Source of the DNA: Candidatus Omnitrophota bacterium
GTDB taxonomy: Bacteria; Omnitrophota; Gorgyraeia; 2-01-FULL-45-10
Reading direction: 5' to 3'
Assembly: GCA_016929115.1 (NCBI GenBank)
Contig: JAFGJL010000010.1
Location: 331 to 64,330 of the forward strand
Length of the DNA: 64,000 nt
Shown: positions 1 to 64,000 of the stretch, in pieces
How positions within the stretch are numbered: position 1 is the stretch's first letter
How the letters are laid out: every line of letters starts with the position of its first letter
Notes under the pieces: generated by a model
What the model saw: only the letters and a program-made list of their open reading frames with translations
Database searches by the model: none
What the model was told of the DNA's origin: nothing
Translations under genes and position numbers: made by a program

Positions 1-24
1 AGGTTTTGCCAGGACTATCTTCAT

Positions 25-723
25 CTAATTTACGAACCTGTATTTTAACAGCGTGGCGAGCGCCGAGATGCCGTGCTTCCAGGATATCTTCTTGCCCTCG
101 GCGTAGCTCCTGCCGTAATACGATATCGGCATCTCGTAGATGCGCAGCGACTTATTCTTCAGTATCTTCGCTGTCAGCTCCGGCTCGACCGAAAAACCGT
201 TCGAGCGTATGGTGATGCCGTCTACGACGCTTCTCCTGAACATCTTGTAGCAGGTCTCCATGTCGCTGAGCGTGGAATTGTACAGGAAGTTCGTAAGAAA
301 AGAGAGGAAGTTATTGCCCATCTTGTGCCAGAACATGTGTACGCGCTGCGGCTTGCCGCCGGAGAGGCGCGAGCCGTAGACGACGTCGGCCAATCCTTCC
401 TGTATGGGCTTGGCCATCTCGATAAACTCCTGGGGGTCATACTCAAGGTCCGCGTCCTGGACCACGACCACCTCTCCGGAGACGCTCTTGAAACCGGTGC
501 GCAGCGCCGCGCCCTTGCCCGAATTCTTCTCGTGCAGGATCACCCTTACTCTGGGGTCGAATTTCGCATCGCGCAGGACATCCCTTGTGCCATCGCCGGA
601 ACCGTCGTCCACGACCACTATCTCCTTGACGATGTCAAGCTTCAGCACCTTATCGATTATCTTCAGGACCGTGTTCTTCTCATTGTAGACCGGCATCACG
701 ACAGATAGAAACTGTTTATCCAC
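25..723 (-). CDS. GT2 glycosyltransferase, DPM1-like polyprenyl-phosphate mannose/hexose synthase (soluble type)
   Basis: The translation has SVVMPVYNE...VVVDDGSGDGT...VQDADLEYDP, a GT2 DxD/DAD signature, and a C-terminal region typical of dolichol-P-mannose synthase catalytic subunits. There is no TM segment. The start codon is GTG at 723. Confidence 0.8.
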   Translation of the reverse strand: MDKQFLSVVMPVYNEKNTVLKIIDKVLKLDIVKEIVVVDDGSGDGTRDVLRDAKFDPRVRVILHEKNSGKGAALRTGFKSVSGEVVVVQDADLEYDPQEFIEMAKPIQEGLADVVYGSRLSGGKPQRVHMFWHKMGNNFLSFLTNFLYNSTLSDMETCYKMFRRSVVDGITIRSNGFSVEPELTAKILKNKSLRIYEMPISYYGRSYAEGKKISWKHGISALATLLKYRFVN

Positions 724-755
724 GTCAAACTCCTCTTTTTTATGAACTGATGGCC

Positions 756-785
756 GAATCAGCTCATGAGCTCATGAGCTGATTC
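756..785. repeat. Perfect 30-bp palindrome (gaatcagctcatgagctcatgagctgattc) in the intergenic gap between the rSAM stop and the GT2 start
   Basis: Checked base by base: the reverse complement equals the sequence itself. It contains a tandem agctcatg core. It lies 14 nt downstream of the stop of the 799..2238 gene. It is a possible hairpin, attenuator or dimeric-regulator operator. Confidence 0.85.
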
Positions 786-798
786 GCAAACCTTCATT

Positions 799-2238
799 TT
801 AATATGCGATTTCATACTTCCCTTTTCTCTTCTTCCTTTTAAGAAGGCCGAGGCCTTTCAGCGTATCCTTGACAAGGTCCTCGAAGGCCTTCCAGTAGTA
901 CCGGTGGTATTTCAACGCGTCGACGAGCGCTAGAGTCGAAAGCGGCTTTCTCTTATCGAGCGCGTCATGGAAGATATTGAGGGCCGTCTTTGAGTTCTCC
1001 GCGGTGAATATCTTCCAGTGGTAATCGGTCAGCCAGAAATCGTCGTCGATAAAGCCTATCTTCTTGGCATGCTCGTACAGCTCAGTACCGGGAAGGATCC
1101 TTAGCCCGTTCGCGAGCCCCACCTCATCCGGCCCTGTCCTGTTCAGGAAATCGATCGTTTCGTTTATAGTTCGCCTGGTCTCGCCGAGATTGCCTACTAT
1201 GAGGAGGGCGGATGTCCTTATGCCCATCGTCTTCGTCATCACTATCGCCTTCTCCGAAATCCCGACGTCGACCTCTTTATGCATCTTTTTCAAGAGTTCC
1301 GGCGAGGCCGATTCTATACCGAAGCATATCTTGAAGCAGCCTGCCTTTTTAAGGGCGGCCAAAAGGTCCGGGTCGATGCAATCTGCGCGCGATACGATCT
1401 CAAAAGTTATCCTCAGCCCGCGCCGCGTTATCTCTTCGGCCACCTCTTTTGCCGCGCGTCGGTCCGCCGTGAAGAGGTCATCGTTAAAATTGAAGCGTTT
1501 GGCGCCGTATGTCTTATTGAGCATCTCGATCTCATCGACCATGTTCTTAGCGGACCTGCGGCGCCACCGTTTCCACAGGAGTTTGTCGGCGCAGAATACG
1601 CAGCGTCCTATGCATCCGCGCGAGAATACCACCGGAACGCACGGCTCGGCGGCGAGATCGATACCGTTATATCTACCGGACCCTTCGGGCGGATATTTGC
1701 CGATGTCGATCAGTTCCCACGCGGGGAACGGCACATCATCAAGGTTCGCGATAAGTGGCCGCTCGGGGTTCAAGCGGACTTCTTTGCCTTCCCGATAAGC
1801 TATACCCTGAATGTCTTTCAAGTCCTTGCCCTGGCACATCTCCAGAAAGGTGATCTCGCCTTCTCCCCTCGCCACAATATCGACGAACGGGTAGTGCTCG
1901 AGAAGTTGCCGAGGCATCAGCGTGGCGTGGGCGCCGCCCAGGACGACGAGCGTCTTCGCGTCCGCCTTTTTGACCGCCTCCGCCACTTTAAGCGCCTTAA
2001 CGCGGGAATAGGTGTGGCATGTGATACCGACGATCGTGGGTCGGTACTCCCTCATCTTCTTCTCTATTCCGTCCCATCCGGCGATGTAACCGTCGATAAG
2101 ATCGACGGGGATAGAGTTCTTCTTCAGCACCGCCGCAAGATATAAAAGCCCCAGAGGCGGCGTCGAATAGTCACCCCGTCCTGATTCCGGAGGGTTTATG
2201 AGGAGGACTCTTTGCATAACTCCCTGTATTTTGCCCAC
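799..2238 (-). CDS. Cobalamin-binding (class B) radical SAM enzyme
   Basis: The N-terminal B12-binding Rossmann region is LLINPPE...PPLGLLYLAAVLKK...VGITCHT. The radical SAM CX3CX2C motif is GCIGRCVFC. Length is 479 aa. Confidence 0.8.
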   Translation of the reverse strand: MGKIQGVMQRVLLINPPESGRGDYSTPPLGLLYLAAVLKKNSIPVDLIDGYIAGWDGIEKKMREYRPTIVGITCHTYSRVKALKVAEAVKKADAKTLVVLGGAHATLMPRQLLEHYPFVDIVARGEGEITFLEMCQGKDLKDIQGIAYREGKEVRLNPERPLIANLDDVPFPAWELIDIGKYPPEGSGRYNGIDLAAEPCVPVVFSRGCIGRCVFCADKLLWKRWRRRSAKNMVDEIEMLNKTYGAKRFNFNDDLFTADRRAAKEVAEEITRRGLRITFEIVSRADCIDPDLLAALKKAGCFKICFGIESASPELLKKMHKEVDVGISEKAIVMTKTMGIRTSALLIVGNLGETRRTINETIDFLNRTGPDEVGLANGLRILPGTELYEHAKKIGFIDDDFWLTDYHWKIFTAENSKTALNIFHDALDKRKPLSTLALVDALKYHRYYWKAFEDLVKDTLKGLGLLKRKKRKGKYEIAY

Positions 2239-2969
2239 TTAAGGAAATTTATGAACGCGAACAATACGGCGAATAGAAGCCCGTAAAACCCTTCCCTGTA
2301 GCCCTTCTTCTTGAAATACGCCTTCCAGAATATCTTGAATGAGCGGCCCATCATCTCTTTGCGGATCTTCTTCTCGCTCAAAACGCCTTTTTCCTTCAAT
2401 AAGTCTTTTGCCGCGATATCCGTATAGCGGTTCTGCCTGTTTATGAACTGGCTTATCGAATCGAAAGGGTAGTGCTCGATATCCGCCTCGATCGTGCCCA
2501 TCGCGCCTTTATAGACGGGCACCTCATGGACCTCGCCCTCGAAACGGACGAAGCGCCTGTTGAGGAAGTTCGGGATATAGTGACTCCACCCGCCATTCTC
2601 CATCGCGTGCCCGAGGAAGAAGTTCTTCCGGCGGAATTTGTATATTACGGTATCGCCCTTGTTTTGCGAGAGCGCATCCTCCGCCTTGAGGCGGAAACCA
2701 TCGGTCACGATGTCGTCCGCGTCGAGCGTCAGGACCCAGTCATTGCGGGCATTGTCATTGCCGACGTTACGGTCGTCGGCAAAGGCGCCCGTGAACTTGT
2801 GCGGCACTACCTTCGCGCCGTAGCCCTTCGCTATCTCGACCGTCTTATCGGTCGAGAGGCCGTCCACGACGATGACCTCGTCGACCCACCTGATCGACTC
2901 GAGGCACTTCGCGATGCGTTTTTCTTCGTTCTTCGCGATAATTACGGCTGATATCTTCGGCGCGCTCAT
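2196..2969 (-). CDS. GT2 family glycosyltransferase (WaaE/KdtX-like)
   Basis: MSAPKISAVIIAKNEEKRIAKCLESIRWVDEVIVVDGLSTDKT...LTLDADD. The start is set at the internal ATG at 2969, which forms an ATGA overlap with the upstream stop. The 358-aa N-terminal extension in the ORF track would overlap the whole upstream gene and is rejected. This is a paralog of 2966..3742. Confidence 0.75.
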   Translation of the reverse strand: MSAPKISAVIIAKNEEKRIAKCLESIRWVDEVIVVDGLSTDKTVEIAKGYGAKVVPHKFTGAFADDRNVGNDNARNDWVLTLDADDIVTDGFRLKAEDALSQNKGDTVIYKFRRKNFFLGHAMENGGWSHYIPNFLNRRFVRFEGEVHEVPVYKGAMGTIEADIEHYPFDSISQFINRQNRYTDIAAKDLLKEKGVLSEKKIRKEMMGRSFKIFWKAYFKKKGYREGFYGLLFAVLFAFINFLKWAKYRELCKESSS

Positions 2970-3742
2970 ATCTTCGGCTGGTTTTTCTCGTTCTCCAGCA
3001 TCTCCCAATATTTCACATAACTCATGAACTGGTAGGCGGCGCCGGCCCAGGAGACGATGAACCCGAGGAAGCCGTCCTTGAAGCCGCCTTTCTGGATATA
3101 CGCCTTGATAAAGCGGCTCGCCCCCTTGCGGTACATCTTGATGAAGTTTATCCTGCGCCTTTCCTTGAACCATTTCTTCGCCTCGAGAGTCGTCTGATTG
3201 TTCAGGCTCTGGAAAAAGTCGTGGAAGTCGCGGTACGAATAGTGGATGATGTCGCCTTTCAGGTGCCCGCATGTGCCGTCGATGAACACCCTGGGATGTA
3301 CCTCGGCTTCTTCATACTTGAACGAGCGCCGCTCAAAGAGCCGTACCTTCGGCGCCGGATACCAGCCCGCATGCCTGATCCAGCGCTTGCCGATGTACGT
3401 CTTTATCGGGATGGTGTAGGCCTTGTGCGGCTCAGGCCCGGCCTTGAATAGGCCGGCTAGTTCCGCGATGATCTCGGGACTTATACGTTCGTCAGCGTCA
3501 AGGCTCAGCGCCCAGTCGTTCCTGGCAAGGCTATAGGCGTAGTTGCGGTGCCTTCCCTCGATGTCCATCTTGCGCGAAAATACCTTGTCGGTGTAGCGCT
3601 TGGCGACCTCAACGGTCTTATCCGTAGAATTGTCGTCGAGCACGATCACCTCATCGCATCCTTGCGCGCTCTTCAGGCACTCCGCAATATTCTCTTCCTC
3701 ATTCTTCGTAATCACTACAACCGATATAGGTATTTTGTCCAT
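2966..3742 (-). CDS. GT2 family glycosyltransferase (WaaE/KdtX-like), paralog of the downstream gene
   Basis: ISVVVITKNEEENIAECL...VIVLDDNSTDKT...LSLDADE. The C-terminal half with KGGFKDGFLGF is shared with the neighbouring paralog. Confidence 0.8.
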   Translation of the reverse strand: MDKIPISVVVITKNEEENIAECLKSAQGCDEVIVLDDNSTDKTVEVAKRYTDKVFSRKMDIEGRHRNYAYSLARNDWALSLDADERISPEIIAELAGLFKAGPEPHKAYTIPIKTYIGKRWIRHAGWYPAPKVRLFERRSFKYEEAEVHPRVFIDGTCGHLKGDIIHYSYRDFHDFFQSLNNQTTLEAKKWFKERRRINFIKMYRKGASRFIKAYIQKGGFKDGFLGFIVSWAGAAYQFMSYVKYWEMLENEKNQPKI

Positions 3743-3761
3743 TATCTTTCCTTATTTTGAG

Positions 3762-3799
3762 ATTCCACCTACGCGGTGTTAACACCGCGTAGGTGGAAT
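3762..3799. repeat. Perfect 38-bp palindrome (attccacctacgcggtgttaacaccgcgtaggtggaat) centred on GTTAAC
   Basis: Checked base by base. It occupies almost the whole 63-nt gap between the stop of the GT2 triplet (3806) and the start of the GT2 pair (3742). No T-run follows it on the coding strand. Confidence 0.85.
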
Positions 3800-3805
3800 T
3801 ACCCG

Positions 3806-4825
3806 CTAATAATACTGTATCTTCGCCTTGTGAATGAACGAGAATTGCTCGAGCACCTTGCCGAAGCGCTCGTCGTCGACGAATATCCTGTCGAACTTCT
3901 TCTTCTTTTTCAATATGTTGAACAATACCGCCAGATGGAAGCGCTCGGACGGCATGCTCTTCACGATGATGTTCGAATGCCTCGGCGCGTCGAACGGCCC
4001 CTTCGAGAAGCACCAGACCCAGTTGCCGCCGCGCGCCAGTTTCATGAACTCGTTATTGACGTGGTTCAGCGTCAGGTCATCGAACGAGTCGAGCACGTAC
4101 GCCACGCGCGCTGGCCTGCCCCACCTGAACTCGTATATCTCCTTGTTGCGCTTAAAATCCTCTTCGAACGTCTTTGCCTTGTTGAACGAGCCGTGTTCCC
4201 TGTGGTACACATAGGCGCCGCACGCGCGGACGCATTTAAAACCTTCCCTAACGGCTTTGCGCGAAAAATCCGTGTCCTCGAAGTTGCCCATGCCGTATAT
4301 CTCGTCGAAATAGCCTATCTTCCCGATCACGGCCCGCGTTATGAGCATGCAGAAGCCGATCGCCGCGCCCAGTTCGACGTAAGCGCCGGCCTCTCTTCGG
4401 AGCTTCTCGGCATAAAGCTCGACCGGCTCGCCGGGTTCAGGCCTTTGGCCGAGATTGTTAGAAGACGGGTTCACAATGCCTATATCGGCCGACTTCTCCG
4501 CGATGGCGATCATTTCGCCGAGCCATCCTTTAGTCACGAGAGTATCATTGTTCAAAAGACAGACATAAGGCGCGCTTGACGCGCGCATACCCTGGTTCGC
4601 GGCCTTTACGAATCCGGTGTTCGCCTCGTTCCGGATGAGAAGCACCTTGTCGCCGTGCGACTTCGCAAGCGACTCGAGATAACTCTTCGTCTTCTCCTCG
4701 CTCGCGTTATCGATGAAAACGATACGGTACTCCGCGCCGGTATATTTAAAGATGGAATCGACGCAGTCGGCGGTAAAAGCGAGCTGGTTCCAGACAGGTA
4801 TTATTATGTCGCACTTCGCGCTCAT
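3806..4825 (-). CDS. GT2 glycosyltransferase with about 110-aa C-terminal extension (triplet member A)
   Basis: MSAKCDIIIPVWNQ...FIDNASEE...NNDT...FEDTDFS. The start is set at the ATG at 4825, which forms a verified ATGA overlap with the upstream stop. The track ORF extends to 4873. Confidence 0.75.
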   Translation of the reverse strand: MSAKCDIIIPVWNQLAFTADCVDSIFKYTGAEYRIVFIDNASEEKTKSYLESLAKSHGDKVLLIRNEANTGFVKAANQGMRASSAPYVCLLNNDTLVTKGWLGEMIAIAEKSADIGIVNPSSNNLGQRPEPGEPVELYAEKLRREAGAYVELGAAIGFCMLITRAVIGKIGYFDEIYGMGNFEDTDFSRKAVREGFKCVRACGAYVYHREHGSFNKAKTFEEDFKRNKEIYEFRWGRPARVAYVLDSFDDLTLNHVNNEFMKLARGGNWVWCFSKGPFDAPRHSNIIVKSMPSERFHLAVLFNILKKKKKFDRIFVDDERFGKVLEQFSFIHKAKIQYY

Positions 4826-5868
4826 GGTTGATCCGTTTTCGCGATCGCGTCGATTATATCGACGACGCGGCATTCGTCCTTATCCGCGTTGAAATAATAG
4901 ACTTTCGGCCTGACTTTCGAAAGTACCTGGCAGAGCACCGCGTCATCCGTAAAGACGGCGGCGTAACGCTTCGTCTTCTGCTTTGTCCAGTTCAGGCCCA
5001 GAAAGAACGGCGCGATGACCGCGGTGACAAGCCCCGGCCACTTCTTGTAACGTATGTTTATATGCTCCAGGCCTGCCCTGGCAGCGCCGTTCCACACATA
5101 GACGATGTGCTGTCGCCTGGCGAGCGACAGCAATATATCGAAGAAGCGCCTGTCCCTCGCCTTTGTCATGACGAAGGCGACGTTAAGGCGCCTGCCCCAT
5201 TTCTTGTAGAAGAGCGCCTTGTTCTTCTCGTGGAGCTCGAGCCGCTCGGCCTCCGCGAAAATATCCTTGAATGTGGAATCGCGCAGATGCTCGACATAGA
5301 CATCGTTCGCCCTCACGCACTTAAAGTGGGCGCGCAGCGCCCGCACCGAGAAGTCATCGTCGTCATAGTAGCCCAGGCCGTAACCCTCATCAAGGCCGCC
5401 GATCTTTTCGAGCACTTCCCTTTTTACAAGGATGCAGTAACCACGGCAGAAATCCACCTCGATATAGGGCTTATCCGACCGCTGCCTTACCTTCACCTCG
5501 AACCTCGGGTTCACGAGACCTATATCCGGTTCTGTCGCGGCAACGGCGAGGAGCTTCGAAAGCCAGCCCTTCGTATGCACAACAGTGTCGTTGTTCATGA
5601 CGCAGATGTACGGTGTTGAGGAAAGTTTTATGCCCTGGTTGACCGCCTTCACCCAGCCGAGATTCTCATCGTTGCGCACCAGGATAACGTTACCGTTGGA
5701 GCGCTTGAAATCCTCGAGAAATCCTTTTATTTCGCCTTTCGAACCGTTATCTATCAGGATGAGCCTGTACGGCGCGGTCGTGTTGGCTTGGATGCTCTCG
5801 AGGCAGTTCTTCGTGAGCTCCAGTTTGTTGTATACGGGAATGATGATGTCGCACTGCGCATCAGGCAT
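4822..5868 (-). CDS. GT2 glycosyltransferase with C-terminal extension (triplet member B)
   Basis: CDIIIPVYNKLELTKNCLESI...LIDNGS...MNNDT...YDDDDFS. It overlaps the next gene by 8 nt (ATGCCTGA). Confidence 0.75.
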   Translation of the reverse strand: MPDAQCDIIIPVYNKLELTKNCLESIQANTTAPYRLILIDNGSKGEIKGFLEDFKRSNGNVILVRNDENLGWVKAVNQGIKLSSTPYICVMNNDTVVHTKGWLSKLLAVAATEPDIGLVNPRFEVKVRQRSDKPYIEVDFCRGYCILVKREVLEKIGGLDEGYGLGYYDDDDFSVRALRAHFKCVRANDVYVEHLRDSTFKDIFAEAERLELHEKNKALFYKKWGRRLNVAFVMTKARDRRFFDILLSLARRQHIVYVWNGAARAGLEHINIRYKKWPGLVTAVIAPFFLGLNWTKQKTKRYAAVFTDDAVLCQVLSKVRPKVYYFNADKDECRVVDIIDAIAKTDQP

Positions 5869-7033
5869 ATTTTTTACGCTTCTCTTTTATGGAGAGGGCC
5901 GCCTCCTTCCCTCTTTCAAGCCAATCGTCGCATTCATCCTGCACCGAAAGCCGTTCGACGAAGGTATTGACCGCCCTCGCGCAAATAGCGAGCGGCCCGG
6001 CCACGGCATCGTCCAGTATCACGACCGCGTCGAAGCGCTTGTCGCGCATCCTTTTGCGGATCCGCTCGACGAGTTTGCCCGAGAGCGTCAGGCCGAAGAG
6101 CGGCTTCGGCAGATTGAAACGGTCGATCCTTATGTTCTGGTGCGGCGCCAATCCCTTTTTCGCCAAAACGGCCATCACCATCTCATCCAGCTTCTTGGCG
6201 TCGGCCGCCGTGTTTACCCAAAGATGGACCCATGTCCATTCCCGCGCGAGACCATAGGCCAGCAGGACCGCCTTTTGCAGCGTCATGGCATCATTGGCAG
6301 CGATAGAGACGGCCAGGCCGATGCGCAGGTGCTTGCCCCACTTTTTATAATAGATCTTCTGGTTACGCCTGACCCAATGCTCGCGGTTACCCGCCTTATC
6401 GAACGACGCATGGATGCGGTGGTAGACGTAGGCGTCATGGATGGCGACGGAACGGTAGCCGGCATTGTGGGCCCGCATCGAGTAATCGGTATCATCATAG
6501 CCGCCGATGCCGAACGCCTCGTCGAGATACCCTATCTTATTGATAAGGTCGCGCTTTATGAGCATGCAGAAGCCCTGGCACTGGTTCATCTCCATGTACT
6601 TGCCCTTGTTCTTCGCCAGCTCCTCCGCGTACGCTTCTATCGCCTTATCGCGGTGCCCGCCGCATACGGGGTTGATGAGGCCCACATCGTCGTGGCTCGC
6701 GGCAAAGTCTATCATGCGCTCGAGCCATCCCGGTCCGGGTATCGTGTCGTTATTGAAGACGCAGATATAAGGCGCGTCCGACAGCTTCATGCCCTGGTTG
6801 ACGGCTCTTACGAACCCCGCGTTCTCGTTGTTGCGTATTAGCCGCACATCGATCTCCTTGCCCAGCGCGCCCGGCTTCGCGATACCTTCGAGATATGCCC
6901 TTGTCTCGGCGTCGCTCGCGTTATCGATCAGGATGAGCCTGTACGGATACGCCGTGTTCCTGACGATATGCTCGACGCACTGCTTAGTGTGGTCGAGCTG
7001 GTTCCATATGGGTATGATGATGTCGCATTTCAT
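5861..7033 (-). CDS. GT2 glycosyltransferase with C-terminal extension (triplet member C)
   Basis: MKCDIIIPIWNQLDHTKQCVEHI...LIDNASD...FNNDT...YDDTDYS. Length is 390 aa. Confidence 0.75.
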   Translation of the reverse strand: MKCDIIIPIWNQLDHTKQCVEHIVRNTAYPYRLILIDNASDAETRAYLEGIAKPGALGKEIDVRLIRNNENAGFVRAVNQGMKLSDAPYICVFNNDTIPGPGWLERMIDFAASHDDVGLINPVCGGHRDKAIEAYAEELAKNKGKYMEMNQCQGFCMLIKRDLINKIGYLDEAFGIGGYDDTDYSMRAHNAGYRSVAIHDAYVYHRIHASFDKAGNREHWVRRNQKIYYKKWGKHLRIGLAVSIAANDAMTLQKAVLLAYGLAREWTWVHLWVNTAADAKKLDEMVMAVLAKKGLAPHQNIRIDRFNLPKPLFGLTLSGKLVERIRKRMRDKRFDAVVILDDAVAGPLAICARAVNTFVERLSVQDECDDWLERGKEAALSIKEKRKKYA

Positions 7034-7039
7034 AGTCGT

Positions 7040-7125
7040 TAGCCATGTTTAGCGTTTAGCGTGGAGCGTATAGAGAAAAATCCCCACCCTATACGCTAAA
7101 CGCTATCCGCTATACGCTAATTCAT
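7040..7125. repeat. Intergenic dyad element built from 7-nt periodic AGCG / CGCT repeats
   Basis: The left arm is tttAGCGtttAGCGtggAGCGtatag. The right arm is ctataCGCTaaaCGCTatcCGCTataCGCTaa. They are separated by gaaaaatccccaccc. It lies between the B12-rSAM stop (7133) and the GT2-triplet start (7033). Confidence 0.7.
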
Positions 7126-7132
7126 GCGCTCC

Positions 7133-8464
7133 TTATATAATACGCTGTAAAAAGTGCTTTATACGCCGCTCGATTATAAAATCGGCTTTCCGCGCGAGAC
7201 GGACGGATACGAAACGCTTTTTCGATTCGACAAGGGCTTCCTGCAGGAATTTGTAGTCGATCCCCTTTATCTTGGGCGCGTTCGGCGAACGGGCGAAGTC
7301 CGAATGCGACCTTATGAGCGACAGGCCGTTCTTGACGCAATAGTCGTAAAGGTCGCTTCCCGGATGGGGCGTGAAGAACGCGGGGCTCGGCCGGTAGGGC
7401 TTTATCTTCTGTATCATCCTTACCGTGTCCATCGCCTCCTCTTTCGTCTCGGTCGGCATGCCGAGCATGTAATTCGCCCATATCCGGACGCCGTGCTTTT
7501 TGCAGATCCTCGCGGCGCGATAGTTCATCTCAACCGTAGTCCCCTTGCGCAGGAAATTCAAAACGCGCTGGTTGCCGCTCTCGAAACCTATCAAGTACAT
7601 CGCGAGGCCGGCCTTCTTCATCAACCGGACCATATCCTCGTTCTTGCAGATTATATCGGCCCTTGACTGGCAAACGAACGGCTTCCGGAACTTGCGTCTC
7701 CTGTATTCGTCGCAGAACCGGATCACCCATTTGCGGTCCTCTGTCAGGCAATCGTCATGGAACATGAAACTCTGGAAGTCGTATCTTTCCCTCAAGAGCT
7801 CCAGCTCATCTATGACATTGGCCACGCTCCTTCGCCTGACTTTACGGCCGAATATCTTCCGCTCAGCGGGCTGGCAGAAGCTGCAGTTGTAGACACATCC
7901 GCGGCCCGCTATCACCGTGACGAAGGGCCGCCTCAGGAAATTCTCGATCGGTGATTCCTTGAAGCGGAAGAGCTCGCGATCGGCGAACGGCAGCGTGTCA
8001 AGGTCGGGATGCTCGCCGGTGATGACTCGCTCGCGCGGCCTGCAGTTCTCGATATCCTCGAGCAGTTTAAGGAAGGTCGTTTCGCCTTCGCCGACGACAA
8101 CGTAGTCGATGTTCGCGCCGGCCGCCACCTCCTCAGGCAGGATGCTCGGATGAGGCCCGCCGGCCACCACGACGATGTTCCTGTCGACTGATTTCGCGAT
8201 GCGCGCCGCCTCCATCGCCGGTTCGTAATCGACGCTCATCATCGTGACGCCGAGGACCTGCGGCTTAAGCCGCGATATCTCGCCGCGCACATCATCCCAG
8301 CCGGCAAGTTCCCTGAGGTCAATAAGGCTTACGTCGTGGCCCACCGCCTTGGCGCAAGCGCTCAAGGACGAAAGGCCGTGGTTCATCCAGCTGTATTCGA
8401 CCGGCGCCTTCGCTGTGTTGAACCCGGTCTCAGATATCCCCGGGAATACGAGCGTGACTCTCAT
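7133..8464 (-). CDS. Cobalamin-binding (class B) radical SAM enzyme
   Basis: N-terminal B12-binding region (VTLVFPG...VLGVTMMSV...VVVAGGPHPS). The CX3CX2C motif is GRGCVYNCSFC. Length is 443 aa. Confidence 0.8.
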   Translation of the reverse strand: MRVTLVFPGISETGFNTAKAPVEYSWMNHGLSSLSACAKAVGHDVSLIDLRELAGWDDVRGEISRLKPQVLGVTMMSVDYEPAMEAARIAKSVDRNIVVVAGGPHPSILPEEVAAGANIDYVVVGEGETTFLKLLEDIENCRPRERVITGEHPDLDTLPFADRELFRFKESPIENFLRRPFVTVIAGRGCVYNCSFCQPAERKIFGRKVRRRSVANVIDELELLRERYDFQSFMFHDDCLTEDRKWVIRFCDEYRRRKFRKPFVCQSRADIICKNEDMVRLMKKAGLAMYLIGFESGNQRVLNFLRKGTTVEMNYRAARICKKHGVRIWANYMLGMPTETKEEAMDTVRMIQKIKPYRPSPAFFTPHPGSDLYDYCVKNGLSLIRSHSDFARSPNAPKIKGIDYKFLQEALVESKKRFVSVRLARKADFIIERRIKHFLQRII

Positions 8465-9542
8465 TTTTTATGTCTTCCATGAAGCGGTCGATGTGGCGTG
8501 TCACATCGGCCGGTTTTATGCGGTCAAGGCATTTGAATGTATCGCAGGCGTTATGCTTGAAATTCCTGTAGCAGGGCCTGCATGCCTCGTCGCTCGTCAC
8601 CGTGACGAAATCCGCCTTCTGCGGATACGGCCCGTATATCCGCTCATCGACCGGGCCGAAGATCGATATGGTCCGTTTCTTCAGTCCCACAGCTATATGC
8701 AACGGGCCGCCGTCATTCGTGACGATGAGATCGCACCGGTCCAGAAGCGCGGCGAACTGCCCGAGCGACGTCTTGCCGCACGCGGTGACCGGCCGCGCCT
8801 TCATCTTCGCGTCGACCTCATCGCATATCAGCTTCTCCCTCTCGTCCCCGAAGATAGCTATCTTGCAGTCATACCTCTCGGCAGCGTAGTCGGCCACCTC
8901 GGCGAACTTCGAGGGCAACCATCGCCGGTACTTCGCGTTCCGGCCCCAGCTTGCACCGCAACCCGGAATGATGCCGCATACGCAGTCATCCTTATTGATG
9001 CCATGCTCAGCCAAAAAGCGCTCTGCCCATCGCCTGTCCTCATCCGCGACACAGACCTCTATGCACTTATCGGAGACGTCGATACCAAGCGGACGCCCCA
9101 GGTCCAGGTAATACTCGATGACGTGTTTGCCGTTAAAACCCTCCAGCATGATCTTATCGGTCAAAAACTTGCCACGATCCCTGTAGTTAAACCCTATGCG
9201 CCGCCGTATATGGGTAAAAGCTGCCAGGAGCAGGCTGCACTGATAGCCCAGCGACATATCGATAGCTACGTCGTAACCGGCCCTGTCCAGCGTCTTCAGG
9301 AGGCCATAAAGGGCCTTCAGGCATCTTAGCTTCGATTCCTTCCATAATTTCCGGTAGTCGTCCTTCTCGAATATATGGATGCCCGATATCTGGGGATTGT
9401 CCTTTATGATGCCGTAGGCCCTTTTGTTGCAGACGTAATCGATAGAGGAATCTGGGTACGCTCTTTTAAGCGCTCTCACAAGAGGCGTCGAAAAGAGGAC
9501 GTCCCCTACGCCGAACGGGTTTATGATGAGTATCTTCTTCAT
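8430..9542 (-). CDS. GT9 family ADP-heptose:LPS heptosyltransferase-like glycosyltransferase
   Basis: KKILIINPFGVGDVLFSTPLVRALKRAYP, the hallmark GT9 N-terminus, with a C-terminal GT-B half (TNDGGPLHIA). Confidence 0.8.
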   Translation of the reverse strand: MKKILIINPFGVGDVLFSTPLVRALKRAYPDSSIDYVCNKRAYGIIKDNPQISGIHIFEKDDYRKLWKESKLRCLKALYGLLKTLDRAGYDVAIDMSLGYQCSLLLAAFTHIRRRIGFNYRDRGKFLTDKIMLEGFNGKHVIEYYLDLGRPLGIDVSDKCIEVCVADEDRRWAERFLAEHGINKDDCVCGIIPGCGASWGRNAKYRRWLPSKFAEVADYAAERYDCKIAIFGDEREKLICDEVDAKMKARPVTACGKTSLGQFAALLDRCDLIVTNDGGPLHIAVGLKKRTISIFGPVDERIYGPYPQKADFVTVTSDEACRPCYRNFKHNACDTFKCLDRIKPADVTRHIDRFMEDIKNESHARIPGDI

Positions 9543-9544
9543 AT

Positions 9545-10825
9545 TTAAGCGCCTTCCGATATCCGGCCCATCGATGCCAAAAGTCCTGCCGACACCCAGA
9601 AGAGCGCGGCAAGATTAAGCGAAAACAGGTTTGTGTCCGTGAAAGCGTGAACAAGATATGCGATCATGCCCAGAGCGAGACCTGCCTGCATGCAACGAAG
9701 GAGAGCGTCTTCCGTCTTGCTTATCAGGTGCCGCGCGCGCCACACAAGCGCTGCCGCAAAGGCCAGGAATGCCGACAGACCCAATAATCCGGTATCCGCG
9801 GCTATCTGAAGATAACAATTATGGGCATAGGACCCCTTTTTGCCCTTGTATTCATCTTCGCGGATATTCATATAATTCACAAAGAATGTGTTGATGCCGC
9901 TGCCGATGACCGGATGCTGTTTGAATATCTTCCAGCCGTTTGACCACATGGTGTTCCTTTCAGCGATGCCGCCGAAAGACGTTACCGCCCCCTTCATGTG
10001 TTTCTTGAGAACGAACGGGCTTGCCAGCAATATGATGACCGCGAAAAGCGCGAGCGGTCTTTTTATGCTGCGGAACTTTATGCTGAATAGGGGAGCGATC
10101 AGGAGTCCCACGCCAAAAGCAAGCCAGGCCCCCCTAGTCTTGGTCAATATAAGGAATAGCATAAGGCATGCGGACAGGAGCGCAAAAAATATCCTGGCCA
10201 GGGGCTTTCCTTTATATGCTATGGCCATAATCGCTACGGGAAAGATCATTACCAGGATCCATGACGCGAAATCGTTCGGGAACGGGAACGACGCGGTCGG
10301 GGCCCCAAGGAACGTGGTTATGCGCGGATGTATTGAGCCAGGATATGTGACCATGAACGAGGTGCTGAACTGGAAGGAGGGATACCCGTGGAGTATATCG
10401 ACATAGGTGACGAAATACTGGATGAACGCGTCGATCACTATGACCACGCACGATATGAGCGCCATAACGGAGAAGTTCTTTATCTTTATCCTGTCATTGA
10501 GGGCCTCCTGCGCGACCAGGAAAAGCGCCGCGAACTTCAGGATCTTGGTAAAGAGCGCCTTAAGGCTCAAGGCTGTGTATGCGGTATTGATAAAGGACGG
10601 CAGCGACGCGAGGACAAAGGCCAGCAGCGCTATGTTGACCGCATTGAGAGCGAACAGCCTTTCCCTCTTCAATGCCTTCCTGGCCATGACCGCCACCAGA
10701 GCGACCACTATGCCGATCTCGATGATCGATTTCGAAAAGGGCAGGGCAAATATCAATATGTAAAGCGCCCAGGCCGCTATTTTGTCGAAATACCGCGCTA
10801 TTCTTTCGCGCTGCTCGCTTATCAT
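9545..10825 (-). CDS. O-antigen ligase/polymerase family (WaaL/Wzy_C-like) polytopic membrane protein
   Basis: KTRGAWLAF, GIAERNTMWSNGWKIFKQHPVIGSGINTF and YAHNCYLQIAADTGLLG match Wzy_C signatures. There are many TM helices. The start is set at the internal ATG 10825, with a verified ATGA overlap. The 112-aa upstream extension begins with GTG, is not membrane-like, and is rejected. Confidence 0.7.
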   Translation of the reverse strand: MISEQRERIARYFDKIAAWALYILIFALPFSKSIIEIGIVVALVAVMARKALKRERLFALNAVNIALLAFVLASLPSFINTAYTALSLKALFTKILKFAALFLVAQEALNDRIKIKNFSVMALISCVVIVIDAFIQYFVTYVDILHGYPSFQFSTSFMVTYPGSIHPRITTFLGAPTASFPFPNDFASWILVMIFPVAIMAIAYKGKPLARIFFALLSACLMLFLILTKTRGAWLAFGVGLLIAPLFSIKFRSIKRPLALFAVIILLASPFVLKKHMKGAVTSFGGIAERNTMWSNGWKIFKQHPVIGSGINTFFVNYMNIREDEYKGKKGSYAHNCYLQIAADTGLLGLSAFLAFAAALVWRARHLISKTEDALLRCMQAGLALGMIAYLVHAFTDTNLFSLNLAALFWVSAGLLASMGRISEGA

Positions 10826-11850
10826 TTTTTCTTCCGTCCGAACCGTTTCGTGTCTACGAGCGCCAATCTCAAGCCCAACACCAGCATGACCATGAAGACA
10901 AGGAATGCCACCACAAGGCTCGTCGTCCAGTATGCCTTCGTCACCGTCACGGCCGCGAGCCCCAGGAAGACGCATACGCCATATATGACAAGGACCGCCC
11001 TGAAGCGCTTTAATCCAAGCAGGGCCAGACGGTGCGACGAATGGTCCTTCCCGCCCTGGAATATTGAGCGCCTCTCCAGCATCCTGACCACCGTAACGAG
11101 AGTAGTGTCGAATATGGGGTAACCGAGGATAAGGATCGGGATCATGATCGACGTCGTCCACGAGGACGTCTTCCAGCTTGCCAGTATAGCTATCGTAGCG
11201 AGAAGATACCCGAGAACGAGGCTTCCTGCATCGCCCATAAAGATGCTTGCCTTGGGAAAATTGTGTTTCAGGAAACCCAAAGCGCTCCCCGCCACGGCGA
11301 AAGAGAGCGCGGCCACCATGCCCTGGCCGCTCATGTACGCGACCGTCCCCAGGAACGCCGCGGAAATAACGGCTATGCCGGCCGAAAGGCCGTTCATGTT
11401 GTCCAGAAGGTTGAACGCGTTCGTGATGCCTATTATCCAGAGATATGAGAATATTACATCGAGGTAGTAATTATTGAAAAATTCTATCCTCACGCCGGCC
11501 TTAATGGCGACGAGGGCCGCGAGGAACTGGCCCAGAAGTTTTATATTGGGCATCATGCCCATCTTGTCGTCGATAAGTCCGATCATAATGAGTATGAAAA
11601 TACCGCCTATCATGGCTTGCACATAGCCTGAAGATATGAGATCAACCTTCGTGAGGACCGCGATCAGGAAGGCGAAGAATATCGCGAGGCCTCCCAGAAG
11701 CGGCGTAGGATGGGCGTGGACCTTGTTGTCGTGAGGATGGTCAAGATATCCGAATCTTAAGGCAAGTCTCTTGATGAACGGGATAAGCGAATACGAGACG
11801 ACCAGCGCTACGAAAAAAGCCTCAAGGATCTGAGCTATCTGCATACGCAC
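10822..11850 (-). CDS. Polyprenyl-phosphate N-acetylhexosamine-1-phosphate transferase (MraY/WecA/GPT family initiating enzyme)
   Basis: IGLIDDKMG (DD motif), NAFNLLDNMNGL and IFMGDAGSLVLG, in a polytopic membrane protein of 342 aa. Confidence 0.8.
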   Translation of the reverse strand: MRMQIAQILEAFFVALVVSYSLIPFIKRLALRFGYLDHPHDNKVHAHPTPLLGGLAIFFAFLIAVLTKVDLISSGYVQAMIGGIFILIMIGLIDDKMGMMPNIKLLGQFLAALVAIKAGVRIEFFNNYYLDVIFSYLWIIGITNAFNLLDNMNGLSAGIAVISAAFLGTVAYMSGQGMVAALSFAVAGSALGFLKHNFPKASIFMGDAGSLVLGYLLATIAILASWKTSSWTTSIMIPILILGYPIFDTTLVTVVRMLERRSIFQGGKDHSSHRLALLGLKRFRAVLVIYGVCVFLGLAAVTVTKAYWTTSLVVAFLVFMVMLVLGLRLALVDTKRFGRKKK

Positions 11851-11853
11851 CTC

Positions 11854-12840
11854 TTATGTGAACTTCGGCTTATGTTTGAAATCCATGACGATCCTGGAGA
11901 GGAGCTCGTCTATCTCGATCTCCGGCTTGAACTTCGTCGATCTTTTCAGTTTCGTTATGTCCGGCTCGCGGTGGCGCATGTCCTCGAACCCCTTCTCATA
12001 CGCCTTGTCATACGGGATATGGTGTATCGGCGACCTTGAACCGGTCAGCTCCTTTATCCTTTTGGCTAACGCATTTATCGTTACCTTGTTGGCGGGATTG
12101 CCGATGTTGTATGCCTCGCCGTATAACCTTTGAACGTCGGCCAGGAGCATTACTGCCTTCACCGCGTCCGATACGTCGGTAAAGCACCTTGTCTGCTTGC
12201 CGTCGCCATAGATGGTAATGGGCTCGTTGGCAAGCGCCTGCCTGACGAATCGCGGGACGACCATGCCGTAGCGGCCTGTCTGGCGCGGCCCGCAGGTGTT
12301 GAAGAACCTGATTATTGTCACGGGCAGTTTCTTCTCCTTGAAATACGCGAGCGCAAGGAACTCATCAAGGGCCTTCGTGCACGAATAGCTCCAGCGCGAT
12401 ATCGATGTCGGGCCCAGGACGCGGTCGTCGTTCTCGTTAAAAACGCTCTTGCCGGGCCTGTCCTTGCCGTAGATCTCGGATGTCGAGGCGATGAGGACTT
12501 TTTTATTGCCGTACTCGTGCGCGAGCGACAGCACCATCTCAGTCCCGCCAACGTTGGTCAGGATCGTCTCGAGCGGATGGTCTATCACATACCTGACGCC
12601 GACAGCGGCGGCAAGATGATATATGACGTCGCATTTCTCGACAAGCTCTATCATGAGCGTCTTGTTCATGATGGTATCAATGTAATAGGTGAAATCCTTC
12701 ATCTCTTTCAGATGCGCGATATTCTCCACCCTGCCCGTGGAAAGGTTATCGATAACGGTTACGGTATCCCCTCTCTGCAGGAGCGCCTCCGCAAGATGCG
12801 AACCGATAAAACCCGCACCGCCTGTGATTAGGCATCTCAT
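11854..12840 (-). CDS. NAD-dependent nucleotide-sugar epimerase/dehydratase (extended SDR)
   Basis: CLITGGAGFIGSH (GxxGxxG) and YSCTK (YxxxK). Length is 328 aa. Confidence 0.8.
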   Translation of the reverse strand: MRCLITGGAGFIGSHLAEALLQRGDTVTVIDNLSTGRVENIAHLKEMKDFTYYIDTIMNKTLMIELVEKCDVIYHLAAAVGVRYVIDHPLETILTNVGGTEMVLSLAHEYGNKKVLIASTSEIYGKDRPGKSVFNENDDRVLGPTSISRWSYSCTKALDEFLALAYFKEKKLPVTIIRFFNTCGPRQTGRYGMVVPRFVRQALANEPITIYGDGKQTRCFTDVSDAVKAVMLLADVQRLYGEAYNIGNPANKVTINALAKRIKELTGSRSPIHHIPYDKAYEKGFEDMRHREPDITKLKRSTKFKPEIEIDELLSRIVMDFKHKPKFT

Positions 12841-14078
12841 TTCTTTCTCCTTTTCGCTTCAAAACGATCAAGATACAGCTTCGTCATGTTCTTCACCAGG
12901 TTTTCCTTGCTGAAATACGCGCTGCGCTTCAGGCCCTCGGCGCCGAGACGGTGCCTCAGTTCCCCGCTCTCGATGAGCCTGATGAGACCCGCGACAAAAC
13001 CGCCAAGATCGTTCTTCTTGACGAGGATGCCGTTGGCGCCGTCCTCCACAATATCGCCGACGCCACCTACATCTGTCGCGATGACCGGCCTCGAACAGGC
13101 CATCGCCTCGATAAGGGCCAACGGCGTTCCTTCGTTCAGCGAAGTAAGGGCCACGACGTCGAGCGCCTTATAAAGGACCGCGAGGTCATCGCGCCATCCG
13201 AGAAAGCGAACGCAGTCTTCTAAGCCGATCGAGTTAGAAAAACTCTTCAAGACGCCTGAGAGCTCTCCGTCGCCCGCGATGACAAAGACAGCTTTAAGAT
13301 CAGGCCGCCTCTTGCGCACCCCGGCAGCCGCGCTTAAGAACATTATATGGTTCTTGACCGGCACGAGCCGTCCTATAATACCTACCAGTACGGTCTTATC
13401 ATCTATCGCGAGCTCTTTTCGCAAGTCCACCGACACGCCGTTCGACGCGCTTAACCGGCTGATATCGACCCCAAGCGGAATGACCGCGCATTTAGAGCCA
13501 GGCATGATCTTGAACCGCCGCGCTATATCATCTTTCTGGCGCTCGCTCAAGACTACAACTTTATCGGTGACGAGCCCCAGGAACCGTTCGATCATGACAA
13601 AGAGCGCAGTCTTGACCGGACCGAAATAATGCTCAAAGACGTTGCCGTGGAAAGTGTGTATCTTCACCTTGACGCCGCACAAAGCCGCGGCCATCCTGCC
13701 GAGCGTACCCGCCTTGGCCGTGTGCGTGTGGACTATGTCCGGCCTTTCCCTTCGTATGATACCGAGTATCTTGAAGAAAGCCTTTATATCGCCCAGAGGA
13801 CTTATTTCGCGCCCCAGTTCCGGCACAAGCTCCATATCTACGCCCTGCTGCTCCATGAGGTATTTAAAGCTTCCCTCGCCTTTTGCCAAAGAACCGTAGA
13901 TAACCTTTGTCGAAAAGGTCTTAGCGTCCAGCGAAGATGAAAGTATGGACGCGTTGACGGCCGGACCGCCTATATTGAGCCGGGCGATTATCCTGAGGAC
14001 CCTTATCCTCCTTCGCCCTTCAACAGAAGACTGAGGTAGGGCTTCGGAGGATCCCGCAAAGTGCTTCATATTATCCAT
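12837..14078 (-). CDS. GT4 family glycosyltransferase
   Basis: EGTPLALIEAMACSRPVIATDVGG (the GT4 EX7E region) and a GT-B N-domain with HTH..AG. An alternative ATG at 14069 would give an ATGA overlap with the small upstream ORF. Confidence 0.8.
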   Translation of the reverse strand: MDNMKHFAGSSEALPQSSVEGRRRIRVLRIIARLNIGGPAVNASILSSSLDAKTFSTKVIYGSLAKGEGSFKYLMEQQGVDMELVPELGREISPLGDIKAFFKILGIIRRERPDIVHTHTAKAGTLGRMAAALCGVKVKIHTFHGNVFEHYFGPVKTALFVMIERFLGLVTDKVVVLSERQKDDIARRFKIMPGSKCAVIPLGVDISRLSASNGVSVDLRKELAIDDKTVLVGIIGRLVPVKNHIMFLSAAAGVRKRRPDLKAVFVIAGDGELSGVLKSFSNSIGLEDCVRFLGWRDDLAVLYKALDVVALTSLNEGTPLALIEAMACSRPVIATDVGGVGDIVEDGANGILVKKNDLGGFVAGLIRLIESGELRHRLGAEGLKRSAYFSKENLVKNMTKLYLDRFEAKRRKK

Positions 14079-14383
14079 CTAGAATTTTCCGCCGCGCGGC
14101 CTAGCGCGTTCATTATCCCGCTGCCCCGATAAATATTGCCGGCAAAATTGAATATGGCGTTTTTCAACAGCGCGAGAAAATTCACGGCAGCCGACAGGGA
14201 CGCTGAATGGGCTGAGGCCGCGGCAAATACGGAACCTGCCCGCGACGAGAACTTCGCCGCGGCGCCTACGAACGCCGAATTTGAATAGTAGGTGCCCAGC
14301 GCCCTTTCGAGCCTATTAAGAAAGCTGCCGCCGAGAGTTGCCATGCCGGCCAAAAGATCCAATGTGACGCTTCCCCGCATCAT
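14066..14383 (-). CDS. Small hypothetical protein (105 aa, Ala/Ser-rich)
   Basis: The ORF is exactly bracketed by ATGA junctions at both ends (14380..14383 and 14066..14069). There is no recognisable domain. Confidence 0.35.
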   Translation of the reverse strand: MMRGSVTLDLLAGMATLGGSFLNRLERALGTYYSNSAFVGAAAKFSSRAGSVFAAASAHSASLSAAVNFLALLKNAIFNFAGNIYRGSGIMNALGRAAENSRWII

Positions 14384-14850
14384 GCTTTATCGCCTGCTTT
14401 CGTATCAAAATCAAGGATTGTCCCGTCCAGGACAGAATAGACCGGGTTCAACAAAACGATATTTGAATTTATCTTGATCGGCGTATTGGCGCAATAATAC
14501 TCACCGTTCAATATGACGCATTTCGCCTTTATGAGGACGATCACGTCGCTGTATCCGGCCTCCTTGTCGCCATAGCCTTTAACGGGCTTTATCTCCAGCA
14601 CCTTCTTTATCCTGGCATTGCCGCCCATTATGGCCTCGTCGGGCCTGAAGATCTTCCTGTTATTGGCTACCTCGGTCGGCAGGCGGCACAATACTTTCAC
14701 GTAAAGCTCCCGGCTCAGCTTTTCGGTCTTTGCCCTGTCCGAGAAGTTGATCCTTACGGACATGGCGACCCCCGCGATCAGCAATATCACCAGAAGATCT
14801 ATGAGGTTTATTATACCGAATAATCTGCCCTTATTATCTACCAGCCGCAT
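14380..14850 (-). CDS. Hypothetical membrane-anchored protein (N-terminal TM helix, DUF4330-like)
   Basis: GIINLIDLLVILLIAGVAM N-terminal helix followed by a soluble domain of about 120 aa. This protein type often accompanies polysaccharide loci. Confidence 0.5.
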   Translation of the reverse strand: MRLVDNKGRLFGIINLIDLLVILLIAGVAMSVRINFSDRAKTEKLSRELYVKVLCRLPTEVANNRKIFRPDEAIMGGNARIKKVLEIKPVKGYGDKEAGYSDVIVLIKAKCVILNGEYYCANTPIKINSNIVLLNPVYSVLDGTILDFDTKAGDKA

Positions 14851-16093
14851 ACTCGCTCCTTTTTTTGAACAGGAACCGGTAAAGTTTAGATATACTGAAA
14901 CTGAAGAATATAAGCACCAGCGGCTCTACGAGCCATCTATGCCTCCCCTCCACATAAAAGAAACTCTGCATACAGCAGACGGCCATTAAGACGAATACGA
15001 TGAGCAGCGCCCCCTCCCTGGTCGCGTTATTCCCGGAGAAAACGGCGAGCAGAAGTCCCGCAACTGAAAGCGGCAGCATAACCGAATAGAGCCATTTATA
15101 AATGACAAGGTATAGCCTGGGATACAGATAACCGCTCTGGTCCGAAAACCACCAGAAGTAACGGATCTTTGTGAAATAAAGTCCGATAAAACGCGCCGGG
15201 TTGCGCCTTATAAAGGCGAAGGCCTCGTTCTCGAAGAACTTCTTCTGCCCCAACTCGTCCAGTGAACGGACCTTCTCCTGAAAACCGGCTGGCCACAGGC
15301 CCAGTATCGATCTTCCGTCCTTTGTCAGCGATGCCCCTGTCGCGAGCTCATTATTGCCGCGCCAGAAATTTTCCCCGGTGGTCGATACTATAAAAACGAA
15401 TTCTTTTTGGACCGTGTAATTCCGTATCAGCCATGGCGATATCACTATAAATGCCGCGAGCACCATAAAAGATGCCAGCTTAAGTTTCGTTTTGAAACTG
15501 GCGCTCTTAACGAACAGGAATAAGAACAGGAGCAGGAACGGCAACAGGGACCCGATCATCCCCCTGCTCAAGGTTCCCAACCCTATGATACCGCCGATAA
15601 GCAACGCCCTTAAGGCAGTAGGCCTGTCCTTAAAGCGCAGAAAAAGATAGGTGGCTGAGGCTATAAAGAACGAGTCGATGCTGAGCGGTATAAGGTTAAA
15701 AACATCGTAATACATATAGCCCGGGTGAAAAACGACGAGCGTTGCCGCGATTAACGCGACATCTTCATCGAACAGGGCCTTCGCGATATTGAATATAACG
15801 GCCGCAAGAGCCAGCGAAAAGAGCGCCTGCAGCAAAAGGACCGCCAGATAACTGTGGTTCGTCAGTAGATATATCCCCGCGCATAGATATGTATAGAGCG
15901 GGGTCGTCAAAGACCTGCATGAAGCCCCTAAGAAATTCCCGTACAGGAAGCCCTTGCCGGCCAGGATGTTATTGATTATCTCCTCAAATTCCCATTTCAC
16001 GGGATGGGCATACGTCTTAAAGGCGATTATCAGCGCTATCCTGATCAAAAATGCCGCAGCCAAAATTATGATAAGTTTCTTCTTCATGTCCAC
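14834..16093 (-). CDS. GT-C fold membrane glycosyltransferase, ArnT/PMT (GT39/GT83, COG1807)-like
   Basis: Polytopic protein of 419 aa. An acidic WEFEE loop follows TM1. The overall TM architecture is typical of polyprenyl-P-sugar-dependent GT-C enzymes. Confidence 0.6.
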   Translation of the reverse strand: MDMKKKLIIILAAAFLIRIALIIAFKTYAHPVKWEFEEIINNILAGKGFLYGNFLGASCRSLTTPLYTYLCAGIYLLTNHSYLAVLLLQALFSLALAAVIFNIAKALFDEDVALIAATLVVFHPGYMYYDVFNLIPLSIDSFFIASATYLFLRFKDRPTALRALLIGGIIGLGTLSRGMIGSLLPFLLLFLFLFVKSASFKTKLKLASFMVLAAFIVISPWLIRNYTVQKEFVFIVSTTGENFWRGNNELATGASLTKDGRSILGLWPAGFQEKVRSLDELGQKKFFENEAFAFIRRNPARFIGLYFTKIRYFWWFSDQSGYLYPRLYLVIYKWLYSVMLPLSVAGLLLAVFSGNNATREGALLIVFVLMAVCCMQSFFYVEGRHRWLVEPLVLIFFSFSISKLYRFLFKKRSEYAAGR

Positions 16094-17082
16094 TAGGAGA
16101 CCTTTACCCCTGTCCCTCTCCAGCTGTTCTTATTCCTGAAAGATATATTGATATCGCTTAGACCCGCCCTTTTAAACCAGCTCTCTATCTCATTCTTGCT
16201 TATATACTGGGTCTTGGCAGCTACCAGCTGATCGAAGACTATATTGAATATATAACGGAAATTAAAGGCCGCTATCGAATCAAGATAATCGTTCAGGGGG
16301 ATGAATCTTGTAACGGGTTTCGTGAAACGCATCTTGTTAAGCGGGTATATGATAAATCTGGACATTGTAAAAAGGAGCGCTGACGCCGGAAACGACAAAA
16401 CATAGAGTAGAAAACGCGGCATCCTGGATGTGATATGCAGCCTCACGGGATCGATGAACTTCCTCACTATGAAATTGCCCTCTTTCGCGTAAACCCAGAC
16501 CGAGATACGCCCGCCCTTCTTAAGCAGCTTCGTGAGCGATCTGAAACCTTCTTCCGGGTCAGGCAGGTGATGCAGCACCCCTATGCAATAGACGTAGTCA
16601 AAGACCTGCGATAGCGGGACGTTATATATATCGGCCTGCATCAAATGAACATTGCTGAATTCCCTCGTATTCTCATGCGCAACATCTATTGCCTTGCTCA
16701 GATCTAACCCCACCACCTCTTTTGCGCCGAACATTGCGGTCTGGTAGACATGGCGGCCGTTACCGCAACCGGCGTCGAGCACTACCTTATCCTTGAGATC
16801 ATTTGGCGAGACGGGCCATATCCAGCTGAGGAACTGCTGACGGTAAAAATCATAATATTCCGGGAAGGCCGTCCATGAATAACCGAAGCCCTCAGCGGTC
16901 TTCTTCTTCAGTTCCGACAGCTTGGGATCGAGGAATCTGGGTATGCCCGATACTACGGGATAGCTGCTGCGGCATTTCCCGCATATCAGCTCACCGTTTG
17001 CGGAATCTTGCCGATCCGCGCCTTCAAACGCGCTGCGGCATTTCGGGCACACTAGTATCTCACACAGATACTTATCTATCAT
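16093..17082 (-). CDS. Trm112-like zinc-ribbon fused to class I SAM-dependent methyltransferase
   Basis: LVCPKCRS...CGKCRSSYP (Cys4 ribbon) then VLDAGCGNGRH (SAM motif I). The start is set at the ATG at 17082, with a verified ATGA overlap. Confidence 0.75.
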   Translation of the reverse strand: MIDKYLCEILVCPKCRSAFEGADRQDSANGELICGKCRSSYPVVSGIPRFLDPKLSELKKKTAEGFGYSWTAFPEYYDFYRQQFLSWIWPVSPNDLKDKVVLDAGCGNGRHVYQTAMFGAKEVVGLDLSKAIDVAHENTREFSNVHLMQADIYNVPLSQVFDYVYCIGVLHHLPDPEEGFRSLTKLLKKGGRISVWVYAKEGNFIVRKFIDPVRLHITSRMPRFLLYVLSFPASALLFTMSRFIIYPLNKMRFTKPVTRFIPLNDYLDSIAAFNFRYIFNIVFDQLVAAKTQYISKNEIESWFKRAGLSDINISFRNKNSWRGTGVKVS

Positions 17083-17864
17083 TTTACGCTTTCCTTCTTC
17101 CTGGCAACGCACATCACCGCTACACCGAAAGGAAGTCGTGTCTTCTTTACGATCCTGGACTCGAAGTCCAGGATACTGACTAATATGGAGTTCAGGAATG
17201 GAGGCAGGCTCTCGACCCTCGTCCTCTCTACCTTGAGAAAAGGCCTAAGGAGACCGTATTGGACGAGTCTTATGGCCGCAACGAACGGAAATAGGAAGAA
17301 ATTCGCATAAGTCATCCTCGCCACTTCAAACCCCGCCTTCTCAAGCTTAACCTTCAGATCGCATGCCGTATAGCGCCTCTTATGAAAATTGGCTATATCA
17401 TGCTGGCTCCATAGAAAACCGAAAGCCGGCACCGCGATCACGAGGAATCCGCCTTTTGCCATCACCCTGTTCATCTCCTTAAGCGCGCCCAGATCATCTT
17501 CTATGTGCTCTATTATATCGAAAGCGTTCATCAACGAGAACGACCCGTCCTTGTACGGGATATTTTCTGCCGACGCCTGGTTTAGGCATACAGAAGATCT
17601 CTCTTTCGTAAACCTCAGCGCATCCATGGACAGGTCCAGACCGTACACCTTTGCGGCATAGTTCCTGAGGTGGAGCATCTTTCCACCCGCGCCGCATCCC
17701 AGGTCCAGCGCCCGGCCCGTCCGGTCAAAACCTTTAAGGGACACTTCGAGGAAAGCGGCCCATATATCGAACATGCCCTTGTAAAACCAGTTCGTGTCCT
17801 TGAGCTTAAAATCCCTTTCGAACTCTTCTTTCGGCAGGTTCGTCACTATGCCCGCTCTCAGCAA
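17079..17864 (-). CDS. Class I SAM-dependent methyltransferase
   Basis: ALDLGCGAGG (motif I) and MNAFDIIEHIED...MAKGGFLVI (Methyltransf_11-like). Confidence 0.75.
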   Translation of the reverse strand: MLRAGIVTNLPKEEFERDFKLKDTNWFYKGMFDIWAAFLEVSLKGFDRTGRALDLGCGAGGKMLHLRNYAAKVYGLDLSMDALRFTKERSSVCLNQASAENIPYKDGSFSLMNAFDIIEHIEDDLGALKEMNRVMAKGGFLVIAVPAFGFLWSQHDIANFHKRRYTACDLKVKLEKAGFEVARMTYANFFLFPFVAAIRLVQYGLLRPFLKVERTRVESLPPFLNSILVSILDFESRIVKKTRLPFGVAVMCVARKKESVK

Positions 17865-18808
17865 TTTACCTTCTCCTCCACCACGTAAATGGTCCTTCTG
17901 GTCGTTTCGTAATATATCCGCACGCTCAGTTCCGCGAGTAGGCCCATGAATATTATCTGGGTCCCCAGGATGAATGAGAATACGGATAAGAGCAAAAGCG
18001 GGTTCCTATGCACCCACAGCCCCAATATCACTTTCTGGGCAAGCGTTACGAACCCGCAGACCGTACCGACCGCTATCAGCAGCACCCCCCAACCGCCAAA
18101 AAAATACAACGGGCTCGTGGAGGAGTTGCCCAAAAGGAACTTTACGGTAATAAGATCGAATATAACTTTAAGCGTCCTATTGATGCCGTATTTGGACTTG
18201 CCCCACCTGCGTCCCCTGTGGTTCACCTCTATCTCCACTATCTTCCCGCCCATCCAATATACGTAAACAGGTATGAAGCGGTGCATCTCACCGTAAAGGT
18301 TCACATTCTTCAGGACGTCCCGCCTGTACATCTTGAGCGTGCACCCGTAATCATGCAACTTCAATCCGGTAAGCGCCGATATTATGCGGTTGGCTATCAT
18401 CGAGGGAAGGCGCCTGCTCAAAAAAGGCTCCTTCCTTTTCCTGCGCCATCCGTTGACAAGGTCATAACCTTCATCCATCTTCTTAAGGAGAAGGGCAGCG
18501 TCCCGCGGGTCGTTCTGCAGGTCCGCGTCCATCGTCATCACGTATTTGCCCTGGGCGTGGTCGATGCCGGCAGCAATGGCGGAGGTCTGCCCGAAATTCC
18601 TCCTTAAGAGGACCGCCTTCACCTTGCTATCCGCCTTGGCCAGGCCCCTTATCAGGTCCCTGCTCTTATCGATACTACCGTCATCGACGAATATGATCTC
18701 GTAAGGATTGTTTATCGCGGAAAAGACTTCCCGCAATTCATCGTAAAGCACGGGAATGTTCTGCTCTTCATTGTAGACCGGGATCACGACCGATATCATC
18801 TCGCTCAT
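17858..18808 (-). CDS. GT2 polyprenyl-phosphate sugar synthase (GtrB/ArnC/CsbB-like) with C-terminal TM helices
   Basis: ISVVIPVYNEEQNI...FVDDGSIDKS...TMDADLQNDP plus two C-terminal TM segments. The start is set at ATG 18808, with a verified ATGA overlap. Confidence 0.8.
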   Translation of the reverse strand: MSEMISVVIPVYNEEQNIPVLYDELREVFSAINNPYEIIFVDDGSIDKSRDLIRGLAKADSKVKAVLLRRNFGQTSAIAAGIDHAQGKYVMTMDADLQNDPRDAALLLKKMDEGYDLVNGWRRKRKEPFLSRRLPSMIANRIISALTGLKLHDYGCTLKMYRRDVLKNVNLYGEMHRFIPVYVYWMGGKIVEIEVNHRGRRWGKSKYGINRTLKVIFDLITVKFLLGNSSTSPLYFFGGWGVLLIAVGTVCGFVTLAQKVILGLWVHRNPLLLLSVFSFILGTQIIFMGLLAELSVRIYYETTRRTIYVVEEKVNC

Positions 18809-20673
18809 ATCCACCCCTTCCACCAATAATAGGCTATCCCTATATATTCATGCACTATGCCTTTTATCTGGCCGAAACTTATCTGCCGGTGAAAAAACGG
18901 GATATCCTCATGCGCGTAGAATGCGCTCCTGGGCACCGGCGTGTAGGCGATCTTCATGTCGCCGGCATACTTCTCAAAGACAAGGGATAAGCGCTTCATG
19001 TGGTAAGGCGAGCTTACAAGCAATGCGCTGCGCCACTTGTTCGCCAGCATAATCTCCCTGGTCTGTTCCACGTTCTGATAAGTATTCGCCGATTTGTCAT
19101 CCAGGATTATATCTTTTGCAGACACGCCAAGCGCTACGGCCAGGGCCTTCATCACAAGTGTCTCTTTGAACACATACGTATAACCGGAAGAGAACACGAT
19201 ATGGCCGGCGTAACCCTTTTTATAAAGTTCTACGGCATACTGGACCCTCTCCTCATACCCCTGCCCGGCCTTGCCTGATTCCCCCACCCCGCCTCCGAGC
19301 ACTACAATAGCGTCAGCCTTCTGCGGCTGATCGGCTATGGCAAGCGGCCCGGCCAGGAACCACATTAGAGGCGTATAGAACAAAAGCAGGTACAGCGCCA
19401 GCCCTGCTGAGAGGGCCTTCAAGGCCCCACGCCTTGTGTTCTTATATAACAGCAGGAACTTCTCCTGCCAGTTCGCGGAAGGGGCTTTCTTCTTCCTCTC
19501 GATGGCGCTTTCCATTAGAGCGCTCATGCGCTCTATGCGCTCGTTCCAACTGTTCTTTTTTGCGAGTTCCATTCTCTGCCCCGAGATCTTCCCGTGATCG
19601 CAAGCGAGCGCCTTTTCGACAAGCTTGACAAATTCTTCCCGCGTCCTGGCTATCGCCGTAAGACAGCTACCCTGCTCATTCATGGCCTCTACCTCGGGAA
19701 GGGCCGTGGAAACAACGGGCTTGCCCATTATATGGTATTCGTTCAGCTTGGATGGATAAACGGTTTCCGTGTAACCCGAGACAAGATAGGGTATTGTGCA
19801 GACATCGAACCCGTTTATATACGCCGGCAGCGTATTGAACTCCTTCTTTCCCAGCGCAAAGACGTTCGGCATAGCGTCTATCTGGGACGTATCGGTCTGT
19901 TTCGGCCCAACCAGCACTATGGACCATTCCGGATGGCTCGCGGCCATGTAGTGGATGAGGGTCATATCCACATGCTTGTGTATCCCCCCCACATAGCCGA
20001 TTATGGGCTTCTTTATCTCCTTCAATCCCTCCGCCTCGCCTTTTACGGGAGCGCTCAGGTAATCCTCGAATATCTTCGTATTGACACCGGGCGGAAAGAT
20101 GTGGACATTCGCGTTCAGCTTCCTGCACTTATCGGCGAGTACCTTTCCCTGGGCGAATATGATATCGCTCTTCTTTATCAATATCTCCTCTGTCTTCTTC
20201 AGCATTTTCGGGTTATCGGTCAATTCTTCAAAATCCGCCACGCAATCATAGACCAGGAGCTTCCTGTCAGACAGTTCATCTATGATCTCGAGCGCTATGG
20301 TGGTGGGCAGAAAAGTCCAGATGATAGGATCGTGGAACGACATAGCTTTTATCCAGCGCTTAAGCGGCTCTATCAGCAGCCGTTTATTGATCCAGCAGGC
20401 GAACCTTGAATAAGGAAAAGGCAATACGACCGGGGAATATATAAACAGGTTGCCCGATTCTTTCCTGAATCCCTTGATGCTCTTTAACCAGCTAACCACG
20501 CGCTTCTTTAAACGCATTATGTCCCTGAACCCGGGCTTGCGGACGCCTGTATTCTCTATGAAAAGTACCCTGTTGCCGTTCTTCGCAAAGGTCGACATTA
20601 TCTCCTGGTGGCTCTGCCAGACAAAGTCCCAGTCTATGGAGGATATGCATATTATGTTCTCGTTCTTACGCAT
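18805..20673 (-). CDS. Fusion protein: GT4-like glycosyltransferase (N) + DUF218 / YdcF-ElyC-SanA family domain (C)
   Basis: The GT-B region is GYVGGIHKHVDMT...GKPVVSTALPEV. The C-terminal region has ADAIVVLGGGV...SSGYT...NTYQNVEQT...LVSSPYHMKR, which is characteristic of DUF218. Length is 622 aa. Confidence 0.7.
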   Translation of the reverse strand: MRKNENIICISSIDWDFVWQSHQEIMSTFAKNGNRVLFIENTGVRKPGFRDIMRLKKRVVSWLKSIKGFRKESGNLFIYSPVVLPFPYSRFACWINKRLLIEPLKRWIKAMSFHDPIIWTFLPTTIALEIIDELSDRKLLVYDCVADFEELTDNPKMLKKTEEILIKKSDIIFAQGKVLADKCRKLNANVHIFPPGVNTKIFEDYLSAPVKGEAEGLKEIKKPIIGYVGGIHKHVDMTLIHYMAASHPEWSIVLVGPKQTDTSQIDAMPNVFALGKKEFNTLPAYINGFDVCTIPYLVSGYTETVYPSKLNEYHIMGKPVVSTALPEVEAMNEQGSCLTAIARTREEFVKLVEKALACDHGKISGQRMELAKKNSWNERIERMSALMESAIERKKKAPSANWQEKFLLLYKNTRRGALKALSAGLALYLLLFYTPLMWFLAGPLAIADQPQKADAIVVLGGGVGESGKAGQGYEERVQYAVELYKKGYAGHIVFSSGYTYVFKETLVMKALAVALGVSAKDIILDDKSANTYQNVEQTREIMLANKWRSALLVSSPYHMKRLSLVFEKYAGDMKIAYTPVPRSAFYAHEDIPFFHRQISFGQIKGIVHEYIGIAYYWWKGWI

Positions 20674-20836
20674 CGGCCTTATACCCCCACACGATCCGGC
20701 TCAGCTGAAATTAAAAAGCATCGGTTAGGCTTATTACGCATGTTTTGTATATGATCTATATATCAGACTTATATTGTTATATTACAGGGAAGGAGGTATT
20801 ATAATATAATATTGATATATAAGCAAGGAGATGTAA
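20674..20836 (-). promoter_or_regulatory. 163-bp AT-rich intergenic island; candidate promoter TTGCTT-N17-TATAAT on the coding (minus) strand
   Basis: Base composition drops sharply. The minus strand reads ttgcttatatatcaatattatattataat. The gene 18805..20673 follows with a GGGGG SD. Confidence 0.4.
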
Positions 20837-21922
20837 TTAGGGGATAATTATATTCTTATTCTGAAGGTAAGTCAAGGCATCCTTTATGCGGTGATGCCAG
20901 GTATGGCTTTCCAGGACCTTTTCCTTACCTTTTTCTATCATTAAACGGCGCTTTTCCGGATTATCCAGATAGAACCTTACCTGCCTCTTCAGGTCAACAA
21001 GGTCTTTATAATACGCTATCTCCTTCCCGGGCTTAAAAAGCCTGTCCATCTCCGGCTTATAATCCGTCAATTCGAACGCGCCGCAGGCAGGTATGTCGAA
21101 GGTCCTGGTATTGACCCCTTCCCTGCCTTCCGGAGTATGGATATTCAATACGATCTTTGAAGACCTGTAAAGTTTCAGGACCTTCTCGCCCACGGCCTTG
21201 CCCTTGTAATAATCAGGCGTCTTTTTGAGCCTCAGCCAATGCCATTTGTCCCATCCGTCGCCAAAGACGCCAAGCCTGAATTCCCGGAGACTGTCCAGGA
21301 CCTCTACGCGGTTGTATAACGGCGATCCGACGAAACAGATATCATAGCCAAGCTCTCTCTGTTCTTCGGCGCTTATATCTATCTCCTTATACTGGCCTGG
21401 GCTTGTGGCGAGCGGCAGATAGCTTACATGCGATATGCCCCTTGCCGTTATCTCCCTGACGTAATACGGGTCGTGGACAAAGATGTGGTCGTACATCCGC
21501 ATGCAGTCGGCGAAATTATTCTTTCGGTATTTATCCGCGAACTGGCCCATAAAAGAATAGAAGGGGCAGTCCCATACATATGCCACGCAGGGGATCTTCA
21601 TGCCGTTCTTAATTGCCTCCAGGGTCTTCGGGTAGATCGTCTCCCCTTTGATGACGAACAAAAGATCCGGCTTTGCGTCCCTTATGAGGGATATATACTC
21701 TTCGTTATCCCTGTCCAGGTATGACTTTATAAGAGGCGTCAGGAGCGGTTCGGCTAACGGCACGCTTTTAGCGGCCTTCAAAGCGATGGATTCGGCAGGC
21801 TCCAGCCTCTTCCTGGTGTTCTTCAGGACGACCTCGAACCCGAAAGATCCGAATATCCGGCTGATCGACTTATCGATGCCGTAAAAATCCGGCGCTATGA
21901 TGAATATCTTTTTTTTAGCCAT
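20837..21922 (-). CDS. CgeB-family (Glyco_trans_1_2 / DUF3880-like) putative glycosyltransferase
   Basis: KIVLNIHTPEGREGVNTRTFDIPACGAFELTDY...FYLDNPEKRRLMIEKG resembles the CgeB-type C-terminal domain. Confidence 0.55.
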   Translation of the reverse strand: MAKKKIFIIAPDFYGIDKSISRIFGSFGFEVVLKNTRKRLEPAESIALKAAKSVPLAEPLLTPLIKSYLDRDNEEYISLIRDAKPDLLFVIKGETIYPKTLEAIKNGMKIPCVAYVWDCPFYSFMGQFADKYRKNNFADCMRMYDHIFVHDPYYVREITARGISHVSYLPLATSPGQYKEIDISAEEQRELGYDICFVGSPLYNRVEVLDSLREFRLGVFGDGWDKWHWLRLKKTPDYYKGKAVGEKVLKLYRSSKIVLNIHTPEGREGVNTRTFDIPACGAFELTDYKPEMDRLFKPGKEIAYYKDLVDLKRQVRFYLDNPEKRRLMIEKGKEKVLESHTWHHRIKDALTYLQNKNIIIP

Positions 21923-22820
21923 TCCCGGAAGCCTTTTTAAGATTTTTCATCAACTTAAGCCCCTCGGTCACGGAGAGGGGCTTTATCCCCAGTACAGCGC
22001 GCATCTTTCCGGTATGATACGAAGTATCCGACGGTCTTTTCGCCATCTCGTTGAAAAATCCCTGCTGGACCGGCATGACAAGGCCCGGATCGAACCCGAA
22101 GATGCGGGCCGCTTTTTGGATAAGGCCGTATATGCTCACCCTCTCTTTGCCGGCGATGTTGAAGGTGTCGTATCTTTCGTCTTTCACGATCTTCCATATG
22201 GCGTCGGCGCAGCTCTGGACGAAAAGCGGGTTCACGTATACGTCGTCATAGACATGCACCTTCTCGCCTTTCCGAAGCTTGGAAAGGGCGAAGGTCACTA
22301 TATTCGGCCTGGACGACGGGTTGTTCCAGCCGTACATCAGTATCGGCCTCACTATGGCGTGCGGGACACCGGTTTTTTTTGCGACCTTCTCGCCTTCCAG
22401 TTTTATCTTGCCGTAAAAGTTTATGGGTTTGGCCTTGTCGTCCTCTCGATAGGGCGCGCTCTTCCCGTCATAAATGCCGTTCGAGGATATGTATATGAAC
22501 TTTGCCCCGTAGCGCTCGCAGTTGGCGACGATATTGGCGGTGCCGCCGACGTTTATCTCGCGGGATTCCTTCTTGTGCTTTTCGGCGTGATCGGGGCTGC
22601 CCACGCCGGCCGTGTGTACCACCACGGAAGGCCTGAGCTCCCTGAAAAGACGGTCATACCCTTCCCTGTCGCGGATATCCAGCTTCCTGTATTTAACGGC
22701 GGGGGTATCCTTCGGCGGGCACTTATCCAGATACGTCGCCGTTATACCGCAACGCCGGCCCGACGTCTCGATGAGCGCCCTGCCCAAAAGCCCTGTCCCT
22801 CCCGTTATCAATATCTTCAT
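21915..22820 (-). CDS. RmlD-like NAD(P)H-dependent nucleotide-sugar reductase (dTDP-4-dehydrorhamnose reductase family)
   Basis: MKILITGGTGLLGRAL and YGKIKLEGE (YxxxK). Length of 301 aa is typical of RmlD. Confidence 0.7.
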   Translation of the reverse strand: MKILITGGTGLLGRALIETSGRRCGITATYLDKCPPKDTPAVKYRKLDIRDREGYDRLFRELRPSVVVHTAGVGSPDHAEKHKKESREINVGGTANIVANCERYGAKFIYISSNGIYDGKSAPYREDDKAKPINFYGKIKLEGEKVAKKTGVPHAIVRPILMYGWNNPSSRPNIVTFALSKLRKGEKVHVYDDVYVNPLFVQSCADAIWKIVKDERYDTFNIAGKERVSIYGLIQKAARIFGFDPGLVMPVQQGFFNEMAKRPSDTSYHTGKMRAVLGIKPLSVTEGLKLMKNLKKASGNG

Positions 22821-22835
22821 CGCATATTGCCTGGG

Positions 22836-24431
22836 TTATCTTGAAATAAAGTCCTTGACCGCTGATTTAACATCATGGTCCAATCTTTCCCGGAACCATT
22901 CGACAGCCACGGAAACACTCTCATCTTTATCGATCGCTGACGACCATCTGGAGACGCCTTTAATAAACCCGAATGATCCATGAACGCTCTCAGCCAATAA
23001 CGAAGCCTCTTTCCGGAATCCCGACCTTTTATACAGCCAGCCTAACATAAGCGCAAATCTTAAGAAGTGGAATTTGTTCGTATCCGGAGGAAAATCCTTA
23101 AGCCATTCGACATCGTCGGAAGATAATTTCATCTTCTTCGAATAAAGCATATCGATCCAAAGACTTTTAAGTATATTTTCTTTATACGCCCCTGAAACAA
23201 CTCTTTTTAATAGGGCCAGGTCTTCCCGGCCGGCCCTGCGCGTAACAAGCCCCTTGATAGCATCTTCCGCATCCGGATTGCTGTATTCTGCGGCAGATAA
23301 CCGCTCGATCACCCTGCGAGCTTTAGCTCTATACCCCATCCATGCCCAGAAGAGTGACAGGTCCGCCCACTTAATCCATTCATTACCCGCAGCTCCGGAA
23401 TCTATGACCTCTCTTATCTTGGATACGGCGTTCATAGCCGACTTTTCCGGCGGGATCGAAAGATGCGCTTCAATTAAACTGTCATAAATACCGACCCCTT
23501 TTTCATGGATGATGCTGATCACCCTGGGAACATCGGTTTCGTCCCTCACTATTATCTCGTCCAGCGAACCGTCGAATATCGTCCTGCGGCAGATCGGGAC
23601 AGGAACCACAGGTATCTTTCTCTGCATCGCGTCTATGATAACCTGGGATGTCCCCCTGTTGAAGAGGATATCAGTAACATCCAGGACCCTGTCTATGGGC
23701 GTCGGTCCGGGAGCCATCCTTGCGCGCGGGGCATAAGTTCTTAAGAATTTCATGGTCGTCGCCATGCTCTCAGCGGGATGCGGCTTGACCAGGAGCTCGT
23801 ATTCTTCCGTCAGCCCTTTTGACAAGATCTCAAGAATGCGTTTGCGCATGAAAGGCGTCTCTCCGTTAGGCGCAAGAAGGTCGAGGCTTAAGGTCGCAAC
23901 ACGCTTACTCTCGCTCAAACCAAATTCGCTCTTTGACGCTTTTTTTATAGTTTCACCCTTTTTATAACGGAATACGCCGCCTACCGTTTCTAGCGCGCTG
24001 GATGGCACCCCCAGTTTCATGAACTCGCTCTTCTCGTATTCCGAAGCAACAAAAAAATTATCAACAGGCAGGATATAATTATTCATAGCCGCCTGCGATA
24101 GCATCATCTGAGAAACCTCTTCCACAGCGATCACCGGTATCTTTCTCAAAAACGCCTCTTCCACCAGATTGCACTGCGCCGTGCGAAGCTGGGCGGTAAA
24201 AAGTATGACAGCCTTCACATCATCAAACGCCTCGCGAGATGGGCGCTGGAACAACCTGCCGCCAAACCATACCGCATCATCGCAGGACAGTTTCGCCGGA
24301 TCGGAAAACCATGAGAAATTCGGGTTGTATATCGCCCGGAAATGAAACTCCGGCATCAGCTTCTTGAATATCTGTATATTCCTGTCGTGAACAATTCCGA
24401 CCGGATTGAACAATATAACGTTTTTCTTCAT
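22836..24431 (-). CDS. Hypothetical GT-B-like protein with HP motif (TagF/KpsS/KpsC-type) plus helical C-terminal domain
   Basis: LLVKPHPAES followed by GTSQVIIDAMQRKIPVV, as in CDP-glycerol glycerophosphotransferase and capsule Kdo-transferase families. Confidence 0.45.
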   Translation of the reverse strand: MKKNVILFNPVGIVHDRNIQIFKKLMPEFHFRAIYNPNFSWFSDPAKLSCDDAVWFGGRLFQRPSREAFDDVKAVILFTAQLRTAQCNLVEEAFLRKIPVIAVEEVSQMMLSQAAMNNYILPVDNFFVASEYEKSEFMKLGVPSSALETVGGVFRYKKGETIKKASKSEFGLSESKRVATLSLDLLAPNGETPFMRKRILEILSKGLTEEYELLVKPHPAESMATTMKFLRTYAPRARMAPGPTPIDRVLDVTDILFNRGTSQVIIDAMQRKIPVVPVPICRRTIFDGSLDEIIVRDETDVPRVISIIHEKGVGIYDSLIEAHLSIPPEKSAMNAVSKIREVIDSGAAGNEWIKWADLSLFWAWMGYRAKARRVIERLSAAEYSNPDAEDAIKGLVTRRAGREDLALLKRVVSGAYKENILKSLWIDMLYSKKMKLSSDDVEWLKDFPPDTNKFHFLRFALMLGWLYKRSGFRKEASLLAESVHGSFGFIKGVSRWSSAIDKDESVSVAVEWFRERLDHDVKSAVKDFISR

Positions 24432-24434
24432 GAT

Positions 24435-25415
24435 CTAGTCATTCCATGAGGAAACGGTGTCACAGACTACCGTGCATTTTCCGCATACCGGATATTTTTC
24501 ATATTTGAAACCGCGAAAATCCTCGCGCACTTTCCTGTAGGCATCGCCATTCCATATTTCATGGATACTCTTATCCCTGACGTTCCCGATAACCTGATCC
24601 CCGTTATAATCCGGAGCGCATAAAACCACATCGCCATTTATGAGTATCACCATAACGCGCCATGGGAAAGTACAGATCCTCGCAATGTCGCCCATCTTGA
24701 TAAATGAGCGTCCGTCACCATAATTATATAGAGGAGCGATAAAAACCGAATCCCCCAATGATCTATCCAGAAAGGGGTTCACTAACTGAGTGAATTCTTT
24801 CGTCATGCACTTGTTCGTCGGGGTCCCTATATACTGTATGATGACTTTCGGGTTCTTCCTGCCGAGCTCTTTCCGCGTCTTGAAAAATACCGAGACCTTC
24901 GAAATGGTATCATTAAAATCAAGGCCGACCATCGTACTGTTATAGGTCTCCGGATCCGTACCGTAGAAGCTGAATTTCATCTCATCAAGCCCGGCCTCTA
25001 TGATCTCACGCGCTCTCGCCTCTGTGAATAACGAGCCGTTTGTTACAAAATAAGTATGGCGCATACCGCGATCTTTGGCGATCTTCACTCTTTTCGCAAG
25101 GTCTTTATCGAGAAGCGGCTCGCCAAAATTATGAAGGTGCAATCGTGTGACGTCATCGCGGTGCATCGAGACTTCTTTCATGATCTTCTCAAAAAGGCCT
25201 AAATCCATAACGCCTTGCGGCCTTGTGAGCTTCTCGCGCGGGCATATCGTGCAATGGATATTGCACCTGTTGGTATTTTCTATATAAACCTCGGGAGGAA
25301 AATCGGTGGGTTTCATAAATGGCCTTGCCGTTAAATACGAGCGTTTTTTTCTGCCATATAGAATAACGGGTTTCAATGCCCGCCACCGGTTCATATACCT
25401 GATCATGTTAACCAT
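24435..25415 (-). CDS. Radical SAM / SPASM-domain protein
   Basis: The CX3CX2C motif is CNIHCTIC, and C-terminal auxiliary-cluster cysteines are CGKCTVVC. Length is 326 aa. Confidence 0.7.
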   Translation of the reverse strand: MVNMIRYMNRWRALKPVILYGRKKRSYLTARPFMKPTDFPPEVYIENTNRCNIHCTICPREKLTRPQGVMDLGLFEKIMKEVSMHRDDVTRLHLHNFGEPLLDKDLAKRVKIAKDRGMRHTYFVTNGSLFTEARAREIIEAGLDEMKFSFYGTDPETYNSTMVGLDFNDTISKVSVFFKTRKELGRKNPKVIIQYIGTPTNKCMTKEFTQLVNPFLDRSLGDSVFIAPLYNYGDGRSFIKMGDIARICTFPWRVMVILINGDVVLCAPDYNGDQVIGNVRDKSIHEIWNGDAYRKVREDFRGFKYEKYPVCGKCTVVCDTVSSWND

Positions 25416-25424
25416 TTCAGCTCC

Positions 25425-26492
25425 TTAAAAAGTGAATCTGGACAGCCATCTCTTCGGTAAAAATTTAAAGGCGCGCAGCAGGCGTGTGTAAAAATAATGG
25501 CCATATAAAAATACGTCGAATTTCCTTGAGATAAGGCCTGATACGGAATTTTCCCTCCAAAGAATGAAGCGTATGTTACTGTCATATTCGCGCGGGAACT
25601 TTTCCGCCTTTTTGCCGGGTGAGCGCTTGAATATGCCTCTGACTTTCTCGTCGACAAATATGGGCTCGAAATTATCCATGATGCTCATGAGCGCGTTCCT
25701 CGAAAAGTGATACAGGTGAGCTATATGCAGGGAGCCGAGATAGCTCTTATCATGGCTTTTATAATAATTGGCGTTCTTTATGCTCGGGACCGAAAGGTAC
25801 AATATCCCGCCATCCTTAAGAAGGTTGAAAGCTGTCTGCACGGCCTCTTTCGGATCCACCAGGTGCTCAAGCACATGATTCATTATCAGGAAGTCAAATC
25901 GCTCGCCCGTATTTTTCACTTCGTCTATGCCGCCATGACGGAGATCCAGACCTCTGTTTATGCTGCGGCCGTACTCGAGATAACTTTTATTATAGTCGTA
26001 CCCCCGCACGTCCGCGCCATCCTCTAAAAAAGGCAGCAGTATGCCCCCCGCGGAACATCCGATCTCCATCACAGTCTTTCCCCTGAATCCCGATATATTG
26101 AGATGCCCTTTAATAAAATCTTTCATATAAACGCCGCCGGTGACCTGCGCACGGAAATGATCGGAGATATTTTCAGGCTCGGCATCCCAATAGAGGTCCT
26201 GGTACTCCCGGCTGTAAAATTCCTTAAGGACACCGCGGCTAGGTCGAGGATCGATCCGTAAAATACCGCATGACCTACATATGACCGTATTGATGGCAAA
26301 GCCGTAGCGGTCCGTTCCCGCAATAATGACATCGTCATCAGCGCCGCAAAGACAATGGCAATCCTCGAGCTTGTAATATCCCTTATCAAGCTTATCCTGA
26401 ATGGCGTCGCGCAGCGCGGTTTGGACGCTGTTCAACGGAACATGCGATCTACCGGAGAACATGAAACGGTTCGGCATTTTATAAATTGACAT
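25425..26492 (-). CDS. SAM-dependent methyltransferase with N-terminal Cys4 zinc-binding domain (sugar C-/O-methyltransferase-like)
   Basis: CHCLCG...CRSCG then MEIGCSAGG and LIMNHVLEHL. This is a paralog of 30955..31971. Confidence 0.7.
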   Translation of the reverse strand: MSIYKMPNRFMFSGRSHVPLNSVQTALRDAIQDKLDKGYYKLEDCHCLCGADDDVIIAGTDRYGFAINTVICRSCGILRIDPRPSRGVLKEFYSREYQDLYWDAEPENISDHFRAQVTGGVYMKDFIKGHLNISGFRGKTVMEIGCSAGGILLPFLEDGADVRGYDYNKSYLEYGRSINRGLDLRHGGIDEVKNTGERFDFLIMNHVLEHLVDPKEAVQTAFNLLKDGGILYLSVPSIKNANYYKSHDKSYLGSLHIAHLYHFSRNALMSIMDNFEPIFVDEKVRGIFKRSPGKKAEKFPREYDSNIRFILWRENSVSGLISRKFDVFLYGHYFYTRLLRAFKFLPKRWLSRFTF

Positions 26493-26506
26493 GATTGACC
26501 GTTTTG

Positions 26507-28303
26507 TTAGATATTTTGAGCGTTGATCTGCGTTTCGTGTAATTTTCTATATATACCCTGTTTATGGATCAGCTCCGAATGATTTCCGCTTTCAGCGATC
26601 CGTCCCTCATCCAAAACTATTATATTATCCGCATTATGTATCGTCGAAAGCCTGTGGGCTATTACGATCACTGTGCGGTTCTTCGACAGCTCGTCGAGCG
26701 CCCGCTGGATCTGCTTTTCTGTCCTGGTATCAAGATGGCTGGTGGCCTCATCAAGGATTAGTATCTCCGGATTCTGTATGATGGCCCTGGCTATCGACAT
26801 CCTCTGCCTCTGGCCGCCCGAGAGCTTAACGCCCCGCTCGCCGAAGATCGTATCATATCCCGCCGGAAGGCTCATGATATAATCATCTATGTCAGCGATC
26901 CTGGCAGCCGCCCTTATCTCGTTTTCCCGCACGCCTTGCCGGCCGTAGACTATATTATCCCGCGCCGACGCATTGAATATGAACACGTCCTGGGAGACGA
27001 CACCGATATTTTTTCTCCACGACCTGAGCTCAAATTCTTTCAGGTCGAACCCATCCATCGTGATCCTTCCTCCAGAGACGTCGTAGAACCTCAGGATGAG
27101 ATGCGCGATCGTCGTCTTGCCGGTCCCGGAAGAGCCGACTATGGCAGTGGTCTTATCTTTTGGCACGATGAACGACGCGCCGTCAAGGACCTTCTTATTG
27201 GCTTCATAGCTGAAACGGACATTTTCGAACCTTATCTCTCTCCTTAGCCCCTCAAAACGGCGTATGCCGTCCGCCATGGCGCTTTCGTCTATCCTTTTCA
27301 GGAAATCTTCGTAGGAATCAAACGCGCCGAGATAGCCGGCGGCCTCAGCCCTGCGGTCCTGGATGCCGCCGAAATCCGTCAACACGTTCTTCGAGACGTA
27401 AAGATAGGTGACGACATACGGCATCATCTTCATTACATCGATCGTTAGGACGCGTAACGCGACGATAAAGAGCCCAACGAATATACTTAAGAACGCTATC
27501 TGGCTGATAGGCATCATGAGTTCAGAGTGTTTCAGGTTCGAATAATTAAATCTATAGACATCATCCGAAGCATTCTTAAAGCGCTTCCGTTCGTAATCCT
27601 CGCCTGCGAATATGCGGATGACCCTTATGCCGTTTATCGCTTCGAGGACCGTAAAATTGAAACCGGCTATCGCTTTATTCACTGCGACGCCTATCTGCCG
27701 TATCCTTTTTACCACGAAAGACAGGGGGATGCGGATAACGATGAAGACCAGAAGGGCTATGAGCGTAAATTTCCATGACATAGCCGTAAGGATGACGAGA
27801 CCGACCGAAAGCCTCACGGCCATGGCGCAAATGCGCAAAACACAATTGATGAAGTTGCCTATCCTTGTCGTCTCATTGTACAAGCTGTTTATTATGAAAC
27901 CGCTCTTCGCCGAATCAAAAAAACCGATACCCGCAGACATCAGCCTGTCAAAAAGGTCAACCTGCAGATCCCTCGTCAGGAGAAAGCGCTGCTTGCTTAT
28001 CGCCACATTCCCTAAATAAAAGATCATGCTCCTCGCGATGAAAGAGGCCAGATAGAATATCAAGAGGATCGATATCACGTCGGGGCGGTCCCACCCGGCA
28101 AAAAAGGCACCCATCCTGTTTATTACAGGTATCCCCCGGAAGATGGTGTCGCTTCCCGATACCGCCTGCAGTATCGGGAAGAGCAGCCCTACATTGAAGA
28201 CTTCCAGGGCCGAGCCAAACACGATAAAAAGGAAGACAATAAGCGATAACGCCCAGTACTTTTTCAGGTAGAAAATCGTTTTCAGCATCTTATCGGTTAC
28301 CAT
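26507..28303 (-). CDS. ABC exporter, fused TMD-NBD (MsbA/PglK-like lipid-linked glycan flippase candidate)
   Basis: Walker A is GSSGTGKTT. The ABC signature is LSGGQRQRMSIARA. Walker B is ILILDEATSHLD. There is an N-terminal 6-TM domain. Confidence 0.85.
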   Translation of the reverse strand: MVTDKMLKTIFYLKKYWALSLIVFLFIVFGSALEVFNVGLLFPILQAVSGSDTIFRGIPVINRMGAFFAGWDRPDVISILLIFYLASFIARSMIFYLGNVAISKQRFLLTRDLQVDLFDRLMSAGIGFFDSAKSGFIINSLYNETTRIGNFINCVLRICAMAVRLSVGLVILTAMSWKFTLIALLVFIVIRIPLSFVVKRIRQIGVAVNKAIAGFNFTVLEAINGIRVIRIFAGEDYERKRFKNASDDVYRFNYSNLKHSELMMPISQIAFLSIFVGLFIVALRVLTIDVMKMMPYVVTYLYVSKNVLTDFGGIQDRRAEAAGYLGAFDSYEDFLKRIDESAMADGIRRFEGLRREIRFENVRFSYEANKKVLDGASFIVPKDKTTAIVGSSGTGKTTIAHLILRFYDVSGGRITMDGFDLKEFELRSWRKNIGVVSQDVFIFNASARDNIVYGRQGVRENEIRAAARIADIDDYIMSLPAGYDTIFGERGVKLSGGQRQRMSIARAIIQNPEILILDEATSHLDTRTEKQIQRALDELSKNRTVIVIAHRLSTIHNADNIIVLDEGRIAESGNHSELIHKQGIYRKLHETQINAQNI

Positions 28304-29799
28304 ATTTTCACCAGTTTGGCCAATTTCTTGCGTACGCTGAACGGCAAGAGCGGCAGGACAGCATCAGCTATGTTGTAAAGGAACATATAAGGAAGATAGA
28401 GCGCCGGCCTGTTCTTCCTGTAATAATCCAGCCTCGTCTCTTTCCTTATCATGAACGCCCATCGTTTCCACATCCTGTCAGGTGTTTTAGTAAGGTTGAT
28501 GAACGGCCTGCCTCCGTGCTCGCAGACCAGATCAAGATATTTTTCAAGGTCATCGATGAGCTTGTTCTCTTCCACATAATTCCATATAGGCGCTCCGGGC
28601 AGCGGCATAAGATAGTTCAGGGAATACTGATATCCGCCGACATCCTTCAGGAACCGGACCGTCTCCCGGATCGTATCTTTCGTCTCGGAAGGAGAGCCGA
28701 TAACTATCTGAACGACGCTCAGTATGCCTACCTTTTTGGTTGTAAGCACTGTTATATCCCTGTTCTTACTGCTCGATATGCCCTTTCTGTACTCCTTCAG
28801 TATGGTGTCTGACCCGGACTCCTGCCCATAGGAGATCTCGATACATCCGGTATCTTTCATACGGCGTAATATTTTTTCATCCATCTTATCGAGCCTTGCG
28901 CCCGCAACGATGTAGAAGATGTCGATCTTTTCCCTTTCTAACGCATCACAAAATTCATAGACCCATTCCTGACGGGAATTGAAAAGTTCATCGGCAAATG
29001 AAAAACCTTCGATCCCGTAGGTTTCCATGAGAAACTTGATCAGGCGTATCAGATAGCCGACGCTATGCTGCCTTATACCGTCCATGTGCCTGTAGCAGAA
29101 GCTGCATCTATGCGTACAGCCCCTGGCGGTAACGACCGGGAAATAATGCGTCCTGTTGCCTATGCGCGCCTTGATGTCGTTGTACAACGGATTTATCTCA
29201 AACAACATTTTATATGAAGCATAAAGGGTCGACACCGGCTCAAGATACCTCTTCACATCAACAAGATGGTAAGCGGGAAAAGGGATCGAGTCCAGGTCTT
29301 TTATCTGCTCGGGATTCTTATTCCTGGTTATTATCCCGTCCGATCGATGTGAAATGCCCGGAGTGCTTTTCCAGTCCCCGCCGGCCGCGACTTTATCAAG
29401 AAAATACGGCAAGGACGTTTCAACCTCACCGTGAAAAACCGCGTCTATCCCGGCATTTTCCAGAAGAAGGCGGGTGATAGAGGCAAGCGGCCCGCCGGCT
29501 ATCTGTAATATGCCGGGATAATTGGCCTTCACGAATTGAGAGAGCTTCTTTGTCCTGCCATACGAAGTAGATACGCCCCCGTACCCGATTATCGATGGTT
29601 TGAAAGATCCTATCAGCTCTGATATCTTGCTGAAATCTCCCGCATCGAATTTTTCTATATCTGAAGGGTCTAGATACGGATCATAGATAGCTGCCTTGTG
29701 CCCCTCTCTTTCGACGGCCGATCCGGCATACAACAATCCCTGCGGAAGCATGCTTCCGCCCCCTTTTCTCGACGGGCTATTTATCAAAAGGACGTTCAT
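28297..29799 (-). CDS. Cobalamin-binding (class B) radical SAM enzyme
   Basis: The B12-binding N-terminus is NVLLINSP...PQGLLYAGSAV. The CX3CX2C motif is TARGCTHRCSFC. The start is set at ATG 29799, with a verified ATGA overlap. The track ORF extends to 29835. Confidence 0.8.
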   Translation of the reverse strand: MNVLLINSPSRKGGGSMLPQGLLYAGSAVEREGHKAAIYDPYLDPSDIEKFDAGDFSKISELIGSFKPSIIGYGGVSTSYGRTKKLSQFVKANYPGILQIAGGPLASITRLLLENAGIDAVFHGEVETSLPYFLDKVAAGGDWKSTPGISHRSDGIITRNKNPEQIKDLDSIPFPAYHLVDVKRYLEPVSTLYASYKMLFEINPLYNDIKARIGNRTHYFPVVTARGCTHRCSFCYRHMDGIRQHSVGYLIRLIKFLMETYGIEGFSFADELFNSRQEWVYEFCDALEREKIDIFYIVAGARLDKMDEKILRRMKDTGCIEISYGQESGSDTILKEYRKGISSSKNRDITVLTTKKVGILSVVQIVIGSPSETKDTIRETVRFLKDVGGYQYSLNYLMPLPGAPIWNYVEENKLIDDLEKYLDLVCEHGGRPFINLTKTPDRMWKRWAFMIRKETRLDYYRKNRPALYLPYMFLYNIADAVLPLLPFSVRKKLAKLVKIW

Positions 29800-30977
29800 A
29801 CGTGCACCTTGATAGCATCCGAGACTATCTGCCAAAAAGGCTTGTCTTCCGAGACAGACCTTTTAATATATGATTCGATATATTCCCTATATGCCGTTTC
29901 ATCTATGGACAGCTCCCCGGCCAGATCGATATCGAGCGCTTCATCCACATTTACCGCCCGTTTATTGAACTGAGAAGCTATATCATCGATGACTCTCCCC
30001 TGCGCGCCCGCCTTCAACTCATTCGTCGTAACGCATATCAGCGGCTTTTTAAATAATATGGCATAGTTGATAGATGTGGTCGAATGCGCTATCACAAAAC
30101 TCGAACGCTTTACAAGCTCAACGGTCTTTCCCTTTATGACGGGCCTCTTCCCGAAGTAATCCGGAAGCTCCTCGTATTTTGAACGTGGATGCGCCGCAAT
30201 GACGACATCAAGACCGCTCTTCTTCTCCAGGAGGCTGAAGAACTTCCTCAGAGGCCCGTAATACTTGTCGGGCGTCGCGAACGGGGCATGTTTCACATAG
30301 AGGTAATCCCGGTGGAAGCAGATATCCTCATCCAGAAACAGGGCGAATGGTTTTTCGGCAACGGAGGCCTTTTCCTTTTCTTTCAGATAGATATCGTAAT
30401 CCAGCGCATGGGCCCACACTATCTTCGTATCGCCGTTCAGAGGATAGTATATATACTGGTTCGCGCTTATTTTTCCTCCTGCCAATAATAAGGCCGCGGG
30501 CCGGACACCGAAATACGCAAATGGCAGCCGGAGAAATATGGCGTTCGATATCTTGTCCGCAGTGAGCCGCCTGAGTCTGCGTAGCGCATCCGGTACCGTC
30601 GATCTGTTATTGCCCTTAGGCAGGGCATTTGCGGCGAACATGGCATACTCTATCCCTTTTCTGGAAATCGCCCTGAACATGGGATAAGAGTTCAGATCGT
30701 AAAAAACGAATGAGACCACAAATGACTTTTCCCGGATAGCTGAAACGGCCTTCAGGACTTCCTTTTTCGCACGAAAGAGGCGGTAACCATCGCAGTTGAT
30801 CGGGCTTTCCCCTGTGATCTTGGCATAGATATCCGGATGCAGCGCCGGAGTAAGGTCCCACACCTCTACTGCGAAACCGCTATCCTTCATGGTATCGACA
30901 CCGAACCTCTCGTAGTCCCTTTTGCAGAAAGGCGCTTCTACCATGTATATTATTTTAGATATTTTGGCCATACCCAT
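29796..30977 (-). CDS. Hypothetical GT-B-like protein with HP motif (TagF/KpsS-type fold)
   Basis: VVIAAHPRSKY...SFVIAHSTTSINYAILFKKPLI. There is no other recognisable domain. Confidence 0.4.
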   Translation of the reverse strand: MGMAKISKIIYMVEAPFCKRDYERFGVDTMKDSGFAVEVWDLTPALHPDIYAKITGESPINCDGYRLFRAKKEVLKAVSAIREKSFVVSFVFYDLNSYPMFRAISRKGIEYAMFAANALPKGNNRSTVPDALRRLRRLTADKISNAIFLRLPFAYFGVRPAALLLAGGKISANQYIYYPLNGDTKIVWAHALDYDIYLKEKEKASVAEKPFALFLDEDICFHRDYLYVKHAPFATPDKYYGPLRKFFSLLEKKSGLDVVIAAHPRSKYEELPDYFGKRPVIKGKTVELVKRSSFVIAHSTTSINYAILFKKPLICVTTNELKAGAQGRVIDDIASQFNKRAVNVDEALDIDLAGELSIDETAYREYIESYIKRSVSEDKPFWQIVSDAIKVHV

Positions 30978-31971
30978 CCGCCTGCTTATATAGACCCAGT
31001 CCGGACAAGACCGTCTTCACGCGGTATTTCAGCCGGATAAATCCCAGATGAGAACGCATCTTTAAATAATGCCCCTTGAGCCCGCCTCTCATTACAGGCG
31101 CCCCTTTCTTGAATATGCCGAACATATGCACCTTTTGTGCCGGGCCCTTCATTATGAGCCGCAGGCCGGCCTTTGAACAAAAATACTCCAATGTCCAAGG
31201 CGTGAAATAATAAGTGTGCGCGCCCTGCAGTTGCGAAATGCCGAAATTCATGATATTGGGGACGCCTATATATATGACGGACCCGTCGTGCATATGCTTT
31301 GTTATCTTTTTCAGCAAGCCGACGGGGTCCGGCAGGTGCTCCAGAACATGGTTTATGATGACTACGTCATATACGCCCCTGATATCGTTCGCATCGCCCT
31401 GAGCCATGTCTACGCCGTGCTTGCGCCCCAGTTCCACAAGGCTCGGGCTATACTCTATTCCGCGCGCTATCGCCCCCGCCTTTATGAAAGGCAGGAGATT
31501 CCATCCTCCGCCGGCGCCGAGCTCGATCACCGTTACCCCCGGCGTTATTTTCCTTGCCTTATCAACCGCTTCAAAGATATGGATCACGGAGCTGTCTTCG
31601 TATTTGCGTTTCTCGAATGCCTCGAGATAGTCATAACCTTCGTAACATCTCCTGTAAAGGTCCGATGAATAGAAATCGCGGGTTTGGGCTTCGGTCATCC
31701 TCGGATTGGACCGGATGAGGCCGCAATCGGTACACATGACCGTCTGCTGGAGTATGGCGTACCTGTCGATCGACGCTATCAGTACAAAATCCCGGCAACC
31801 GCACAGGCAAGGCGCTTCTTCAAACGCCACCCTGTTGTTTGTAATATCTTCGTTAAACTTCCCGATAAGCCGCAACTGGTCATCCGTCGTTGGCCCGACC
31901 GGTTTAGCCGCGGACGTGAACGGTTCGAACGGGAATAATATAGCGCCTGTTTTCATTTTAATCCCACTCAA
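30955..31971 (-). CDS. SAM-dependent methyltransferase with N-terminal Cys4 zinc-binding domain (paralog)
   Basis: CLCGC...CTDCG then IELGAGGG and VIINHVLEHL. Confidence 0.7.
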   Translation of the reverse strand: MSGIKMKTGAILFPFEPFTSAAKPVGPTTDDQLRLIGKFNEDITNNRVAFEEAPCLCGCRDFVLIASIDRYAILQQTVMCTDCGLIRSNPRMTEAQTRDFYSSDLYRRCYEGYDYLEAFEKRKYEDSSVIHIFEAVDKARKITPGVTVIELGAGGGWNLLPFIKAGAIARGIEYSPSLVELGRKHGVDMAQGDANDIRGVYDVVIINHVLEHLPDPVGLLKKITKHMHDGSVIYIGVPNIMNFGISQLQGAHTYYFTPWTLEYFCSKAGLRLIMKGPAQKVHMFGIFKKGAPVMRGGLKGHYLKMRSHLGFIRLKYRVKTVLSGLGLYKQADGYGQNI

Positions 31972-32839
31972 AATCTTCTTCGCGAAAATATCTCAGCTTA
32001 TATTTCACCTTCTCCTCTTCGGAGAATAAGACCTTCTCTCCTGTCCCGAGAAGGTCTTTTACGGCCCTTGCATCCCTCACTACGAGTTCCAATCCTCTTT
32101 TTTCCAAAGAAGCTGATTGGTCTGACCCGTACATGCTCCTGTCAAGAGTTATATGCCTTTCCAGGGCCACGGCGCCCAACGCAGCCGCAACCGTAGTCGG
32201 GCCTACGCCGTTCTCGTGGCCGCTGTAACCCACCGGGCAGTCATATCTCTTCCTGAAGACATCGATCATCTTTACGTTGCACCATTCGTCCGGGCACGGA
32301 TAGATCGAGACGCAGTGCATAAGGGTGAACGGGCAGTCATGCTTTCTGAAAAGGGCGACCACCCTGTCCACCTCATCCAACTTGCTCATGCCCGTCGAGA
32401 TAAAGGTGTGTTTGCCTTCCCTGGCTATCATCTCAACCAGGCCCTTGTGGGTAAGCATAGCCGACGCTATTTTGTTGAACGGCAGGTCGTACTGCCTCAG
32501 GAACTCCTGGCTCTTTTCATCCCATGCGGAAGCGAACCAGTGGATACCGATCTCTTTGCAATGCCTGTCAATGACATCGTATCCTGGCTTGCCCAGCTCA
32601 AGGGCCTCCTTCTGGGCCCTTTGCGTAGTCCCCCAGGGGCTCTGTCTCGGGGAATCGAGCACCTCTTTAGGGTAGACTATTTCTATAGTCCTCTTCTGGA
32701 ACTTTACAGCATCAGCCCCGCATTCCTTCGCCATATCAATCAACTTCTTTGCGATACCGACATCACCGTTGTGATTGATACCTACCTCGGCTATTATGAA
32801 CGGCAAGCTCTCCTCATTCTTATAAGGATCTATGCGCAT
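31958..32839 (-). CDS. NeuB-family (N-acetylneuraminate/pseudaminate/legionaminate synthase-type) PEP-condensing synthase, lacking C-terminal SAF domain
   Basis: IIAEVGINHNGD...KFQKR...ISTGMS...GYSGHE...ERHITLD. At 293 aa it is only the TIM-barrel domain. Confidence 0.85.
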   Translation of the reverse strand: MRIDPYKNEESLPFIIAEVGINHNGDVGIAKKLIDMAKECGADAVKFQKRTIEIVYPKEVLDSPRQSPWGTTQRAQKEALELGKPGYDVIDRHCKEIGIHWFASAWDEKSQEFLRQYDLPFNKIASAMLTHKGLVEMIAREGKHTFISTGMSKLDEVDRVVALFRKHDCPFTLMHCVSIYPCPDEWCNVKMIDVFRKRYDCPVGYSGHENGVGPTTVAAALGAVALERHITLDRSMYGSDQSASLEKRGLELVVRDARAVKDLLGTGEKVLFSEEEKVKYKLRYFREEDFEWD

Positions 32840-34757
32840 ACGATACCTCCTTTTTGCTCTCCGCCAATCCGTTCTCTTCCCTGTACTTCTTCACTGAAAT
32901 ATCCAGCGAATGCTTTGCATCGTTCGTTCTTGCCAGCTCGCACATAAAGGTTTGAATAAATCCGCCTATCCTTTCAGGCGCCAGGAGATCATCGAAATAA
33001 TTGAACTTCTGTCTCCATTCGGTAAAATCGCCTATCGTCCTGTCCCCTCCAGCCGCTTTAACGATCGCCGCCTTAAGGTCATCGAGTGAAAGATATACGA
33101 TCTTCTGCCCTGCGTCTGTCTGGAATGTGCGGTGGCGTATCCCGCCGCAGTCCCAGTGTATCGCGCGGCAACCATGGACAGCGGAAATGATGCCGGCGGA
33201 ATTAAGCCCGAAACATACCGAAAGGTCGGCTTGCCCGGATGCCGCAAGCGGATTATTTTGACGGTCCAGCATGACAAACCGCTTCTCTTTCGCAAGAGCG
33301 TCCATTCTCGAAACGATCTTTTCCCCTTCCGGCAACGACCGCAGGCGCGCCCTGTCACTATTCTTGCTCTTGACTATAGCGCCCCACCGCGGGTTATCTT
33401 CGATGAGGCCCAGTATCTCCAGATAGAACCTTGCCAGCGTAGCGGTCGAATACTGGATATTGTACCCTGCGGAGTTGTCGAATATCGCTATGACGAAATC
33501 CAGCCCGTCGCTAAAAGCCGGCTTCGGATCGAGGCCTCCCTCAGGCCGCATCATCCATAATCCGGAAGGCAGTATATTCCGGGGGGCATTGCCTATCTTT
33601 TCCATATATTCCCGGATCTCCTCCCCCCAAGTGAAATAGACATGGTGCGGAAAGATGTGGGTGGGAAGCGACAGGAAGTAGTAGTTAGACCAGTTATACC
33701 CTAACATGATGCCGCCGGCCGCCTCAACGGCCTTTGCCTGGACTTCCTGCCTCCAGAAAGCTTCCTGATGCTGGATCAGCACCTTCACCTGGAACCGCCT
33801 GAAGATCTTCTCATACAACAATAGATACAATTCATAATCAAAATAGAACAGCCGGAGCCACCGAGGCGATTTTTTAGTGAAGCGGCGGCGCCTTGGAAAC
33901 AGCCTGTTTAACTCGCTAAGCCTTATACCGCTCAGAGATATCATCGGGAAGAAATGAAGGTCGATCCATTTACATCCTCTCTTCCCGGCCATCTCGGCAA
34001 ACTTCAGCCGCAAGCCATCGTCGTTCCTGTCGAGATAATACACTACGTCGAATGCCTCTGCCTTGACGTGGCCGCGCCAGAAAAGAAAATCGACCATGCC
34101 CACATTGGCATATTCCACCCAGACAGCAGGCCTTGGCCGATCTATGTTCCCCCGCGCCTTTGCGGGGATAAACCTCGCCGCCAGAATAGCTAAAAAACAA
34201 AGAGCCGGTTTCGTAAAGAAACCCGCTGTTTCCATCACTCCGCATTCTTTTACGTCGAAATCCTTTTTCTCGTCGAACAGGAATATAACGGAGTTAAGAG
34301 GGTGCCTTTGTACATAGAGCACATGCCTGATATCTTTTGCGGTATTTTCCTGGCATTTTACCTTCGCCTCGACCATTGTCATGAACATAAAACGGTGGAG
34401 CAGGAAGCGGGCAAGGTAGGACTTAACCATCTTCCTGAACGAAGCGGGCTCTTCAGGTAGATATTGCATACAAAATTTTTCCAGGCATGTATCCGCCCGC
34501 ATCTGAGCCCGTTGGCTTAACGCAAATCCCTCGCCCTCCTTAAGATTCATCGATAGTCCGGCCTTATGAAAATTACGACATAGCCCGATCTTCCCGGCAA
34601 ACGGCATAAGGCGGGCTGCCGCACAGGATATCCTGTGCTCATCATACAGTATTTCGGCTCCGGAAAAGAAGCTTACGAACGACAAAGACAGCAGCTGTGC
34701 CAAACCCATCTTCTCAACCCATATTTTTTTTACACATCTTCTGCTTTCGCTATTCAT
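32820..34757 (-). CDS. Large hypothetical protein (645 aa), possible novel glycosyltransferase
   Basis: No signature motifs recognised. The C-terminal third has a GT-B-like pattern (VIAIFDNSAGYN...CFGLNSAGIISAVHG). The true start is probably downstream of the first ATG. Confidence 0.35.
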   Translation of the reverse strand: MNSESRRCVKKIWVEKMGLAQLLSLSFVSFFSGAEILYDEHRISCAAARLMPFAGKIGLCRNFHKAGLSMNLKEGEGFALSQRAQMRADTCLEKFCMQYLPEEPASFRKMVKSYLARFLLHRFMFMTMVEAKVKCQENTAKDIRHVLYVQRHPLNSVIFLFDEKKDFDVKECGVMETAGFFTKPALCFLAILAARFIPAKARGNIDRPRPAVWVEYANVGMVDFLFWRGHVKAEAFDVVYYLDRNDDGLRLKFAEMAGKRGCKWIDLHFFPMISLSGIRLSELNRLFPRRRRFTKKSPRWLRLFYFDYELYLLLYEKIFRRFQVKVLIQHQEAFWRQEVQAKAVEAAGGIMLGYNWSNYYFLSLPTHIFPHHVYFTWGEEIREYMEKIGNAPRNILPSGLWMMRPEGGLDPKPAFSDGLDFVIAIFDNSAGYNIQYSTATLARFYLEILGLIEDNPRWGAIVKSKNSDRARLRSLPEGEKIVSRMDALAKEKRFVMLDRQNNPLAASGQADLSVCFGLNSAGIISAVHGCRAIHWDCGGIRHRTFQTDAGQKIVYLSLDDLKAAIVKAAGGDRTIGDFTEWRQKFNYFDDLLAPERIGGFIQTFMCELARTNDAKHSLDISVKKYREENGLAESKKEVSYAHRSL

Positions 34758-34768
34758 ATTGCCCCGCG

Positions 34769-36163
34769 TTAAGCGTGCCGGAAACCTCGAAAAGCGGCAT
34801 CCTTTTCCAGATAAAGCGCTTTTGACTGCCGTATCGACTCGGACAGCTTTTTGCCGAAATAGTTCTCAAGGAGCCTTACGTTAGCCTCTAAAAGGCACCT
34901 GTGGAATTCATCGTCTTCCATATCCGTGAAGTTCACGCTCAAAAGGTCGGAATTGACATGCTTATGCTCATAAAAATCCTCGCAGTCCTTAAGCAACCCT
35001 TTTGTGATAGCGTGATAATACAAGGGAGACCCGGGATAAGGCGTAACAGGCCGTATGGTCCTGATCTGGGACCCGTCGTCATACTTCAAAAGGAACTCCA
35101 CGCCTTTTTCCAGAGTCTCTTTGTCCTCGCCGATGTTCCCGAATATGATATTGAGGCCCGGGCTTATGCCGACCTCAAGCGTGTTCTCGATCCCCTTTAT
35201 CACCTGCTCGGTCGTCAGGGCCTTGTTCATGTTCTTGAGTATGCGGTCATCCATGGCCTCTATACCGTAGTTGACAAATACGCACCCTGCCTTCTTCATC
35301 AGCTCAAGCACCTTCTTCGTGGCAAAGTTGAGCCTGCCGTTGCAATACCAGTTTATGCCGAGCCCCGCACGAAGAAAATCCTCGCACAGCTCCGTCGTCC
35401 TCGCCTCCGAGCACATGAAAAGATCGTCGCAGAAAGATATGTAGGTGACGTTATACCTGTCCTTGAGCGTCTTTATCTCGTCTATTATGCTCTTGGCTGT
35501 CCTTGGGCGGAACCCCTTGTCCATCCTGTAGCAGAAATTGCACTTATAAGGGCAGCCCCGGCCCGTTATTATAGGAAGACCTTTCTGGTTGTGTTTGATA
35601 TTGGGAAAACGGAACAGGGAGTAATATTCCATGTTAAAGAGATCCCATGCCGGATACGGTATCGAATCGAGGTCCTTTATCAGCGGCCGCGATGGCGTCT
35701 GGATGAACTTTCCGCTCTCTTTGTCTATATAGGCTATGCCCTTAACATCTTTCCACGGAGAATCATTTTCGATGGCCTTGCATAACTCCACGATAGTCTT
35801 TTCGCCCTCGCCTGTCACGACAGCGTCCGCTTCCGTCTTCTTCAGGAAATACTGCGGCTCAGGCGACGGGCCGTGCCCGCCGATGACATAGACCGGCCTG
35901 TTCTTTGACTTATTTACGGCCTCGGATATCTTGAGCAATTTCCTGTATTGGTAATATCCGCCCGAAACGCCCATGCCCACCAGGTCAAACCGGTGTTCAT
36001 CAAGATAAGCGGTGATATGCCCCTCCGGAAGATGGCCCGCATCCTGCTGATAGACGGTCACATCGTGCCCCGCCTCCCTCAGCGCGGCCGCGACGTATCC
36101 CAATCCCAGAGGGAACCAGTGCAGGAACGAATCGTTGTCATAGGCTATCAAGAGTATCTTCAT
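34769..36163 (-). CDS. Cobalamin-binding (class B) radical SAM enzyme
   Basis: The B12-binding N-terminus is KILLIAY...PLGLGYVAAAL. The CX3CX2C motif is GRGCPYKCNFC. Confidence 0.8.
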   Translation of the reverse strand: MKILLIAYDNDSFLHWFPLGLGYVAAALREAGHDVTVYQQDAGHLPEGHITAYLDEHRFDLVGMGVSGGYYQYRKLLKISEAVNKSKNRPVYVIGGHGPSPEPQYFLKKTEADAVVTGEGEKTIVELCKAIENDSPWKDVKGIAYIDKESGKFIQTPSRPLIKDLDSIPYPAWDLFNMEYYSLFRFPNIKHNQKGLPIITGRGCPYKCNFCYRMDKGFRPRTAKSIIDEIKTLKDRYNVTYISFCDDLFMCSEARTTELCEDFLRAGLGINWYCNGRLNFATKKVLELMKKAGCVFVNYGIEAMDDRILKNMNKALTTEQVIKGIENTLEVGISPGLNIIFGNIGEDKETLEKGVEFLLKYDDGSQIRTIRPVTPYPGSPLYYHAITKGLLKDCEDFYEHKHVNSDLLSVNFTDMEDDEFHRCLLEANVRLLENYFGKKLSESIRQSKALYLEKDAAFRGFRHA

Positions 36164-37746
36164 GCTGTTTCCAGTGCCGGCTCTTCATTAAAACGCTTTT
36201 TATAGACCCTGTATTCCAGGTCGCGCAGGCCTCTTGCCGCCTCGCTATCGGCCGCGGTAAGCAACCGCTTCACTTCGTCGCGCATCGCTGGCTCGGTCTC
36301 CTGAAAAAGTATAAAATTGTCCATGAGCCTCTTGCCCTCTTCCTTTGTCTTCGGGTCTACTTTGAGGACGGTGTCCTCGAACGTGATGTAATTCTCATTC
36401 AGATAGTCCATGTCGCGGACGGATCCTTCGTCCTCGATCCTGTTGAGCGCGTTCAAGTCGATCATGCCTTCTTTCATGCAATACTCTCTCAGCTCCGTTC
36501 CGGCGTAAGGGTAAAATATCCTTGCGGAAGCATGGTCGATGCCCCATTTGCCGCTTAAGCGGACATCCTGCCACATGTCTTCCAGCGTTTCATGGGGAAG
36601 GAAGAACATGAAATTGGCGACTTTCCGCAAGCCGTACTCAGTGATTATTTCGAAACATCTTTCGTACGCCTCATTGGATATGGGCTTGTTGAGGACCTTT
36701 TTTCTCAGCCGCTCATTCGACGTTTCCACCCCCACGCTCACTGACCGGCAACCCATCTCCGCCAGCATCCTGGCATTGTCGCGGTTTATCGTTTGCGCGG
36801 TCGTTTCGATGGTGAACGGCAGCGCTATGCTTTTTTTGTAAATGCTTGCGAATTTTGACAGATAATCCTTCGGCATCGAAAGGAATGTCTCGTCCCAGAA
36901 GCGCAGGAATTCCAGGTCATAGCGCTCCTTCAGGAAAAGAAGCTCGTCTGTGAGATAAGAAAGGCTCTTGAACCGCGGGCGTCTGCTTTCCCCGCCATAT
37001 ATGCGCCCGAAGAGGTCGTTTATGCAAAAATTGCATACATACGGGCATCCCCTGCCGATGAAAACGCTTCCCCGCCTGTAAAGTTTCCCTTCAAAGGGAT
37101 AGTAGAAATTGGCATCGTTGTACATGGACCAATCCAACATGGGAACGTCGTCGCTGAACTGCATCAGCGGCCTCAGGGGATTCTTTATGACCTTACCGTC
37201 CTTCTTTATCCACAGGTTCTTGATGGAGGTATCCGTCTTTCCGCTGTCTATAGCATCGAGGAGGTCGACAAGCGCCAGCTCCCCCTCGCCCACGCAGACC
37301 ATCGACACCTCGTCATGTTTTATGACTTGCTCCGGCCTGACCGTGGCGTGAACGCCGCCCACTATGATGGGGATATCCGGCACCATTGCGCGGACCTTCC
37401 TTATAAGAAAAAGCGCAAAGGGCCAATCGTCGGAAAACGACGAAAAGCCGATGACATCGATCTTGCGGTTCACGATAGCGCCTCTGAGATCGCCCAAAAG
37501 GCTCATGATGGACTTTTTCCGCGGCATGACCTCTTTATTCTTTATCGCCCTGAATTCAAGGTCTATGCGGGGCTTGTCCTTATACGACCTGTACGATGCC
37601 GCTGCCTTATCGCTCGTGTAATCCGCGGTGTCAAAAAATATGAACTTGTGCCCTGCTTTTTTGGCAAAAGCCGACATGCTCGAGATGCCCGGATACTGGA
37701 CGCCCGAGACCAGCCTGTTGCAATGTATCATCAAAACCGTTGCCAT
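36160..37746 (-). CDS. Cobalamin-binding (class B) radical SAM enzyme
   Basis: The B12-binding N-terminus is present. The CX3CX2C motif is GRGCPYVCNFC. There is a verified ATGA junction with the downstream rSAM gene. Length is 528 aa. Confidence 0.8.
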   Translation of the reverse strand: MATVLMIHCNRLVSGVQYPGISSMSAFAKKAGHKFIFFDTADYTSDKAAASYRSYKDKPRIDLEFRAIKNKEVMPRKKSIMSLLGDLRGAIVNRKIDVIGFSSFSDDWPFALFLIRKVRAMVPDIPIIVGGVHATVRPEQVIKHDEVSMVCVGEGELALVDLLDAIDSGKTDTSIKNLWIKKDGKVIKNPLRPLMQFSDDVPMLDWSMYNDANFYYPFEGKLYRRGSVFIGRGCPYVCNFCINDLFGRIYGGESRRPRFKSLSYLTDELLFLKERYDLEFLRFWDETFLSMPKDYLSKFASIYKKSIALPFTIETTAQTINRDNARMLAEMGCRSVSVGVETSNERLRKKVLNKPISNEAYERCFEIITEYGLRKVANFMFFLPHETLEDMWQDVRLSGKWGIDHASARIFYPYAGTELREYCMKEGMIDLNALNRIEDEGSVRDMDYLNENYITFEDTVLKVDPKTKEEGKRLMDNFILFQETEPAMRDEVKRLLTAADSEAARGLRDLEYRVYKKRFNEEPALETA

Positions 37747-37766
37747 GCGCTATCCTGCTTATCGTT

Positions 37767-38426
37767 TCAGGCCACTTCCACAAATGATATCGCGTTTGAA
37801 TAAGGAAGTTTATTTATCTTTATATTCTTACCGTTGAAGAAATCATCTATCGCTTTATTGGCGCCCGCGAACGCGCCGTAATCATCCAGCACCACGATGC
37901 CCCCTTTGGAGACGAGCGGATACAGCTCTTTAAGGCAAACAGCCGTCGCTTCATGCAAGTCCACATCGATATGCAAAAGGGATATCTTGAGATGGGGATT
38001 TTTAGCTTTGTACTCCGGGACGGTCTTCAATATGTCCCCTTCAACGAGATCTATGTTCTGGTATAAGCCGAGCTTTTGAAGTACGGAGACGAACTGGTCC
38101 TTGCTGATGCTCTGGCTGCCTGCCTCTTTTATGAATTGCGCCCTGCGCTCCACATCCTTTTCATACTTCGCCGCCGGAAATTCCCCGAACGTATCGAACG
38201 CCACTATCTTCTTTGAGTGGACGTTCTCGAAAAGCGCCCTGAATTTGATGAAACGCGAAAGCGAGACGCCTTTAAAGACGCCGCACTCCACTATGTCCCC
38301 CGCTATGCCGGATACCCTCCTGAAAAGGTCGAGGTGTGTCGCGAACTTACTTATCCTGTTGATGGGGGCCGTCAGGTAGAAATTATTCTCGTAATCGAAC
38401 TGTTTTGCGAAATCAAGCTCTATCAT
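37767..38426 (-). CDS. TylF/MycF-family (macrocin-type) SAM-dependent sugar O-methyltransferase
   Basis: GDIVECGVFKGVS...LLHIDVDLHEAT...GGIVVLDDYG, typical of the PF05711 family. Confidence 0.75.
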   Translation of the reverse strand: MIELDFAKQFDYENNFYLTAPINRISKFATHLDLFRRVSGIAGDIVECGVFKGVSLSRFIKFRALFENVHSKKIVAFDTFGEFPAAKYEKDVERRAQFIKEAGSQSISKDQFVSVLQKLGLYQNIDLVEGDILKTVPEYKAKNPHLKISLLHIDVDLHEATAVCLKELYPLVSKGGIVVLDDYGAFAGANKAIDDFFNGKNIKINKLPYSNAISFVEVA

Positions 38427-38449
38427 ATGCCTCTCCTTAGCGCCTGCGG

Positions 38450-39307
38450 CTATTTTTTCAGTTTCTTCCTTATATCTTTCTCGCTCGGCATGATCCGTTT
38501 CTCGCCGTCTCCCATGATCGCGTCTATATCCCTTATTCTTTTCCTGAGCATATCCATCGCCGCAACCTCAAGGCTCGCGGCGTGGTCGGTCCCCCACATG
38601 CCGTGGTTCAGCGTTATGTGGCGCTCGATGATCTTCGCCCCCAGCACCGACGCGTAGACGGTCGGCTCAACGTTATACTCGTGGCCGCTGTATCCGATGA
38701 CGCAGCCGTAACGTTTTTTGAGGGTCTTTACGCAGTTGATGTTCAGCTCTTCTTTCGGTGTCGGATAGCTGGAATTCGTGTGCATGAGGGCAAAATCCGA
38801 CGCGTACCTTTTCAATACATCCACGAGGTCATCCACTTCCTTCATCGAGCTCATCCCGGTGGACGCTATTATCGGCACCCCGGTCTTGGCGGCGGTCTCT
38901 ATCAGTTTCAAGTCCGATATCTTGGCGGAAGGTATCTTGATGAACGGCATTTTATAGCCCAGGCTGAACCGGAGGCTGTCCATGTCCCAAACGGACGCGG
39001 TCCAGTCGATCGGCTTCTCCCTGCAGTACTTATCTATGTAATCGTATTCTTCCCTGCCGAATTCTATCTTCTTCTTGTATTCAAGATATGTCATCCTGCC
39101 CCAAGGGGTATCCCTCAAGACCTTCTTCTGCTTTTCAGGGATGCATTTATCCGGATTCCTCTTCTGGAATTTGGCGCAGTTCCAATGGCATGCGAAGACC
39201 GCGTCGATCAGCCTTTTGGCGATATTCAGGTCGCCGTTATGATTTATCCCTATTTCCCCTATAAGGTAAATACCGTCGATATCCTTGAAACGCATCATAT
39301 CGCTCAC
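38450..39307 (-). CDS. NeuB-family PEP-condensing synthase, SAF-less (second paralog)
   Basis: LIGEIGINHNGD...KFQKR...ASTGMS...GYSGHE...ERHITLN. Length is 285 aa. Confidence 0.85.
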   Translation of the reverse strand: MSDMMRFKDIDGIYLIGEIGINHNGDLNIAKRLIDAVFACHWNCAKFQKRNPDKCIPEKQKKVLRDTPWGRMTYLEYKKKIEFGREEYDYIDKYCREKPIDWTASVWDMDSLRFSLGYKMPFIKIPSAKISDLKLIETAAKTGVPIIASTGMSSMKEVDDLVDVLKRYASDFALMHTNSSYPTPKEELNINCVKTLKKRYGCVIGYSGHEYNVEPTVYASVLGAKIIERHITLNHGMWGTDHAASLEVAAMDMLRKRIRDIDAIMGDGEKRIMPSEKDIRKKLKK

Positions 39308-39312
39308 CTCTT

Positions 39313-39987
39313 TTATTTCGATTTGAAGAACCGGCCTATTTTTTGGGCTTCCTTGAAATCTTTCTCGCTGTCTATGTCTACCGAAGAGAATACGCCATCC
39401 TGCTTATATAATCTTGCGGCCTTGCCGTACCAAGAATTATGGCCGCGGAAGTGGCCCACGTTGACGGCGTAAAACATGCCGTTCTCGACCGTATATTCAA
39501 AGCCGAAATCATCCGTGCCGCGGCGCTTGCCTTCTGTTTTGAACAAAGGCCTGCTTGACCTCCAAACGAACGGACTGACGCTGAAGCACGAGATAACGGC
39601 GTCCGGGCCGTCTTTTTCTATGATCTTCGCTATAGAACGGTAGTCCTCCTTCGTCCTGAAAGGCGACGTCGGGTTCAGCAACCAGAGATAATCTTTACCG
39701 GACATCCCGTATCGGCGGATCAAAAGCTGCATAAGGTCCTTGATGCATGCCCTCTTCGTCGCAAGCCTCTTCTCCCTAAGGTGTTTCACGGCTCCGGCCG
39801 GTGGCCTGTAGGCAATCCTGTCGGTAGATACTATCACCTTGTCGAAAATGCCGTCCGGTATCGTTGCCAACGTAAAATCGACCAGGCATTTCCCGCCCAA
39901 AAAGGAGCGCCAGTTCTTGTCCCTACACCGGCTCGAATTGTTCTTGGCCGGGACCAGTCCGTAATGTCTTATATTATTTCTCTTCAT
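39313..39987 (-). CDS. Acylneuraminate cytidylyltransferase family (CMP-ulosonic acid synthetase, NeuA/KdsB-like)
   Basis: GLVPAKNNSSRCRDKN...LGGKCLVDFTL, a CTP_transf_3-type N-terminus. Length is 224 aa. Confidence 0.75.
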   Translation of the reverse strand: MKRNNIRHYGLVPAKNNSSRCRDKNWRSFLGGKCLVDFTLATIPDGIFDKVIVSTDRIAYRPPAGAVKHLREKRLATKRACIKDLMQLLIRRYGMSGKDYLWLLNPTSPFRTKEDYRSIAKIIEKDGPDAVISCFSVSPFVWRSSRPLFKTEGKRRGTDDFGFEYTVENGMFYAVNVGHFRGHNSWYGKAARLYKQDGVFSSVDIDSEKDFKEAQKIGRFFKSK

Positions 39988-41320
39988 TTAGGAGTTTCTC
40001 TTTTATGAGTTTACCCACTATCGCCTCATCCTTCAGCCCGAAATCGGCAGGCGAAAACGTTCCGCCTTTTTTGTGCCAGGCCTCCAGTATGAGGGCGATA
40101 TCATCCTTAACGCATAATATCTCGGAGCCAAAACGGTCTATCATGTAAAAACCATCTTCCTTCCTGAACCTCAAGTTGGACGGGACTGAGCATTTCAGGC
40201 CGGAAAGCTTCACTGTCGGCTCTTTTTCGGCCACCCGGCCTTTCGGTTTGACGGGCCACCCTATCCTGAGTATATCAGCCGAAGACATCCTACCGGCATA
40301 GGCCAGCGCGCACAGCCTGCAGCCTCCGTTGCATTCGTCGAACATCTCGCAGGCTTTGCACTCATCCGGGAAATATTCACCGGACCGCCACTTTTTCATG
40401 TTCGCCCATACGCCCTTTAATCCGGCTTCGAATATGTTGCCGTAGCTTTCCTTCTCGTGGACGCAGGCATGGGCGTCGCCATTCGCGTTCAGCGATATCA
40501 TCTTGTTCCCGGCGGGGCAGCCGTGAGAATAAAATTTCGCGTACCTTTTTTTATCGTCATCCCCTACGAGCAGGCACAGCGGGAACGGAACAAGCGTTCC
40601 GACCTGCATCGGGAAATCCTTCTCCACCCTCATCAACTCATCGATTATGCGGCGCGCTTCCTTCTGGTATATAAGGAACTCTTTCTGCTCGTTCACGTCC
40701 TTTGTAATGTGCGGGGTCACACGCGTCCCGAAGAATTTTTTGGCTCCGAGTTCCGAGGCGAGCTTCGCTGTCTCGTAAATATCGCCTATGTTCGTTTCGG
40801 ATATTATCATGTTTACGCTTATACGTATGCCGACCGAGACGGCGTTCTTTATGCCATCGACGATCTTGGCATAGGCGCCCTTCATCGATACGAGGTAATC
40901 GTTCCTCTCTGGGATGTGGGAATTCAGGGATGTCAGGACATGCTCCAGACCGGCCTCTTTGAGTTTCTTGAGCTTCCCGGCCGAATTCGCCACGGCGAGT
41001 GTGGAATTACAGGTAACACTGGCGCCGGCGCCCTTCGCCTTTTTTATGCCCTGCAGGAGCAACGGGCTGTTCAAAAGCGGCTCACCCCCCGTGAAGATCA
41101 CGTGCATGATGCCGTTCTTTATAAGTTCATCCAGTATCCTGTCGAGCTCGGCCTGCGACATGAAAACCGGTTTCGTCTTCTCCGGCCGCCAGAAGTTGTA
41201 ACAATGCCTGCAGCTGAAACAGCATGAAGATGTAAGCTCTATATGCACGGTTGTAGGCAATGAAAGCGTCATGTCGTTTTCCAAAGTGGCTATGGGGGTC
41301 TTGACTATTTTTTTCAGCAT
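39974..41320 (-). CDS. Radical SAM / SPASM-domain protein
   Basis: The CX3CX2C motif is SSCCFSCRHC, and the C-terminal SPASM cysteines are CKACEMFDECNGGCRLC. Length is 448 aa. Confidence 0.75.
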   Translation of the reverse strand: MLKKIVKTPIATLENDMTLSLPTTVHIELTSSCCFSCRHCYNFWRPEKTKPVFMSQAELDRILDELIKNGIMHVIFTGGEPLLNSPLLLQGIKKAKGAGASVTCNSTLAVANSAGKLKKLKEAGLEHVLTSLNSHIPERNDYLVSMKGAYAKIVDGIKNAVSVGIRISVNMIISETNIGDIYETAKLASELGAKKFFGTRVTPHITKDVNEQKEFLIYQKEARRIIDELMRVEKDFPMQVGTLVPFPLCLLVGDDDKKRYAKFYSHGCPAGNKMISLNANGDAHACVHEKESYGNIFEAGLKGVWANMKKWRSGEYFPDECKACEMFDECNGGCRLCALAYAGRMSSADILRIGWPVKPKGRVAEKEPTVKLSGLKCSVPSNLRFRKEDGFYMIDRFGSEILCVKDDIALILEAWHKKGGTFSPADFGLKDEAIVGKLIKEKLLNEEK

Positions 41321-42663
41321 TATTTTTTCATCGCTCCTCTTGCTATTATATAAGCCGTCTTATTGTTAAGGGTGTCGGTCCGGAAAGATTCCTTCCCTGA
41401 AAGGCCGAAAAGATCCACGTTATCGAAGTGGCGTTTCATCATGGCGCTGAGACTGTTATATGTGAGGTTGCTTATATGGAAGGGGTTTTCTGTCTGGCCG
41501 GTTATATCTTCCGAGACCGGGCATGTCAGCCATACCTCGCCGCCGGGCTTCAGCCAGCTCTTGGCCCTCACGAGGAACTTTTCCGGTTCGGCAAGATGCT
41601 CTATCGTCTCGACGCTGATGATCTTGCTGTAAAGCTCTTTCGGGTCGAATGACTCCACCGGCGAGGCATCGAACCGTATATTGGGCCGCCCGTGATTGCG
41701 CCTGGCGTATTCGATCGTCTTCCGGTCGCCGTCCACACCGCGGACCGCAAGCGCCTTTGAAGCCAAAAGTTCACTGCCATAGCCGCTTCCACAAGCTATA
41801 TCAAGGACCGAATCACGCGGTTTCACATGCTTAAGGAAGAACCTGTAGCGCCCGAAATGCCTTTCGTAAGCGGCGGAATCGAAGGCGTTCCTTAATATGC
41901 CCATTTGCGGATCATCGTGTACATAGAAACGCTGGACATTGAACCTTCCTCTCTCGTTCCAGCTCACGCGCTTGTTTTTAAATGAGAGGGCCGCTTCAGC
42001 CATCGCGACATCATACTGGGTCTCTATGTCGACCCCCGACACTTCGTCCATTTCGAAGCCATAGGACTTCCCGGACATAAGCAGGCCGTTTAACCCGTCT
42101 ATCTGCTTAGGCCTGATAAGCCATATGGCGCGATTCAACCTGTAAAGAGGCGGCTGGTCCTGGCGGTTGGTATATTTAAAGGCGCCTTTGACCAGCGGCC
42201 TGGCCCTCTTACTGCCGTCCAGCGATAATCCTCCAAAAGGATGTGTGCGAAGCCGCGTGACACCCGCCACGCTGTCAAAGCCCTTCAGTGACCGGGCGAA
42301 CTTTATCGCGTCTTCGACGTGTTTCGCGGTCCTGAACGGCGCGGTGGGAGAAAGTACCGCTACCATGTCCGGCCCTGGCCGACCCATATGGCTGAGAGCG
42401 TTCTTCACAGCGTCCTTTATAGGTGCGCCATCGCCGGCCAGGGGTTTTGGCCGCCTTATCAGTATCATGCCCCTGTGTCCTTTGTACTTTTTGAGAAGCT
42501 CCGCGTCATCCGTGGACAGATAGACGTTGCGTACTGATGGGGATCCGCAAGCCGCTTCGATCGTATATTCTATGAGAGGCTTATCGCCGATAAGGATCGT
42601 GCATTTCTTATACAACCCCTTACTGCCGCTGCGGGCCAATATGAGTGCGTCTGTCTTCATCAT
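41320..42663 (-). CDS. Bifunctional fusion: acylneuraminate cytidylyltransferase-family domain (N) + class I SAM methyltransferase (C)
   Basis: The N-terminus has ALILARSGSKGLYKKCTILIGDKPLIEY (CTP_transf_3). The C-terminus has VLDIACGSGYGSELL...ISVETIEHL (Methyltransf_11). Length is 447 aa. Confidence 0.75.
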   Translation of the reverse strand: MMKTDALILARSGSKGLYKKCTILIGDKPLIEYTIEAACGSPSVRNVYLSTDDAELLKKYKGHRGMILIRRPKPLAGDGAPIKDAVKNALSHMGRPGPDMVAVLSPTAPFRTAKHVEDAIKFARSLKGFDSVAGVTRLRTHPFGGLSLDGSKRARPLVKGAFKYTNRQDQPPLYRLNRAIWLIRPKQIDGLNGLLMSGKSYGFEMDEVSGVDIETQYDVAMAEAALSFKNKRVSWNERGRFNVQRFYVHDDPQMGILRNAFDSAAYERHFGRYRFFLKHVKPRDSVLDIACGSGYGSELLASKALAVRGVDGDRKTIEYARRNHGRPNIRFDASPVESFDPKELYSKIISVETIEHLAEPEKFLVRAKSWLKPGGEVWLTCPVSEDITGQTENPFHISNLTYNSLSAMMKRHFDNVDLFGLSGKESFRTDTLNNKTAYIIARGAMKK

Positions 42664-42670
42664 CTCCCCT

Positions 42671-43222
42671 TTATACCAGCTTGTCGGCCAACAATAACGC
42701 GGTCGAGGCGAGCGACTTAAGTTCCTCTATTTTCTTAAGCCTTTCCTCGTAGGTCTTTGCCAGCTTCTTCTCTTCATCGGTCCAATTCTCATCCGGCACC
42801 TTGATGATGTTCTTGAAGGAGTCTATCATGTCTGAGGTCTCTCCCATCCTCCTCTGGATAGCCTGCCTCACCTTTCTCAATATGACGCCTTTCACATCGA
42901 GGTTCGCCTCATAGTAGTCCTTCCGGGACCCCTTTACCCAAACGCTTCTTACGGCGTTCCAGTTCTCAAGCTCCCGGATATTGATGCTGACATTGCCCTT
43001 GCTTACCTTGAGCCTTTCGACTATCTCGTCCAGGGAAAGAGGCTTGTCGCTCAGATACAGCACGGCGTAGAGCTGGGCTATGAAACGGTTCAACCCGAAG
43101 CTGTCGCACAATTTCCCGATGCTTTCAATGAACTTGTCTTGGGCGGTCTCCAACTTGCTATTCATCTGCATCCCCCTTTGATTATCTCCTGTTGCGCTTT
43201 CGATCCTCATCTGTTTTGACAT
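42671..43222 (-). CDS. GbsR/MarR-like winged-helix transcriptional regulator
   Basis: LNRFIAQLYAVLYLSDKPLSLDEIVERLKVSKGNVSINIRELE...KDYYEA resembles COG1510/GbsR. The start may be an internal ATG (43210 or 43174). Confidence 0.55.
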   Translation of the reverse strand: MSKQMRIESATGDNQRGMQMNSKLETAQDKFIESIGKLCDSFGLNRFIAQLYAVLYLSDKPLSLDEIVERLKVSKGNVSINIRELENWNAVRSVWVKGSRKDYYEANLDVKGVILRKVRQAIQRRMGETSDMIDSFKNIIKVPDENWTDEEKKLAKTYEERLKKIEELKSLASTALLLADKLV

Positions 43223-43673
43223 AATATAAAAGCTCCCTTAAAACGCCCTCGCCGCCGGTTGTATTCAGGACGATCTTTGCTACAGCCTTTGCTTCCTTGC
43301 AGGCGTTAGCGGGACATACGGGATGCCCCACGATCCGCATCGCTTCAAGATCGTTAAGGTCGTTACCCACATAGACCACGTCCTTCAGGGGTATATTCGT
43401 GTCGCGGCAATATATTTTCAAGGCCTCGCACTTATCCGGCACATCCTGCAATACGGGTATATCGAGCTTTTTCGCTCTTTCAGCGACCACCTTGTTTCTT
43501 TCTGTGGAGAGGATCATCTGGGGTATTCCGCGGCGCTTAAAGACGCCCACCGCCAGCCCGTCAGAACGGTTGACGGTGACGCTCTCCAGGCCGTCCTCCC
43601 TCAGGATGATCTTATTATCCGTCATCACTCCGTCAAAATCGTATACTATGAGTTTTATGTTCCTCACCAGCAT
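43182..43673 (-). CDS. KdsC-family HAD phosphatase (ulosonic acid-phosphate phosphatase)
   Basis: LIVYDFDGVMTDN (DxDGV) and VYVGNDLNDLEAM. A length of 163 aa is typical of KdsC and of KDN-9-P phosphatases. Confidence 0.8.
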   Translation of the reverse strand: MLVRNIKLIVYDFDGVMTDNKIILREDGLESVTVNRSDGLAVGVFKRRGIPQMILSTERNKVVAERAKKLDIPVLQDVPDKCEALKIYCRDTNIPLKDVVYVGNDLNDLEAMRIVGHPVCPANACKEAKAVAKIVLNTTGGEGVLRELLYYVKTDEDRKRNRR

Positions 43674-44524
43674 GTCCTCCCGCCGTCTATCACGACATTT
43701 GCCCCGGTCATATAGGAAGAAGCGTCGCTGACCAGGAAGACGACCGCGGCTTCGTATTCATCGCTCTTGGCCATGCGTCCCATAGGTATCAGATCCGTAA
43801 GCTTGCTGACGAACCCGGCCGGTTGGTTCTTATAAACTCCACCGGGAGATATGGAATTCACCCGTATGTTCTTACTTGCCCAGTAGGTAGCGCAATATTT
43901 GGTAAGCCCTATAAGGCCGTGCTTGACCACAGAATAAGTGACGGGCTTAGCGGGTTGCCCGGTTTCCGGCAGCCCTTTTTTGCGGTATATCCTCTGATCA
44001 GGCGCTATGACGCCCAGATCCGAAGAAACGTTCAGCATGACCCCGCCGCCGTGTCCGGCAAAATAGGATCCCACGACCTGGCTGCAGATAAACGCTCCGG
44101 TGAGTCCGACGGAAATATCTTTTTCCCATGACTCAAGTCCGAAGTTCTCCAGTCTGCTTCCGGCAAGGCTATCGCTTTTTTCCACCTTCGGGTTATGGGC
44201 CGCGTTATTTATGAGTATATTGGCCTTTTTGAACCTGCGGATAACCGCCGAAAGCGCGTCCTTGACGCATTTCTGATCCCTGATATCCACGGCAAAACCT
44301 TCGCATCTGACGCCGCAGGATCTATTGATATCCTGGGCGGCTTTCTTCACGGCCTTTTCGTCTATATCCCATAACACCGGTATCCCGCCCGCTTCGCCTA
44401 CCGCCTTGGCGTGCCTGCGCCCTAAAAAGCCAGCGCCGCCCGTGATGATAGCCACTTTACCCCCGAGCCTGAATCTATCAAGTGTTTTCATGGTGATCCT
44501 TTTATCTTTAGGCCATCTCTTCAA
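43664..44524 (-). CDS. Classical short-chain dehydrogenase/reductase (SDR)
   Basis: VAIITGGAGFLGRR, NNAA and YSVVK (YxxxK). The start may be the ATG at 44491. Confidence 0.75.
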   Translation of the reverse strand: MKRWPKDKRITMKTLDRFRLGGKVAIITGGAGFLGRRHAKAVGEAGGIPVLWDIDEKAVKKAAQDINRSCGVRCEGFAVDIRDQKCVKDALSAVIRRFKKANILINNAAHNPKVEKSDSLAGSRLENFGLESWEKDISVGLTGAFICSQVVGSYFAGHGGGVMLNVSSDLGVIAPDQRIYRKKGLPETGQPAKPVTYSVVKHGLIGLTKYCATYWASKNIRVNSISPGGVYKNQPAGFVSKLTDLIPMGRMAKSDEYEAAVVFLVSDASSYMTGANVVIDGGRTCW

Positions 44525-45875
44525 AACACTCTTCGTAAACTCTCAGCCCTTCCACAAGCGCGCTTTCTGGTATCGTCAAGGGCGGGCCGAGTTTTATTGT
44601 CCCGCGCCCGGTGCATATCGAGAAGACGCCTTTTTCCATGGCCCGCTCAACGATGCGGTTCGTGAAGTCTATATCGAGCTCGTCAGAATTCTTCTTTGTG
44701 ACGAAGACGCCGAAGAGCATGCCCTTACCCAGGATACGGCCGATCCGGCCGGGAAACCGCTTTTTCAATCTGGCGAGCTCCCTGGTGATTACAGCTTCTT
44801 TCCGCTTCGATACGGCCACTAGATCGTCCTTTTCGAACGCCTCCAGATTGCCCAGTCCGGCCGCGCATACCAGCGGATGCCCGCCGTGCGTGCTGGTATA
44901 GGTCGGGTCAAGCTCGATCAGGCCGGCGCCTCCCAATACGGCCGAAAGCGGCAGGCTCGACGAGATCGCCTTACCGCAGATAACCATATCGGGCTCCACG
45001 CCGTAGTGCTCGTAGGCGAAAAATTTGCCCGTCCTGCCGAAACCCGCCTGTATCTCGTCAAATACCAGAAGCGACTTGTTCTCTTTGGACCACTTTCTCA
45101 TCGTCTTTATATAATCTACCGGATAGAAGACCGCTCCCCATCCCTGGAACGATTCGACAAAGAACGCGGCGATCTCGTTCAGTTTAACGCCGCCCTTTTC
45201 AAGGTCTTTCAAATGCTTAAAGAAGAGAGCTTCCCCCCTCAACCCGGATCTTTCCAATGCCCATGGATAAGGGAACGGCATATGAACCATGTTCGGGTCG
45301 AGGTAGCCTATCCATTTCTTTCCGTCATGCTGGCCGCCTGCCATCTGGGAGCCCATCGTCTTGCCGTGGAAATTCCCCTCTCCTCCGACGATAACTGCCT
45401 TCCGTGGCGTGAACTGCATGCCGTAGTACCGGGCCAGCTTTATCGCCCTCTCGCTGGCCTCTGTCCCGGAACTGAATAATGACGCCTTCTTCAGGTAAGA
45501 AGGCGTCATTGAAATGAGCTTTTCCAGGAATGCCGCCCTTATGGGGGTAGGATAAGAATAGCTATGGAGAAGCGGCTTGTCCAACTGCTCCTTGACGCGC
45601 TTTATTATACGGCTATTGCCGTGGCCGGCATTGGTAACAAAAATGGACGACGTGAAGTCTATCCATTTGTTCCCCCAGGAGTCAAAGACCTGGTATCCTT
45701 CGGCATGGTCCCATATCACAGGCAACTGGTCCATCACGTTGGAGGACTCGTACTTTTTGATCTTTTTCAGCAGTTTCAGCGACTGTGGCACCGGGATCTT
45801 AGTTTTGATGCAACGGTACTTTGTAAGCACTTTCGGAACGGCTCGCGGCGTCAGGTTGAACTTAAAACCACTCAT
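44508..45875 (-). CDS. Class III PLP-dependent aminotransferase
   Basis: DEIQAGFGRTGKFFA and ICGKAISSSLPLSAV (Schiff-base lysine region). Length is 455 aa. Confidence 0.8.
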   Translation of the reverse strand: MSGFKFNLTPRAVPKVLTKYRCIKTKIPVPQSLKLLKKIKKYESSNVMDQLPVIWDHAEGYQVFDSWGNKWIDFTSSIFVTNAGHGNSRIIKRVKEQLDKPLLHSYSYPTPIRAAFLEKLISMTPSYLKKASLFSSGTEASERAIKLARYYGMQFTPRKAVIVGGEGNFHGKTMGSQMAGGQHDGKKWIGYLDPNMVHMPFPYPWALERSGLRGEALFFKHLKDLEKGGVKLNEIAAFFVESFQGWGAVFYPVDYIKTMRKWSKENKSLLVFDEIQAGFGRTGKFFAYEHYGVEPDMVICGKAISSSLPLSAVLGGAGLIELDPTYTSTHGGHPLVCAAGLGNLEAFEKDDLVAVSKRKEAVITRELARLKKRFPGRIGRILGKGMLFGVFVTKKNSDELDIDFTNRIVERAMEKGVFSICTGRGTIKLGPPLTIPESALVEGLRVYEECFEEMA

Positions 45876-45920
45876 CTTTACACCTCTTTCTTTGATCTTA
45901 TCGTTGCCGAATATGCTGAA

Positions 45921-47009
45921 CTAACGACTCCTGGACATTTCCGGGACGTTCATCTCTCTTGTCGTAGGGACATAGCGCTTAGCTTGCTCAATATCCTTCC
46001 CGGATGACGTCAGGGTATACTTGACGGATAAGTATAGGGCGGAATCCATGACCTTTTCGCCCACACGTATCTCCTTTAAAATCAGGGCCCTGCCTCCGGC
46101 GATAACCCTGACATACCGGTCGTCCAATATAGTAACGATCTTGCCGTTACAAAAAGGATGGAATTCCTGCGAGACCGATGTGTCGATATAGCTGTCCAGG
46201 ATATGCACCTTTTGGCCGTTGTAATAGGTATAGGCTCCCGGATAAGGGACGCTGAACGCCCTTATGAACCGTTCGACCGAGTTGATATCCCAATCCCAGT
46301 TTATGATGCCGTTCTGCTCCGTATAAAGGCGCGGATAATAAAAGCTTTTGTTGTGGTCCTGGGGCCTGGCGGGAACGGGATCCTCCTTTAAAAGAATGTC
46401 GAGAAACCCGCTCAGGAGCTTCTTGCAATTGTCCACTTCCGCGATCAGGTAATCGACCGGCTTGGGGTGATCCTTTTTTATGGCGACGCGGCCCTGGAGG
46501 ATCACGTCTCCGCTGTCTATGCCCTCGTCGAGATAATGGACGGTGTCCCCTACCGTGTTGATGCCGTTCAGGATGCGCCAGGTATTCAACGCCCCTCCCC
46601 TTTCATCCGGCAGATACGAGTCATGGATATTGAAGATCTGCCCCTTGAAATAGTCGATTATCATCTTCTTTATGATATTGCGGCAGCTCGTCGAAAAGCC
46701 GATATTGCATTTATGCCCGGACAGGATCTCGATAGCTTCGTCGCAATTGACGTTCTCCATCTTGTAGATCCTGACCAACCCACGGCTGGCCAGGGACTCC
46801 ATGTCCCCGCAAAGCCCGTAAGGGGTCAGGAGCTTTTTATCCCTCATGTATTCTTCGTCCGGAGAGACGATCGCGACAGGCGGCGGGAATCCGCGCGCGT
46901 GCAATTCCTTGATCAGATGGTCTGTATAGACGATCCTGCCGAAAATGGCGAATTGAAAGTCCTTGGGCTGTTTCACGTTTGCGTCCTTTGGGTTAAAGGC
47001 TCCACACAC
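45921..47009 (-). CDS. Formyltransferase-family protein (sugar N-formyl/acyl transferase, Fmt N+C domains)
   Basis: NIHDSYLPDERGGA matches the HxSLLPxxRG formyltransferase motif. There is a C-terminal Fmt_C-like domain. Confidence 0.7.
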   Translation of the reverse strand: MCGAFNPKDANVKQPKDFQFAIFGRIVYTDHLIKELHARGFPPPVAIVSPDEEYMRDKKLLTPYGLCGDMESLASRGLVRIYKMENVNCDEAIEILSGHKCNIGFSTSCRNIIKKMIIDYFKGQIFNIHDSYLPDERGGALNTWRILNGINTVGDTVHYLDEGIDSGDVILQGRVAIKKDHPKPVDYLIAEVDNCKKLLSGFLDILLKEDPVPARPQDHNKSFYYPRLYTEQNGIINWDWDINSVERFIRAFSVPYPGAYTYYNGQKVHILDSYIDTSVSQEFHPFCNGKIVTILDDRYVRVIAGGRALILKEIRVGEKVMDSALYLSVKYTLTSSGKDIEQAKRYVPTTREMNVPEMSRSR

Positions 47010-47796
47010 TGTTGGAGCCGACCGGTTCTTTCAAACGGGCCTCTCTTTTCAGGTTCTTGTAATTTGAGCAAAGATGATCATAGACGGGATGTTTCTGGTT
47101 CGCCAGAAAGAAGTTCAGCTTCCTGAAATCGTCCGGTCCGTCGACTTCGCCCGTGTCGGGAGTCATGAAGGCCAGCATCCTCGGTCCGTAACACGATCTA
47201 TAGCGCTTCAGGGTGTGCGTTTTGATGATATCGACATACCCGTTACCGAAATATGCGGGCGGGAAAGCCTGTCTGGGAAGCGTAAAATATTCCGGTCTGG
47301 GATCGAAGGGACACAGGCCCTGCAGATAACCGTCATGCATGCCGAACATCTTCCCTGGCGGCTCTTCGATCTCATGCACGGAAACGAGGCTGGTCGACTC
47401 CGGCCTGCTTTTTATGTACGAGACGGATTCGCTGAGCAGCGCCGGGTCACGAAGCGGGGTCGTGGGGCGTATCTGGACCCAGTATTCAGGCGCATAGTTC
47501 TCGTTCTGCTCAAACCAGCCCAGGGCATGCTCGATGACTTCCTTATCCGTTGAATTGTCCCTGGCGAATTCGGCCGGCCTCATAAAAGGCACTTCGGCAC
47601 CAAAAAGTTTCGCGATCTCCGCGATCTCTTCGCTATCCGTTGAAATGATGGTCCTTTCTATATTCTTGGCCAGCTTGCATGCAACCACTGAATACGCTAT
47701 TAAAGGAAAGCCACCGAGATCGCGTATATTCTTTTTGGGCACTCCCTTTGAGCCGCCGCGGGCTTGTATCAACGCGATCACATCGCTTTTTTTCAT
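46993..47796 (-). CDS. Acylneuraminate cytidylyltransferase family (third CMP-sugar synthetase)
   Basis: ALIQARGGSKGVPKKNIRDLGGFPLIAYSV. Length is 267 aa. Confidence 0.8.
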   Translation of the reverse strand: MKKSDVIALIQARGGSKGVPKKNIRDLGGFPLIAYSVVACKLAKNIERTIISTDSEEIAEIAKLFGAEVPFMRPAEFARDNSTDKEVIEHALGWFEQNENYAPEYWVQIRPTTPLRDPALLSESVSYIKSRPESTSLVSVHEIEEPPGKMFGMHDGYLQGLCPFDPRPEYFTLPRQAFPPAYFGNGYVDIIKTHTLKRYRSCYGPRMLAFMTPDTGEVDGPDDFRKLNFFLANQKHPVYDHLCSNYKNLKREARLKEPVGSNSVWSL

Positions 47797-47808
47797 TGCT
47801 CTCTTCTC

Positions 47809-49152
47809 CTAATTGGAAACAGCATTACGTTCGCGCAGGCCTTTAAAGACAGGCGAACCCGGTTTGCATCTAAGGAATTTTGCGATATCGTCGCCGCTCT
47901 CCACGGCGTTCTTTATGACGACGCAGGCCTTGTCGAACGAGTCGATGAAACAATCAAGGTCTTCGCGCGAATGTGAGTAAGAGAGCATGAGGACCCCCGC
48001 AAAGCAGAGTATGCCCTCCTTGAACATCTCCTGTTGGTAAAGCGTTGCGAGGTTAAGGTTGTGGATGCCGTTTGAATCGTGCGTATTGACCATGAGCCGC
48101 ACCGGATATCCCGCCAGGGAAACGTTTTTACCGACCCCGTGCCTGTCAATGATAGCCCTGAGCCCCTTCTCCAGATATTCTCCTTTCTCCCATAATTTTG
48201 CGATCACATCATTTTCCTTATAAAAATCTATCACCGCTGAAGCCGCGGCCAATGTCAATGCTTCAGGCGCGTAGGTGGAGGAGAGAAAGGCCTTGTCAAA
48301 ATTTTTCATGTATTTCCTCTTCCCCGCGATAACGCCCAGAGGCATGCCGTTCGTTATGCCTTTGCCGAATGTCGCGAGGTCGGGCACCACATTAAAGAAC
48401 TCCTGCGCCCCTCCCATCCTGAAGCGGAAACCCGATATCATCTCGTCGAATATGAGGAGCGCGCCGTTCTCGTGAGCCAGCGCCTTGACCTTGTTCAGGA
48501 AATCGTCCTTTGGTTTTTCCGCTATCACCGGCTCCATGATCACGGCGGCCACACGGCCGTGGTACTGCTCGAACATCTTACTTAAACCGCTTATGTCGTT
48601 ATACCGGAAAGACTTGGTGAGCTCGCGCACGCATTTGGGGACACCGGCGTTGCGGTCCGTAGAGCCGATATACCAGTCCTGGAAGCCGTGGTAGCCGTAA
48701 CATAATATCATCTCTTTTCCTGTAACGGCCCTTGCCAGCCTCACGGCCGCCGCGCACACATCGCTGCCGTTCTTGGAAAATTTGAGCATCTCGGCACACG
48801 GAATGCATTCAACAAGCTTTTCGGCCACCTCCACCTCCAGCGGATTGAGCAGGCTGAAGAGTATGCCTTTATCCATCTGTTTTTTTATGGCCTCATTGAT
48901 GGGCTCGTAATTATGCCCCAAGGTGGTCGGCCCGCACCCCATTACCATGTCGATAAACTCGTTGCCGTCAACGTCCCAGACATGGGAACCCTTCTGCCGG
49001 ATGACGTATTTCGGCGCGGCACCGTCCGGAAAGACGCCCGGGGACCTGCTGAATGTCTGAGTGCCAGTAGCTATCACCTTGAGCGCTCTCCGCCATAATT
49101 CGTCGCTCTTCTTGATGCCGTACCTCAAGCCAAGTTTTTTGTTTGCTGACAT
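47809..49152 (-). CDS. Class III aminotransferase, glutamate-1-semialdehyde aminomutase-like
   Basis: FDEMISGFRFRMGGAQEFFNVVPDLATFGKGITNGMPLGVIAG (HemL-like signature). Length is 447 aa. Confidence 0.8.
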   Translation of the reverse strand: MSANKKLGLRYGIKKSDELWRRALKVIATGTQTFSRSPGVFPDGAAPKYVIRQKGSHVWDVDGNEFIDMVMGCGPTTLGHNYEPINEAIKKQMDKGILFSLLNPLEVEVAEKLVECIPCAEMLKFSKNGSDVCAAAVRLARAVTGKEMILCYGYHGFQDWYIGSTDRNAGVPKCVRELTKSFRYNDISGLSKMFEQYHGRVAAVIMEPVIAEKPKDDFLNKVKALAHENGALLIFDEMISGFRFRMGGAQEFFNVVPDLATFGKGITNGMPLGVIAGKRKYMKNFDKAFLSSTYAPEALTLAAASAVIDFYKENDVIAKLWEKGEYLEKGLRAIIDRHGVGKNVSLAGYPVRLMVNTHDSNGIHNLNLATLYQQEMFKEGILCFAGVLMLSYSHSREDLDCFIDSFDKACVVIKNAVESGDDIAKFLRCKPGSPVFKGLRERNAVSN

Positions 49153-49994
49153 ATCGCCTCCTTATCTTCGAGCCATTTTTCCACCATACAACGGTACCTG
49201 CACAACGCGCCGGCATGATCACCGTCCGAAGCCCTTGCGGTCTGCAGGATATAGTTACCCTCATAACCGCCGGCACGAAGAGCGCTGAGAGCACCGGCTA
49301 TATCGGCATCCCCTTCTCCCAGGGGCACGGTCGTGCCCTTGAACTTCCTGTCCTTTATATGGACGTTCTTTATCCTGCCGCCATAAGCCGGGAACTCCTC
49401 TTTAAAATCATAGCCCAGCGAAGCGCTGTTACCGATATCGTAATTGATACCGAAATGTTCCGGATCAAATTTAGCGATGAACTTCTTAAGGCGGGACGGC
49501 CTAAAATCCGATTCGAATACTATGACCGCCCCGCTATCGCGAAGGACAGGAGCGACCGAAGCCATGCCTCTCAATAATTCCTCCTCCTGATCCTTATTTT
49601 CCAGGCTGCCTTTATCCACCAGCGGGACCACTATCTTCTTTATGCCTAATTCGGCGCATGAGGAGACTATTTTCTTAAAATCATCCAGCAGACTTGTGTT
49701 GCGGGACCCTTGCGCTTTATAAAAAGGCTCCTGGATATAGGTGTCGCAGGTTATGGACCTTATAGCCATATCGTTCTTCTTCATTAATTCCTTGATCTCA
49801 AGACGGCCCGCTCTGCTCATGAGGGGGTTCTCGTTCAATCTTTCCTGCTCAATAACCCATTCCATCAGCCTGAACCCATGCTTCTTTGCAATGGCGAACT
49901 CATCGCGCCATGTCTGCCAAGGGAAGGCCTGTATCCTGCCTTCCTCTATAACCGAAAACCGGCCCTGCATAAAACCTATTCGCGCTGGATCCAT
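49125..49994 (-). CDS. Xylose-isomerase-like TIM-barrel sugar(-phosphate) isomerase/epimerase
   Basis: AP_endonuc_2-type pattern (HGFRLMEW...IVFESDF...HFGINYDIGN...HIKD) with the acidic/His metal ligands. Confidence 0.65.
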   Translation of the reverse strand: MDPARIGFMQGRFSVIEEGRIQAFPWQTWRDEFAIAKKHGFRLMEWVIEQERLNENPLMSRAGRLEIKELMKKNDMAIRSITCDTYIQEPFYKAQGSRNTSLLDDFKKIVSSCAELGIKKIVVPLVDKGSLENKDQEEELLRGMASVAPVLRDSGAVIVFESDFRPSRLKKFIAKFDPEHFGINYDIGNSASLGYDFKEEFPAYGGRIKNVHIKDRKFKGTTVPLGEGDADIAGALSALRAGGYEGNYILQTARASDGDHAGALCRYRCMVEKWLEDKEAICQQTKNLA

Positions 49995-50032
49995 ATTATC
50001 CTCTATTTACTACTTTTAGAACGTTTTGAACG

Positions 50033-50061
50033 ATTATACTAACGTAGCACTATCTTGTCAA
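50033..50061 (-). promoter_or_regulatory. Consensus sigma70-type promoter TTGACA-N17-TATAAT, followed by an AGAGGA Shine-Dalgarno and the ATG at 49994
   Basis: The minus strand reads TTGACAagatagtgctacgttagTATAAT (-35 at 50061..50056, -10 at 50038..50033), verified base by base. The SD is aatAGAGGAtaatATG. Confidence 0.5.
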
Positions 50062-50084
50062 GGCAAAAATGGGGATGATCGGGA

Positions 50085-50831
50085 TTATCTTAAAGGATTG
50101 ATCGCTTCTTCTTTTTCTATGCCGAAGGCCTTCTTGAGTTCGTATATAATGCGGTGCAGCGGCATCTGCCTGTAAGGGCGCAGGGTAATACCATCTCTGA
50201 CCTGCCGCAGGTCAATACTATAATATAGATCCTTATATGGAACCCCATTTATCACTACATTATCCACTTCCTCACCCCTGACTAAGGAGGGATCATTAAC
50301 TATATCTTCTACTGAGGCTATCTCGCCGTCATCTTTTCTGAAATATTCCCCATAAAAGGCGTCAAAGACACGCCACTTACCGTTGATCTTGACAAGCGAT
50401 ACAAAATTTCTTGCCTTGTGCTCTTTATCATAGAACTTCTCAAGAAATGCCGGCAGGCCGGCATATGAACAGAGCGTGGTAAAGACATCCTGGAATTGCT
50501 CGGGCACAGCGTATCCCCTGATGATGATATTCAATACATGGTCATCGATGACAGGCGCTCCTGCGGACAGTTCCCTGATATTATCATGCGTCCATTCGAG
50601 TATCGCCAAGGCCTTCTCTTCGTCGGTCCGGCAGCCCGCCGTTATCTCCCTGGCCAGCCTTGCGTATTCATAATGGCGCGCGAGGAACTGCGTCCACTTT
50701 ACATATAACGGCATGTGGATATGCCTCAGGCGCCCATCGACTCCCTGACGTATCGATACGTCAATATTCGCTATCGCTATCACAGCGGCAAAAAGAACTA
50801 AAAAAACGGCAAGATACCGTATTTTTCTCAT
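50085..50831 (-). CDS. Secreted transglutaminase-like (cysteine-protease fold) domain protein
   Basis: N-terminal signal/TM region (LAVFLVLFAAVIAIA). TLCSYAGLPAF resembles the transglutaminase core Cys motif, with downstream His/Asp. Confidence 0.45.
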   Translation of the reverse strand: MRKIRYLAVFLVLFAAVIAIANIDVSIRQGVDGRLRHIHMPLYVKWTQFLARHYEYARLAREITAGCRTDEEKALAILEWTHDNIRELSAGAPVIDDHVLNIIIRGYAVPEQFQDVFTTLCSYAGLPAFLEKFYDKEHKARNFVSLVKINGKWRVFDAFYGEYFRKDDGEIASVEDIVNDPSLVRGEEVDNVVINGVPYKDLYYSIDLRQVRDGITLRPYRQMPLHRIIYELKKAFGIEKEEAINPLR

Positions 50832-50847
50832 CCTTATCCCCTTCTCT

Positions 50848-52284
50848 CTATTCGCTGAGCCCGAGAAGCGCTCCGGCCGCTCTCCAATAATACTTTATAT
50901 CTTCAACAGACCGTATGCTCATGAGGTTAGCCATGATCACCTTCGGGGATGTGTAAAATTTCAGATACGCCTTTTTATAGTATTTTAACAACCTTTCTTT
51001 CCCCAGCTGCGGGTTCACGTATATCGGGTTGGAAAAGTCCGTGGAGGTGTAGTCATCCCAGGCGACGCCTTGCCTCAATCCCCCGTCGATCCTGCATTGC
51101 TCCAGAAGCTCCGTTCCCGGAAAAGGCACCGGAAGGTAGAATATCGCCGTATGCGTCGCGAGCTTCCTGGCAAAATCGATCGTATTCTCCACTTCCCTTG
51201 ACGTCTCGCCGGGGAACCCTAATATATATGAAGCGTATACTTGTATGCCTGCCTTTTTTACCGCGTTGACCGCCCTGACGACCTGTGCCGGGGTCTGGTT
51301 CTTCTTCATAAGTTTAAGCGATGATTCGTTCGCTGACTCAACGCCAAAGACTATCTGCCAGCAACCGGCCTTCTTCATTAGCCGGGCGAGATCTTCATCT
51401 ATCTGGTCCACCCTCGCGTTGCACATCCAGGACAGGTCATACCTTCCTTTAATAAGGCGCTCGCAGAATTCAACAACATATTTCCTTGAAGTCAGAAAAC
51501 TTGAATCTTGGATAAAGAAACCCCTGGCCCTGTGCTCTCGTATCAGGTAATCCATCTCCTCGAATATCTTATCGAGCCCTTTCATCCTCAGTTTCCTGCC
51601 GTGGATCTTGGAGGCGGAGCAGAACGTGCACTGGTACGGGCATCCCCGCGTCGTCAGTAACGGATAGCTCGGGAGCCTTTTATATTGAGTAGAGTGCGGA
51701 AAGTACTTGTCAAGCTTCAGCAGGTCGTATGCCGGCATCGGCAATATATCCAGGTTCGCGATCGGATGGCGCAGCCTTGTCATCTTCACGGCTGTGCCGT
51801 CCCTGTAAGCGATGCCGTTGATCTCTTCCAATTTCATGCCTTTGCCCGATCTCCAGTCGAGTACATCTAAAAAAGTGAGTTCCCCCTCGCCTATCACGAC
51901 CATATCAGCTGCCGGGCACTCCGACATCGTCTTTTCAGGAAGGACCGTAGCATGAACTCCTCCCAGGACGACCAAGGATCCGGGCAATGCTTTGCGCACG
52001 ATATTGGCAGTCTTGAACGTGTAACCAGCTGTGTTCGTAAAACAAGGCATTCCGACGACATCGTAATTCTTGGACTTCAGATGCTTCTCCAAATCGTCGT
52101 CGCGCATGCCCTCCACGCCGGTATCGAATATTTCGACGCTATATCCCTTCTCCCTGATATAGGCGGCTATGGAAAGCATGCCTATAGGAGGCACAAAACC
52201 TCCTCCCCTGTGGAACTTGCCCCACAGGACCCTGAAAGGGACTATCGGATGCAAGAGAAGTATCTTCAAGCCTATTTTTTCCAC
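50848..52284 (-). CDS. Cobalamin-binding (class B) radical SAM enzyme
   Basis: The B12-binding N-terminus is KILLLHP...PIGMLSIAAYI. The CX3CX2C motif is TTRGCPYQCTFC. Length is 478 aa. Confidence 0.8.
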   Translation of the reverse strand: MEKIGLKILLLHPIVPFRVLWGKFHRGGGFVPPIGMLSIAAYIREKGYSVEIFDTGVEGMRDDDLEKHLKSKNYDVVGMPCFTNTAGYTFKTANIVRKALPGSLVVLGGVHATVLPEKTMSECPAADMVVIGEGELTFLDVLDWRSGKGMKLEEINGIAYRDGTAVKMTRLRHPIANLDILPMPAYDLLKLDKYFPHSTQYKRLPSYPLLTTRGCPYQCTFCSASKIHGRKLRMKGLDKIFEEMDYLIREHRARGFFIQDSSFLTSRKYVVEFCERLIKGRYDLSWMCNARVDQIDEDLARLMKKAGCWQIVFGVESANESSLKLMKKNQTPAQVVRAVNAVKKAGIQVYASYILGFPGETSREVENTIDFARKLATHTAIFYLPVPFPGTELLEQCRIDGGLRQGVAWDDYTSTDFSNPIYVNPQLGKERLLKYYKKAYLKFYTSPKVIMANLMSIRSVEDIKYYWRAAGALLGLSE

Positions 52285-54548
52285 ACGCTTTCCAGGTTTT
52301 TGTAAAATAACGGCGCGTTGGACGCGAGAGAATATTCTTTTAAGGCCTTTTCCCTGCCTTTCCTGCCCATCGCGTCACGCAAGGCGGGATCCTCGACCAG
52401 CATCGATAATTTGCGTATCCATTCCTCGACGCTGCCGGCAAGGAAACCGTTTATCCCGTCATCTATTATGTCCAGGTTTGTACCTACGGGAGAAGCCACG
52501 ACGGGAAGCCCGCATGTCATATAAAGTATCGCCTTAAAGCCGCACTTGCCCTTTGTCCAATCGGTATCCGGCATCGGCATTATGCCTATATCAAAAGACC
52601 TGATATCGTCCCTTTCGGTATCCAAAGACCACTCCCTGATTATTATCCTTTCGTGGCTTATCCCATCGGATCTGCTGCCCACAAGGCATATCTTTAGATC
52701 CTTATATTTATCGAGCAGCGACAGGAATGCCCGCTCAAGGTTTTTCAGATAGACCCGGGTGGTATGGCTGCCTATCCAGCCTATAACTACATCATCCTTG
52801 CCGCCCTTGGCGGGACCCGGCCCGTTATATTTATCCGTATCTATGCATGTCGGGATTATGCTGACATTCTTATTTAAAAGCCTGGCGTGGTCTCGCAAAA
52901 ATTCATTCCCGGCTATGACGAGGGAGCTGTGCTTTATTATAAAGTCCGTCTTCCAGGGGCACTTCATCATGCTCATGATCTTAGCCGATCCTTCAGGCGG
53001 AAGATATATCGCGTCATCGAAGTCAAATATGACCTTTTTACCGAATAAGAAGAGCGCGGCCTCGAATAACGGCGGCCCTATGGGGAACATCTCCCTGTGT
53101 ATAAAGACAATGTCGTAAAAGAGCGCTCTTGCCAGGTCGACGAGCCGGCGGCATGAGCAGAAGATGAATAAGAGGAATTTGCCGATCGCGTGGCCTTTTT
53201 CGTACAATATGCCGTAAAAACGGGACGTAAGAAAAGGCCTGACGGCATATCTTATGCCGGCCTTGTCGAGGACAGGCAGGAACTGCTCCACCCTCAGGCG
53301 GACGCTCGCTCCTTCTTTAGGATAAGGGACGATAAATATAACCCTCTTTTTCATCAAGCGGTCATATATCGCGCTGTAAACGGATGAGCCCAGACTCATG
53401 GGAAGATGTTCTGCCGCGACTTTTCCGCACCGCTCACGCATCGATCCGCCTTCTTTCACAAGGTCCTCTAGAACGCCCAGGGCCGCGATGTATGAACCGG
53501 TATCGCAAGAGCCGACCACGACACCCGCCCTGTTTTTAGAGACGAGCTCTTCGACGTCACCCATTCCGGAGTTTATGACTACCGGAAGTCCGGCCGCAAG
53601 ATATTCGGCTATCTTTATAGGGAATGAGTCGAGCCGCTGATTCGGCCGTTTGAACAATATGCCGGCAGTCGCGCCGCGGAGGTATCTCGGGACATCTTCA
53701 TAGCGCGCCTTTACGATCATGACGCCTTCCAGCTTCCTCTCCTTTATCATGCGGCCGAGGCTGCCGTCTTTATCGTCCGTCAGGAACAGGAATTCCGAGC
53801 CTGGACGCGCCTTTTTTACGGCCTCGAAAAAGCTCAGCATCTCAGGCAGCATATACCATCCGGATAATGACCCAAGGTAGACGAGCTTTATCCCGCCGCC
53901 CGATGGCGGATACGCGCCTTGCAGGTTTCCGGCGAAGCGCTCGATATCGACGCAGCATGGAAGGACCGTTATCCGCGGAGGCCTCTTCCTTGAGGATGCC
54001 ATATTTTCCAGCTGCCCCTTATGGACGTTCGTTTCGACTATGACCTCATCCGAATTAAGGACGCACAGCCTTTCGAGGTACGCGAGCGCTTTGTATGTCA
54101 GCGACCCCCGCTTTATCCTCCCGCTCAGGCGGTACCCTTCGGCCAGGGAGCTCTTCATATCGAATATGAACCTGGCGCCGCAAAGTTTTGCGGGAACCAG
54201 CGATATGCATGCGCTCATTATGCCGCGGGCATGGACAATATCTATCTTCTTTGTGATGCATGTCCACAGGGCGACGAGAGAGCCGAGCTTGATATCGAAT
54301 GGTTTTGCGATTATGAAAGGCTTATGGTGGAACTTCAGCCTTATCCATCCTATTCCGGCATCCTTTAATTCTTTTGAAACGTCGGCGCCGGCCGCTGGCT
54401 CTTTCTCAAAAGACATAAGATAGAACTTTATGCCTTGAGCCGATAGTGCGGAGATGTAGGGAAGCGCCTGGCTCTTAACGAGCGGCTCTGTCGCGGCATT
54501 ATAGGATACGAATAAGGCCCTTTTGTCTTTTGGCATCTTTCCGCTCAC
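52272..54548 (-). CDS. Tandem two-domain GT4 glycosyltransferase (GT4-GT4 fusion)
   Basis: Two complete GT-B units. The first has ...IAEYLAAGLPVVINSGMGDVEEL. The second has ...FKAILYMTCGLPVVASPVGTNLDII. Length is 758 aa. The start is GTG at 54548 or ATG at 54536. Confidence 0.75.
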   Translation of the reverse strand: MSGKMPKDKRALFVSYNAATEPLVKSQALPYISALSAQGIKFYLMSFEKEPAAGADVSKELKDAGIGWIRLKFHHKPFIIAKPFDIKLGSLVALWTCITKKIDIVHARGIMSACISLVPAKLCGARFIFDMKSSLAEGYRLSGRIKRGSLTYKALAYLERLCVLNSDEVIVETNVHKGQLENMASSRKRPPRITVLPCCVDIERFAGNLQGAYPPSGGGIKLVYLGSLSGWYMLPEMLSFFEAVKKARPGSEFLFLTDDKDGSLGRMIKERKLEGVMIVKARYEDVPRYLRGATAGILFKRPNQRLDSFPIKIAEYLAAGLPVVINSGMGDVEELVSKNRAGVVVGSCDTGSYIAALGVLEDLVKEGGSMRERCGKVAAEHLPMSLGSSVYSAIYDRLMKKRVIFIVPYPKEGASVRLRVEQFLPVLDKAGIRYAVRPFLTSRFYGILYEKGHAIGKFLLFIFCSCRRLVDLARALFYDIVFIHREMFPIGPPLFEAALFLFGKKVIFDFDDAIYLPPEGSAKIMSMMKCPWKTDFIIKHSSLVIAGNEFLRDHARLLNKNVSIIPTCIDTDKYNGPGPAKGGKDDVVIGWIGSHTTRVYLKNLERAFLSLLDKYKDLKICLVGSRSDGISHERIIIREWSLDTERDDIRSFDIGIMPMPDTDWTKGKCGFKAILYMTCGLPVVASPVGTNLDIIDDGINGFLAGSVEEWIRKLSMLVEDPALRDAMGRKGREKALKEYSLASNAPLFYKNLESVWKK

Positions 54549-55849
54549 TGCTCCTCGGCCTTTTGGCCCTTCTTGGGGCGGCTTGTCTTCGCGAGCCCGT
54601 AGGCCGCGAATATTATATAGACAGGCACGATCATGTCCCTGTGTCTCAGGAGCGTCTCATAGTTGGCTTCCGAAAGCCCGAGAGCCGAAGTGAAGAACAA
54701 CCCGACGGTGATCAGGGCGAGCTTATCCGCCGTCATCTTTTTAAAGGAGAAGCACAATCCCGCTGCGGCAAAGACAACGACCAGATACCATGCGAGCATC
54801 TGCGGCAATATTACGAGCTGCTGGATCTTATTAAACGCAAGAGGCGACGGCCCGAATAAAAATACGCATACGCCCTTCAGATAAGCTATGATCATGTGAA
54901 AGGCGGATACGCCGTCCTGACAGATGCTCCTTCCCGTGGGTATATATGTATAATAACTTTCCGGCAACAGCTTGTATGTAAGGCCTCCGCGATAATTCAG
55001 GATCAAGTGATAATTCAGCATGAACGAGAGCTTTGTCCAGATAAAATCGAACAGCCGGCCGCTCGCCGGATAGAAAGCAAGGAGTGCCCCGGCGAAGGTA
55101 AGCGCCACCCGCCTGTAAGAGAACGCGAACCTGATAAAAAGGTATGCGGCCAGGAAGCCCGCCAGGACGAGCATGGCATTTACCCTCAGCTCAGCGAGCA
55201 GCCATAAAGCGATAGCGGTCACGGCCATAGCTATCAACGGCCCCCTCGCATCATCGGTCTTCTTTATGAACAATACCTGGGATATGACCAGCATGACCAG
55301 CAGGTTTATCAGGGTATCGCGCTGGATACTGGCTGAATAAATAATAAAGGATGGCATGAAGAGCGCTATAGCAAGGGAGATCCGCCCTGTCCGTTCGTCA
55401 AAAGCGCGCCTTGCCACATTATATGTCAAAAACGCCGTAAGAACGCTTGCGCCGCTTATGAAGAATCTTAAAAGGACCGGCGCATACCCGAATACATAAT
55501 AAAATCCTCCTATTATGTATGAAAAGAGGGTTACGCCGTATTCCCTTATAGAAGGCAGTAGGCCGCAGTAATTCACCGGCGTCCCTAAAAGCCCGCCTAT
55601 CAGCGAATAATCGTTGGGGATGCATTGCGCGGGCAGCGCCAAAGTATTGAACCCTTTCAGCACGAGCGCTATGTACCACCCCATTATCGAATACGCCTCT
55701 CCGTCGAACGCGTATATGGGCCTTTTGAGGCCGGCGATGAAGACGTGATAATACGCTGCGCCGATGCAGAACCTTACGATGAGCGCAAGCATAGCGATCT
55801 TGACGCAAAATACGGCCGGTTTCTCCTCGTTAAAAAATTTATTGATCAT
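54545..55849 (-). CDS. Polytopic membrane protein, GT-C-like putative glycosyltransferase/polymerase
   Basis: 434 aa with about 10 or more TM helices and no soluble domain. The context is GT-C/YfhO neighbours. Confidence 0.45.
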   Translation of the reverse strand: MINKFFNEEKPAVFCVKIAMLALIVRFCIGAAYYHVFIAGLKRPIYAFDGEAYSIMGWYIALVLKGFNTLALPAQCIPNDYSLIGGLLGTPVNYCGLLPSIREYGVTLFSYIIGGFYYVFGYAPVLLRFFISGASVLTAFLTYNVARRAFDERTGRISLAIALFMPSFIIYSASIQRDTLINLLVMLVISQVLFIKKTDDARGPLIAMAVTAIALWLLAELRVNAMLVLAGFLAAYLFIRFAFSYRRVALTFAGALLAFYPASGRLFDFIWTKLSFMLNYHLILNYRGGLTYKLLPESYYTYIPTGRSICQDGVSAFHMIIAYLKGVCVFLFGPSPLAFNKIQQLVILPQMLAWYLVVVFAAAGLCFSFKKMTADKLALITVGLFFTSALGLSEANYETLLRHRDMIVPVYIIFAAYGLAKTSRPKKGQKAEEQ

Positions 55850-58353
55850 CGAAGCGGCCTCGCAGCAAAAATGCGCCTGAGCGAAACGGCGAGCATGAGA
55901 GCCATAAGAGCCGCGCAGATGTAGAGCAGCTCGTAAAGGCCTTTCGGCTTAAATATAAAACGCACCCGCTTGTCCCCTGCCCTGACCTGGACGGCCCTGA
56001 ACGCGTAATCCGCCTTAAGGACAGGCCTCTCTTTGCCGTCGACGAACGCCCTCCAGCCAGGAAAATACGTGTCGGAAAGTACCAGGACGCCCTCTTCATC
56101 CCCTTCCGTCTCCACTACAACCTCGTTCGGGCCGTAACTCAAGATGTCCGGATACGATATCCCGGATCCCGCCACCTTTTCCAGCGCAACTCCATGGACG
56201 CGCTCGACGACCGCCTCTCTGGCCGGGTCGAAGGAATCCTCGCGGATCATGCCGTAAGCGGCTTCGCTGTCGGGAGCGACGCGGACGTTGCCGGTAATGA
56301 ACGCGCGCGGCATGGCGCCCGCGTTCCCGTATATCTTTACCTCTTTATCGTATACGAGCTCCCACCTATCGGCCGTTATCTCCTTTTCCGAGACCAGGTA
56401 TTTGACGTTCAGGAACGGCAGGAACTTGCTGTTGTAGTCATTAAAGCGCTCTATGACGATCTCGTCCGGCTCATCGCCCATGATGAACCGGTAATACCAG
56501 CGGGCCTGGCCCAGGTTCTCGTATCCGCGCACATCGTAGAGGCCATAAGGCATGGCGGTGTTCGGCGGATACATGTCCCCGCGCGGCGAGCTTGTCCTCT
56601 CGGAAAAACCTACGATCCTGAACAGGCCGCGGTCTGCGCTGAGGAAACGGGCCGCGTTAGTTACGGGATAGGCGTTCGACGCGCGCGAATACGCCGGAAA
56701 GACGAGGCCGTGCATGAGAAGATCGACCGCAAGCACGATGACGACAACCCCGGTGAAGACGGCCTTGCGCTTCGACACCGCAAGAGCCGCTATCGCGAGG
56801 AATGAGACGAGCGCCAGGCCGAGCGGCACGCGCGCCTCATCGGACGCAAGCAATGAGCCGTAAGCGGATCGCAGCGTCGCCAGATACTGTGTAAAGGCGC
56901 TGAGGCTCTTCAGGCTGTGCGTCCCGTCAAAAAGCGCGCCGGGAAGCGCCTTCTCGGCGGCGGCAAGGAATGATTTAGCCGATACCATATTGACGCGCGA
57001 TAAAATCTCAAGGCAGCCGAATAGAGAGATGAGGAGCGCGAGCGCGATCACCGCTATCTTGACGAATTTTTTTCCGTCATCCCGTAAAAGCCCGTCGCAT
57101 CCCCAGCCAGCCATGACAGCCACCGAAAAGGCGTAGAGCGTCGTGAGCCGGTAATGGTCCACGGACTGGAAATAAGGCATTAATTTTATGACCGGCTTGT
57201 AGACGAACGGCAATGCGAATGACATGAGCGCGATGAGTATCCCGCCGGAAAAGAAGAGATAAAAAAACCTGTCGTGTCTTTTGCGCGCTAAAAAACCCAC
57301 CGCCGCGAGAAAGAGAGTGATGATGCCGACATACGGCGGGCTGAGGCGCATGAAGCCCCTGTTAAAAATATACGTGCCGAACCCGAGGTCCCAGCCGTCG
57401 TACTGTATGCCGTAAAAGAACGGCGAGATATACGAGATGAGCATCTGCGGATAGAGCAGGCTCAGGCCGTAACGGCCGGCTGTCCGCGTGGAATTCGCGA
57501 TATTGATCTTCTGGACGATAAGCTCCGGCAATGCGTATAATACCGCTACCGTTATGATGATGAGCGCGATCGTGGCGTAACGGCCCGATCCTTTTCTATC
57601 TGAAACCGCGGACTGGATAGAACGAAAAACAAGATAGACAAGCGCCATTGCCGAGGCGTAGACGGCAAGTTGTATCTGGCCGGACCAGAAAAAAAGGGCG
57701 AATGATAAGCCGCACCAGAAGGCGGCCGATACGCTTTTCCGCGCAAGCGCCTTTTCTATCAAAAGAAGCGCGAGAGGCAGCCATGAAAAGACGCCCAGGT
57801 AGCTTAAGGTCTGGAACTGTATTACAAATGTCATGTTGAGCATATAGGCGAGCGCCGCCACCAGAGCGCCCGGCCTTCCGGAGCCGATCTGCCGGCTGTA
57901 AAAATACATACCGATACCGGCAACCGCGAACTGGCACATCAAAAATATCCCCCAAGCCTTGACGAAGCTGAAAAGAAAGAAGACGATGTTGAGCGGGTTT
58001 AACGGCGTGGCGAAGTTATTCCCCCATAACGGCGTCCCACACATGATGTAAGGGTTCCATAGCGGCATGATACCCTGCTTCATGAACTGGATAGTGACAA
58101 ATTTAATGGGATACATGTAGAGCACAGGGTCTGTGTCATTATTGAAAGGAGCGGCCGACGCCGCATGGGCTATCCCCTTCCACGGATAGAAGTTATCGAC
58201 GAGCCAGTCGGCGTTGAGCGGCACCATCCCGAGGAACACGAATTTGTAAAAGAATATGGCAAGGGCGGCGAGCAGTATGCCTATCATCAATATATCTTTA
58301 GCCCTTGGACTTAAAAGAATATCTTTGCGATCTTCCATATCCCCTGGTCCCAC
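55846..58353 (-). CDS. YfhO-family (GT-C fold) membrane glycosyltransferase-like protein
   Basis: 835 aa. There is a large N-terminal polytopic domain followed by a C-terminal extracytoplasmic domain of about 250 aa. The architecture and length match YfhO-type proteins that pair with CsbB/GtrB-like GT2. Confidence 0.55.
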   Translation of the reverse strand: MGPGDMEDRKDILLSPRAKDILMIGILLAALAIFFYKFVFLGMVPLNADWLVDNFYPWKGIAHAASAAPFNNDTDPVLYMYPIKFVTIQFMKQGIMPLWNPYIMCGTPLWGNNFATPLNPLNIVFFLFSFVKAWGIFLMCQFAVAGIGMYFYSRQIGSGRPGALVAALAYMLNMTFVIQFQTLSYLGVFSWLPLALLLIEKALARKSVSAAFWCGLSFALFFWSGQIQLAVYASAMALVYLVFRSIQSAVSDRKGSGRYATIALIIITVAVLYALPELIVQKINIANSTRTAGRYGLSLLYPQMLISYISPFFYGIQYDGWDLGFGTYIFNRGFMRLSPPYVGIITLFLAAVGFLARKRHDRFFYLFFSGGILIALMSFALPFVYKPVIKLMPYFQSVDHYRLTTLYAFSVAVMAGWGCDGLLRDDGKKFVKIAVIALALLISLFGCLEILSRVNMVSAKSFLAAAEKALPGALFDGTHSLKSLSAFTQYLATLRSAYGSLLASDEARVPLGLALVSFLAIAALAVSKRKAVFTGVVVIVLAVDLLMHGLVFPAYSRASNAYPVTNAARFLSADRGLFRIVGFSERTSSPRGDMYPPNTAMPYGLYDVRGYENLGQARWYYRFIMGDEPDEIVIERFNDYNSKFLPFLNVKYLVSEKEITADRWELVYDKEVKIYGNAGAMPRAFITGNVRVAPDSEAAYGMIREDSFDPAREAVVERVHGVALEKVAGSGISYPDILSYGPNEVVVETEGDEEGVLVLSDTYFPGWRAFVDGKERPVLKADYAFRAVQVRAGDKRVRFIFKPKGLYELLYICAALMALMLAVSLRRIFAARPLR

Positions 58354-59354
58354 GGCACGCGATGCGATACTCCCTTTGCCTTGCCGAATTTATTTTTATT
58401 ATCGAGATACCATCTGTAATTACGTATGAGCGCATCCTTGTTGGAGTATTTAGGCTTGAATCCTAATACTTTTTCCGCTTTCTCCATGGAGACAAAGGAC
58501 TCGACGTATGCGGTCCCGTAATTCCACTTATAGACCGGAGAAAGTTTCAGATAATGCAACAGCTCAAGAGCCAACAGCGCCGGCTTGACCGGGAAAGATA
58601 CTATCTTCTTGCCGTGCCCGGCGTAATCAAGGACCGCCTGAAAATCCTCGCGGATGGTCCTGAATTCTTTAGCGCCGAGATTGAACGTATCATTAACGGC
58701 ATCCGCATCCTTCGTCATGCAGGCGTATATCGCCTCCGACAGGTCGTAGACGTCCATTAGCTGGAAGAGATTATCGCCTTTTCCCACTATCGGGAAGTTC
58801 TTCCCGGAATCCGCCCAGTCATAAAGGAGCGCGAATATCCCGAGCCTCTCAGGACCTATGAACGACTTCGGCCTTAGGATGGGGACGCACATCCCCTTCT
58901 TCCTGTATTCCCTGCAAAGGCCCTCGGCCATGATCTTCGCCCTGCCGTAGTCGCCGACCTCTTCCCCGCCGAGCGGGTCGGTCTCGTAGATGGGGTGTTT
59001 CTTGGGGATGCCGTAAACGGCTGTCGTGGATATATGGATGAATCTCCGGACCTTATGCCTTAACGCCGCGTCAAGGACGGTGCGCGTGCCTTCGACGTCT
59101 ATGGAATATATGTCTTCCTTCTTGTAGAGCGGCAGCGCAGCTGCCGTATGGACGACCATGTCGATGCCCTCCATGGTTTTATCCATGAGCGCGGCATCCC
59201 TTATGTCGCATTTGATCGCCCTCACCCAGCCTCTTTCAGGGTAATCAAATTCAGCGATATCGACGCATACAATATCCCCGATCCCCTTCTCCATAAGAAG
59301 CCGGATCAGGTTGATCCCCAAAAATCCTGCTCCGCCTGTGACCAGCACCCTCAT
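58311..59354 (-). CDS. NAD-dependent nucleotide-sugar epimerase/dehydratase (extended SDR)
   Basis: MRVLVTGGAGFLGINL and YGRAK (YxxxK). Length is 347 aa. A GGGGGAGG SD lies 7 nt upstream. Confidence 0.8.
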   Translation of the reverse strand: MRVLVTGGAGFLGINLIRLLMEKGIGDIVCVDIAEFDYPERGWVRAIKCDIRDAALMDKTMEGIDMVVHTAAALPLYKKEDIYSIDVEGTRTVLDAALRHKVRRFIHISTTAVYGIPKKHPIYETDPLGGEEVGDYGRAKIMAEGLCREYRKKGMCVPILRPKSFIGPERLGIFALLYDWADSGKNFPIVGKGDNLFQLMDVYDLSEAIYACMTKDADAVNDTFNLGAKEFRTIREDFQAVLDYAGHGKKIVSFPVKPALLALELLHYLKLSPVYKWNYGTAYVESFVSMEKAEKVLGFKPKYSNKDALIRNYRWYLDNKNKFGKAKGVSHRVPWDQGIWKIAKIFF

Positions 59355-59418
59355 AGTAAGGCCTCCCCCATACGCTCCTTATATCCGGCGATGCATTGAA
59401 TGGGCTTCAGTGTCCGCC

Positions 59419-60189
59419 CTAATCATAATATCCGCTCAGCTTGGCCCTGAAATCATGGATCGTATCGTAGCCGTCAACCTCTGTCCTGCGCAATAGATAC
59501 GGATCGACCGACACGCCGTTCAGGCCCTTGATTGTGGAGCAGCCGCCTGTATACCCGGCCTTCTTTACCAAACTAACGATCCTGCCGTTCAGCTTCCCGT
59601 AAGGATAACTTATGGTCTTCGGATCGATACCGGTCTTGCTCAAGATCTCGTCTTTCGACCCTTTGAGCTGCGCGAGCGCCGCCTCATCATCAAGATCCGA
59701 CAGCGCTATGTGGTCGATCATGTGGGAGCCTATCTCGAATCCCATGCGGCCAAGCCGCGCGACGTCGTCCCAGTCCATGTAAACACGCCTGCTGCCGTCG
59801 GTCCAGGCATTGCGGCTCTTGCCGTCTATATATGATGTTGTGACAAAAAATGTGGCCTTCATGCCCCTGGCTGCGATCGCAGCCGCGACTTCGGTGACAT
59901 TATCCTTATATCCGTCATCAAAGGTCAAAGCTATATCTCTGGTCCTGTCCGCCGCGGCTCCGCCCTTGATGATATCAGAGACGGTCTTTGTGAAATACCC
60001 CCGGGCCGCGATCTCATCAAGTTGCCGCCTGAAATTTTCCGGAGGCACCCTGATGGCAAGTCGATGGTCTGCCGGGTTGCCGATCGAATGGTACATAAGG
60101 ATCCTTACCCCATCCGTTTTCCCGCGAAACGGCAAAAGGGACATGACATACGCCCTGATACGATGTATATTTTTCCGCACCATAAACAC
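59419..60189 (-). CDS. Polysaccharide deacetylase (CE4/NodB homology domain)
   Basis: LTFDDGYKDN (NodB motif 1), GSHMIDH (His motif) and RVYMDWDD. Confidence 0.8.
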   Translation of the reverse strand: MFMVRKNIHRIRAYVMSLLPFRGKTDGVRILMYHSIGNPADHRLAIRVPPENFRRQLDEIAARGYFTKTVSDIIKGGAAADRTRDIALTFDDGYKDNVTEVAAAIAARGMKATFFVTTSYIDGKSRNAWTDGSRRVYMDWDDVARLGRMGFEIGSHMIDHIALSDLDDEAALAQLKGSKDEILSKTGIDPKTISYPYGKLNGRIVSLVKKAGYTGGCSTIKGLNGVSVDPYLLRRTEVDGYDTIHDFRAKLSGYYD

Positions 60190-60192
60190 ACC

Positions 60193-61629
60193 TTAAGCCG
60201 CGAAACGTTTTTTAAATATCATCTTCAGCATGCGAAGCGCCGTCTTCGAGACCTTGAGATAGTTTTGGGAATGCTTTGAGACGCCGGTCGCGCGCTTGTA
60301 ATAAGATATCGGTATCTCGACGATGCGCTTGCGCGCGCGCAGCACCTCTATCATCATCTCCGGCGAGAACTCCGGCCCTGTGCCGGAAAGCCGGTCGCGT
60401 ATCTTCATGTACGTATCGCGCCATATCGCGCGGTACGTGCAGCCGACGTCGGTGAAGCGCGGCTCCTGGCCCCACCAGAGCGCCTCGACGAGCTTGCCGA
60501 CCGCGACGTTGCCCCACCGCAAGGCCCCCTTCATGTTCGCGCCCTGCTCTATCATCTGCCGCGTCGTGCGCGTGCCGATGACCATGTCCGAATCCTTCAG
60601 GTACTCCAGGAACTTGCCGAGGTCCTTGGCGCGGAACGAATGGTCCGCTTCTACGACAATAAGGATGTCGCCCTTCGCGTGGTCAAGGCCGTATTTTATC
60701 GTGTCGCCGTAGCCCTTCAACTTCACCGTCTCGACGCGCGCGCCCGCCTGCTCGGCGACGCGCCTCGTCCTGTCAGCGGATGAATTGTCGACGACAAAGA
60801 CCTCGTCGACCTTGCCTGCGAAGTCCTTCACCACGCAACCTATCGACTCCTCCTCGTTGTAGGCCGGTATGACGACGCTCGTCTTGAAGGAGCTGAAGAA
60901 CGTCGAGCGGTACATGTAATTGGCGTAGTTGTAGTCCTCGACCGAATTGATGTTGTGGTACTCGCCTTCAAGGAAGATGCCGCGCACGGCTTTACCTTCC
61001 CTGACGAGCGTATTGATGGCGTCGGTCAGCTCGACCCTGCCGGACTTTTTCGACGGTTTGGTGCGCTCTATCGCGCCGAATATCTCGGGCGTAAAGATGT
61101 AGGTGCCGATGCCGAGGACCGGGCCATCCGCCTTATTCGGCTTCTCTTCGAGCGAGGCCACCCTGTCGCCCTTGAGTTTCACGGTGTAGTTCTTCGCTAT
61201 CATCTTGAAGTCGTCGGACCTCAACAGGCAGCATGCGGCGGCGAGACCGCCCATGTCCATACCCTTCAGGATAGCGTGGTTCGAATTTATATACACTTCG
61301 TCGCCCAGGATCGTGACGAAATCCTCTTTTATCCTGTCCTTGGCGAGCAATATACCCTTCGCGAGGCCGCTCGCATGGTCATCGCAGTCTATATATTGTA
61401 TCTTGACCCCGAACCGCGATCCGTCCTTCAGGAAAGACTTTATCGTATCGCCCATGTAGCCGGTTATGGCCCAGATATCCTTTATGCCGAGCCTGTCCCT
61501 CATTATCTCGATATTGCGCAGGATGACGGGTTTGCCCGCTATCTCGAGCATCACCTTCGGGATATAGGTAGTCGCCGGATAGGCTCGGACGCCCGCGCCC
61601 GCGGCCGGTATAAGAGCTTTCGTTATCAT
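60193..61629 (-). CDS. Bifunctional fusion: sugar-1-phosphate nucleotidylyltransferase (N) + GT2 polyprenyl-phosphate/DPM-synthase-like glycosyltransferase (C)
   Basis: The N-terminus has KALIPAAGAGVRAYP...PKVMLEIAGKPV (NTP_transferase). The C-terminus has SVVIPAYNEEESI...VVDNSSADRT...VEADHS (GT2). Length is 478 aa. Confidence 0.75.
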   Translation of the reverse strand: MITKALIPAAGAGVRAYPATTYIPKVMLEIAGKPVILRNIEIMRDRLGIKDIWAITGYMGDTIKSFLKDGSRFGVKIQYIDCDDHASGLAKGILLAKDRIKEDFVTILGDEVYINSNHAILKGMDMGGLAAACCLLRSDDFKMIAKNYTVKLKGDRVASLEEKPNKADGPVLGIGTYIFTPEIFGAIERTKPSKKSGRVELTDAINTLVREGKAVRGIFLEGEYHNINSVEDYNYANYMYRSTFFSSFKTSVVIPAYNEEESIGCVVKDFAGKVDEVFVVDNSSADRTRRVAEQAGARVETVKLKGYGDTIKYGLDHAKGDILIVVEADHSFRAKDLGKFLEYLKDSDMVIGTRTTRQMIEQGANMKGALRWGNVAVGKLVEALWWGQEPRFTDVGCTYRAIWRDTYMKIRDRLSGTGPEFSPEMMIEVLRARKRIVEIPISYYKRATGVSKHSQNYLKVSKTALRMLKMIFKKRFAA

Positions 61630-63363
61630 CTATCCACCCACTTTTATGACTGAAAAATAGCGGTCCTCGTAGGCCGTCTTGAAGCCGGCGCCAAGCAGAT
61701 CCTTGATAACATCGTCATCCCTGCCCTTGACCGCCACCACATAATCCACCTTGTACTTCTTCGCGAGCCTCAAGCCGTCCTCGGACAGCATCATTTTATA
61801 CCGCGAGACCAGCGCCTTGCGCTCGGTCTCCATGAACTCCCTGGTCCTGTTCGAGTCGCCGGTGAGGAATATCGCGCCGTCCCATGAATACGGATGGCTG
61901 ACGGCCTCGTCGAGCGTCAGGCCAAAAAGCCTGTAAGCGGCGAGCATCCTGTAACGCGTCTCACCTGCCGATATGAGAGAGAGGCAGAAGAACGGTTCAG
62001 AATAGTAGACATAGCTCTTGGTGTAGATCGGGATGAGCTCTGACAACCGGATATCATTGGGTGACGGCAGTATTACGTCGCCGGGTAACGCGTTGGCGTT
62101 CAACCAGCGGAAAGCCCCGGCCATCTGCTGCAGCTTCAGGTTGTCGTTAAAGTGGTGGCGGTGGTAATTCAGCTGCATTCCGATGCCGTGAACGAGAAGC
62201 GCCGAGAAGAACAGGGCGGGCAGTGCGACCTGGAGCCAGGCCAGGCGCGTTCTCCTGGCTGCGAGGACTTTGGCAAGCGCGGCGACCGACAGGATGACCG
62301 TGATTATGAGCACGAACTTGCCGGTATAGGCGGTCCAGTGGCTCTCTTTGAAAAGTCTTCCGGTCAGTACCTGCTGATTTACCAGCAGGATGACCGCCGC
62401 GAGCATCGCTGCCAGAAACTGGAAGGTCCTCTTCCCCGATACGGCGACGATGGCCCTGCGCGCCAGTAAAAGAAAAGCAAGCGCTGCCACGGTCGCGACC
62501 GGCAAGACCGGCTTGTGCGTGTAAGCGACGTTAAAACGCAGGAGCAGGAGTCCATAGTTCGGGTCCCGCATAGTCTGGATATTCATCATCCAGTACGGTA
62601 CCGACACGATAGCCCCGATCACGGCAATGGCGAACGCCTTCCTGAAAGCGGAAAGATCCTTCTGCGCCAGGAAAACGATGCACAGGACGCCGATAGTCGC
62701 ATATATGTGCATCCAGTAGAACACGCTTACGTAGAAAAGCGAGCCGAGAAAGATCCCGGCAAGCCAGACAAATGTTTTTCTGCCATCATTGAGCGCCTTG
62801 TACAGGAAGATGAGCGCCAGCGTAAAGAATACAAAGTGCATCTGCGGCGTTATCGGCCTGGCGAACCATAGCGGCAGATGGTATCCCGTATTAATGAGCT
62901 TGCCGCCAAAAATGAATATTTTGGAGGCGAGGTGCATGCCGAAGAGCACGCCTGCCGCCATCGCGATCGAACACCACTTCACGCCCGATATTTCATACGA
63001 GAACACGAATACGAGGATAAAGATCAGCGCCGGCATCAGGAAAGTCCATAACATATCAAGCTGCGCCACTGAAAGGACGAGGGCCTTGCCTATAAGCGCC
63101 TCGATAGACTCGCAGATAGTCGGCATGATGACCGGATCGTTGCGGTGTTCGTATATGGCCGGATTGCGGGCCAGAAAGTCACCCCTGTAGATCGCGTTGA
63201 TCCGGCCCAGATAGACCGTCTCGTCGCGGAAACCGATCGGCACTATGCCCTTATACCTGTTGCCGGCCTCTTGCACAAACCGGAGGTCCGGGTAGATATA
63301 TATCAACCCGGCGAAGACCGCCAAGACGAACACTAGCGCTAAGGTTTTTTTCTTTGTATCCAT
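61630..63363 (-). CDS. Polytopic membrane protein with C-terminal soluble domain (GT-C/YfhO-like architecture), function unknown
   Basis: 577 aa. There are about 12 predicted hydrophobic helices and then a hydrophilic tail of about 150 aa. Confidence 0.45.
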   Translation of the reverse strand: MDTKKKTLALVFVLAVFAGLIYIYPDLRFVQEAGNRYKGIVPIGFRDETVYLGRINAIYRGDFLARNPAIYEHRNDPVIMPTICESIEALIGKALVLSVAQLDMLWTFLMPALIFILVFVFSYEISGVKWCSIAMAAGVLFGMHLASKIFIFGGKLINTGYHLPLWFARPITPQMHFVFFTLALIFLYKALNDGRKTFVWLAGIFLGSLFYVSVFYWMHIYATIGVLCIVFLAQKDLSAFRKAFAIAVIGAIVSVPYWMMNIQTMRDPNYGLLLLRFNVAYTHKPVLPVATVAALAFLLLARRAIVAVSGKRTFQFLAAMLAAVILLVNQQVLTGRLFKESHWTAYTGKFVLIITVILSVAALAKVLAARRTRLAWLQVALPALFFSALLVHGIGMQLNYHRHHFNDNLKLQQMAGAFRWLNANALPGDVILPSPNDIRLSELIPIYTKSYVYYSEPFFCLSLISAGETRYRMLAAYRLFGLTLDEAVSHPYSWDGAIFLTGDSNRTREFMETERKALVSRYKMMLSEDGLRLAKKYKVDYVVAVKGRDDDVIKDLLGAGFKTAYEDRYFSVIKVGG

Positions 63364-63364
63364 A

Positions 63365-64000
63365 TTATAATTTCCGGTATCTCTGCACGGTAAGGTCGCC
63401 GAATTTTTTCGAATCGACCGGCGTGTACCGCCCGTTCAGAAAGGAGTTGAACCGCTCGTGGCAGCGGCGTGATTCGAGCTTCTCCGGATAGGAGATAAAG
63501 ACGATCTCTCTGTCGGCTATGCGCCGGACATCCGGGTCTTCGAGCTGGTGCAGGTTGGGCATATCGTAGAAATAATACTTGAACGAACCGCCGAACGACG
63601 GCGATACTATCGCGGTCTCGCGTGTCGCGACCGCCTTGGCATAAGCATGCGCGCCTTTCAGGTCCATCTCCTTGTCCGCGTAAAGGAAGACCAGGCGGCT
63701 TAAGAATACCGCCGACACTGCCGCGAGAAGCAGATATTGCGCCTTCTCGGAAAGTACGGCGCGGCATGCTGCCACCAGGAAGAGAACGAGAAAGACGAAA
63801 CTTGCGATGAAATAATGGCTCATCAGCACTATCTTTACGGCCTGGTGCAGGAATATAGCTATGGCAAAAGGGACTGCCGCAAGGATCAGGAAGAAATAGG
63901 CGTATTTGCGCTCATCCCGCGTAAACTTAGGGCTGCGGATGTATTTGGCAGCTAGCAATGTCGCGGCGAGGGAGGATATAAGCATGCCGGCGAGGGAGGC
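63365..64000 (-). CDS. Membrane protein, C-terminal part (5' end lies beyond the window edge)
   Basis: The ORF runs in frame to the window edge. There are hydrophobic helices then a soluble C-terminus. It is likely another GT-C-type protein. Confidence 0.45.
   Translation of the reverse strand, partial: ASLAGMLISSLAATLLAAKYIRSPKFTRDERKYAYFFLILAAVPFAIAIFLHQAVKIVLMSHYFIASFVFLVLFLVAACRAVLSEKAQYLLLAAVSAVFLSRLVFLYADKEMDLKGAHAYAKAVATRETAIVSPSFGGSFKYYFYDMPNLHQLEDPDVRRIADREIVFISYPEKLESRRCHERFNSFLNGRYTPVDSKKFGDLTVQRYRKL

Follow-up and report, generated by a model that had tools for sequence, protein, structure and literature searches.

Three open reading frames, here A, B and C, were confirmed on the minus strand of the analysed window, a 64,000-nucleotide stretch of Omnitrophota DNA (Table 1). 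They encode cytoplasmic enzymes with a GT-B fold that belong to three sequence-unrelated families, and a crude screen for runs of at least 17 hydrophobic or small residues found no membrane segment in any of them. As originally noted for A and B, standard glycosyltransferase signatures are absent, and Pfam gives no family match at E<=0.01 for any of the three. The premise of a locus for CMP-activated keto-deoxy acids likewise holds, as the window contains two NeuB and three CTP_transf_3 genes and no recognisable sialyltransferase family (no match to GT38, GT52, GT80, PF05855, Maf or Capsule_synth in any window ORF scanned). Many ordinary GT2, GT4 and GT9 enzymes are also encoded in the window and could in principle perform the transfer. 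The GT-B fold of all three proteins and the HP motif of A and B, a mark of enzymes with CMP-linked donors, make them good candidates for an activity still missing from the locus, the attachment of these sugar acids to the cell surface.

Table 1. Genes and protein features of the locus, with positions in the window.
Feature	Position	Strand	Remarks
ORF A	22836-24431	minus	531 aa; founding member of an orphan family; GT-B enzyme ending in a helical, TPR-like tail
A aa 1-345, GT-B catalytic region	23397-24431	minus	profile matches; only part common to distant relatives
A aa 346-531, C-terminal helical domain	22839-23396	minus	probably TPR-like, from relatives' repeats
A H15, early N-terminal domain	24387-24389	minus	second conserved His (98%)
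A E104-E105 ('IPVIAxEEV'), acidic pair	24117-24122	minus	E105 invariant; 113 residues ahead of HP
A K216-P217-H218-P219, HP motif	23775-23786	minus	invariant in 41/41
A N258-R-G-T-S-Q263, donor-binding loop of C-terminal domain	23643-23660	minus	R259, G260, S262 invariant
Radical SAM/SPASM enzyme	24435-25415	minus	conserved upstream partner of A
MsbA/HepA/PglK-like ABC exporter	26507-28303	minus	member of conserved A cassette
B12-binding radical SAM enzyme	28297-29835	minus	immediately downstream of B
ORF B	29796-30977	minus	393 aa; single-module GT-B enzyme; orphan family in bacteria and archaea
B H190-A-L-D193-Y194-D195, N-terminal domain His/Asp cluster	30393-30410	minus	candidate base
B H263-P264, HP motif	30186-30191	minus	52/52 invariant; ends strand E257-262 (beta-2, model)
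B H298-S-T-T-S302, Ser/Thr-rich donor loop	30072-30086	minus	H298, S300 near-invariant
NeuB-family synthase, short form without SAF domain	31958-32839	minus	between C and B
ORF C	32820-34757	minus	645 aa; N-terminal accessory region and GT-B core; peripheral PFTS_polysacc member
C H152-P153, sole HP in C	34299-34304	minus	73/78% conserved; after strand E143-150, N-terminal accessory region
C K463-S464-K465, at HP place	33363-33371	minus	both Lys 37/37; ends strand E458-463, beta-2 (C-terminal domain)
C C515-F-G-L-N-S-A-G522, donor loop of C-terminal domain	33192-33215	minus	inside TIGR04417-matching stretch
B12-binding radical SAM enzyme	34769-36163	minus	immediately upstream of C
Second NeuB-family synthase	38450-39307	minus	
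CTP_transf_3 cytidylyltransferase	39313-39987		further copy
CTP_transf_3 cytidylyltransferase	41320-42663		further copy; methyltransferase fusion
CTP_transf_3 cytidylyltransferase	46993-47796	minus	presumed donor-activating

The original prediction saw a common motif in A and B, and possibly in C. C lacks the HP pattern, and pairwise hhalign comparison detects no relatedness between the three families. Across wide phylogenetic distance, each family strictly conserves polar and charged residues such as an active site would have.

The motifs that gave rise to the prediction are present, LLVKPHPAES in A (aa 213-222) and VVIAAHPRSKY in B (aa 258-268). HP dipeptides occur about as often as expected by chance (one in A, two in B, one in C), but the conservation of HP in A and B is not due to chance, its His being invariant in family A (41/41) and in family B (52/52). 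In both proteins the motif closes strand beta-2 of the C-terminal Rossmann domain, a site at which TagF-like enzymes, bacterial sialyltransferases and 2-epimerases have a His contacting the nucleotide phosphate. In TarL the corresponding His touches the alpha-phosphate and protonates the departing CMP (PMC10901376), and in sialyltransferases it touches the CMP phosphate (PMC2169525). The proposed TagF-type placement of the HP stands for A, through alignments on Cps3D and CapG, and for B, through CapG and the position at the end of beta-2. A small-residue strand was said to follow the motif; in the model of B the conserved strand (DVVIAA) precedes it instead.

Family A comprises 43 close homologs, mostly from Omnitrophota, and an exhaustive profile search extends it to a superfamily of 577 cluster representatives at E<=1e-3. 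Profile A1 matches the GT28 enzyme UgtP (PDB 9wde, E 1.2e-5); the trimmed superfamily profile A5 matches UgtP at E 1.6e-12 and the TagF-like polymerase Cps3D (8qoy) at E 2.2e-7, and A itself has a weak match to TIGR04326 below the cut-off (E 4.5e-5). Bona fide TPR repeats follow the GT-B region in 20 of 55 distant members, PDB TPR matches occur as well, and a marginal TPR_6 match is seen in a single close homolog; A's own tail is probably TPR-like, too. K216, H218 and P219 remain near-invariant in the 55 relatives at ~20% identity, and 'KlHP' aligns with the His of Cps3D 'FRGH' and of 'THPR' in the epimerase-family protein CapG, while the N258-Q263 loop aligns with Cps3D 'ITD-YSS' and UgtP 'ITKPGGIT'. 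All sub-threshold matches of the family to polyST, Glyphos_transf and Capsule_synth fall on aa ~195-280, the HP segment. A has eight His; conservation is limited to H15 and H218 (100%), and H15 is a candidate catalytic base. The pair E104-E105 may be the counterpart of the published D/E-D/E-G motif, the Gly of which is replaced in A.

A is part of a conserved gene cassette (CTP_transf_3, ABC exporter, radical SAM/SPASM, A, B12-binding radical SAM), always headed by CTP_transf_3 genes. In the window, and in 10 of 11 loci elsewhere, the radical SAM/SPASM gene immediately precedes A on its upstream side, and the ABC exporter adjoins in the cassettes of loci L006-8, L092 and L095-100. An ABC exporter gene also directly follows the C homolog of locus L009. 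Within flanks of up to 10 kb, no NeuB was found near A in the loci outside the window, so that A may use a donor other than a nonulosonic acid.

Mainly for A, we also considered a TagF-like phosphotransferase that would use CDP-linked polyol- or sugar-phosphate to build a phosphodiester-linked, teichoic-acid-like polymer. The neighbouring ABC transporter would then export this polymer, as is the case for TagF-like group 2 capsule polymerases. The exporter within the cassette and the absence of NeuB near A in other genomes would suit such an enzyme, as would the two conserved His, which TagF-like enzymes share, and the TPR domains of the A relatives, which are typical of TagF-like capsule polymerases (PMC5974469). 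Cps3D is moreover the best catalytic-family sequence link of the superfamily, together with Pfam Glyphos_transf matches in 8 of the 55 distant members (best 2.7e-7). However, all proteins of A1, A2 and A3 stay below the Glyphos_transf cut-off, and the conserved N-domain His of A is found close to the start of the protein, whereas the TagF/TarL base (H444/H300) belongs to a loop, TarL residues 299-308, next to the GT-B donor site. The cytidylyltransferases of window and cassettes belong to the CMP-ulosonate synthetase family (CTP_transf_3), with no TagD- or TarI/IspD-type match listed for the window ORFs scanned, and B is tied to NeuB in most of its loci. We regard this alternative as unlikely.

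In family B, A261, H263 and P264 are invariant in 52/52 sequences. The segment 'AAHPrs' aligns weakly with CapG 'STHPRS' (E 0.021), and the equivalence of the B His is drawn from topology and this weak alignment rather than from a residue-level superposition. H190, D193, Y194 and D195 are invariant and kept at ~30% identity, which suggests a catalytic role, possibly as the base. The H298-S302 loop is in register with 'NRGTSQ' of A, 'CFGLNSAG' of C and 'SFSSTT' of the D-family, at weak E-values. GT52 is the most frequent among the weak matches of the family (4/52), and Epimerase_2 accounts for 2/52.

Across bacteria and archaea, 51 of 54 B loci (94%) contain a CMP-nonulosonate synthetase (CTP_transf_3) and 47 (87%) a NeuB, and in 12/70 loci the synthetase gene lies directly upstream of B. 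The pairing with a B12-binding radical SAM gene recurs in loci L001-3 and L005, and such a gene lies within 10 kb in 29/54 loci. The expected co-occurrence with NeuB and NeuA is thus very strong for B and is seen in all five C loci; for A it extends to CTP_transf_3 and, outside the window, not to NeuB. In Methanoperedens, the Epimerase_2 gene of the B locus stands beside a complete Leg-type pathway.

Alternatively, B and/or C could be nucleotide-sugar 2-epimerases or hydrolases similar to NeuC/LegG or PseG, which release the hexosamine precursor for NeuB. They would fill a gap, since the window has no Epimerase_2, PseG or DegT genes, and both the CapG alignment and the weak Epimerase_2 matches of B point in this direction. 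Nevertheless, no member reaches the Epimerase_2 threshold, and canonical Epimerase_2 genes accompany C in loci L009, L011 and L103 and B in 32/54 loci (59%), Methanoperedens included, which indicates that B is not a NeuC substitute. B also typically follows the CMP-synthetase gene, i.e., the last biosynthetic step. The short NeuB genes, HAD phosphatase and class-III aminotransferases of the window suggest a sugar-phosphate route, which would need no NDP-sugar hydrolase. We consider this explanation quite improbable.

C is a peripheral member of PFTS_polysacc, a curated family without a functional assignment that the literature searched does not mention. A protein identical to C has a precomputed PF27878 (PFTS_polysacc) match, and TIGR04417 matches C aa 420-563 at E 5.6e-8, with 32 bits against an NCBIfam cut-off of 100 bits. 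The suggestion that C possibly has the same pattern as A and B could not be confirmed, as its only HP is off-site and K463-S464-K465 occupies the HP-equivalent position. In the donor loop N519, S520, A521 and G522 are 76-95% conserved (28-35 of 37). All five independent C loci are NeuB/CTP_transf_3 clusters, and the pairing of C with a B12-binding radical SAM gene is repeated in loci L009, L010, L102 and L103.

The lack of the HP His in C, and the radical SAM gene that partners each of A, B and C across genomes, would also agree with proteins that transfer nothing, either inactive GT-B scaffolds or CMP-sugar binders presenting the substrate to their B12-radical SAM or SPASM partners. A precedent, which is also a counter-example to the transferase reading, exists in Bacillus subtilis SpsB, a protein with a TagB domain plus DEG and HP motifs, encoded beside legionaminic-acid genes and dispensable for Leg transfer (PMC7439481). 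On the other hand, strict conservation of active-site-type residues, as in all three families, is typical of enzymes. We know of no GT-B protein that serves solely as a carrier for radical SAM enzymes, and think this reading very improbable.

The original prediction is thus supported in part: the HP placement in A and B and the co-occurrence of B and C with sugar-acid genes stand, whereas the motif in C and the link to KpsC and WbbB do not. Folds, motif positions, conservation and gene linkage are established, whereas donor, acceptor and catalytic roles are deduced from them. Fold, motif and context make A, B and C candidates for sugar-acid transferases, and the joint explanation that we favour, with moderate confidence, is that they most likely transfer nonulosonic or related ulosonic acids from CMP. 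The donor would be supplied by the neighbouring NeuB and CTP_transf_3 enzymes, and each protein would pass the sugar acid to a growing acceptor glycan at the cytoplasmic face of the membrane; this acceptor is probably lipid-linked, possibly a protein. The MsbA/PglK-like ABC exporter of the gene group may then carry the finished glycan out of the cell. Acting like TarL H433, PmST1 H311 and NmB-polyST H278, the HP His of A and B would touch the donor phosphate and aid CMP departure, and a base in the N-domain (H15 and/or E105 in A; H190, D193 or D195 in B) would activate the acceptor hydroxyl. C presumably works with the same fold and its invariant Lys-Ser-Lys at the HP place, and the tail of A may serve in oligomerisation or in contact with the acceptor or the exporter.

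Among known systems, the KpsC/KpsS (GT107, PF05159) and WbbB (GT99) enzymes share the class of HP-type motif, with marginal Capsule_synth matches in 5/41 family A members over the HP segment. PFTS_polysacc (PF27878/TIGR04417) resembles C only, with a score far below the cut-off. The UDP-GlcNAc 2-epimerases of the NeuC type (PF02350) are equal-best structural neighbours with the same HP(R) motif at the same position, but the families described here fall below their threshold, and canonical copies coexist with the B and C loci. The bacterial GT-B sialyltransferases (GT38 polysialyltransferases, GT52 and GT80; Freiberger 2007) carry D/E-D/E-G and HP motifs. Sequence matches to them are all below family cut-offs and confined to the HP segment, however, the Gly of the first motif is absent in A, the N-domain of B showed no motif of this kind, and structurally TagF-like enzymes and epimerases come closer than sialyltransferases.

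The TagF/TarL family (PF04464, including Cps3D) has a GT-B fold and ranks at or near the top of the structural matches of B and C; the alignment of the A superfamily with Cps3D brings the HP His, and the Ser-rich loop after it, into register. CMP as leaving group, TPR domains and an ABC-exporter context are in common. By contrast, the three families remain below the PF04464 threshold, the catalytic W-H of the TarL N-domain is not evident, C has Lys-Ser-Lys for His, and the context favours CMP-ulosonate over CDP-polyol donors. Caulobacter crescentus FlmG, a flagellin pseudaminyltransferase that transfers Pse (PMC7591256), is likened by architecture, being modular with TPR and GT-B parts like the A superfamily; its TPR part is N-terminal, the reverse of the order in A, and the surroundings of A showed neither flagellin nor flagellar genes. 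The same logic as for A, B and C applies to the TagB-like GT-B proteins Tanf_01245 and TFUB4_00887 of Tannerella forsythia (Tomek 2017; PMC5420450), Pse/Leg transferases with HP motifs that are encoded beside CMP-NulO genes and needed for the terminal NulO. This likeness is one of description, and the TagB domain model recognises the Tannerella proteins, whereas PF04464 misses A, B and C, which are new GT-B families of a mechanistic kind that is already known.

The three ORFs of the original prediction (here A, B and C) were recovered as described, together with the motifs quoted for A and B, and none of the three matches a Pfam family at E<=0.01. We interpret them as candidate glycosyltransferases that use CMP-ulosonate donors and represent three new GT-B families, a reading towards which the evidence inclines us slightly. 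Their mechanism would be of a known class, but the families themselves are new: A and B lack a curated model. All three lie inside a glycan locus of roughly 60 kb on the minus strand, and proteins identical to A and B carry the locus tags JW919_00680 and JW919_00705. The locus further encodes several methyltransferases, one MsbA/HepA/PglK-like ABC exporter, glycosyltransferases of the GT2, GT4, GT9 and GT-C types, a WecA-like initiating transferase and an O-antigen-ligase-like protein. Known sialyltransferase families, Maf and Capsule_synth gave zero matches among the window ORFs scanned, which bears out the premise of a locus without a recognisable sialyltransferase family.

The ulosonic-acid pathway of the window is non-canonical. 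It includes two NeuB synthases, both short and without a SAF domain, while Epimerase_2, PseG and DegT are absent; in their stead we find two class-III aminotransferases, a formyltransferase, an SDR, a HAD phosphatase and a xylose-isomerase-like TIM-barrel protein. Three CTP_transf_3 genes (the CMP-ulosonate synthetase type) lie in the same stretch, one of them a methyltransferase fusion. Related loci have unusual fusions of their own, listed in the table. At the upstream end of the locus, a 577-aa ORF and neighbouring small ORFs are likewise without a Pfam family at E<=0.01. The density of radical SAM genes is exceptional, with six B12-binding and two rSAM/SPASM genes in one 64-kb glycan locus.

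Coordinates of the features discussed (L numbers are related loci in other genomes)
Feature	Locus	Positions
A, 531 aa, minus strand	window	22836-24431
B, 393 aa, minus strand	window	29796-30977
C, 645 aa, minus strand	window	32820-34757
B12-binding radical SAM genes, six	window	799-2238, 7133-8464, 28297-29835, 34769-36163, 36160-37746, 50848-52284
rSAM/SPASM genes, two	window	24435-25415, 39974-41320
Ulosonic-acid pathway	window	38450-49994
CTP_transf_3-methyltransferase fusion	window	41320-42663
577-aa ORF	window	61630-63363
Small ORFs	window	63339-63985
A cassette members	window	24435-28303
A cassette members	L006-L008, L092, L095-L100	
GT-B/B12-rSAM pairing	window	28297-29835, 34769-36163, 36160-37746
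GT-B/B12-rSAM pairing	L001-L005, L009, L010, L102, L103	
CTP_transf_3 + radical SAM/SPASM fusion, 569 aa	L011	15539-17248
NeuB + CTP_transf_3 fusion, 597 aa	L004	11328-13121
GT2 + CTP_transf_3 fusion, 446 aa	L006	2995-4335
Pfam-less 600-aa protein in a B locus	L005	13077-14879
PF27859 (LIC12162) gene in a family C locus	L103	18487-19917

HP dipeptides are common by chance; what counts is their conservation. In family B, residues A261, H263 and P264 are invariant in all 52 family sequences, and across 39 sequences taken from distant phyla P264 does not vary, while H263 is kept in at least 90%. When A, B and C were each searched singly against the PDB sequences there were no matches, and the family profiles of B and C (A2 and A3) found nothing significant there; structure predictions were made for these two proteins, neither of which had a sequence link to any structure. 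In the B model the HP comes right after strand 257-262, which is beta-2 of the C-terminal Rossmann domain; H190, D193 and D195 are conserved N-domain residues of B. Foldseek comparison with the PDB returns "GT-B" only and does not discriminate more finely.

A scan of species-representative genomes for B matched at least 115 stretches, and 80 loci were retained from these. The hosts comprise Omnitrophota, Syntrophales and other Deltaproteobacteria, Elusimicrobia, Nitrospirae, Planctomycetes, cyanobacteria, Firmicutes and several archaeal orders, and include cultured organisms (methanogens, a Syntrophomonas and a cyanobacterium). Gene context was counted with HMMs built from genes in this analysis, in the 54 loci whose flanks extend for 4 kb or more in each direction. 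The anticipated co-occurrence with NeuB/NeuA-type genes is confirmed for family B: 51 of the 54 loci have a CTP_transf_3 synthetase and 47 a NeuB, and DegT aminotransferase (36), canonical Epimerase_2 (32) and B12-binding radical SAM genes (29) are also present. A Methanoperedens locus displays a complete Leg-type pathway, the CMP synthetase gene and then directly B. Together, these counts and this gene order indicate that B is specific to clusters for nonulosonic acids (NulO), yet does not perform the NeuC step.

This bears on the alternative that the proteins are NeuC/PseG-like hydrolases. A broadened B profile (A6) aligns "IAAHPrs" on "STHPRS" of the epimerase-family protein CapG, a weak and marginal match, and matches to the NeuC family PF02350 are likewise marginal and below threshold. 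The canonical enzymes coexist with the new proteins, Epimerase_2 being present in 32/54 B loci and in three of five C loci, and we regard hydrolase activity as quite improbable. A role of B or C as stand-in for the missing NeuC of the window was rejected on account of the canonical Epimerase_2 alongside them.

In family A, K216, H218 and P219 are invariant in 41/41 sequences and vary very little even where identity drops to about 20%, and only two of the eight His residues of A are conserved, H15 and H218. A, B and C all belong to the GT-B superfamily (two Rossmann-like alpha/beta domains with a cleft between them), and the family profile of A matches the GT28 enzyme UgtP (E 1.2e-5). With an exhaustive profile search the A family grew to 577 cluster representatives, many of them 600-1100 aa long and sharing the N-terminal ~350 residues only. 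TPR repeats follow the GT-B region in 20/55 distant relatives; the search of a full-length profile of these distant members (A4) against the PDB was swamped by TPR proteins, and the profile was therefore trimmed to the GT-B region (A5). The trimmed profile matches UgtP (1.6e-12), the TagF-like capsule polymerase Cps3D (2.2e-7) and CapG (1.2e-3). The motif "ivKlHP" of A aligns on "IFRGH" of Cps3D and "STHPR" of CapG, and the downstream loop "NRGnSQt" on the "D-YSS" loop of the TagF type. All sub-threshold matches of family A to polysialyltransferase, Glyphos_transf and Capsule_synth fall on the HP segment (residues ~195-280). The surface carbohydrate biosynthesis model TIGR04326 (O_ant_LIC13510) gives A 22 bits against a cut-off of 250, over aa 126-276 only.

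For C, the suspected HP pattern did not hold up: H152-P153, the one HP of this protein, shows 73-78% conservation and is not part of the catalytic core, and the equivalent topological position is occupied by an invariant K463-S-K465. C appears to stand at the edge of PFTS_polysacc (PF27878/TIGR04417), a family with no assigned function. A precomputed PF27878 match is on record for a protein identical to C (P0164) and for 19/40 other family C proteins; among the C loci it is unmarked (strong) in L009 and labelled "weak" in L010 and in L102, whereas L011 and L103 lack it, and TIGR04417 scores 32.1 bits with C, the cut-off being 100. All five independent C loci are NeuB/CTP_transf_3 clusters, usually with a B12-binding radical SAM gene immediately upstream of C. 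Family C proper co-occurs with B in 5/54 loci, and a Pfam-less 600-aa protein of a B locus is a distant C relative (A3 HMM, E 5.7e-7). One family C locus contains a gene of the new Pfam family PF27859 (LIC12162). Several Leptospira-named "surface carbohydrate" families (LIC13510/TIGR04326, LIC12162 and PFTS) appear to cluster in such loci; literature searches for PFTS, TIGR04417, TIGR04326 and LIC13510 found no mention of them.

Pairwise hhalign of the family profiles detected no relationship among A, B and C, which are therefore not paralogs at a detectable level. A Pfam-less family of ~630 aa that accompanies A elsewhere (D) can be aligned with each of the three, weakly but in register, at the HP segment and at the Ser loop. 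It has R-P in place of the H-P of A and B (KFRPS versus KPHP) and a SFSSTT loop. The family C HMM rejects D as a member of family C.

Outside the window, A always sits in a cassette that starts with CTP_transf_3, in many cases as a GT2 fusion, and continues with D, the ABC exporter, rSAM/SPASM, A itself and a B12-binding radical SAM gene. The window lacks D, and has C, NeuB, a methyltransferase, B and a B12-binding radical SAM gene before the exporter instead. No NeuB was found in the flanks (up to 10 kb) of A cassettes outside the window, and the tie of A to nonulosonic acids is thus weaker than its tie to CMP-type activation. A RiPP-like reading of exporter and rSAM/SPASM was set aside: the genes are only 3-15 nt apart, too close for a precursor gene to fit in, and their surroundings consist entirely of glycan genes. 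All three orphan GT-B genes have a B12-binding radical SAM gene as partner, downstream of B and A homologs and upstream of C. This pairing recurs across phyla (within 10 kb in 29/54 B loci) and suggests that C-methylation or another radical tailoring is coupled to the transfer step. That the proteins themselves have non-catalytic or tailoring-associated roles we consider highly improbable.

A joint reading is offered tentatively, as possible but doubtful. B may represent an unrecognised NulO-dedicated glycosyltransferase family in the CAZy sense, spanning many bacterial phyla and methanogenic and other archaea. A and its fixed partners (CTP_transf_3, the ~630-aa GT-B-like D or C, MsbA-like exporter, rSAM/SPASM and B12-binding radical SAM) would form a new ABC-exporter-dependent assembly line, the product being an acidic glycan or polymer tailored by radical SAM enzymes, e.g., by C-methylation; the partner enzymes would have diversified at the HP position (H-P, R-P, S-K).

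Nonulosonic acids are widespread on microbial surfaces, and the enzymes attaching them are known for a few pathogens only. Family B is a concrete and widely distributed candidate, almost always beside CMP-NulO synthesis genes, and chiefly through it the NulO transferases of uncultured bacteria and archaea become a directly testable question. If B were shown to transfer NulO, a new transferase family would be added, surface glycans of archaea and candidate phyla would be opened to study and new biocatalysts for sialic-acid-like sugars gained. That each GT-B gene is conservedly paired with radical SAM and ABC exporter genes hints at a glycan tailoring chemistry yet to be explored. Knowledge of NulO-attaching enzymes has been called scarce, and TagB-like Pse/Leg transferases with an HP motif provide a precedent (PMC5420450), as does FlmG, a Pse transferase combining TPR and GT-B (PMC7591256). 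The B. subtilis protein SpsB cautions that motif and context together may mislead (PMC7439481).

TagF-like phosphotransferase activity is an unlikely alternative that concerns mainly A, whose distant relatives match Glyphos_transf (PF04464) in 8/55 cases only (best E 2.7e-7). A, B and C themselves have no match to this family, and family A members score 11-12 bits where 22.1 would be required. A TagD-/TarI-type cytidylyltransferase, the source of a CDP-polyol donor, was not found in the window and cassettes, in which CTP_transf_3 was the only type found. TagF-like enzymes have two invariant His, the N-domain base (TagF H444/TarL H300) and a C-domain His at the alpha-phosphate (TarL H433), proposed to protonate the leaving CMP (PMC10901376). 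The C-domain His is present in A, by alignment on the Cps3D His, and in B by topology, but not in C (K-S-K); the conserved N-domain His of A (H15) and B (H190) are candidate counterparts of the base.

The preferred reading as CMP-ulosonate-dependent glycosyltransferases draws on the sialyltransferases, in which the published role of this His is to contact the donor phosphate: NmB-polyST H278 and PmST1 H311 bind CMP-Neu5Ac (PMC2169525). The proposed kinship with KpsC/KpsS (GT107, PF05159) and WbbB (GT99) found no family-level similarity in sequence or structure. For GT38 (PF07388), 7/41 A members gave sub-threshold matches (best 18.4 bits versus 23.3, aa ~203-255 only), and for GT52 (PF07922) 4/52 B members did so (best E 0.0087). 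The D/E-D/E-G motif was not found in the N-domain of B. The C-terminal HP of the sialyltransferase class (GT38/GT52/GT80; Freiberger 2007) is shared by all 41 sequences of family A and all 52 of family B, but not by C. Sialyltransferases of this class have D/E-D/E-G ~125 residues upstream of the HP, whereas A has the acidic pair E104-E105-V106 at 113 residues, without the Gly and with E105 invariant.

What the first reader, a model, noticed from the sequence alone, without database searches (positions are those of the whole stretch)
31958..49994. Non-canonical nonulosonic/ulosonic acid module: two SAF-less NeuB paralogs, three CMP-transferases, KdsC-type phosphatase, class-III aminotransferases
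The region encodes:
- two NeuB-family synthases (31958-32839, 38450-39307) that consist of the TIM barrel only (285-293 aa, no C-terminal SAF/antifreeze domain);
- three acylneuraminate-cytidylyltransferase-family proteins (39313-39987, the N-terminus of 41320-42663, 46993-47796);
- a KdsC-family HAD phosphatase;
- two class-III (GSA-aminomutase/ornithine-AT-type) aminotransferases, rather than the DegT/PseC type used in pseudaminic/legionaminic acid pathways;
- a formyltransferase, SDRs, a TIM-barrel sugar-phosphate isomerase and several methyltransferases.

There is no NeuC/PseB/PseC/LegB homolog in the window. The phosphatase implies that the synthase condenses PEP with a sugar phosphate, a KDN-9-P/Neu5Ac-9-P-type route. 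The two synthases and three CMP-transferases imply more than one activated keto-deoxy acid. The aminotransferases, formyltransferase and MTs imply a heavily N-formylated or methylated product. Together this looks like a new variant of nonulosonic acid biosynthesis.
Basis: partly seen in the sequence, partly recalled or inferred. Interest (0 to 1): 0.8.

Follow-up and report, generated by a model that had tools for sequence, protein, structure and literature searches.

The report
Late-amination keto-acid sugar gene cluster
An uncultivated Omnitrophota bacterium carries genes for one or two unusual sialic-acid-like surface sugars, apparently built from a phosphorylated sugar and aminated only after the backbone is made; the same uncharacterised gene cassette recurs in many phyla.

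Summary
Region 31958-49994 encodes two NeuB-domain synthases without a SAF domain, three CTP_transf_3 cytidylyltransferases (one divergent), one KdsC-type HAD phosphatase, two class-III aminotransferases, a formyltransferase, one SDR and a xylose-isomerase-like TIM barrel. No NeuC, DegT-type or clear PseB/LegB gene lies anywhere in the window.

Both synthases are intact. Each belongs to a conserved SAF-less subfamily (about 57-95% identity across phyla). All PEP and metal residues are kept. The sugar-contacting Glu134 is Met in one subfamily and Lys in the other.

The genes form recurrent cassettes. The block AP_endonuc_2, GSA-like aminotransferase, cytidylyltransferase, N-acyl/formyl transferase, GABA-type aminotransferase, SDR, HAD and NeuB is syntenic in Ca. 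Thioglobus. Fusion proteins join cytidylyltransferase, HAD and NeuB. Sister cassettes carry a close homolog of KdnB, the Kdo 8-oxidase (E 7e-101).

Best reading: PEP plus a sugar phosphate are condensed, the product is dephosphorylated, oxidised and transaminated afterwards, then N-formylated, methylated and CMP-activated. Chain length (C8, C9 or C10) is unresolved.

This is a new variant of known Kdn-9-P and Kdo8N logic. It is widespread and I found no description of it.

The parts
49125..49994 (-). AP_endonuc_2 (xylose-isomerase-like) TIM barrel. A UlaE-like candidate ketose(-phosphate) 3-epimerase/isomerase and the first gene of module A.
   Evidence: Pfam 86.8 bits. Best PDB hit is UlaE, L-ribulose-5-P 3-epimerase, 5e-9. 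Orthologs lie next to NeuB_a in 17 of 39 loci. The domain is fused to NeuB in L012 and P0415.
47809..49152 (-). Class-III aminotransferase, glutamate-1-semialdehyde-aminomutase-like.
   Evidence: PRK06209 427 bits. PDB GSA aminomutases score up to 6e-57. The family is conserved at 62-89% identity. It is syntenic in L013 (64%), L012 (72%) and L069 (68%).
46993..47796 (-). CTP_transf_3 cytidylyltransferase (CTP3_A), the candidate CMP-ulosonate synthetase of module A.
   Evidence: Pfam 79 bits; PseF model 126 bits against a cut-off of 206. It has the canonical ARGGSKGvPkKN motif. PDB NeuA and CMP-Neu5Ac synthetases score 75-99 bits, KdsB 32 bits. It forms a dyad with the GABA-type aminotransferase in L002, L003, L009, L011 and L013.
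45921..47009 (-). Formyltransferase (N and C domains), a candidate sugar N-formyltransferase.
   Evidence: Pfam; ArnA-, Fmt- and PRK06988-like. The ortholog in L012 is 55% identical. At the same position L013 has an Antibiotic_NAT acyltransferase instead.
44508..45875 (-). Class-III aminotransferase, GABA/acetylornithine-aminotransferase-like (omega-transaminase type).
   Evidence: Pfam 264 bits. Best characterised transaminase matches in the PDB are GABA transaminases, about 4e-57 (top hit overall is a racemase, 1e-58). Orthologs of 45-68% identity follow CTP3_A-like genes in L002, L003, L009, L011, L012 and L013.
43664..44524 (-). Classical SDR (PRK09186/PtmA-like), a candidate sugar or ulosonate dehydrogenase that supplies the carbonyl for transamination.
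   Evidence: Orthologs of 46-64% identity occur in 20 of 39 NeuB_a loci, usually as AP_endonuc_2 - SDR_b - SDR.
43182..43673 (-). C0-type HAD phosphatase of the KdsC / Kdn-9-P phosphatase family.
   Evidence: NCBIfam KDN-9-P phosphatase 105 bits, KdsC 87 bits. PDB 3MMZ 8e-36, BT1713 (3E81) 85 bits, KdsC 82 bits. The DFDGV motif is present. It lies next to NeuB or is fused to NeuB or CTP_transf_3 elsewhere.
42671..43222 (-). Small MarR/CudC-like HTH ORF inside the operon (role unknown).
   Evidence: Pfam MarR_2 25.9 bits; CudC model 79 bits. A 164-aa ORF sits at the same position in L094.
41320..42663 (-). Fusion of a CTP_transf_3 domain with a class-I SAM methyltransferase (module B).
   Evidence: A syntenic ortholog is present in L094.
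39974..41320 (-). Radical SAM / SPASM enzyme of 448 aa (module B).
   Evidence: Syntenic in L094.
39313..39987 (-). Divergent CTP_transf_3 protein (CTP3_C) immediately upstream of NeuB_b.
   Evidence: Pfam 28 bits; PseF model 51 bits over 205 residues. It has a KdsB-like A-K-x-x-S-x-R-x-x-x-K loop. A 223-aa ortholog holds the same position in L094.
38450..39307 (-). NeuB_b, a SAF-less NeuB-family synthase (282-285 aa).
   Evidence: Pfam NeuB 221.5 bits, no SAF. The family is 63-95% identical across Omnitrophota, Nitrospirae, Elusimicrobia, CPR and Firmicutes. The position of Nm Glu134 is Lys; all PEP and metal residues are kept.
37767..38426 (-). TylF-family O-methyltransferase.
   Evidence: Pfam 83 bits. 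Syntenic in L094.
36160..37746 (-). B12-binding radical SAM enzyme (class-B methylase-like).
   Evidence: Syntenic in L094.
34769..36163 (-). B12-binding radical SAM enzyme. Orthologs flank NeuB_b in CPR and Elusimicrobia loci.
   Evidence: It is 37-42% identical to the genes next to NeuB_b in L009, L010 and L011. L095 has the same triad.
32820..34757 (-). PFTS-motif polysaccharide protein (645 aa), a candidate ulosonate transferase (low confidence).
   Evidence: TIGR04417 32 bits, below cut-off. The precomputed Pfam family is PF27878 PFTS_polysacc. A 42%-identical ortholog holds the same position in L094. No BLAST similarity to the LIC12162 family that occupies the equivalent position in CPR loci.
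31958..32839 (-). NeuB_a, a SAF-less NeuB-family synthase (293 aa).
   Evidence: Pfam NeuB 221.7 bits, no SAF. More than 100 homologs are 64-79% identical and 250-310 aa long (most 278-296). AlphaFold pLDDT is 92, TIM barrel only. The best fold match is 6NCS, TM 0.81-0.83. The position of Nm Glu134 is Met.
24435..31971 (-). Downstream co-transcribed accessory genes: methyltransferase (30955-31971), unknown 393 aa (29796-30977), B12-radical SAM (28297-29835), HepA/MsbA-type ABC exporter (26507-28303), methyltransferase (25425-26492) and a small radical SAM/SPASM (24435-25415). Homologs of the last one lie next to SAF-less NeuBs elsewhere.
   Evidence: Homologs of the small radical SAM/SPASM are adjacent to NeuB in L002, L006, L009-L011 and L095.

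Best explanation
The region is the sugar-precursor core of a roughly 41 kb surface-glycan/LPS operon in an Omnitrophota bacterium. It encodes two related pathways to CMP-activated 3-deoxy-2-ulosonic acids. These run on free sugar phosphates, not on the nucleotide-hexosamine route used for pseudaminic and legionaminic acid.

Module A consists of 49994-43182 plus NeuB_a at 31958-32839. The proposed steps are:
1. A ketose or aldose phosphate from central metabolism is stereochemically adjusted by the AP_endonuc_2 enzyme, which is UlaE-like. Other genomes add a GmhA-like isomerase and a second SDR.
2. SAF-less NeuB_a condenses it with PEP to give an omega-phosphorylated ulosonate.
3. The KdsC-type HAD removes the phosphate.
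4. The SDR oxidises hydroxyl groups to carbonyls.
5. The two class-III aminotransferases convert the carbonyls to amines after condensation. One of these is probably at the terminal carbon, as in Kdo8N.
6. The formyltransferase N-formylates one amine.
7. CTP3_A makes the CMP-sugar.

Module B spans 42663-32820. NeuB_b, with its own divergent cytidylyltransferase(s), makes a second ulosonate. That sugar is O-methylated (TylF) and probably C-methylated or otherwise radical-modified (two B12-radical SAM enzymes and one SPASM enzyme). The PFTS protein then hands it on.

What is shown:
- domain identities;
- intact catalytic residues;
- absence of SAF;
- synteny and gene fusions that link synthase, phosphatase and cytidylyltransferase;
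- presence of a KdnB homolog in sister cassettes.

What is inferred:
- substrate identity;
- chain length;
- order of steps;
- positions of amination;
- roles of the radical SAM enzymes.
For: 1. Domains are confirmed.
2. There is no NeuC, DegT or PseB in the 64 kb window.
3. NeuB_a and NeuB_b are conserved SAF-less subfamilies. Nm E25, K53, Q55, K129, S132, S154, Y186, S213, H215, H236 and D247 are all conserved. The sugar-side Glu134 is replaced by Met in NeuB_a and by Lys in NeuB_b, invariantly within each subfamily. The model is a TIM barrel only.
4. Rosetta-stone fusions exist: CTP_transf_3-HAD-NeuB (P0382), HAD-NeuB (P0386), CTP_transf_3-NeuB (P0395, P0494) and NeuB-CTP_transf_3 (P0401). 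CTP_transf_3-HAD fusions sit next to NeuB in L004, L005 and L010.
5. Synteny of module A: L013 (Ca. Thioglobus) has SIS_2 - HAD - NeuB_a - AP_endonuc_2 - GSA-like aminotransferase - CTP3 - N-acyltransferase - GABA-type aminotransferase - SDR, at 34-68% identity. L012 has the same set with a formyltransferase.
6. Of the 39 metagenome loci of at least 8 kb, 20 carry the SDR, 19 SDR_b, 18 SIS2, 18 CTP3, 17 AP_endonuc_2, 10 HAD and 7 the GABA-type aminotransferase. These are lower bounds, because the loci are truncated.
7. The CPR cassette is CTP3 - aminotransferase - VOC - methyltransferase - Fe-ADH - HAD - NeuB_b - rSAM/SPASM - B12-rSAM. Its Fe-ADH matches the solved Kdo 8-oxidase KdnB (5K8C) at E 7e-101.
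8. The GABA-type enzyme belongs to omega-transaminases that act on terminal aldehydes of carboxylic acids.
9. Module B is syntenic at 42-77% identity in a second Omnitrophota MAG, L094.
Against: - No biochemical datum exists for any member of either NeuB subfamily, and substrate and product are unknown.
- The window itself has no KdnB-type oxidase, no SIS_2 isomerase and no second SDR. The oxidation steps therefore rest on one SDR of unknown specificity.
- There is one HAD for two synthases.
- All NCBIfam hits are below the curated cut-offs.
- The aminotransferases could act on sugar phosphates before condensation.
- CTP3_C is very divergent and might not be a cytidylyltransferase of ulosonates.
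- The phylogeny used few reference sequences and a simple NJ tree. It lacked LegI, human NANS and BT1714.
- Several related loci also carry DegT genes or a second SAF-bearing NeuB close by (L013, L091, L023, L027). Cross-talk with canonical pathways therefore cannot be excluded.
Confidence: 0.55

Rival explanations
1. Amination before condensation. The SDR, AP_endonuc_2 and class-III aminotransferases, plus the formyltransferase, build an amino or N-formylamino sugar phosphate from a ketose phosphate. From memory, this would parallel PtmF/PtmA making GlcN-6-P in the Campylobacter legionaminic acid pathway. NeuB_a would then condense that amino-sugar phosphate with PEP, as in the animal ManNAc-6-P to Neu5Ac-9-P route. 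The product would be a neuraminic-acid-like 5-amino or 5-formamido sugar.
For: The SDR is PtmA/PRK09186-like. A GmhA-like SIS_2 isomerase and AP_endonuc_2 sit inside the core cassette, in 18 and 17 of 39 loci. AP_endonuc_2 is fused to NeuB, which suggests that it acts just before the synthase. Its best PDB hit acts on a ketose phosphate.
Against: Many core cassettes (L014, L020, L041, L055, L082, L092) have AP_endonuc_2, the SDRs and SIS2 but no aminotransferase, so those genes do not need amination. The aminotransferase-CTP3 dyad travels with KdnB, which oxidises a finished ulosonate. The absence of the SAF domain, which in NmNeuB contributes substrate-binding residues (PMC8208679; contact with the N-acyl group is from my memory of Gunawan et al. 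2005), fits a non-N-acylated substrate.
Confidence: 0.2
2. An eight-carbon product. The SAF-less NeuBs are non-orthologous replacements of KdsA. They would make Kdo-8-P or an isomer from a pentose 5-phosphate, and the cluster would produce Kdo8N-type amino-octulosonic acids for the LPS core or O-chain.
For: There is a close KdnB (Kdo 8-oxidase) homolog in sister cassettes. The HAD scores about equally on KdsC and on Kdn-9-P phosphatase. The best relative of AP_endonuc_2 acts on pentulose 5-phosphates. The window is an LPS-type locus with a GT9 heptosyltransferase and an O-antigen ligase. The CTP3_C loop is KdsB-like.
Against: CTP3_A is much closer to NeuA and PseF than to KdsB, 99 against 32 bits. 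The cassettes also occur in CPR bacteria, which (from general knowledge) are not thought to make LPS. KdnB acts on a terminal diol that octulosonic and nonulosonic acids share.
Confidence: 0.2
3. An ordinary pseudaminic, legionaminic or Neu5Ac pathway. The missing early genes (PseB/C/H/G, LegB/C/H/G, NeuC) would lie elsewhere in the genome, and the class-III aminotransferases would be unrelated passengers.
For: Only 64 kb of a MAG is visible. Some related loci hold DegT genes and SAF-bearing NeuBs nearby.
Against: Both NeuBs are 22-30% identical to the reference NeuB, PseI and SpsE (31-33% to the SAF-less 6NCS) and score far below the equivalog cut-offs. The aminotransferases, HAD, SDR and AP_endonuc_2 are syntenic with SAF-less NeuBs across phyla and are even fused to them.
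Confidence: 0.05
4. Not a glycan precursor. The NeuB-like aldolases, radical SAM enzymes and methyltransferases would make a small-molecule natural product or cofactor.
For: The density of radical SAM/B12 enzymes and methyltransferases is unusual for glycan loci.
Against: The genes lie inside one operon with GT2, GT4 and GT9 glycosyltransferases, an O-antigen ligase, PMT_2 and YfhO membrane proteins and a HepA/MsbA-type exporter. There are three cytidylyltransferases. Related loci carry flippases and Wzz/Wza genes.
Confidence: 0.04

Closest known systems
Phosphate-dependent Kdn pathway of Bacteroides thetaiotaomicron (BT1714 Kdn-9-P synthase, BT1713 Kdn-9-P phosphatase, CMP-Kdn synthetase) and of Prymnesium parvum; also the animal Neu5Ac-9-P route
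   Same: A NeuB-family synthase is paired with a KdsC-type C0 HAD phosphatase and a CTP_transf_3 cytidylyltransferase. The implied sequence is PEP plus sugar phosphate, then ulosonate phosphate, then free ulosonate, then CMP-sugar (PMC6200933).
   Different: Both NeuBs lack SAF and form separate subfamilies. The HAD is below the Kdn-9-P phosphatase cut-off (105 against 180 bits). The cassette adds two class-III aminotransferases, a formyltransferase, an SDR, AP_endonuc_2 and radical SAM enzymes, so the product is not plain Kdn. I could not retrieve BT1714 for a direct comparison.
Kdo8N biosynthesis in Shewanella oneidensis (KdnB oxidase plus KdnA aminotransferase acting on Kdo)
   Same: The logic is to oxidise and then transaminate a finished ulosonic acid. 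Sister cassettes L009 and L011 carry a KdnB homolog at E 7e-101 directly beside HAD and NeuB_b.
   Different: The window has no KdnB, so an SDR is the only candidate oxidase. The aminotransferase is class III (GABA-AT-like) rather than, as I recall, the DegT-fold KdnA. The backbone comes from a NeuB homolog, not KdsA. A second aminotransferase and N-formylation are added.
Leptospira SAF-less NeuB (PDB 6NCS, 290 aa) and the Leptospira interrogans NeuB-phosphatase fusion (Ricaldi et al. 2012, PMC3438082)
   Same: 6NCS is a TIM-barrel-only NeuB and the best sequence and fold match. The fusion led its authors to propose the same idea, that phosphatase linkage means a phosphosugar substrate.
   Different: Identity is only 31-33%, and 6NCS falls outside the NeuB_a/NeuB_b clade in my tree. 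It has Asp where Nm has Glu134, whereas NeuB_a has Met and NeuB_b has Lys. In the literature I could search I found no biochemical test of either Leptospira protein.
Canonical pseudaminic and legionaminic acid pathways (PseBCHGIF, LegBCHGIF)
   Same: The end products are probably diamino, N-acylated, CMP-activated ulosonic acids on surface glycans. NeuB-family and CTP_transf_3-family enzymes are used.
   Different: The window has no NDP-hexose 4,6-dehydratase, no DegT aminotransferase and no NeuC-type hydrolysing epimerase. SAF is absent. Class-III aminotransferases and a phosphatase are present instead.

Membership tests
NeuB/PseI/LegI nonulosonic acid synthases (canonical, two-domain) | NeuB TIM-barrel domain with PEP- and metal-binding residues (Nm E25, K53, Q55, K129, S132, S154, Y186, S213, H215, H236, D247) | tested here: met
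   Pfam NeuB 221-222 bits. All eleven residues are conserved in both paralogs and their families. The fold matches NeuB and PseI barrels at TM 0.80-0.84.
NeuB/PseI/LegI nonulosonic acid synthases (canonical, two-domain) | C-terminal SAF (antifreeze-like) domain that contributes substrate-binding residues (Arg314) | tested here: not met
   There is no SAF hit. The proteins end 10-20 residues after the barrel. The model shows only two C-terminal helices. The listed homologs are short (most 270-300 aa) and carry the NeuB domain only.
NeuB/PseI/LegI nonulosonic acid synthases (canonical, two-domain) | Score above the curated equivalog cut-off (NeuB TIGR03569 399.65; PseI TIGR03586 340.25) | tested here: not met
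   NeuB_a scores 230 and 182 bits; NeuB_b scores 223 and 155 bits.
NeuB/PseI/LegI nonulosonic acid synthases (canonical, two-domain) | Conserved sugar-side Glu (Nm Glu134) | tested here: not met
   The residue is Met in all NeuB_a members sampled and Lys in all NeuB_b members. It is Glu in NmNeuB, PseI and SpsE.
Pse/Leg/Neu5Ac pathways as gene sets | Companion genes: NDP-HexNAc 4,6-dehydratase (PseB/LegB), DegT aminotransferase (PseC/LegC), N-acetyltransferase, NeuC-type hydrolase/2-epimerase | tested here: not met
   No Epimerase_2 and no DegT_DnrJ_EryC1 in any large ORF of the window. The extended SDR at 11854-12840 is generic: LegB model 152 bits against a cut-off of 475. The rest of the genome was not available.
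Phosphate-dependent ulosonate pathways (Kdn-9-P / Neu5Ac-9-P type) | Synthase uses an omega-phosphorylated aldose | not testable with these tools
   This needs an enzyme assay. Indirect support comes from HAD adjacency and from the HAD-NeuB and CTP3-HAD-NeuB fusions.
Phosphate-dependent ulosonate pathways (Kdn-9-P / Neu5Ac-9-P type) | Dedicated C0 HAD phosphatase of the KdsC/Kdn-9-P phosphatase family | tested here: met
   Met at family level: NF058599 105 bits (cut-off 180) and TIGR01670 87 bits (cut-off 107). PDB BT1713 scores 85 bits and KdsC 82 bits. It is not an equivalog of either.
Phosphate-dependent ulosonate pathways (Kdn-9-P / Neu5Ac-9-P type) | CMP-ulosonate synthetase (CTP_transf_3) | tested here: met
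   There are three CTP_transf_3 proteins. CTP3_A is closest to the NeuA structures. Substrate was not tested.
Kdo8N pathway (KdnB/KdnA) | KdnB-type Fe-dependent alcohol oxidase | tested here: not met
   No Fe-ADH gene in the window. It is present in sister cassettes L009 and L011, at 341 bits to 5K8C.
Kdo8N pathway (KdnB/KdnA) | Aminotransferase acting on the oxidised terminal carbon of a free ulosonate | not testable with these tools
   A class-III omega-transaminase is present and linked to KdnB in L009 and L011. Its activity was not tested. Its fold class differs from what I recall for KdnA.
Canonical Kdo pathway (KdsD, KdsA, KdsC, KdsB) | KdsA (DAHP-synthase-family Kdo-8-P synthase) and a KdsB equivalog | tested here: not met
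   No KdsA-family hit in the window. The KdsB models score 35 bits or less against cut-offs of 155-281.

The most novel reading that the evidence does not exclude
The conserved triad of SAF-less NeuB_b, a small radical SAM/SPASM enzyme and a B12-radical-SAM enzyme may be the missing genetics for 'higher-carbon' ulosonic acids. Alternatively, in module-A relatives, a GmhA-like isomerase may feed a heptose 7-phosphate to NeuB_a. Either route would give C10, C-methylated or chain-extended CMP-sugars, such as those recently detected by mass spectrometry in Magnetospirillum without any assigned genes (bioRxiv 10.64898/2026.04.20.719630). These would be diamino sugars assembled entirely by late-stage tailoring of a free ulosonate. 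That would be a third general route to bacterial sialic-acid-like sugars, besides the NDP-hexosamine routes and the Kdn-9-P route.
Probability: 0.25. Interest if true: 0.8.

Novelty: new variant of a known kind. Interest (0 to 1): 0.55.

Why it matters
Sialic-acid-like sugars decorate flagella, S-layers, capsules and LPS, and they shape recognition by phages, grazers and immune systems.

Almost all genome-based predictions of these sugars look for the Pse, Leg and Neu5Ac gene sets. About 30% of NeuB-domain proteins lack the SAF domain (PMC8208679) and have no assigned chemistry.

This work shows two things about SAF-less NeuBs:
- They sit in a recurrent, modular cassette of phosphatase, cytidylyltransferase, oxidase and omega-transaminase, with optional formyl/acyl transferases, methyltransferases and radical SAM enzymes.
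- The cassette is found in Omnitrophota, CPR bacteria, SUP05, Prochlorococcus, Elusimicrobia and Thermodesulfovibrio.

Together these give a concrete, testable pathway hypothesis for a large block of microbial 'dark' glycobiology. They also give candidate genes for the unassigned amino, N-formyl and C10 ulosonic acids now being seen by mass spectrometry.

Tried and rejected
- Truncated pseudogenes: rejected. More than 100 homologs per paralog share the same length. Catalytic residues are intact and the model is confident.
- A SAF domain hidden in the next ORF: no SAF hit in the methyltransferase that overlaps the NeuB_a stop, nor in the TylF gene after NeuB_b.
- The single-protein scan of genome contigs returned only 4 loci. 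The alignment-based metagenome scan was needed.
- L004 DegT as a KdnA ortholog: not supported. Its best PDB hit is a glutamine:scyllo-inositol aminotransferase.
- PFTS protein against the LIC12162 family: no detectable BLAST similarity, so I do not claim that they are one family.
- Eight literature searches found no description of this cassette. Wang et al. 2008 on BT1714 is not held, so the domain architecture of BT1714 could not be checked.
- My first greedy ORF picking chose shadow ORFs at 38582-39472(+) and at 4828-6841(+). Both were corrected.
- No tandem repeat or CRISPR array lies at 4800-7200. The repeats there are three GT2 paralogs.

Full report
**1. Observation**

The window is a Candidatus Omnitrophica MAG contig. 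An identical protein in NCBI is named 'N-acetylneuraminate synthase family protein', on a 69,273-bp contig. Positions 63985 to 22836 carry 34 co-directional minus-strand genes with gaps of 90 nt or less.

- two NeuB-domain proteins with no SAF domain (31958-32839, 293 aa; 38450-39307, 282-285 aa);
- three CTP_transf_3 proteins (46993-47796; the N-terminal half of 41320-42663, fused to a SAM methyltransferase; 39313-39987, weak);
- a KdsC-type HAD (43182-43673);
- two class-III aminotransferases (47809-49152, GSA-aminomutase-like; 44508-45875, GABA/acetylornithine-aminotransferase-like);
- a formyltransferase (45921-47009), one SDR (43664-44524) and an AP_endonuc_2 TIM barrel (49125-49994).

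All NCBIfam matches are below the curated cut-offs, so none is an equivalog of a named enzyme.

- two B12-radical-SAM genes;
- a 448-aa SPASM radical-SAM gene;
- a PFTS-motif protein;
- a MarR-like small ORF.

The window holds six B12-radical-SAM genes in all, a second SPASM enzyme, GT2, GT4 and GT9 transferases, an O-antigen ligase and a HepA/MsbA-type exporter.

Scanning all large ORFs found no NeuC (Epimerase_2) and no DegT-type aminotransferase. The two extended SDRs are generic.

**2. The synthases are real and form their own clade**

- NeuB_a has more than 100 listed homologs of 64-79% identity, nearly all 270-300 aa and NeuB-domain only. They come from Thermodesulfovibrio, Schekmanbacteria, Aminicenantes and Omnitrophota. 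Homologs of about 57% identity occur in Prochlorococcus and about 54% in Ca. Thioglobus.
- NeuB_b has an equally conserved family (63-95%) in Omnitrophota, Nitrospirae, Elusimicrobia, several CPR lineages and a Firmicute.
- The two paralogs are 40-41% identical. They are only 22-33% identical to NmNeuB, C. jejuni PseI, B. subtilis SpsE and the SAF-less Leptospira protein 6NCS.
- In a simple NJ tree they are sister clades, apart from the SAF-bearing references. The reference set is limited, which is a caveat.
- All eleven PEP and metal residues of NmNeuB are conserved. The position of Glu134 is Met throughout NeuB_a and Lys throughout NeuB_b.
- An AlphaFold model of NeuB_a (pLDDT 92.3) is a TIM barrel plus two C-terminal helices. 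Its best structural match is 6NCS, and it overlays the barrels of PseI and NeuB at TM 0.80-0.84.
- An exhaustive search found 1,787 50%-identity clusters at E of 1e-30 or better. Most of the top 150 are 270-300 aa long.

SAF-less NeuBs have been noted before: 30% of 13,941 sequences, mostly environmental, with function untested (PMC8208679).

**3. Comparative genomics defines the system**

Module A. In Ca. Thioglobus (L013) the gene order is SIS_2 (GmhA-like), HAD, NeuB_a, AP_endonuc_2, GSA-like aminotransferase, CTP3, Antibiotic_NAT acyltransferase, GABA-type aminotransferase, SDR. Identity to the window proteins is 34-68%. L012 has the same set with a formyltransferase (55%) and with a NeuB-SAF-AP_endonuc_2 fusion. 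The window's block 49994-43182 plus NeuB_a is therefore one conserved module, in which the N-acyl/formyl transferase is exchangeable.

A metagenome scan gave more than 600 matches, of which 80 were kept. Among the 39 loci of at least 8 kb, the counts were:

| Gene near NeuB_a | Loci (of 39) |
|---|---|
| Orthologous SDR | 20 |
| Second SDR | 19 |
| SIS_2 | 18 |
| CTP3 | 18 |
| AP_endonuc_2 | 17 |
| HAD | 10 |
| GABA-type aminotransferase | 7 |
| VOC protein | 5 |

These are lower bounds because the contigs are truncated. The commonest core is HAD - NeuB_a - SIS_2 - AP_endonuc_2 - SDR - SDR plus CTP3. An optional set is CTP3 - aminotransferase - VOC - methyltransferase. A rarer variant, the one in this window, has the GSA-like aminotransferase where the second SDR usually sits.

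Fusion proteins tie the activities together. They include CTP_transf_3-HAD-NeuB (683 aa), HAD-NeuB, CTP_transf_3-NeuB, NeuB-CTP_transf_3 and NeuB-SAF-AP_endonuc_2.

Module B. A second Omnitrophota MAG (L094) has the same run at 42-77% identity. The run is small ORF, CTP3-methyltransferase, 450-aa rSAM, 223-aa CTP3_C, NeuB_b, TylF, two B12-rSAM genes and a PFTS-like protein. It is followed there by HAD - NeuB_a-like - CTP3 - class-IV aminotransferase.

In CPR loci (L009, L011) NeuB_b sits in the cassette CTP3 - class-III aminotransferase - VOC - methyltransferase - Fe-ADH - HAD - NeuB_b - rSAM/SPASM - B12-rSAM - LIC12162-family protein - flippase. The NeuB_b - rSAM/SPASM - B12-rSAM triad recurs in L010 and L095.

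**4. The key functional clue**

The Fe-ADH of the CPR cassette matches the solved Shewanella KdnB, the 3-deoxy-D-manno-octulosonate 8-oxidase of the Kdo8N pathway, at E 7e-101 and 341 bits. It is flanked by a HAD-NeuB pair on one side. On the other side lies the aminotransferase that is 49-50% identical to window 44508-45875. That enzyme's closest characterised transaminase relatives are GABA transaminases, which act on terminal aldehydes of carboxylic acids.

The cassette therefore reads as follows: make a phosphorylated ulosonate, dephosphorylate it, oxidise a (terminal) hydroxyl, transaminate, N-methylate or N-acylate, and activate with CTP. The window lacks KdnB, so its conserved SDR is the only candidate oxidase. 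That step is inferred.

**5. Supporting details**

- HAD. The best PDB relative is a Streptomyces HAD (3MMZ, 8e-36), followed by BT1713 Kdn-9-P phosphatase (85 bits) and KdsC (82 bits).
- CTP3_A. It is NeuA-like (75-99 bits) rather than KdsB-like (32 bits), a mild lean towards a nine-carbon substrate.
- AP_endonuc_2. Its nearest relative is UlaE, L-ribulose-5-P 3-epimerase.
- SIS_2 in sister cassettes. It is GmhA-like but below the cut-off (171-184 bits). This leaves a heptose-phosphate (C10) route open.
- CTP3_C. It has a KdsB-type loop with Arg replaced by Lys.

**6. Comparison with what is known**

- The phosphosugar logic equals the B. thetaiotaomicron and P. parvum Kdn pathway (PMC6200933) and the idea proposed for the Leptospira NeuB-phosphatase fusion (PMC3438082).
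- The late oxidation and amination equals Kdo8N.
- New elements are the SAF-less NeuB subfamilies with an altered sugar-side residue, class-III aminotransferases (two in this window), an exchangeable N-formyl/acyl transferase, the AP_endonuc_2/SDR/SIS_2 stereochemical toolkit, and tightly linked radical SAM/B12 enzymes.
- Eight literature searches found no description of this cassette.
- A 2026 preprint reports CMP-activated C10 ulosonic acids in Magnetospirillum with no genes assigned. It also reports N-formylated or free-amine NulOs in Ca. Kuenenia from a Leg-type cluster. The chemistry predicted here therefore has precedents that still lack genetics.

**7. Verdict**

- The phosphosugar route and the presence of more than one product are strengthened.
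- 'Nonulosonic' is unproven.
- The aminotransferases are integral to a late-amination cassette.
- The system is widespread rather than peculiar to this genome.

I classify it as a new variant of a known kind. Confidence in the general mechanism is about 0.55. Substrate, chain length, order of steps and the roles of the radical SAM enzymes remain inferences.

Noticed in passing
window 799-2238, 7133-8464, 28297-29835, 34769-36163, 36160-37746, 50848-52284; also 24435-25415 and 39974-41320: One glycan operon holds six B12-binding radical SAM genes and two SPASM radical SAM genes. This is an unusually high density and suggests extensive C-methylation or radical tailoring of the polysaccharide.
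   Followed up: partly
window 3806-7033: Three tandem GT2 glycosyltransferase paralogs lie on the minus strand (3806-4873, 4822-5868, 5861-7033). Long shadow ORFs on the plus strand (4828-5619, 5585-6841) have no Pfam hit.
   Followed up: yes
window 42671-43222: A small MarR/CudC-like HTH ORF is embedded in the biosynthetic operon and overlaps the HAD gene by 41 nt. A 164-aa ORF occupies the same position in the Omnitrophota locus L094.
   Followed up: partly
P0382, P0386, P0395, P0401, P0415, P0494; L012 3709-5598: Multi-domain fusions occur among relatives of NeuB_a: CTP_transf_3-HAD-NeuB, HAD-NeuB, CTP_transf_3-NeuB, NeuB-CTP_transf_3 and NeuB-SAF-AP_endonuc_2.
   Followed up: yes
L094 16440-19534; L004 7568-8536: In other genomes a class-IV aminotransferase (Aminotran_4) sits beside HAD - NeuB_a - CTP3 in place of the class-III enzymes. 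The amination step therefore seems to be filled by non-homologous aminotransferases.
   Followed up: no
L009 13347-15332, L011 13267-15234, L012 14333-16111: Large proteins of about 600-660 aa from the new Pfam family LIC12162 follow the NeuB/radical-SAM genes. They sit where the window has its PFTS-motif protein, but the two show no BLAST similarity. Both are candidate ulosonate transferases of unknown fold.
   Followed up: partly
window 29796-30977, 22836-24431, 61630-63363, 63365-63985: Four ORFs of 206-577 aa inside the operon have no Pfam hit; the two also tested against NCBIfam (22836-24431, 29796-30977) have no hit there either.
   Followed up: no
window 8430-11161: A GT9 heptosyltransferase and a Wzy_C O-antigen ligase lie at the downstream end. 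This suggests that the product ends up on an LPS-like molecule.
   Followed up: no

Follow-up and report, generated by a model that had tools for sequence, protein, structure and literature searches.

The window analysed here, a 64,000-nucleotide stretch of DNA from a Candidatus Omnitrophota bacterium, contains a gene whose product joins an N-terminal NeuA-like cytidylyltransferase (CT) domain to a C-terminal class I SAM methyltransferase (MT). This gene, hereafter the fusion, its parts and its neighbours are arranged as follows:

32820..34757, minus strand: PFTS645, a 645-aa 'PFTS-motif' protein with a GT-B fold, always in the module
34769..37746, minus strand: two B12-binding radical SAM enzymes (528 and 464 aa)
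37767..38426, minus strand: TylF-type O-methyltransferase (219 aa), in most versions of the module
38450..39307, minus strand: NeuB285, a NeuB-family ulosonate synthase (285 aa) without a SAF domain
39313..39987, minus strand: CT224, a stand-alone cytidylyltransferase (224 aa), conserved partner of the fusion
39974..41320, minus strand: rSAM448, a radical SAM/SPASM-type enzyme (448 aa), its ATG overlapping the stop codon of the fusion
41320..42663, minus strand: the fusion (447 aa plus stop codon)
41320..41841, minus strand: residues 275-447 of the fusion, Rossmann-type SAM methyltransferase core (Pfam, alignment)
41842..41973, minus strand: residues 231-274, junction and N-terminal extension of the MT (alignment, AF2 model)
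41974..42663, minus strand: residues 1-230, domain with the NeuA/CMP-nonulosonate-synthetase fold (alignments, fold matches)
42671..43222, minus strand: small winged-helix (MarR/CudC-like) protein (183 aa), directly upstream of the fusion
43182..43673, minus strand: HAD163, a KdsC/KDN-9-phosphate-phosphatase-like HAD hydrolase (163 aa)

The ORF listing places exactly one ORF, with an ATG start, at the position of the fusion. The motif AGGGGAG, read as a putative ribosome-binding site, stands before the start codon, and the stop codon overlaps the ATG of the following gene as TAATG. A Pfam scan recovered, both above cut-off, the two domains that the initial annotation had assigned to this 447-aa ORF: CTP_transf_3 (PF02348) with an E-value of 4e-12 (46.8 bits; cut-off 22.6) and Methyltransf_11 with 3.1e-12 (47.4 bits; cut-off 21.2) over the full length of the model. 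Methyltransf_25 also matched (1.4e-12, 48.6 bits; cut-off 27; model positions 1-97 of 97), and both methyltransferase matches lie at residues 286-378. No C-terminal Lipase_GDSL (SGNH esterase) domain was found in the fusion by the Pfam scan. The CTP_transf_3 match is limited to residues 6-78; residues 6-224 are covered by the PseF model, and the CMP-Neu5Ac synthetases of Vibrio cholerae (6IFD; E 1e-23) and Neisseria meningitidis (1EYR; 3e-16) align over residues 6-229. The AF2 model superposes on the structures of NeuA, CMP-Kdn and CMP-Pse synthetases, with Foldseek TM-scores normalised to the target of 0.77-0.83 for the CT domain. Judged by alignment and model, the CT half is a full-length NeuA-type fold. 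Its scores against the equivalog PseF model TIGR03584 (76.4 bits; cut-off 205.7) and the KdsB models (22-28 bits; cut-offs 193-255) lie below threshold.

A search for the same architecture in other genomes yielded 22 full-length homologues (422-461 aa, 43-66% identity), drawn from independent NCBI, JGI, ENA and Logan assemblies of different samples made with different assemblers; with the window protein they form the family of 23 members to which all family counts refer. The junction is the best-conserved segment of the family, and the AF2 model (pLDDT 86) is confident across it, the pTM of 0.67 being the sole indicator on the inter-domain arrangement. The possibility that a frameshift or mis-assembly had merged two separate genes, which the initial annotation itself named as a refuting condition, is refuted by these conservation data and retains a negligible probability; no evidence favouring such an artefact was found. 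The fusion is a genuine two-domain protein, conserved but rare.

Full-length fusions account for two clusters among 1.84 billion representatives, and the family occurs in 4 of 185,579 species genomes, its homologues being hosted by Omnitrophota, Nitrospirota, Planctomycetia and one MAG labelled Mobilitalea. The architecture had been called unusual, a description that holds for this family and is tempered by the presence of at least five other, distantly related fusions of CTP_transf_3 with a methyltransferase among the best 150 matches. These five (P0138, P0142, P0172, P0209 and P0143) combine CTP_transf_3 with Methyltransf_11/23 in the same domain order as here; they are uncharacterised, measure 412-579 aa in total, differ in linker length and score a distant 23-95 bits against the MT model of this family. 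Full-text literature searches on such fusions yielded neither a characterised CT-MT fusion nor a characterised relative, and nothing relevant was found in those on methylated nonulosonates, on clusters combining radical SAM enzymes with nonulosonates or on Omnitrophota nonulosonates. Two apparent parallels were set aside: a paper on Shewanella flagellin, whose methyltransferase is a different one, and an Elusimicrobia fusion of a CT-like domain with a radical SAM/SPASM enzyme (L089), whose CT part is not of the NeuA type and which offers a loose analogy only.

The methyltransferase half carries motif I as VLDIACGSGYGS (LDIACGSGYG), an acidic residue after beta-2 within GVDGD (D311, invariant) and motif II as KIISVETIEHL (D or S at position 346 preceding KIISVETIEH) followed by LKPGG; an NPFH motif is invariant too. 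SAM motifs I-III are invariant or nearly so across the 23 sequences and align to SAH-bound PMT structures. The lack of SAM-binding residues, which the initial annotation had also envisaged as a refutation, is thus contradicted by the alignment, in which all the SAM-binding motifs are present and the MT half is intact. Residues G239, N242, R245, Y247, D250, D251, Y266, R268, H269, R272, Y273 and F276 in or at the junction are invariant, and the junction together with the N-terminal extension of the MT probably acts as a substrate-binding lid. Constraint is distributed unequally between the two halves: mean pairwise identity reaches 64.5% in the linker and 62.7-64.5% in the MT plus linker vs 47.5% in the CT half, and residues 239-432 hold more than 50 invariant columns vs 7 in the CT half. 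By these measures the MT is the constrained half, and the CT half is relaxed and faster evolving.

To evaluate the CT half, its residues were compared with the N. meningitidis enzyme, for which the residue roles are taken from PMC2901514, and the 23 family members were set against the 73 nearest stand-alone CTs; all these counts ignore kinship. The window protein keeps its P-loop, ARSGSKGLYKKC, in which R11, S14, K15 and K20 correspond to R12, S15, K16 and K21 in N. meningitidis numbering, as well as R71, T107, N177, the carboxylate-binding and dimer-interface pair R167/Q168 (R165/Q166) and D212. It departs from the reference at N22 (C21), Q104 (S105) and D211 (E214), the last belonging, with D212, to the Mg2+-binding pair D209/D211 and being a conservative replacement by residue type. 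Across the family, Q104 is absent from all members (0/23 vs 66/73 in stand-alone CTs), with L, F, S, P or N in its place, while N22 is present in 12/23 vs 72/73, D209 in 16/23 vs 68/73 and D211 in 16/23 vs 71/73. In the N. meningitidis enzyme D209A is inactive and D211A lowers kcat 15,000-fold (PMC2901514).

Five members, P0019-P0023, have lost P-loop residues (R12, S15 and K16 in four of them, S15 alone in P0019), and a sixth, P0018, lacks R165/Q166 owing to a deletion of some 28 aa. On a simple neighbour-joining tree of the MT domain, P0019-P0023 never form one clade (0/100 bootstraps), and their nearest neighbours carry intact CT motifs. The loss of the P-loop or the Mg ligands appears to have occurred independently in several lineages. 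K21, R71 and N175 survive even in most decayed members, and roughly ten relatives share with the window protein an intact set of P-loop, R165/Q166, N175 and the two acidic Mg ligands. Because of this decay, the loss of Q104, the faster evolution of the CT half and the adjoining CT224, we conclude that activation by the fusion is apparently dispensable, at least for some members of the family, and that methylation is most likely the conserved function. The window protein itself, with its N22C, Q104S and D211E substitutions, may or may not have kept CTP-dependent activation.

The stand-alone CT224 shows a KdsB-like P-loop, PAKNNSSRCRDKN, together with the motifs LLNPTSPFR and VDIDSEKDF, and is itself off consensus at three positions (R12K, K16S, Q104N). 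Of the 11 distinct loci, 10 carry a CT of this type next to the fusion, among them all those in which CT residues of the fusion are damaged. L005 alone lacks it, within the 12 kb visible there, and the CT of its fusion is intact except for Q104L and N22H. CT224 is likely the activating enzyme of the module. Six loci (L003, L004, L007, L009, L088 and L092) carry both the fusion and CT224 with one visible NeuB, and therefore the CT of the fusion is supernumerary in these loci.

These data bear on a true bifunctional enzyme of the kind proposed in the initial annotation, in which the CT domain would activate the product of one NeuB and the MT would methylate the nascent CMP-sugar, so that only a methylated donor would reach the transferase. 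Such an enzyme is compatible with the retention of the catalytic residues in the window protein and its ten or so relatives, with the absence of CT224 from L005, with the precedents of group B Streptococcus NeuA and CASD1 for tailoring at the CMP stage and CT fusions (PMC8319020), and with the two NeuB genes (the second at 31958-32839) and three CT-like genes of the window, an arrangement in which each CT could own one sugar. Indeed, the window protein may be fully active as a CT, with CT224 then serving the second NeuB. Against it stand the family-wide disappearance of Q104, the repeated loss of D209, D211 and the P-loop next to a conserved MT, the deletion of R165/Q166 in P0018 and the six single-NeuB loci, and we regard it as possible but somewhat doubtful. 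The methylated ulosonate proposed by the initial annotation remains the natural reading for a NeuB-type module. The part that is weakened is the coupling of activation to methylation with an obligatory methylated CMP-donor, given the lower identity of the CT (47.5% vs 63-65%), the absence of Q104, the five destroyed P-loops that never group together and the near-constant presence of CT224.

The position of Q104 deserves separate consideration. This conserved glutamine (Q98 in KdsB) binds the sugar and aids catalysis; the Q104A variant has a 40-fold higher Km for the sugar with kcat kept within 5-fold, and the Q104L, Q104E and Q104N variants show kcat values 800- to 20,000-fold lower (PMC2901514). 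Since kcat in Q104A stays within 5-fold, the loss of Q104 may signify a different sugar specificity rather than weaker catalysis. Four of the five other CT-MT fusions also lack Q104, having Y, F, F and S instead, and Fisher p values for the loss relative to the stand-alone CTs are 2e-16 for the family and 1e-3 for the other fusions, with kinship ignored and a shared ancestry of the two groups possible. This pattern would suit a reverse order of steps, in which the MT would methylate the free ulosonic acid and the remodelled CT would act as a gate-keeper, activating the methylated sugar only: Q104 is proposed to discriminate sugars by hydrogen-bonding O8 and N5 of Neu5Ac (PMC2901514), and a hydrophobic residue in its place would accommodate a methylated O or N. 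The same proposal leaves unexplained both the decay of catalytic P-loop and Mg residues in many members and the retention of CT224 beside the fusion, and the structural role of Q104 in the window protein is modelled only; we consider this order unlikely.

The genomic setting of the fusion was examined in 11 module loci (L001, L003, L004, L005, L007, L008, L009, L011, L088, L091 and L092), which share the recurrent order fusion-[rSAM448]-CT224-NeuB285-[TylF]-HAD-B12rSAM464-PFTS645, or, where contigs are short, segments of it. Orthologues of NeuB285 are 64-77% identical across the module, with the exception of a NeuB-cupin fusion in L004 (30%), and those of the 464-aa B12-binding radical SAM enzyme, a core member, are 59-73% identical. 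Orthologues of rSAM448 directly follow the fusion in L007, L008, L011 and L092, and the winged-helix protein is kept in L001, L005 and L008. NCBIfam scans of the neighbours reached no equivalog cut-off except for the HAD hydrolase (KDN-9-P-phosphatase-like) and the PFTS protein. Since the fusion always lies within one module with a short NeuB, its tie to a ulosonic acid is well supported by gene order. The structures nearest to PFTS645 are those of the UDP-GlcNAc 2-epimerase/NeuC group, TarL/TagF, the CMP-Kdo domain of WaaA and a polysialyltransferase, so that PFTS645 looks like a cytidine-nucleotide enzyme and may be a CMP-sugar transferase or polymerase. Homologues of PFTS645 also occur elsewhere in canonical NeuB/CT nonulosonate clusters without the fusion, and the fusion would therefore represent an optional tailoring step.

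The relatives of the MT domain outside the fusion proved less informative. Its best structure and sequence matches are broad-specificity small-molecule methyltransferases (PMT, NodS, JHAMT and DhpI by Foldseek, and UbiG), its 21-24% identity to the other methyltransferases of the window is uninformative on paralogy, and NeuB or CT genes lie near stand-alone MT relatives in 0/75 loci, so that inferring the MT substrate from these generic relatives was rejected. One of them, P0050 from Psychrobium, sits in a flagellar Pse-type cluster, a context that is anecdotal in view of the 0/75 count, and beyond this family the MT has no tie to nonulosonates. The generic character of these relatives, together with the many further methyltransferases for other sugars that the locus contains, would fit an MT whose acceptor is not the ulosonate monomer but, for example, a lipid carrier, the glycan after assembly or a different sugar of its repeat unit. 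The CT-like domain would in that case only provide a scaffold or a platform for dimerisation, and co-expression would account for the fusion; vertebrate CMAS, with its inactive phosphatase-like domain used for oligomerisation, offers a precedent for such a platform. This reading is nevertheless quite improbable in light of the tight and exclusive synteny of the fusion with NeuB285 and CT224 across the 11 loci, of the invariant basic residues of the MT extension (R245, R268, H269 and R272), which would suit an acidic or phosphorylated small substrate, and of the persistence of K21, R71 and N175 in most decayed members, which suggests that ligand binding is still selected.

Altogether, the best explanation is that the fusion acts as a tailoring enzyme in a rare ulosonic-acid pathway of the NeuB type, with the CT domain serving as its substrate-handling module, a reading to which we assign a probability of roughly 50%. 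The fusion most likely methylates the ulosonate, probably as its CMP-sugar, and the tailored product is most likely an unusual sialic-acid-like surface sugar from a very large surface-glycan locus. In the proposed pathway, NeuB285 would condense PEP and an aldose that is probably a sugar phosphate, the KDN-9-P-phosphatase-like HAD would take off the phosphate and CT224 would form the CMP-sugar. The N-terminal NeuA-like domain of the fusion would hold the cytidine-linked or free ulosonate for the C-terminal MT, which would then methylate it; where the catalytic residues are intact, possibly also in the window protein, the NeuA-like domain may still form the CMP-sugar itself. The radical-SAM enzymes and the TylF methyltransferase would modify the product further, and the GT-B protein of about 640 aa would receive it. 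In this scheme we infer the substrate, the methylated atom, the order of the steps and the binding role of the CT domain. A more specific version, which we advance tentatively, is that the CT domain is a CMP-nonulosonate synthetase turning into a pseudo-enzyme, a recognition module that gives a generic MT its nucleotide-sugar specificity and whose remodelled Q104 pocket fits the new methyl group. In that case the module, with CT224 as a KdsB/NeuA hybrid beside the SAF-less NeuB, the B12-binding and SPASM-type radical SAM enzymes, TylF and the PFTS protein as GT-B transferase, would build an undescribed, multiply C- and O-methylated ulosonic acid on the cell surface of Omnitrophota and of a small number of further uncultured lineages.

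Recognition at bacterial surfaces depends to a large extent on nonulosonic acids, which owe most of their diversity to tailoring; to our knowledge, the stage of methylation has been established for no methylated ulosonate. The CT-MT fusion is a tailoring architecture for which we found no characterised example in the literature, and if it methylates a CMP-sugar or gates activation, it would reveal the route to methylated ulosonates. The asymmetric decay of its CT half would offer an evolutionary case of an activating enzyme being converted to a substrate-binding module. NeuB285, HAD163, CT224, the fusion and the radical-SAM enzymes constitute a compact gene set whose reconstitution should reveal a new sugar, in a phylum, Omnitrophota, for whose glycan chemistry we know of no cultured representatives.

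Among known systems, the CMP-Neu5Ac hydroxylase CMAH and the CASD1 O-acetyltransferase, which acetylates CMP-sialic acids, share the concept of a nucleotide sugar as the tailoring substrate (PMC8319020), a use that we infer here for the fusion; both are eukaryotic, have unrelated folds and, unlike the fusion, are not joined to a synthetase. The group B Streptococcus NeuA combines a CT with an esterase whose action can precede or follow CMP activation (PMC8319020). Like the fusion, the bifunctional NeuA of Escherichia coli K1 and group B Streptococcus has an N-terminal CT and a C-terminal tailoring enzyme, there a sialate O-acetylesterase that alters a substituent on the nonulosonic acid which the CT activates, and is encoded within the biosynthetic cluster of the sugar. 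However, the SGNH esterase of NeuA removes a group, whereas the SAM methyltransferase adds one, and in the fusion it is the CT half and not the tailoring half that shows decay, next to a separate CT. The stand-alone synthetases of N. meningitidis (1EYR), V. cholerae (6IFD), A. caviae (CMP-Pse, 9FTC) and P. parvum (CMP-Kdn, 9T4Z) share the fold of residues 6-229; relative to them the window protein keeps the P-loop R/S/K/K, R165/Q166, N175 and D209, and has S for Q104, C for N22, E for D211 and 217 extra residues. Finally, vertebrate CMAS fuses a NeuA-type CT to a second domain of the same pathway, a C-terminal KdsC-like pseudo-phosphatase that is catalytically inactive and serves oligomerisation. 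In that protein the half reduced to a structural role is the appended domain, whereas in the fusion it is apparently the CT half that has decayed, beside an appended MT that is intact.

The fusion gene was found as a single ORF at exactly positions 41320-42663 of the minus strand, encoding 447 aa from an ATG start codon. The sequence AGGGGAG lies 5' of this codon and reads as a putative ribosome-binding site. The TAA stop codon shares bases (TAATG) with the start codon of the next gene, which encodes a 448-aa radical SAM protein with a SPASM-like C-terminus (39974-41320); the fusion is thus embedded in a long minus-strand operon and probably translationally coupled. In Pfam searches, CTP_transf_3 matched only residues 6-78 (E 4e-12), Methyltransf_25 and Methyltransf_11 matched residues 286-378 from end to end of the model (E about 1e-12), and further class I methyltransferase models, covering the whole family, also gave matches. 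Alignments with the PseF model (residues 6-224) and with the CMP-Neu5Ac synthetases of V. cholerae and N. meningitidis (residues 6-229) indicate that the cytidylyltransferase (CT) domain is complete despite the short Pfam match. From the family alignment, an AlphaFold model was computed (pLDDT 86, pTM 0.67); it can be superposed on structures of CMP-Neu5Ac, CMP-Kdn and CMP-Pse synthetases, and its C-terminal half resembles generic small-molecule SAM methyltransferases. The N-terminal domain has the fold and the Pfam match of the CTP_transf_3 superfamily, falls below the equivalog score and departs from the superfamily at two near-universal residues; the C-terminal domain agrees with class I SAM methyltransferases (MTs) in every testable respect. 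The ORF listing, Pfam, the alignments and the structural model together confirm the two-domain architecture described in the initial annotation.

When 5.8 billion proteins were searched, a Candidatus Omnitrophica MAG supplied an identical sequence, and NCBI, JGI, ENA and Logan assemblies supplied another 22 homologues of full length (422-461 aa, 43-66% identity, 98-100% query coverage), below which the scores dropped to single-domain methyltransferases. Homologues with a source name were labelled Omnitrophica/Omnitrophota, Nitrospirae or Mobilitalea sp., and the proteins bore no names in these sources other than 'methyltransferase domain-containing protein' or 'CMP-N-acetylneuraminic acid synthetase/UbiE'. 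Among 1.84 billion cluster representatives, a profile search yielded two full-length fusion clusters plus fragments and no more, and among 185,579 species, each represented by one genome, four carried the fusion (two of them Omnitrophota, one Nitrospirae and one a 'Planctomycetia' MAG). The interdomain stretch (residues 231-274) is the most conserved part of the family alignment, with 64.5% mean pairwise identity. A frameshift or chimeric assembly, which had been named as the way in which the fusion might prove artefactual, is ruled out by this junction and by the full-length homologues. Among the best 150 profile matches there were also five distantly related proteins combining CTP_transf_3 with Methyltransf_11/23 (P0138, P0142, P0172, P0209 and P0143; 412-579 aa), so the CT-MT architecture as such is not unique.

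A separate relative of the MT half, P0050 (locus L006, Psychrobium sp. MM17-31), is a CBS plus methyltransferase protein about 34% identical to it. A PseB/PseC/PseF-like set flanks P0050 on one side and a pair of radical SAM/SPASM and class III aminotransferase genes on the other, with fliE, fliF and fleQ adjacent. By its gene content, this region appears to be an uncharacterised flagellin-glycan tailoring set, located in a sequenced strain rather than a MAG.

The whole 64-kb window (1-64000, minus strand throughout) forms one surface-glycan super-locus. It encodes many GT2 and GT4 enzymes, two NeuB proteins, three CTP_transf_3 proteins, two radical SAM/SPASM proteins, at least six class I SAM methyltransferases and TylF, in addition to the following genes:

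799-2238, 7133-8464, 28297-29835, 34769-36163, 36160-37746 and 50848-52284, minus strand, six B12-binding radical SAM genes
8430-9542, minus strand, GT9 heptosyltransferase gene
9545-11161, minus strand, O-antigen-ligase-like gene
26507-28303, minus strand, ABC exporter
31958-32839, minus strand, NeuB-family synthase (293 aa)
38450-39307, minus strand, NeuB-family synthase (285 aa), 41% identical to the preceding one
39313-39987, minus strand, stand-alone cytidylyltransferase CT224 (224 aa)

So many methylating and radical enzymes in one glycan locus are unusual. The window also holds an NTP_transferase-GT2 fusion (60193-61629, 478 aa), a 758-aa protein of the GT4 family in which two stretches give Glycos_transf_1-type matches (52272-54548), a GT1-like-DUF218 fusion (18805-20673, 622 aa) and a fusion of a Trm112p-like zinc ribbon to a methyltransferase (16093-17112, 339 aa). 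The third CT (46993-47796) has a canonical P-loop (ARGGSKGVPKKN) and scores 126 bits to PseF. Its neighbours (45921-47009, 44508-45875, 47809-49152 and 49125-49994) encode a formyltransferase resembling ArnA, a pair of class III aminotransferases, of which one is close to glutamate-1-semialdehyde aminomutase (427 bits vs a cut-off of 486), and a TIM barrel of the xylose-isomerase type. This set, which is not conserved together with the fusion, may constitute a second, N-formylated amino-sugar acid branch.

The module around the fusion is kept in all 11 readable related loci (L001, L003-L005, L007-L009, L011, L088, L091 and L092), in the order (small winged-helix protein) - fusion - [450-aa radical SAM protein] - CT224 of about 225 aa - NeuB (283-297 aa) - [TylF O-methyltransferase] - KDN-9-phosphate-phosphatase-like HAD protein - 462-464-aa B12-radical SAM protein - 600-645-aa protein. 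Across these loci, identity is 64-77% among the NeuB orthologues, with a NeuB-cupin fusion in L004 as an outlier (30%), and 59-73% among the B12-radical SAM orthologues. Orthologues of the 448-aa radical SAM protein directly follow the fusion in L007, L008 and L011 (64-70% identity), and a gene for a 444-aa radical SAM protein takes this place in L092. In both NeuB proteins of the window, the SAF/antifreeze-like domain found at the C-terminus of canonical NeuB/PseI/LegI is missing, and they reach 223-230 bits where the NeuB cut-off is about 400; the best model for the HAD protein (43182-43673) is KDN-9-phosphate phosphatase (105 bits vs a cut-off of 180); together, these features hint at a sugar-phosphate substrate.

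At the end of the module, the 645-aa protein (32820-34757, 'hypothetical') has a weak match to 'PFTS motif polysaccharide biosynthesis' as its sole model match. Its AF2 model (pLDDT 87, pTM 0.88) shows a GT-B fold nearest to TarL/TagF, NeuC-type epimerases, the CMP-Kdo domain of WaaA and a polysialyltransferase. Homologues in Elusimicrobia (L089) and in another MAG (L090) lie in canonical nonulosonate clusters with SAF-containing NeuB, a NeuC-like epimerase, a PglD-like acetyltransferase, CTs and an MptE/Maf-like protein, and these clusters lack the CT-MT fusion. The PFTS protein always adjoins NeuB and CT genes, also in L089 and L090, and is a candidate for a nonulosonate transferase or polymerase family not described before. 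The L089 cluster additionally encodes a 569-aa protein (15539-17248) joining a CTP_transf_3-like N-domain to radical SAM/SPASM, a further fusion of a CT-like domain to a tailoring enzyme, whose CT part is not NeuA-type and lacks catalytic residues.

Because the module is conserved and the PFTS-homologue clusters do without the fusion, we assign the fusion to a ulosonic-acid pathway as an optional, tailoring-type part. The ulosonate link originally proposed is thereby sustained, and that the MT instead serves an unrelated acceptor, other than the ulosonate monomer, seems very improbable.

The two halves of the protein are under unequal constraint. Of approximately 60 invariant columns in the family alignment, seven fall in the CT half and the rest between G239 and L432; pairs of members are on average 47.5% identical over the CT half and 62.7% over the MT core. 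The SAM-binding motifs (LDIACGSGYG, GVDxD, KIISVETIEH and LKPGG) are invariant and match SAH-bound structures when aligned, which disposes of the concern that the MT domain might lack SAM-binding residues. The CT half was aligned with N. meningitidis CNS, whose numbering is used here, and with the 73 most similar stand-alone CTs.

Retention of CT residues in stand-alone CTs and in the 23 members of the fusion family
R12: stand-alone 72/73; fusion 19/23
K16: stand-alone 70/73; fusion 17/23
K21: stand-alone 73/73; fusion 21/23
N22: stand-alone 72/73; fusion 12/23
R71: stand-alone 73/73; fusion 20/23
Q104: stand-alone 66/73; fusion 0/23 (L, F, S, P, N instead)
N175: stand-alone 72/73; fusion 22/23
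D209: stand-alone 68/73; fusion 16/23
D211: stand-alone 71/73; fusion 16/23

In the meningococcal enzyme, D209A and R165A are inactive, D211A lowers kcat 15,000-fold, Q104A raises the sugar Km 40-fold, and Q104L, Q104E and Q104N cut kcat by factors of 800 to 20,000; for Q104, contacts with the sugar at O8 and N5 and a role in telling sugars apart have been proposed (PMC2901514). Within the family, the P-loop is damaged in P0019-P0023 (R12, S15 and K16 all gone in P0020-P0023, S15 alone in P0019), P0018 has lost R165/Q166 through a deletion of about 28 residues, and in P0007 the two Asp are replaced by N and E. P0019-P0023 formed a clade in 0/100 bootstraps of the MT-half tree; their nearest MT neighbours (58-68% identity) have intact CT motifs, and their CT halves are only 36-47% identical to anything else. 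Given the absence of a clade and the synteny, by which the locus of P0023 is of the L003 type and that of P0020 of the window type, the CT active site appears to have decayed more than once in a family that retained both the domain and the MT. The window protein stands at the intact end, retaining R11, S14, K15, K20, R71, T107, R167, Q168, N177 and D212, with C21 for N22, S105 for Q104 and E214 for D211.

CT224 adjoins the fusion in 10 of the 11 distinct loci, including every locus with damaged fusion CT residues; L005, the only locus without it, has a fusion CT that is intact except for Q104L and N22H. The CT224 orthologues (50-58% identity) share a consistent active site with PAKxxSSRCxxKN, LLNPTSPFR and a DxD pair (VDID, IDID or VDIN), the first of which is KdsB-like by comparison with the KdsB motif PARYASTRLPGKPL. 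The window CT224 combines this P-loop (PAKNNSSRCRDKN) with a NeuA-type DID metal motif, carries N in place of Q104 and T in place of R165, and reaches only 50.8 bits to PseF. CT224 forms a distinct, conserved CT subfamily specific to the module. Loci with one visible NeuB still encode both CT224 and the fusion. The simplest reading is that the two CTs overlap functionally, recognising the same sugar, with CT224 normally activating it and the fusion CT domain free to drift while still holding the substrate for the MT.

We therefore favour, with a probability of about 0.5, a ulosonate methyltransferase on which the built-in NeuA-like domain would confer specificity. The MT would act on the CMP-ulosonate made by CT224, or, in members with intact CT residues, may use the CMP-sugar from its own N-domain, and the product, also bearing radical-SAM and TylF modifications, would pass to the GT-B 'PFTS' protein. 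The fully bifunctional enzyme of the initial annotation, in which activation precedes methylation and yields an obligatorily methylated CMP-nonulosonate donor, is a more doubtful proposition: the ulosonate link and an apparently functional MT speak for it, and the obligatory coupling loses support from the relaxed state and repeated decay of the CT half and from the conserved CT224 next to it. The fusion sequence gives no means of telling O- from N-methylation. The order could also be reversed, with the MT acting on the free sugar and a CT pocket remodelled at position 104 accepting only the methylated sugar. Its attraction lies in the five other CT-MT fusions, four of which have Y, F, F or S in place of Q104 (Fisher p 1e-3 against the stand-alone CTs, kinship ignored), suggesting that fusion to a methyltransferase may generally go with remodelling of the sugar pocket; the loss of catalytic residues is left unexplained by this order, which we consider improbable.

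In full-text searches on CT-MT fusions, methylated nonulosonates and this phylum, we found no characterised CT-MT fusion, no methylated-nonulosonate pathway of this type and no description of the module. What looks like an activating enzyme turned into a recognition module merits experimental study, as does the surrounding ulosonate module, which is heavily methylated and unexplored. Taken alone, the fusion protein is a plausible tailoring enzyme, and CMAH and CASD1 provide precedents for tailoring at the CMP-sugar level (PMC8319020). Its nearest characterised analogue is the bifunctional NeuA of group B Streptococcus and E. coli K1, a CT joined to an O-acetylesterase, whose action on the monomer may precede or follow CMP activation (PMC8319020). 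The CT-MT fusion is thus a real, rare and conserved variant among NeuA-type fusions with a tailoring domain.
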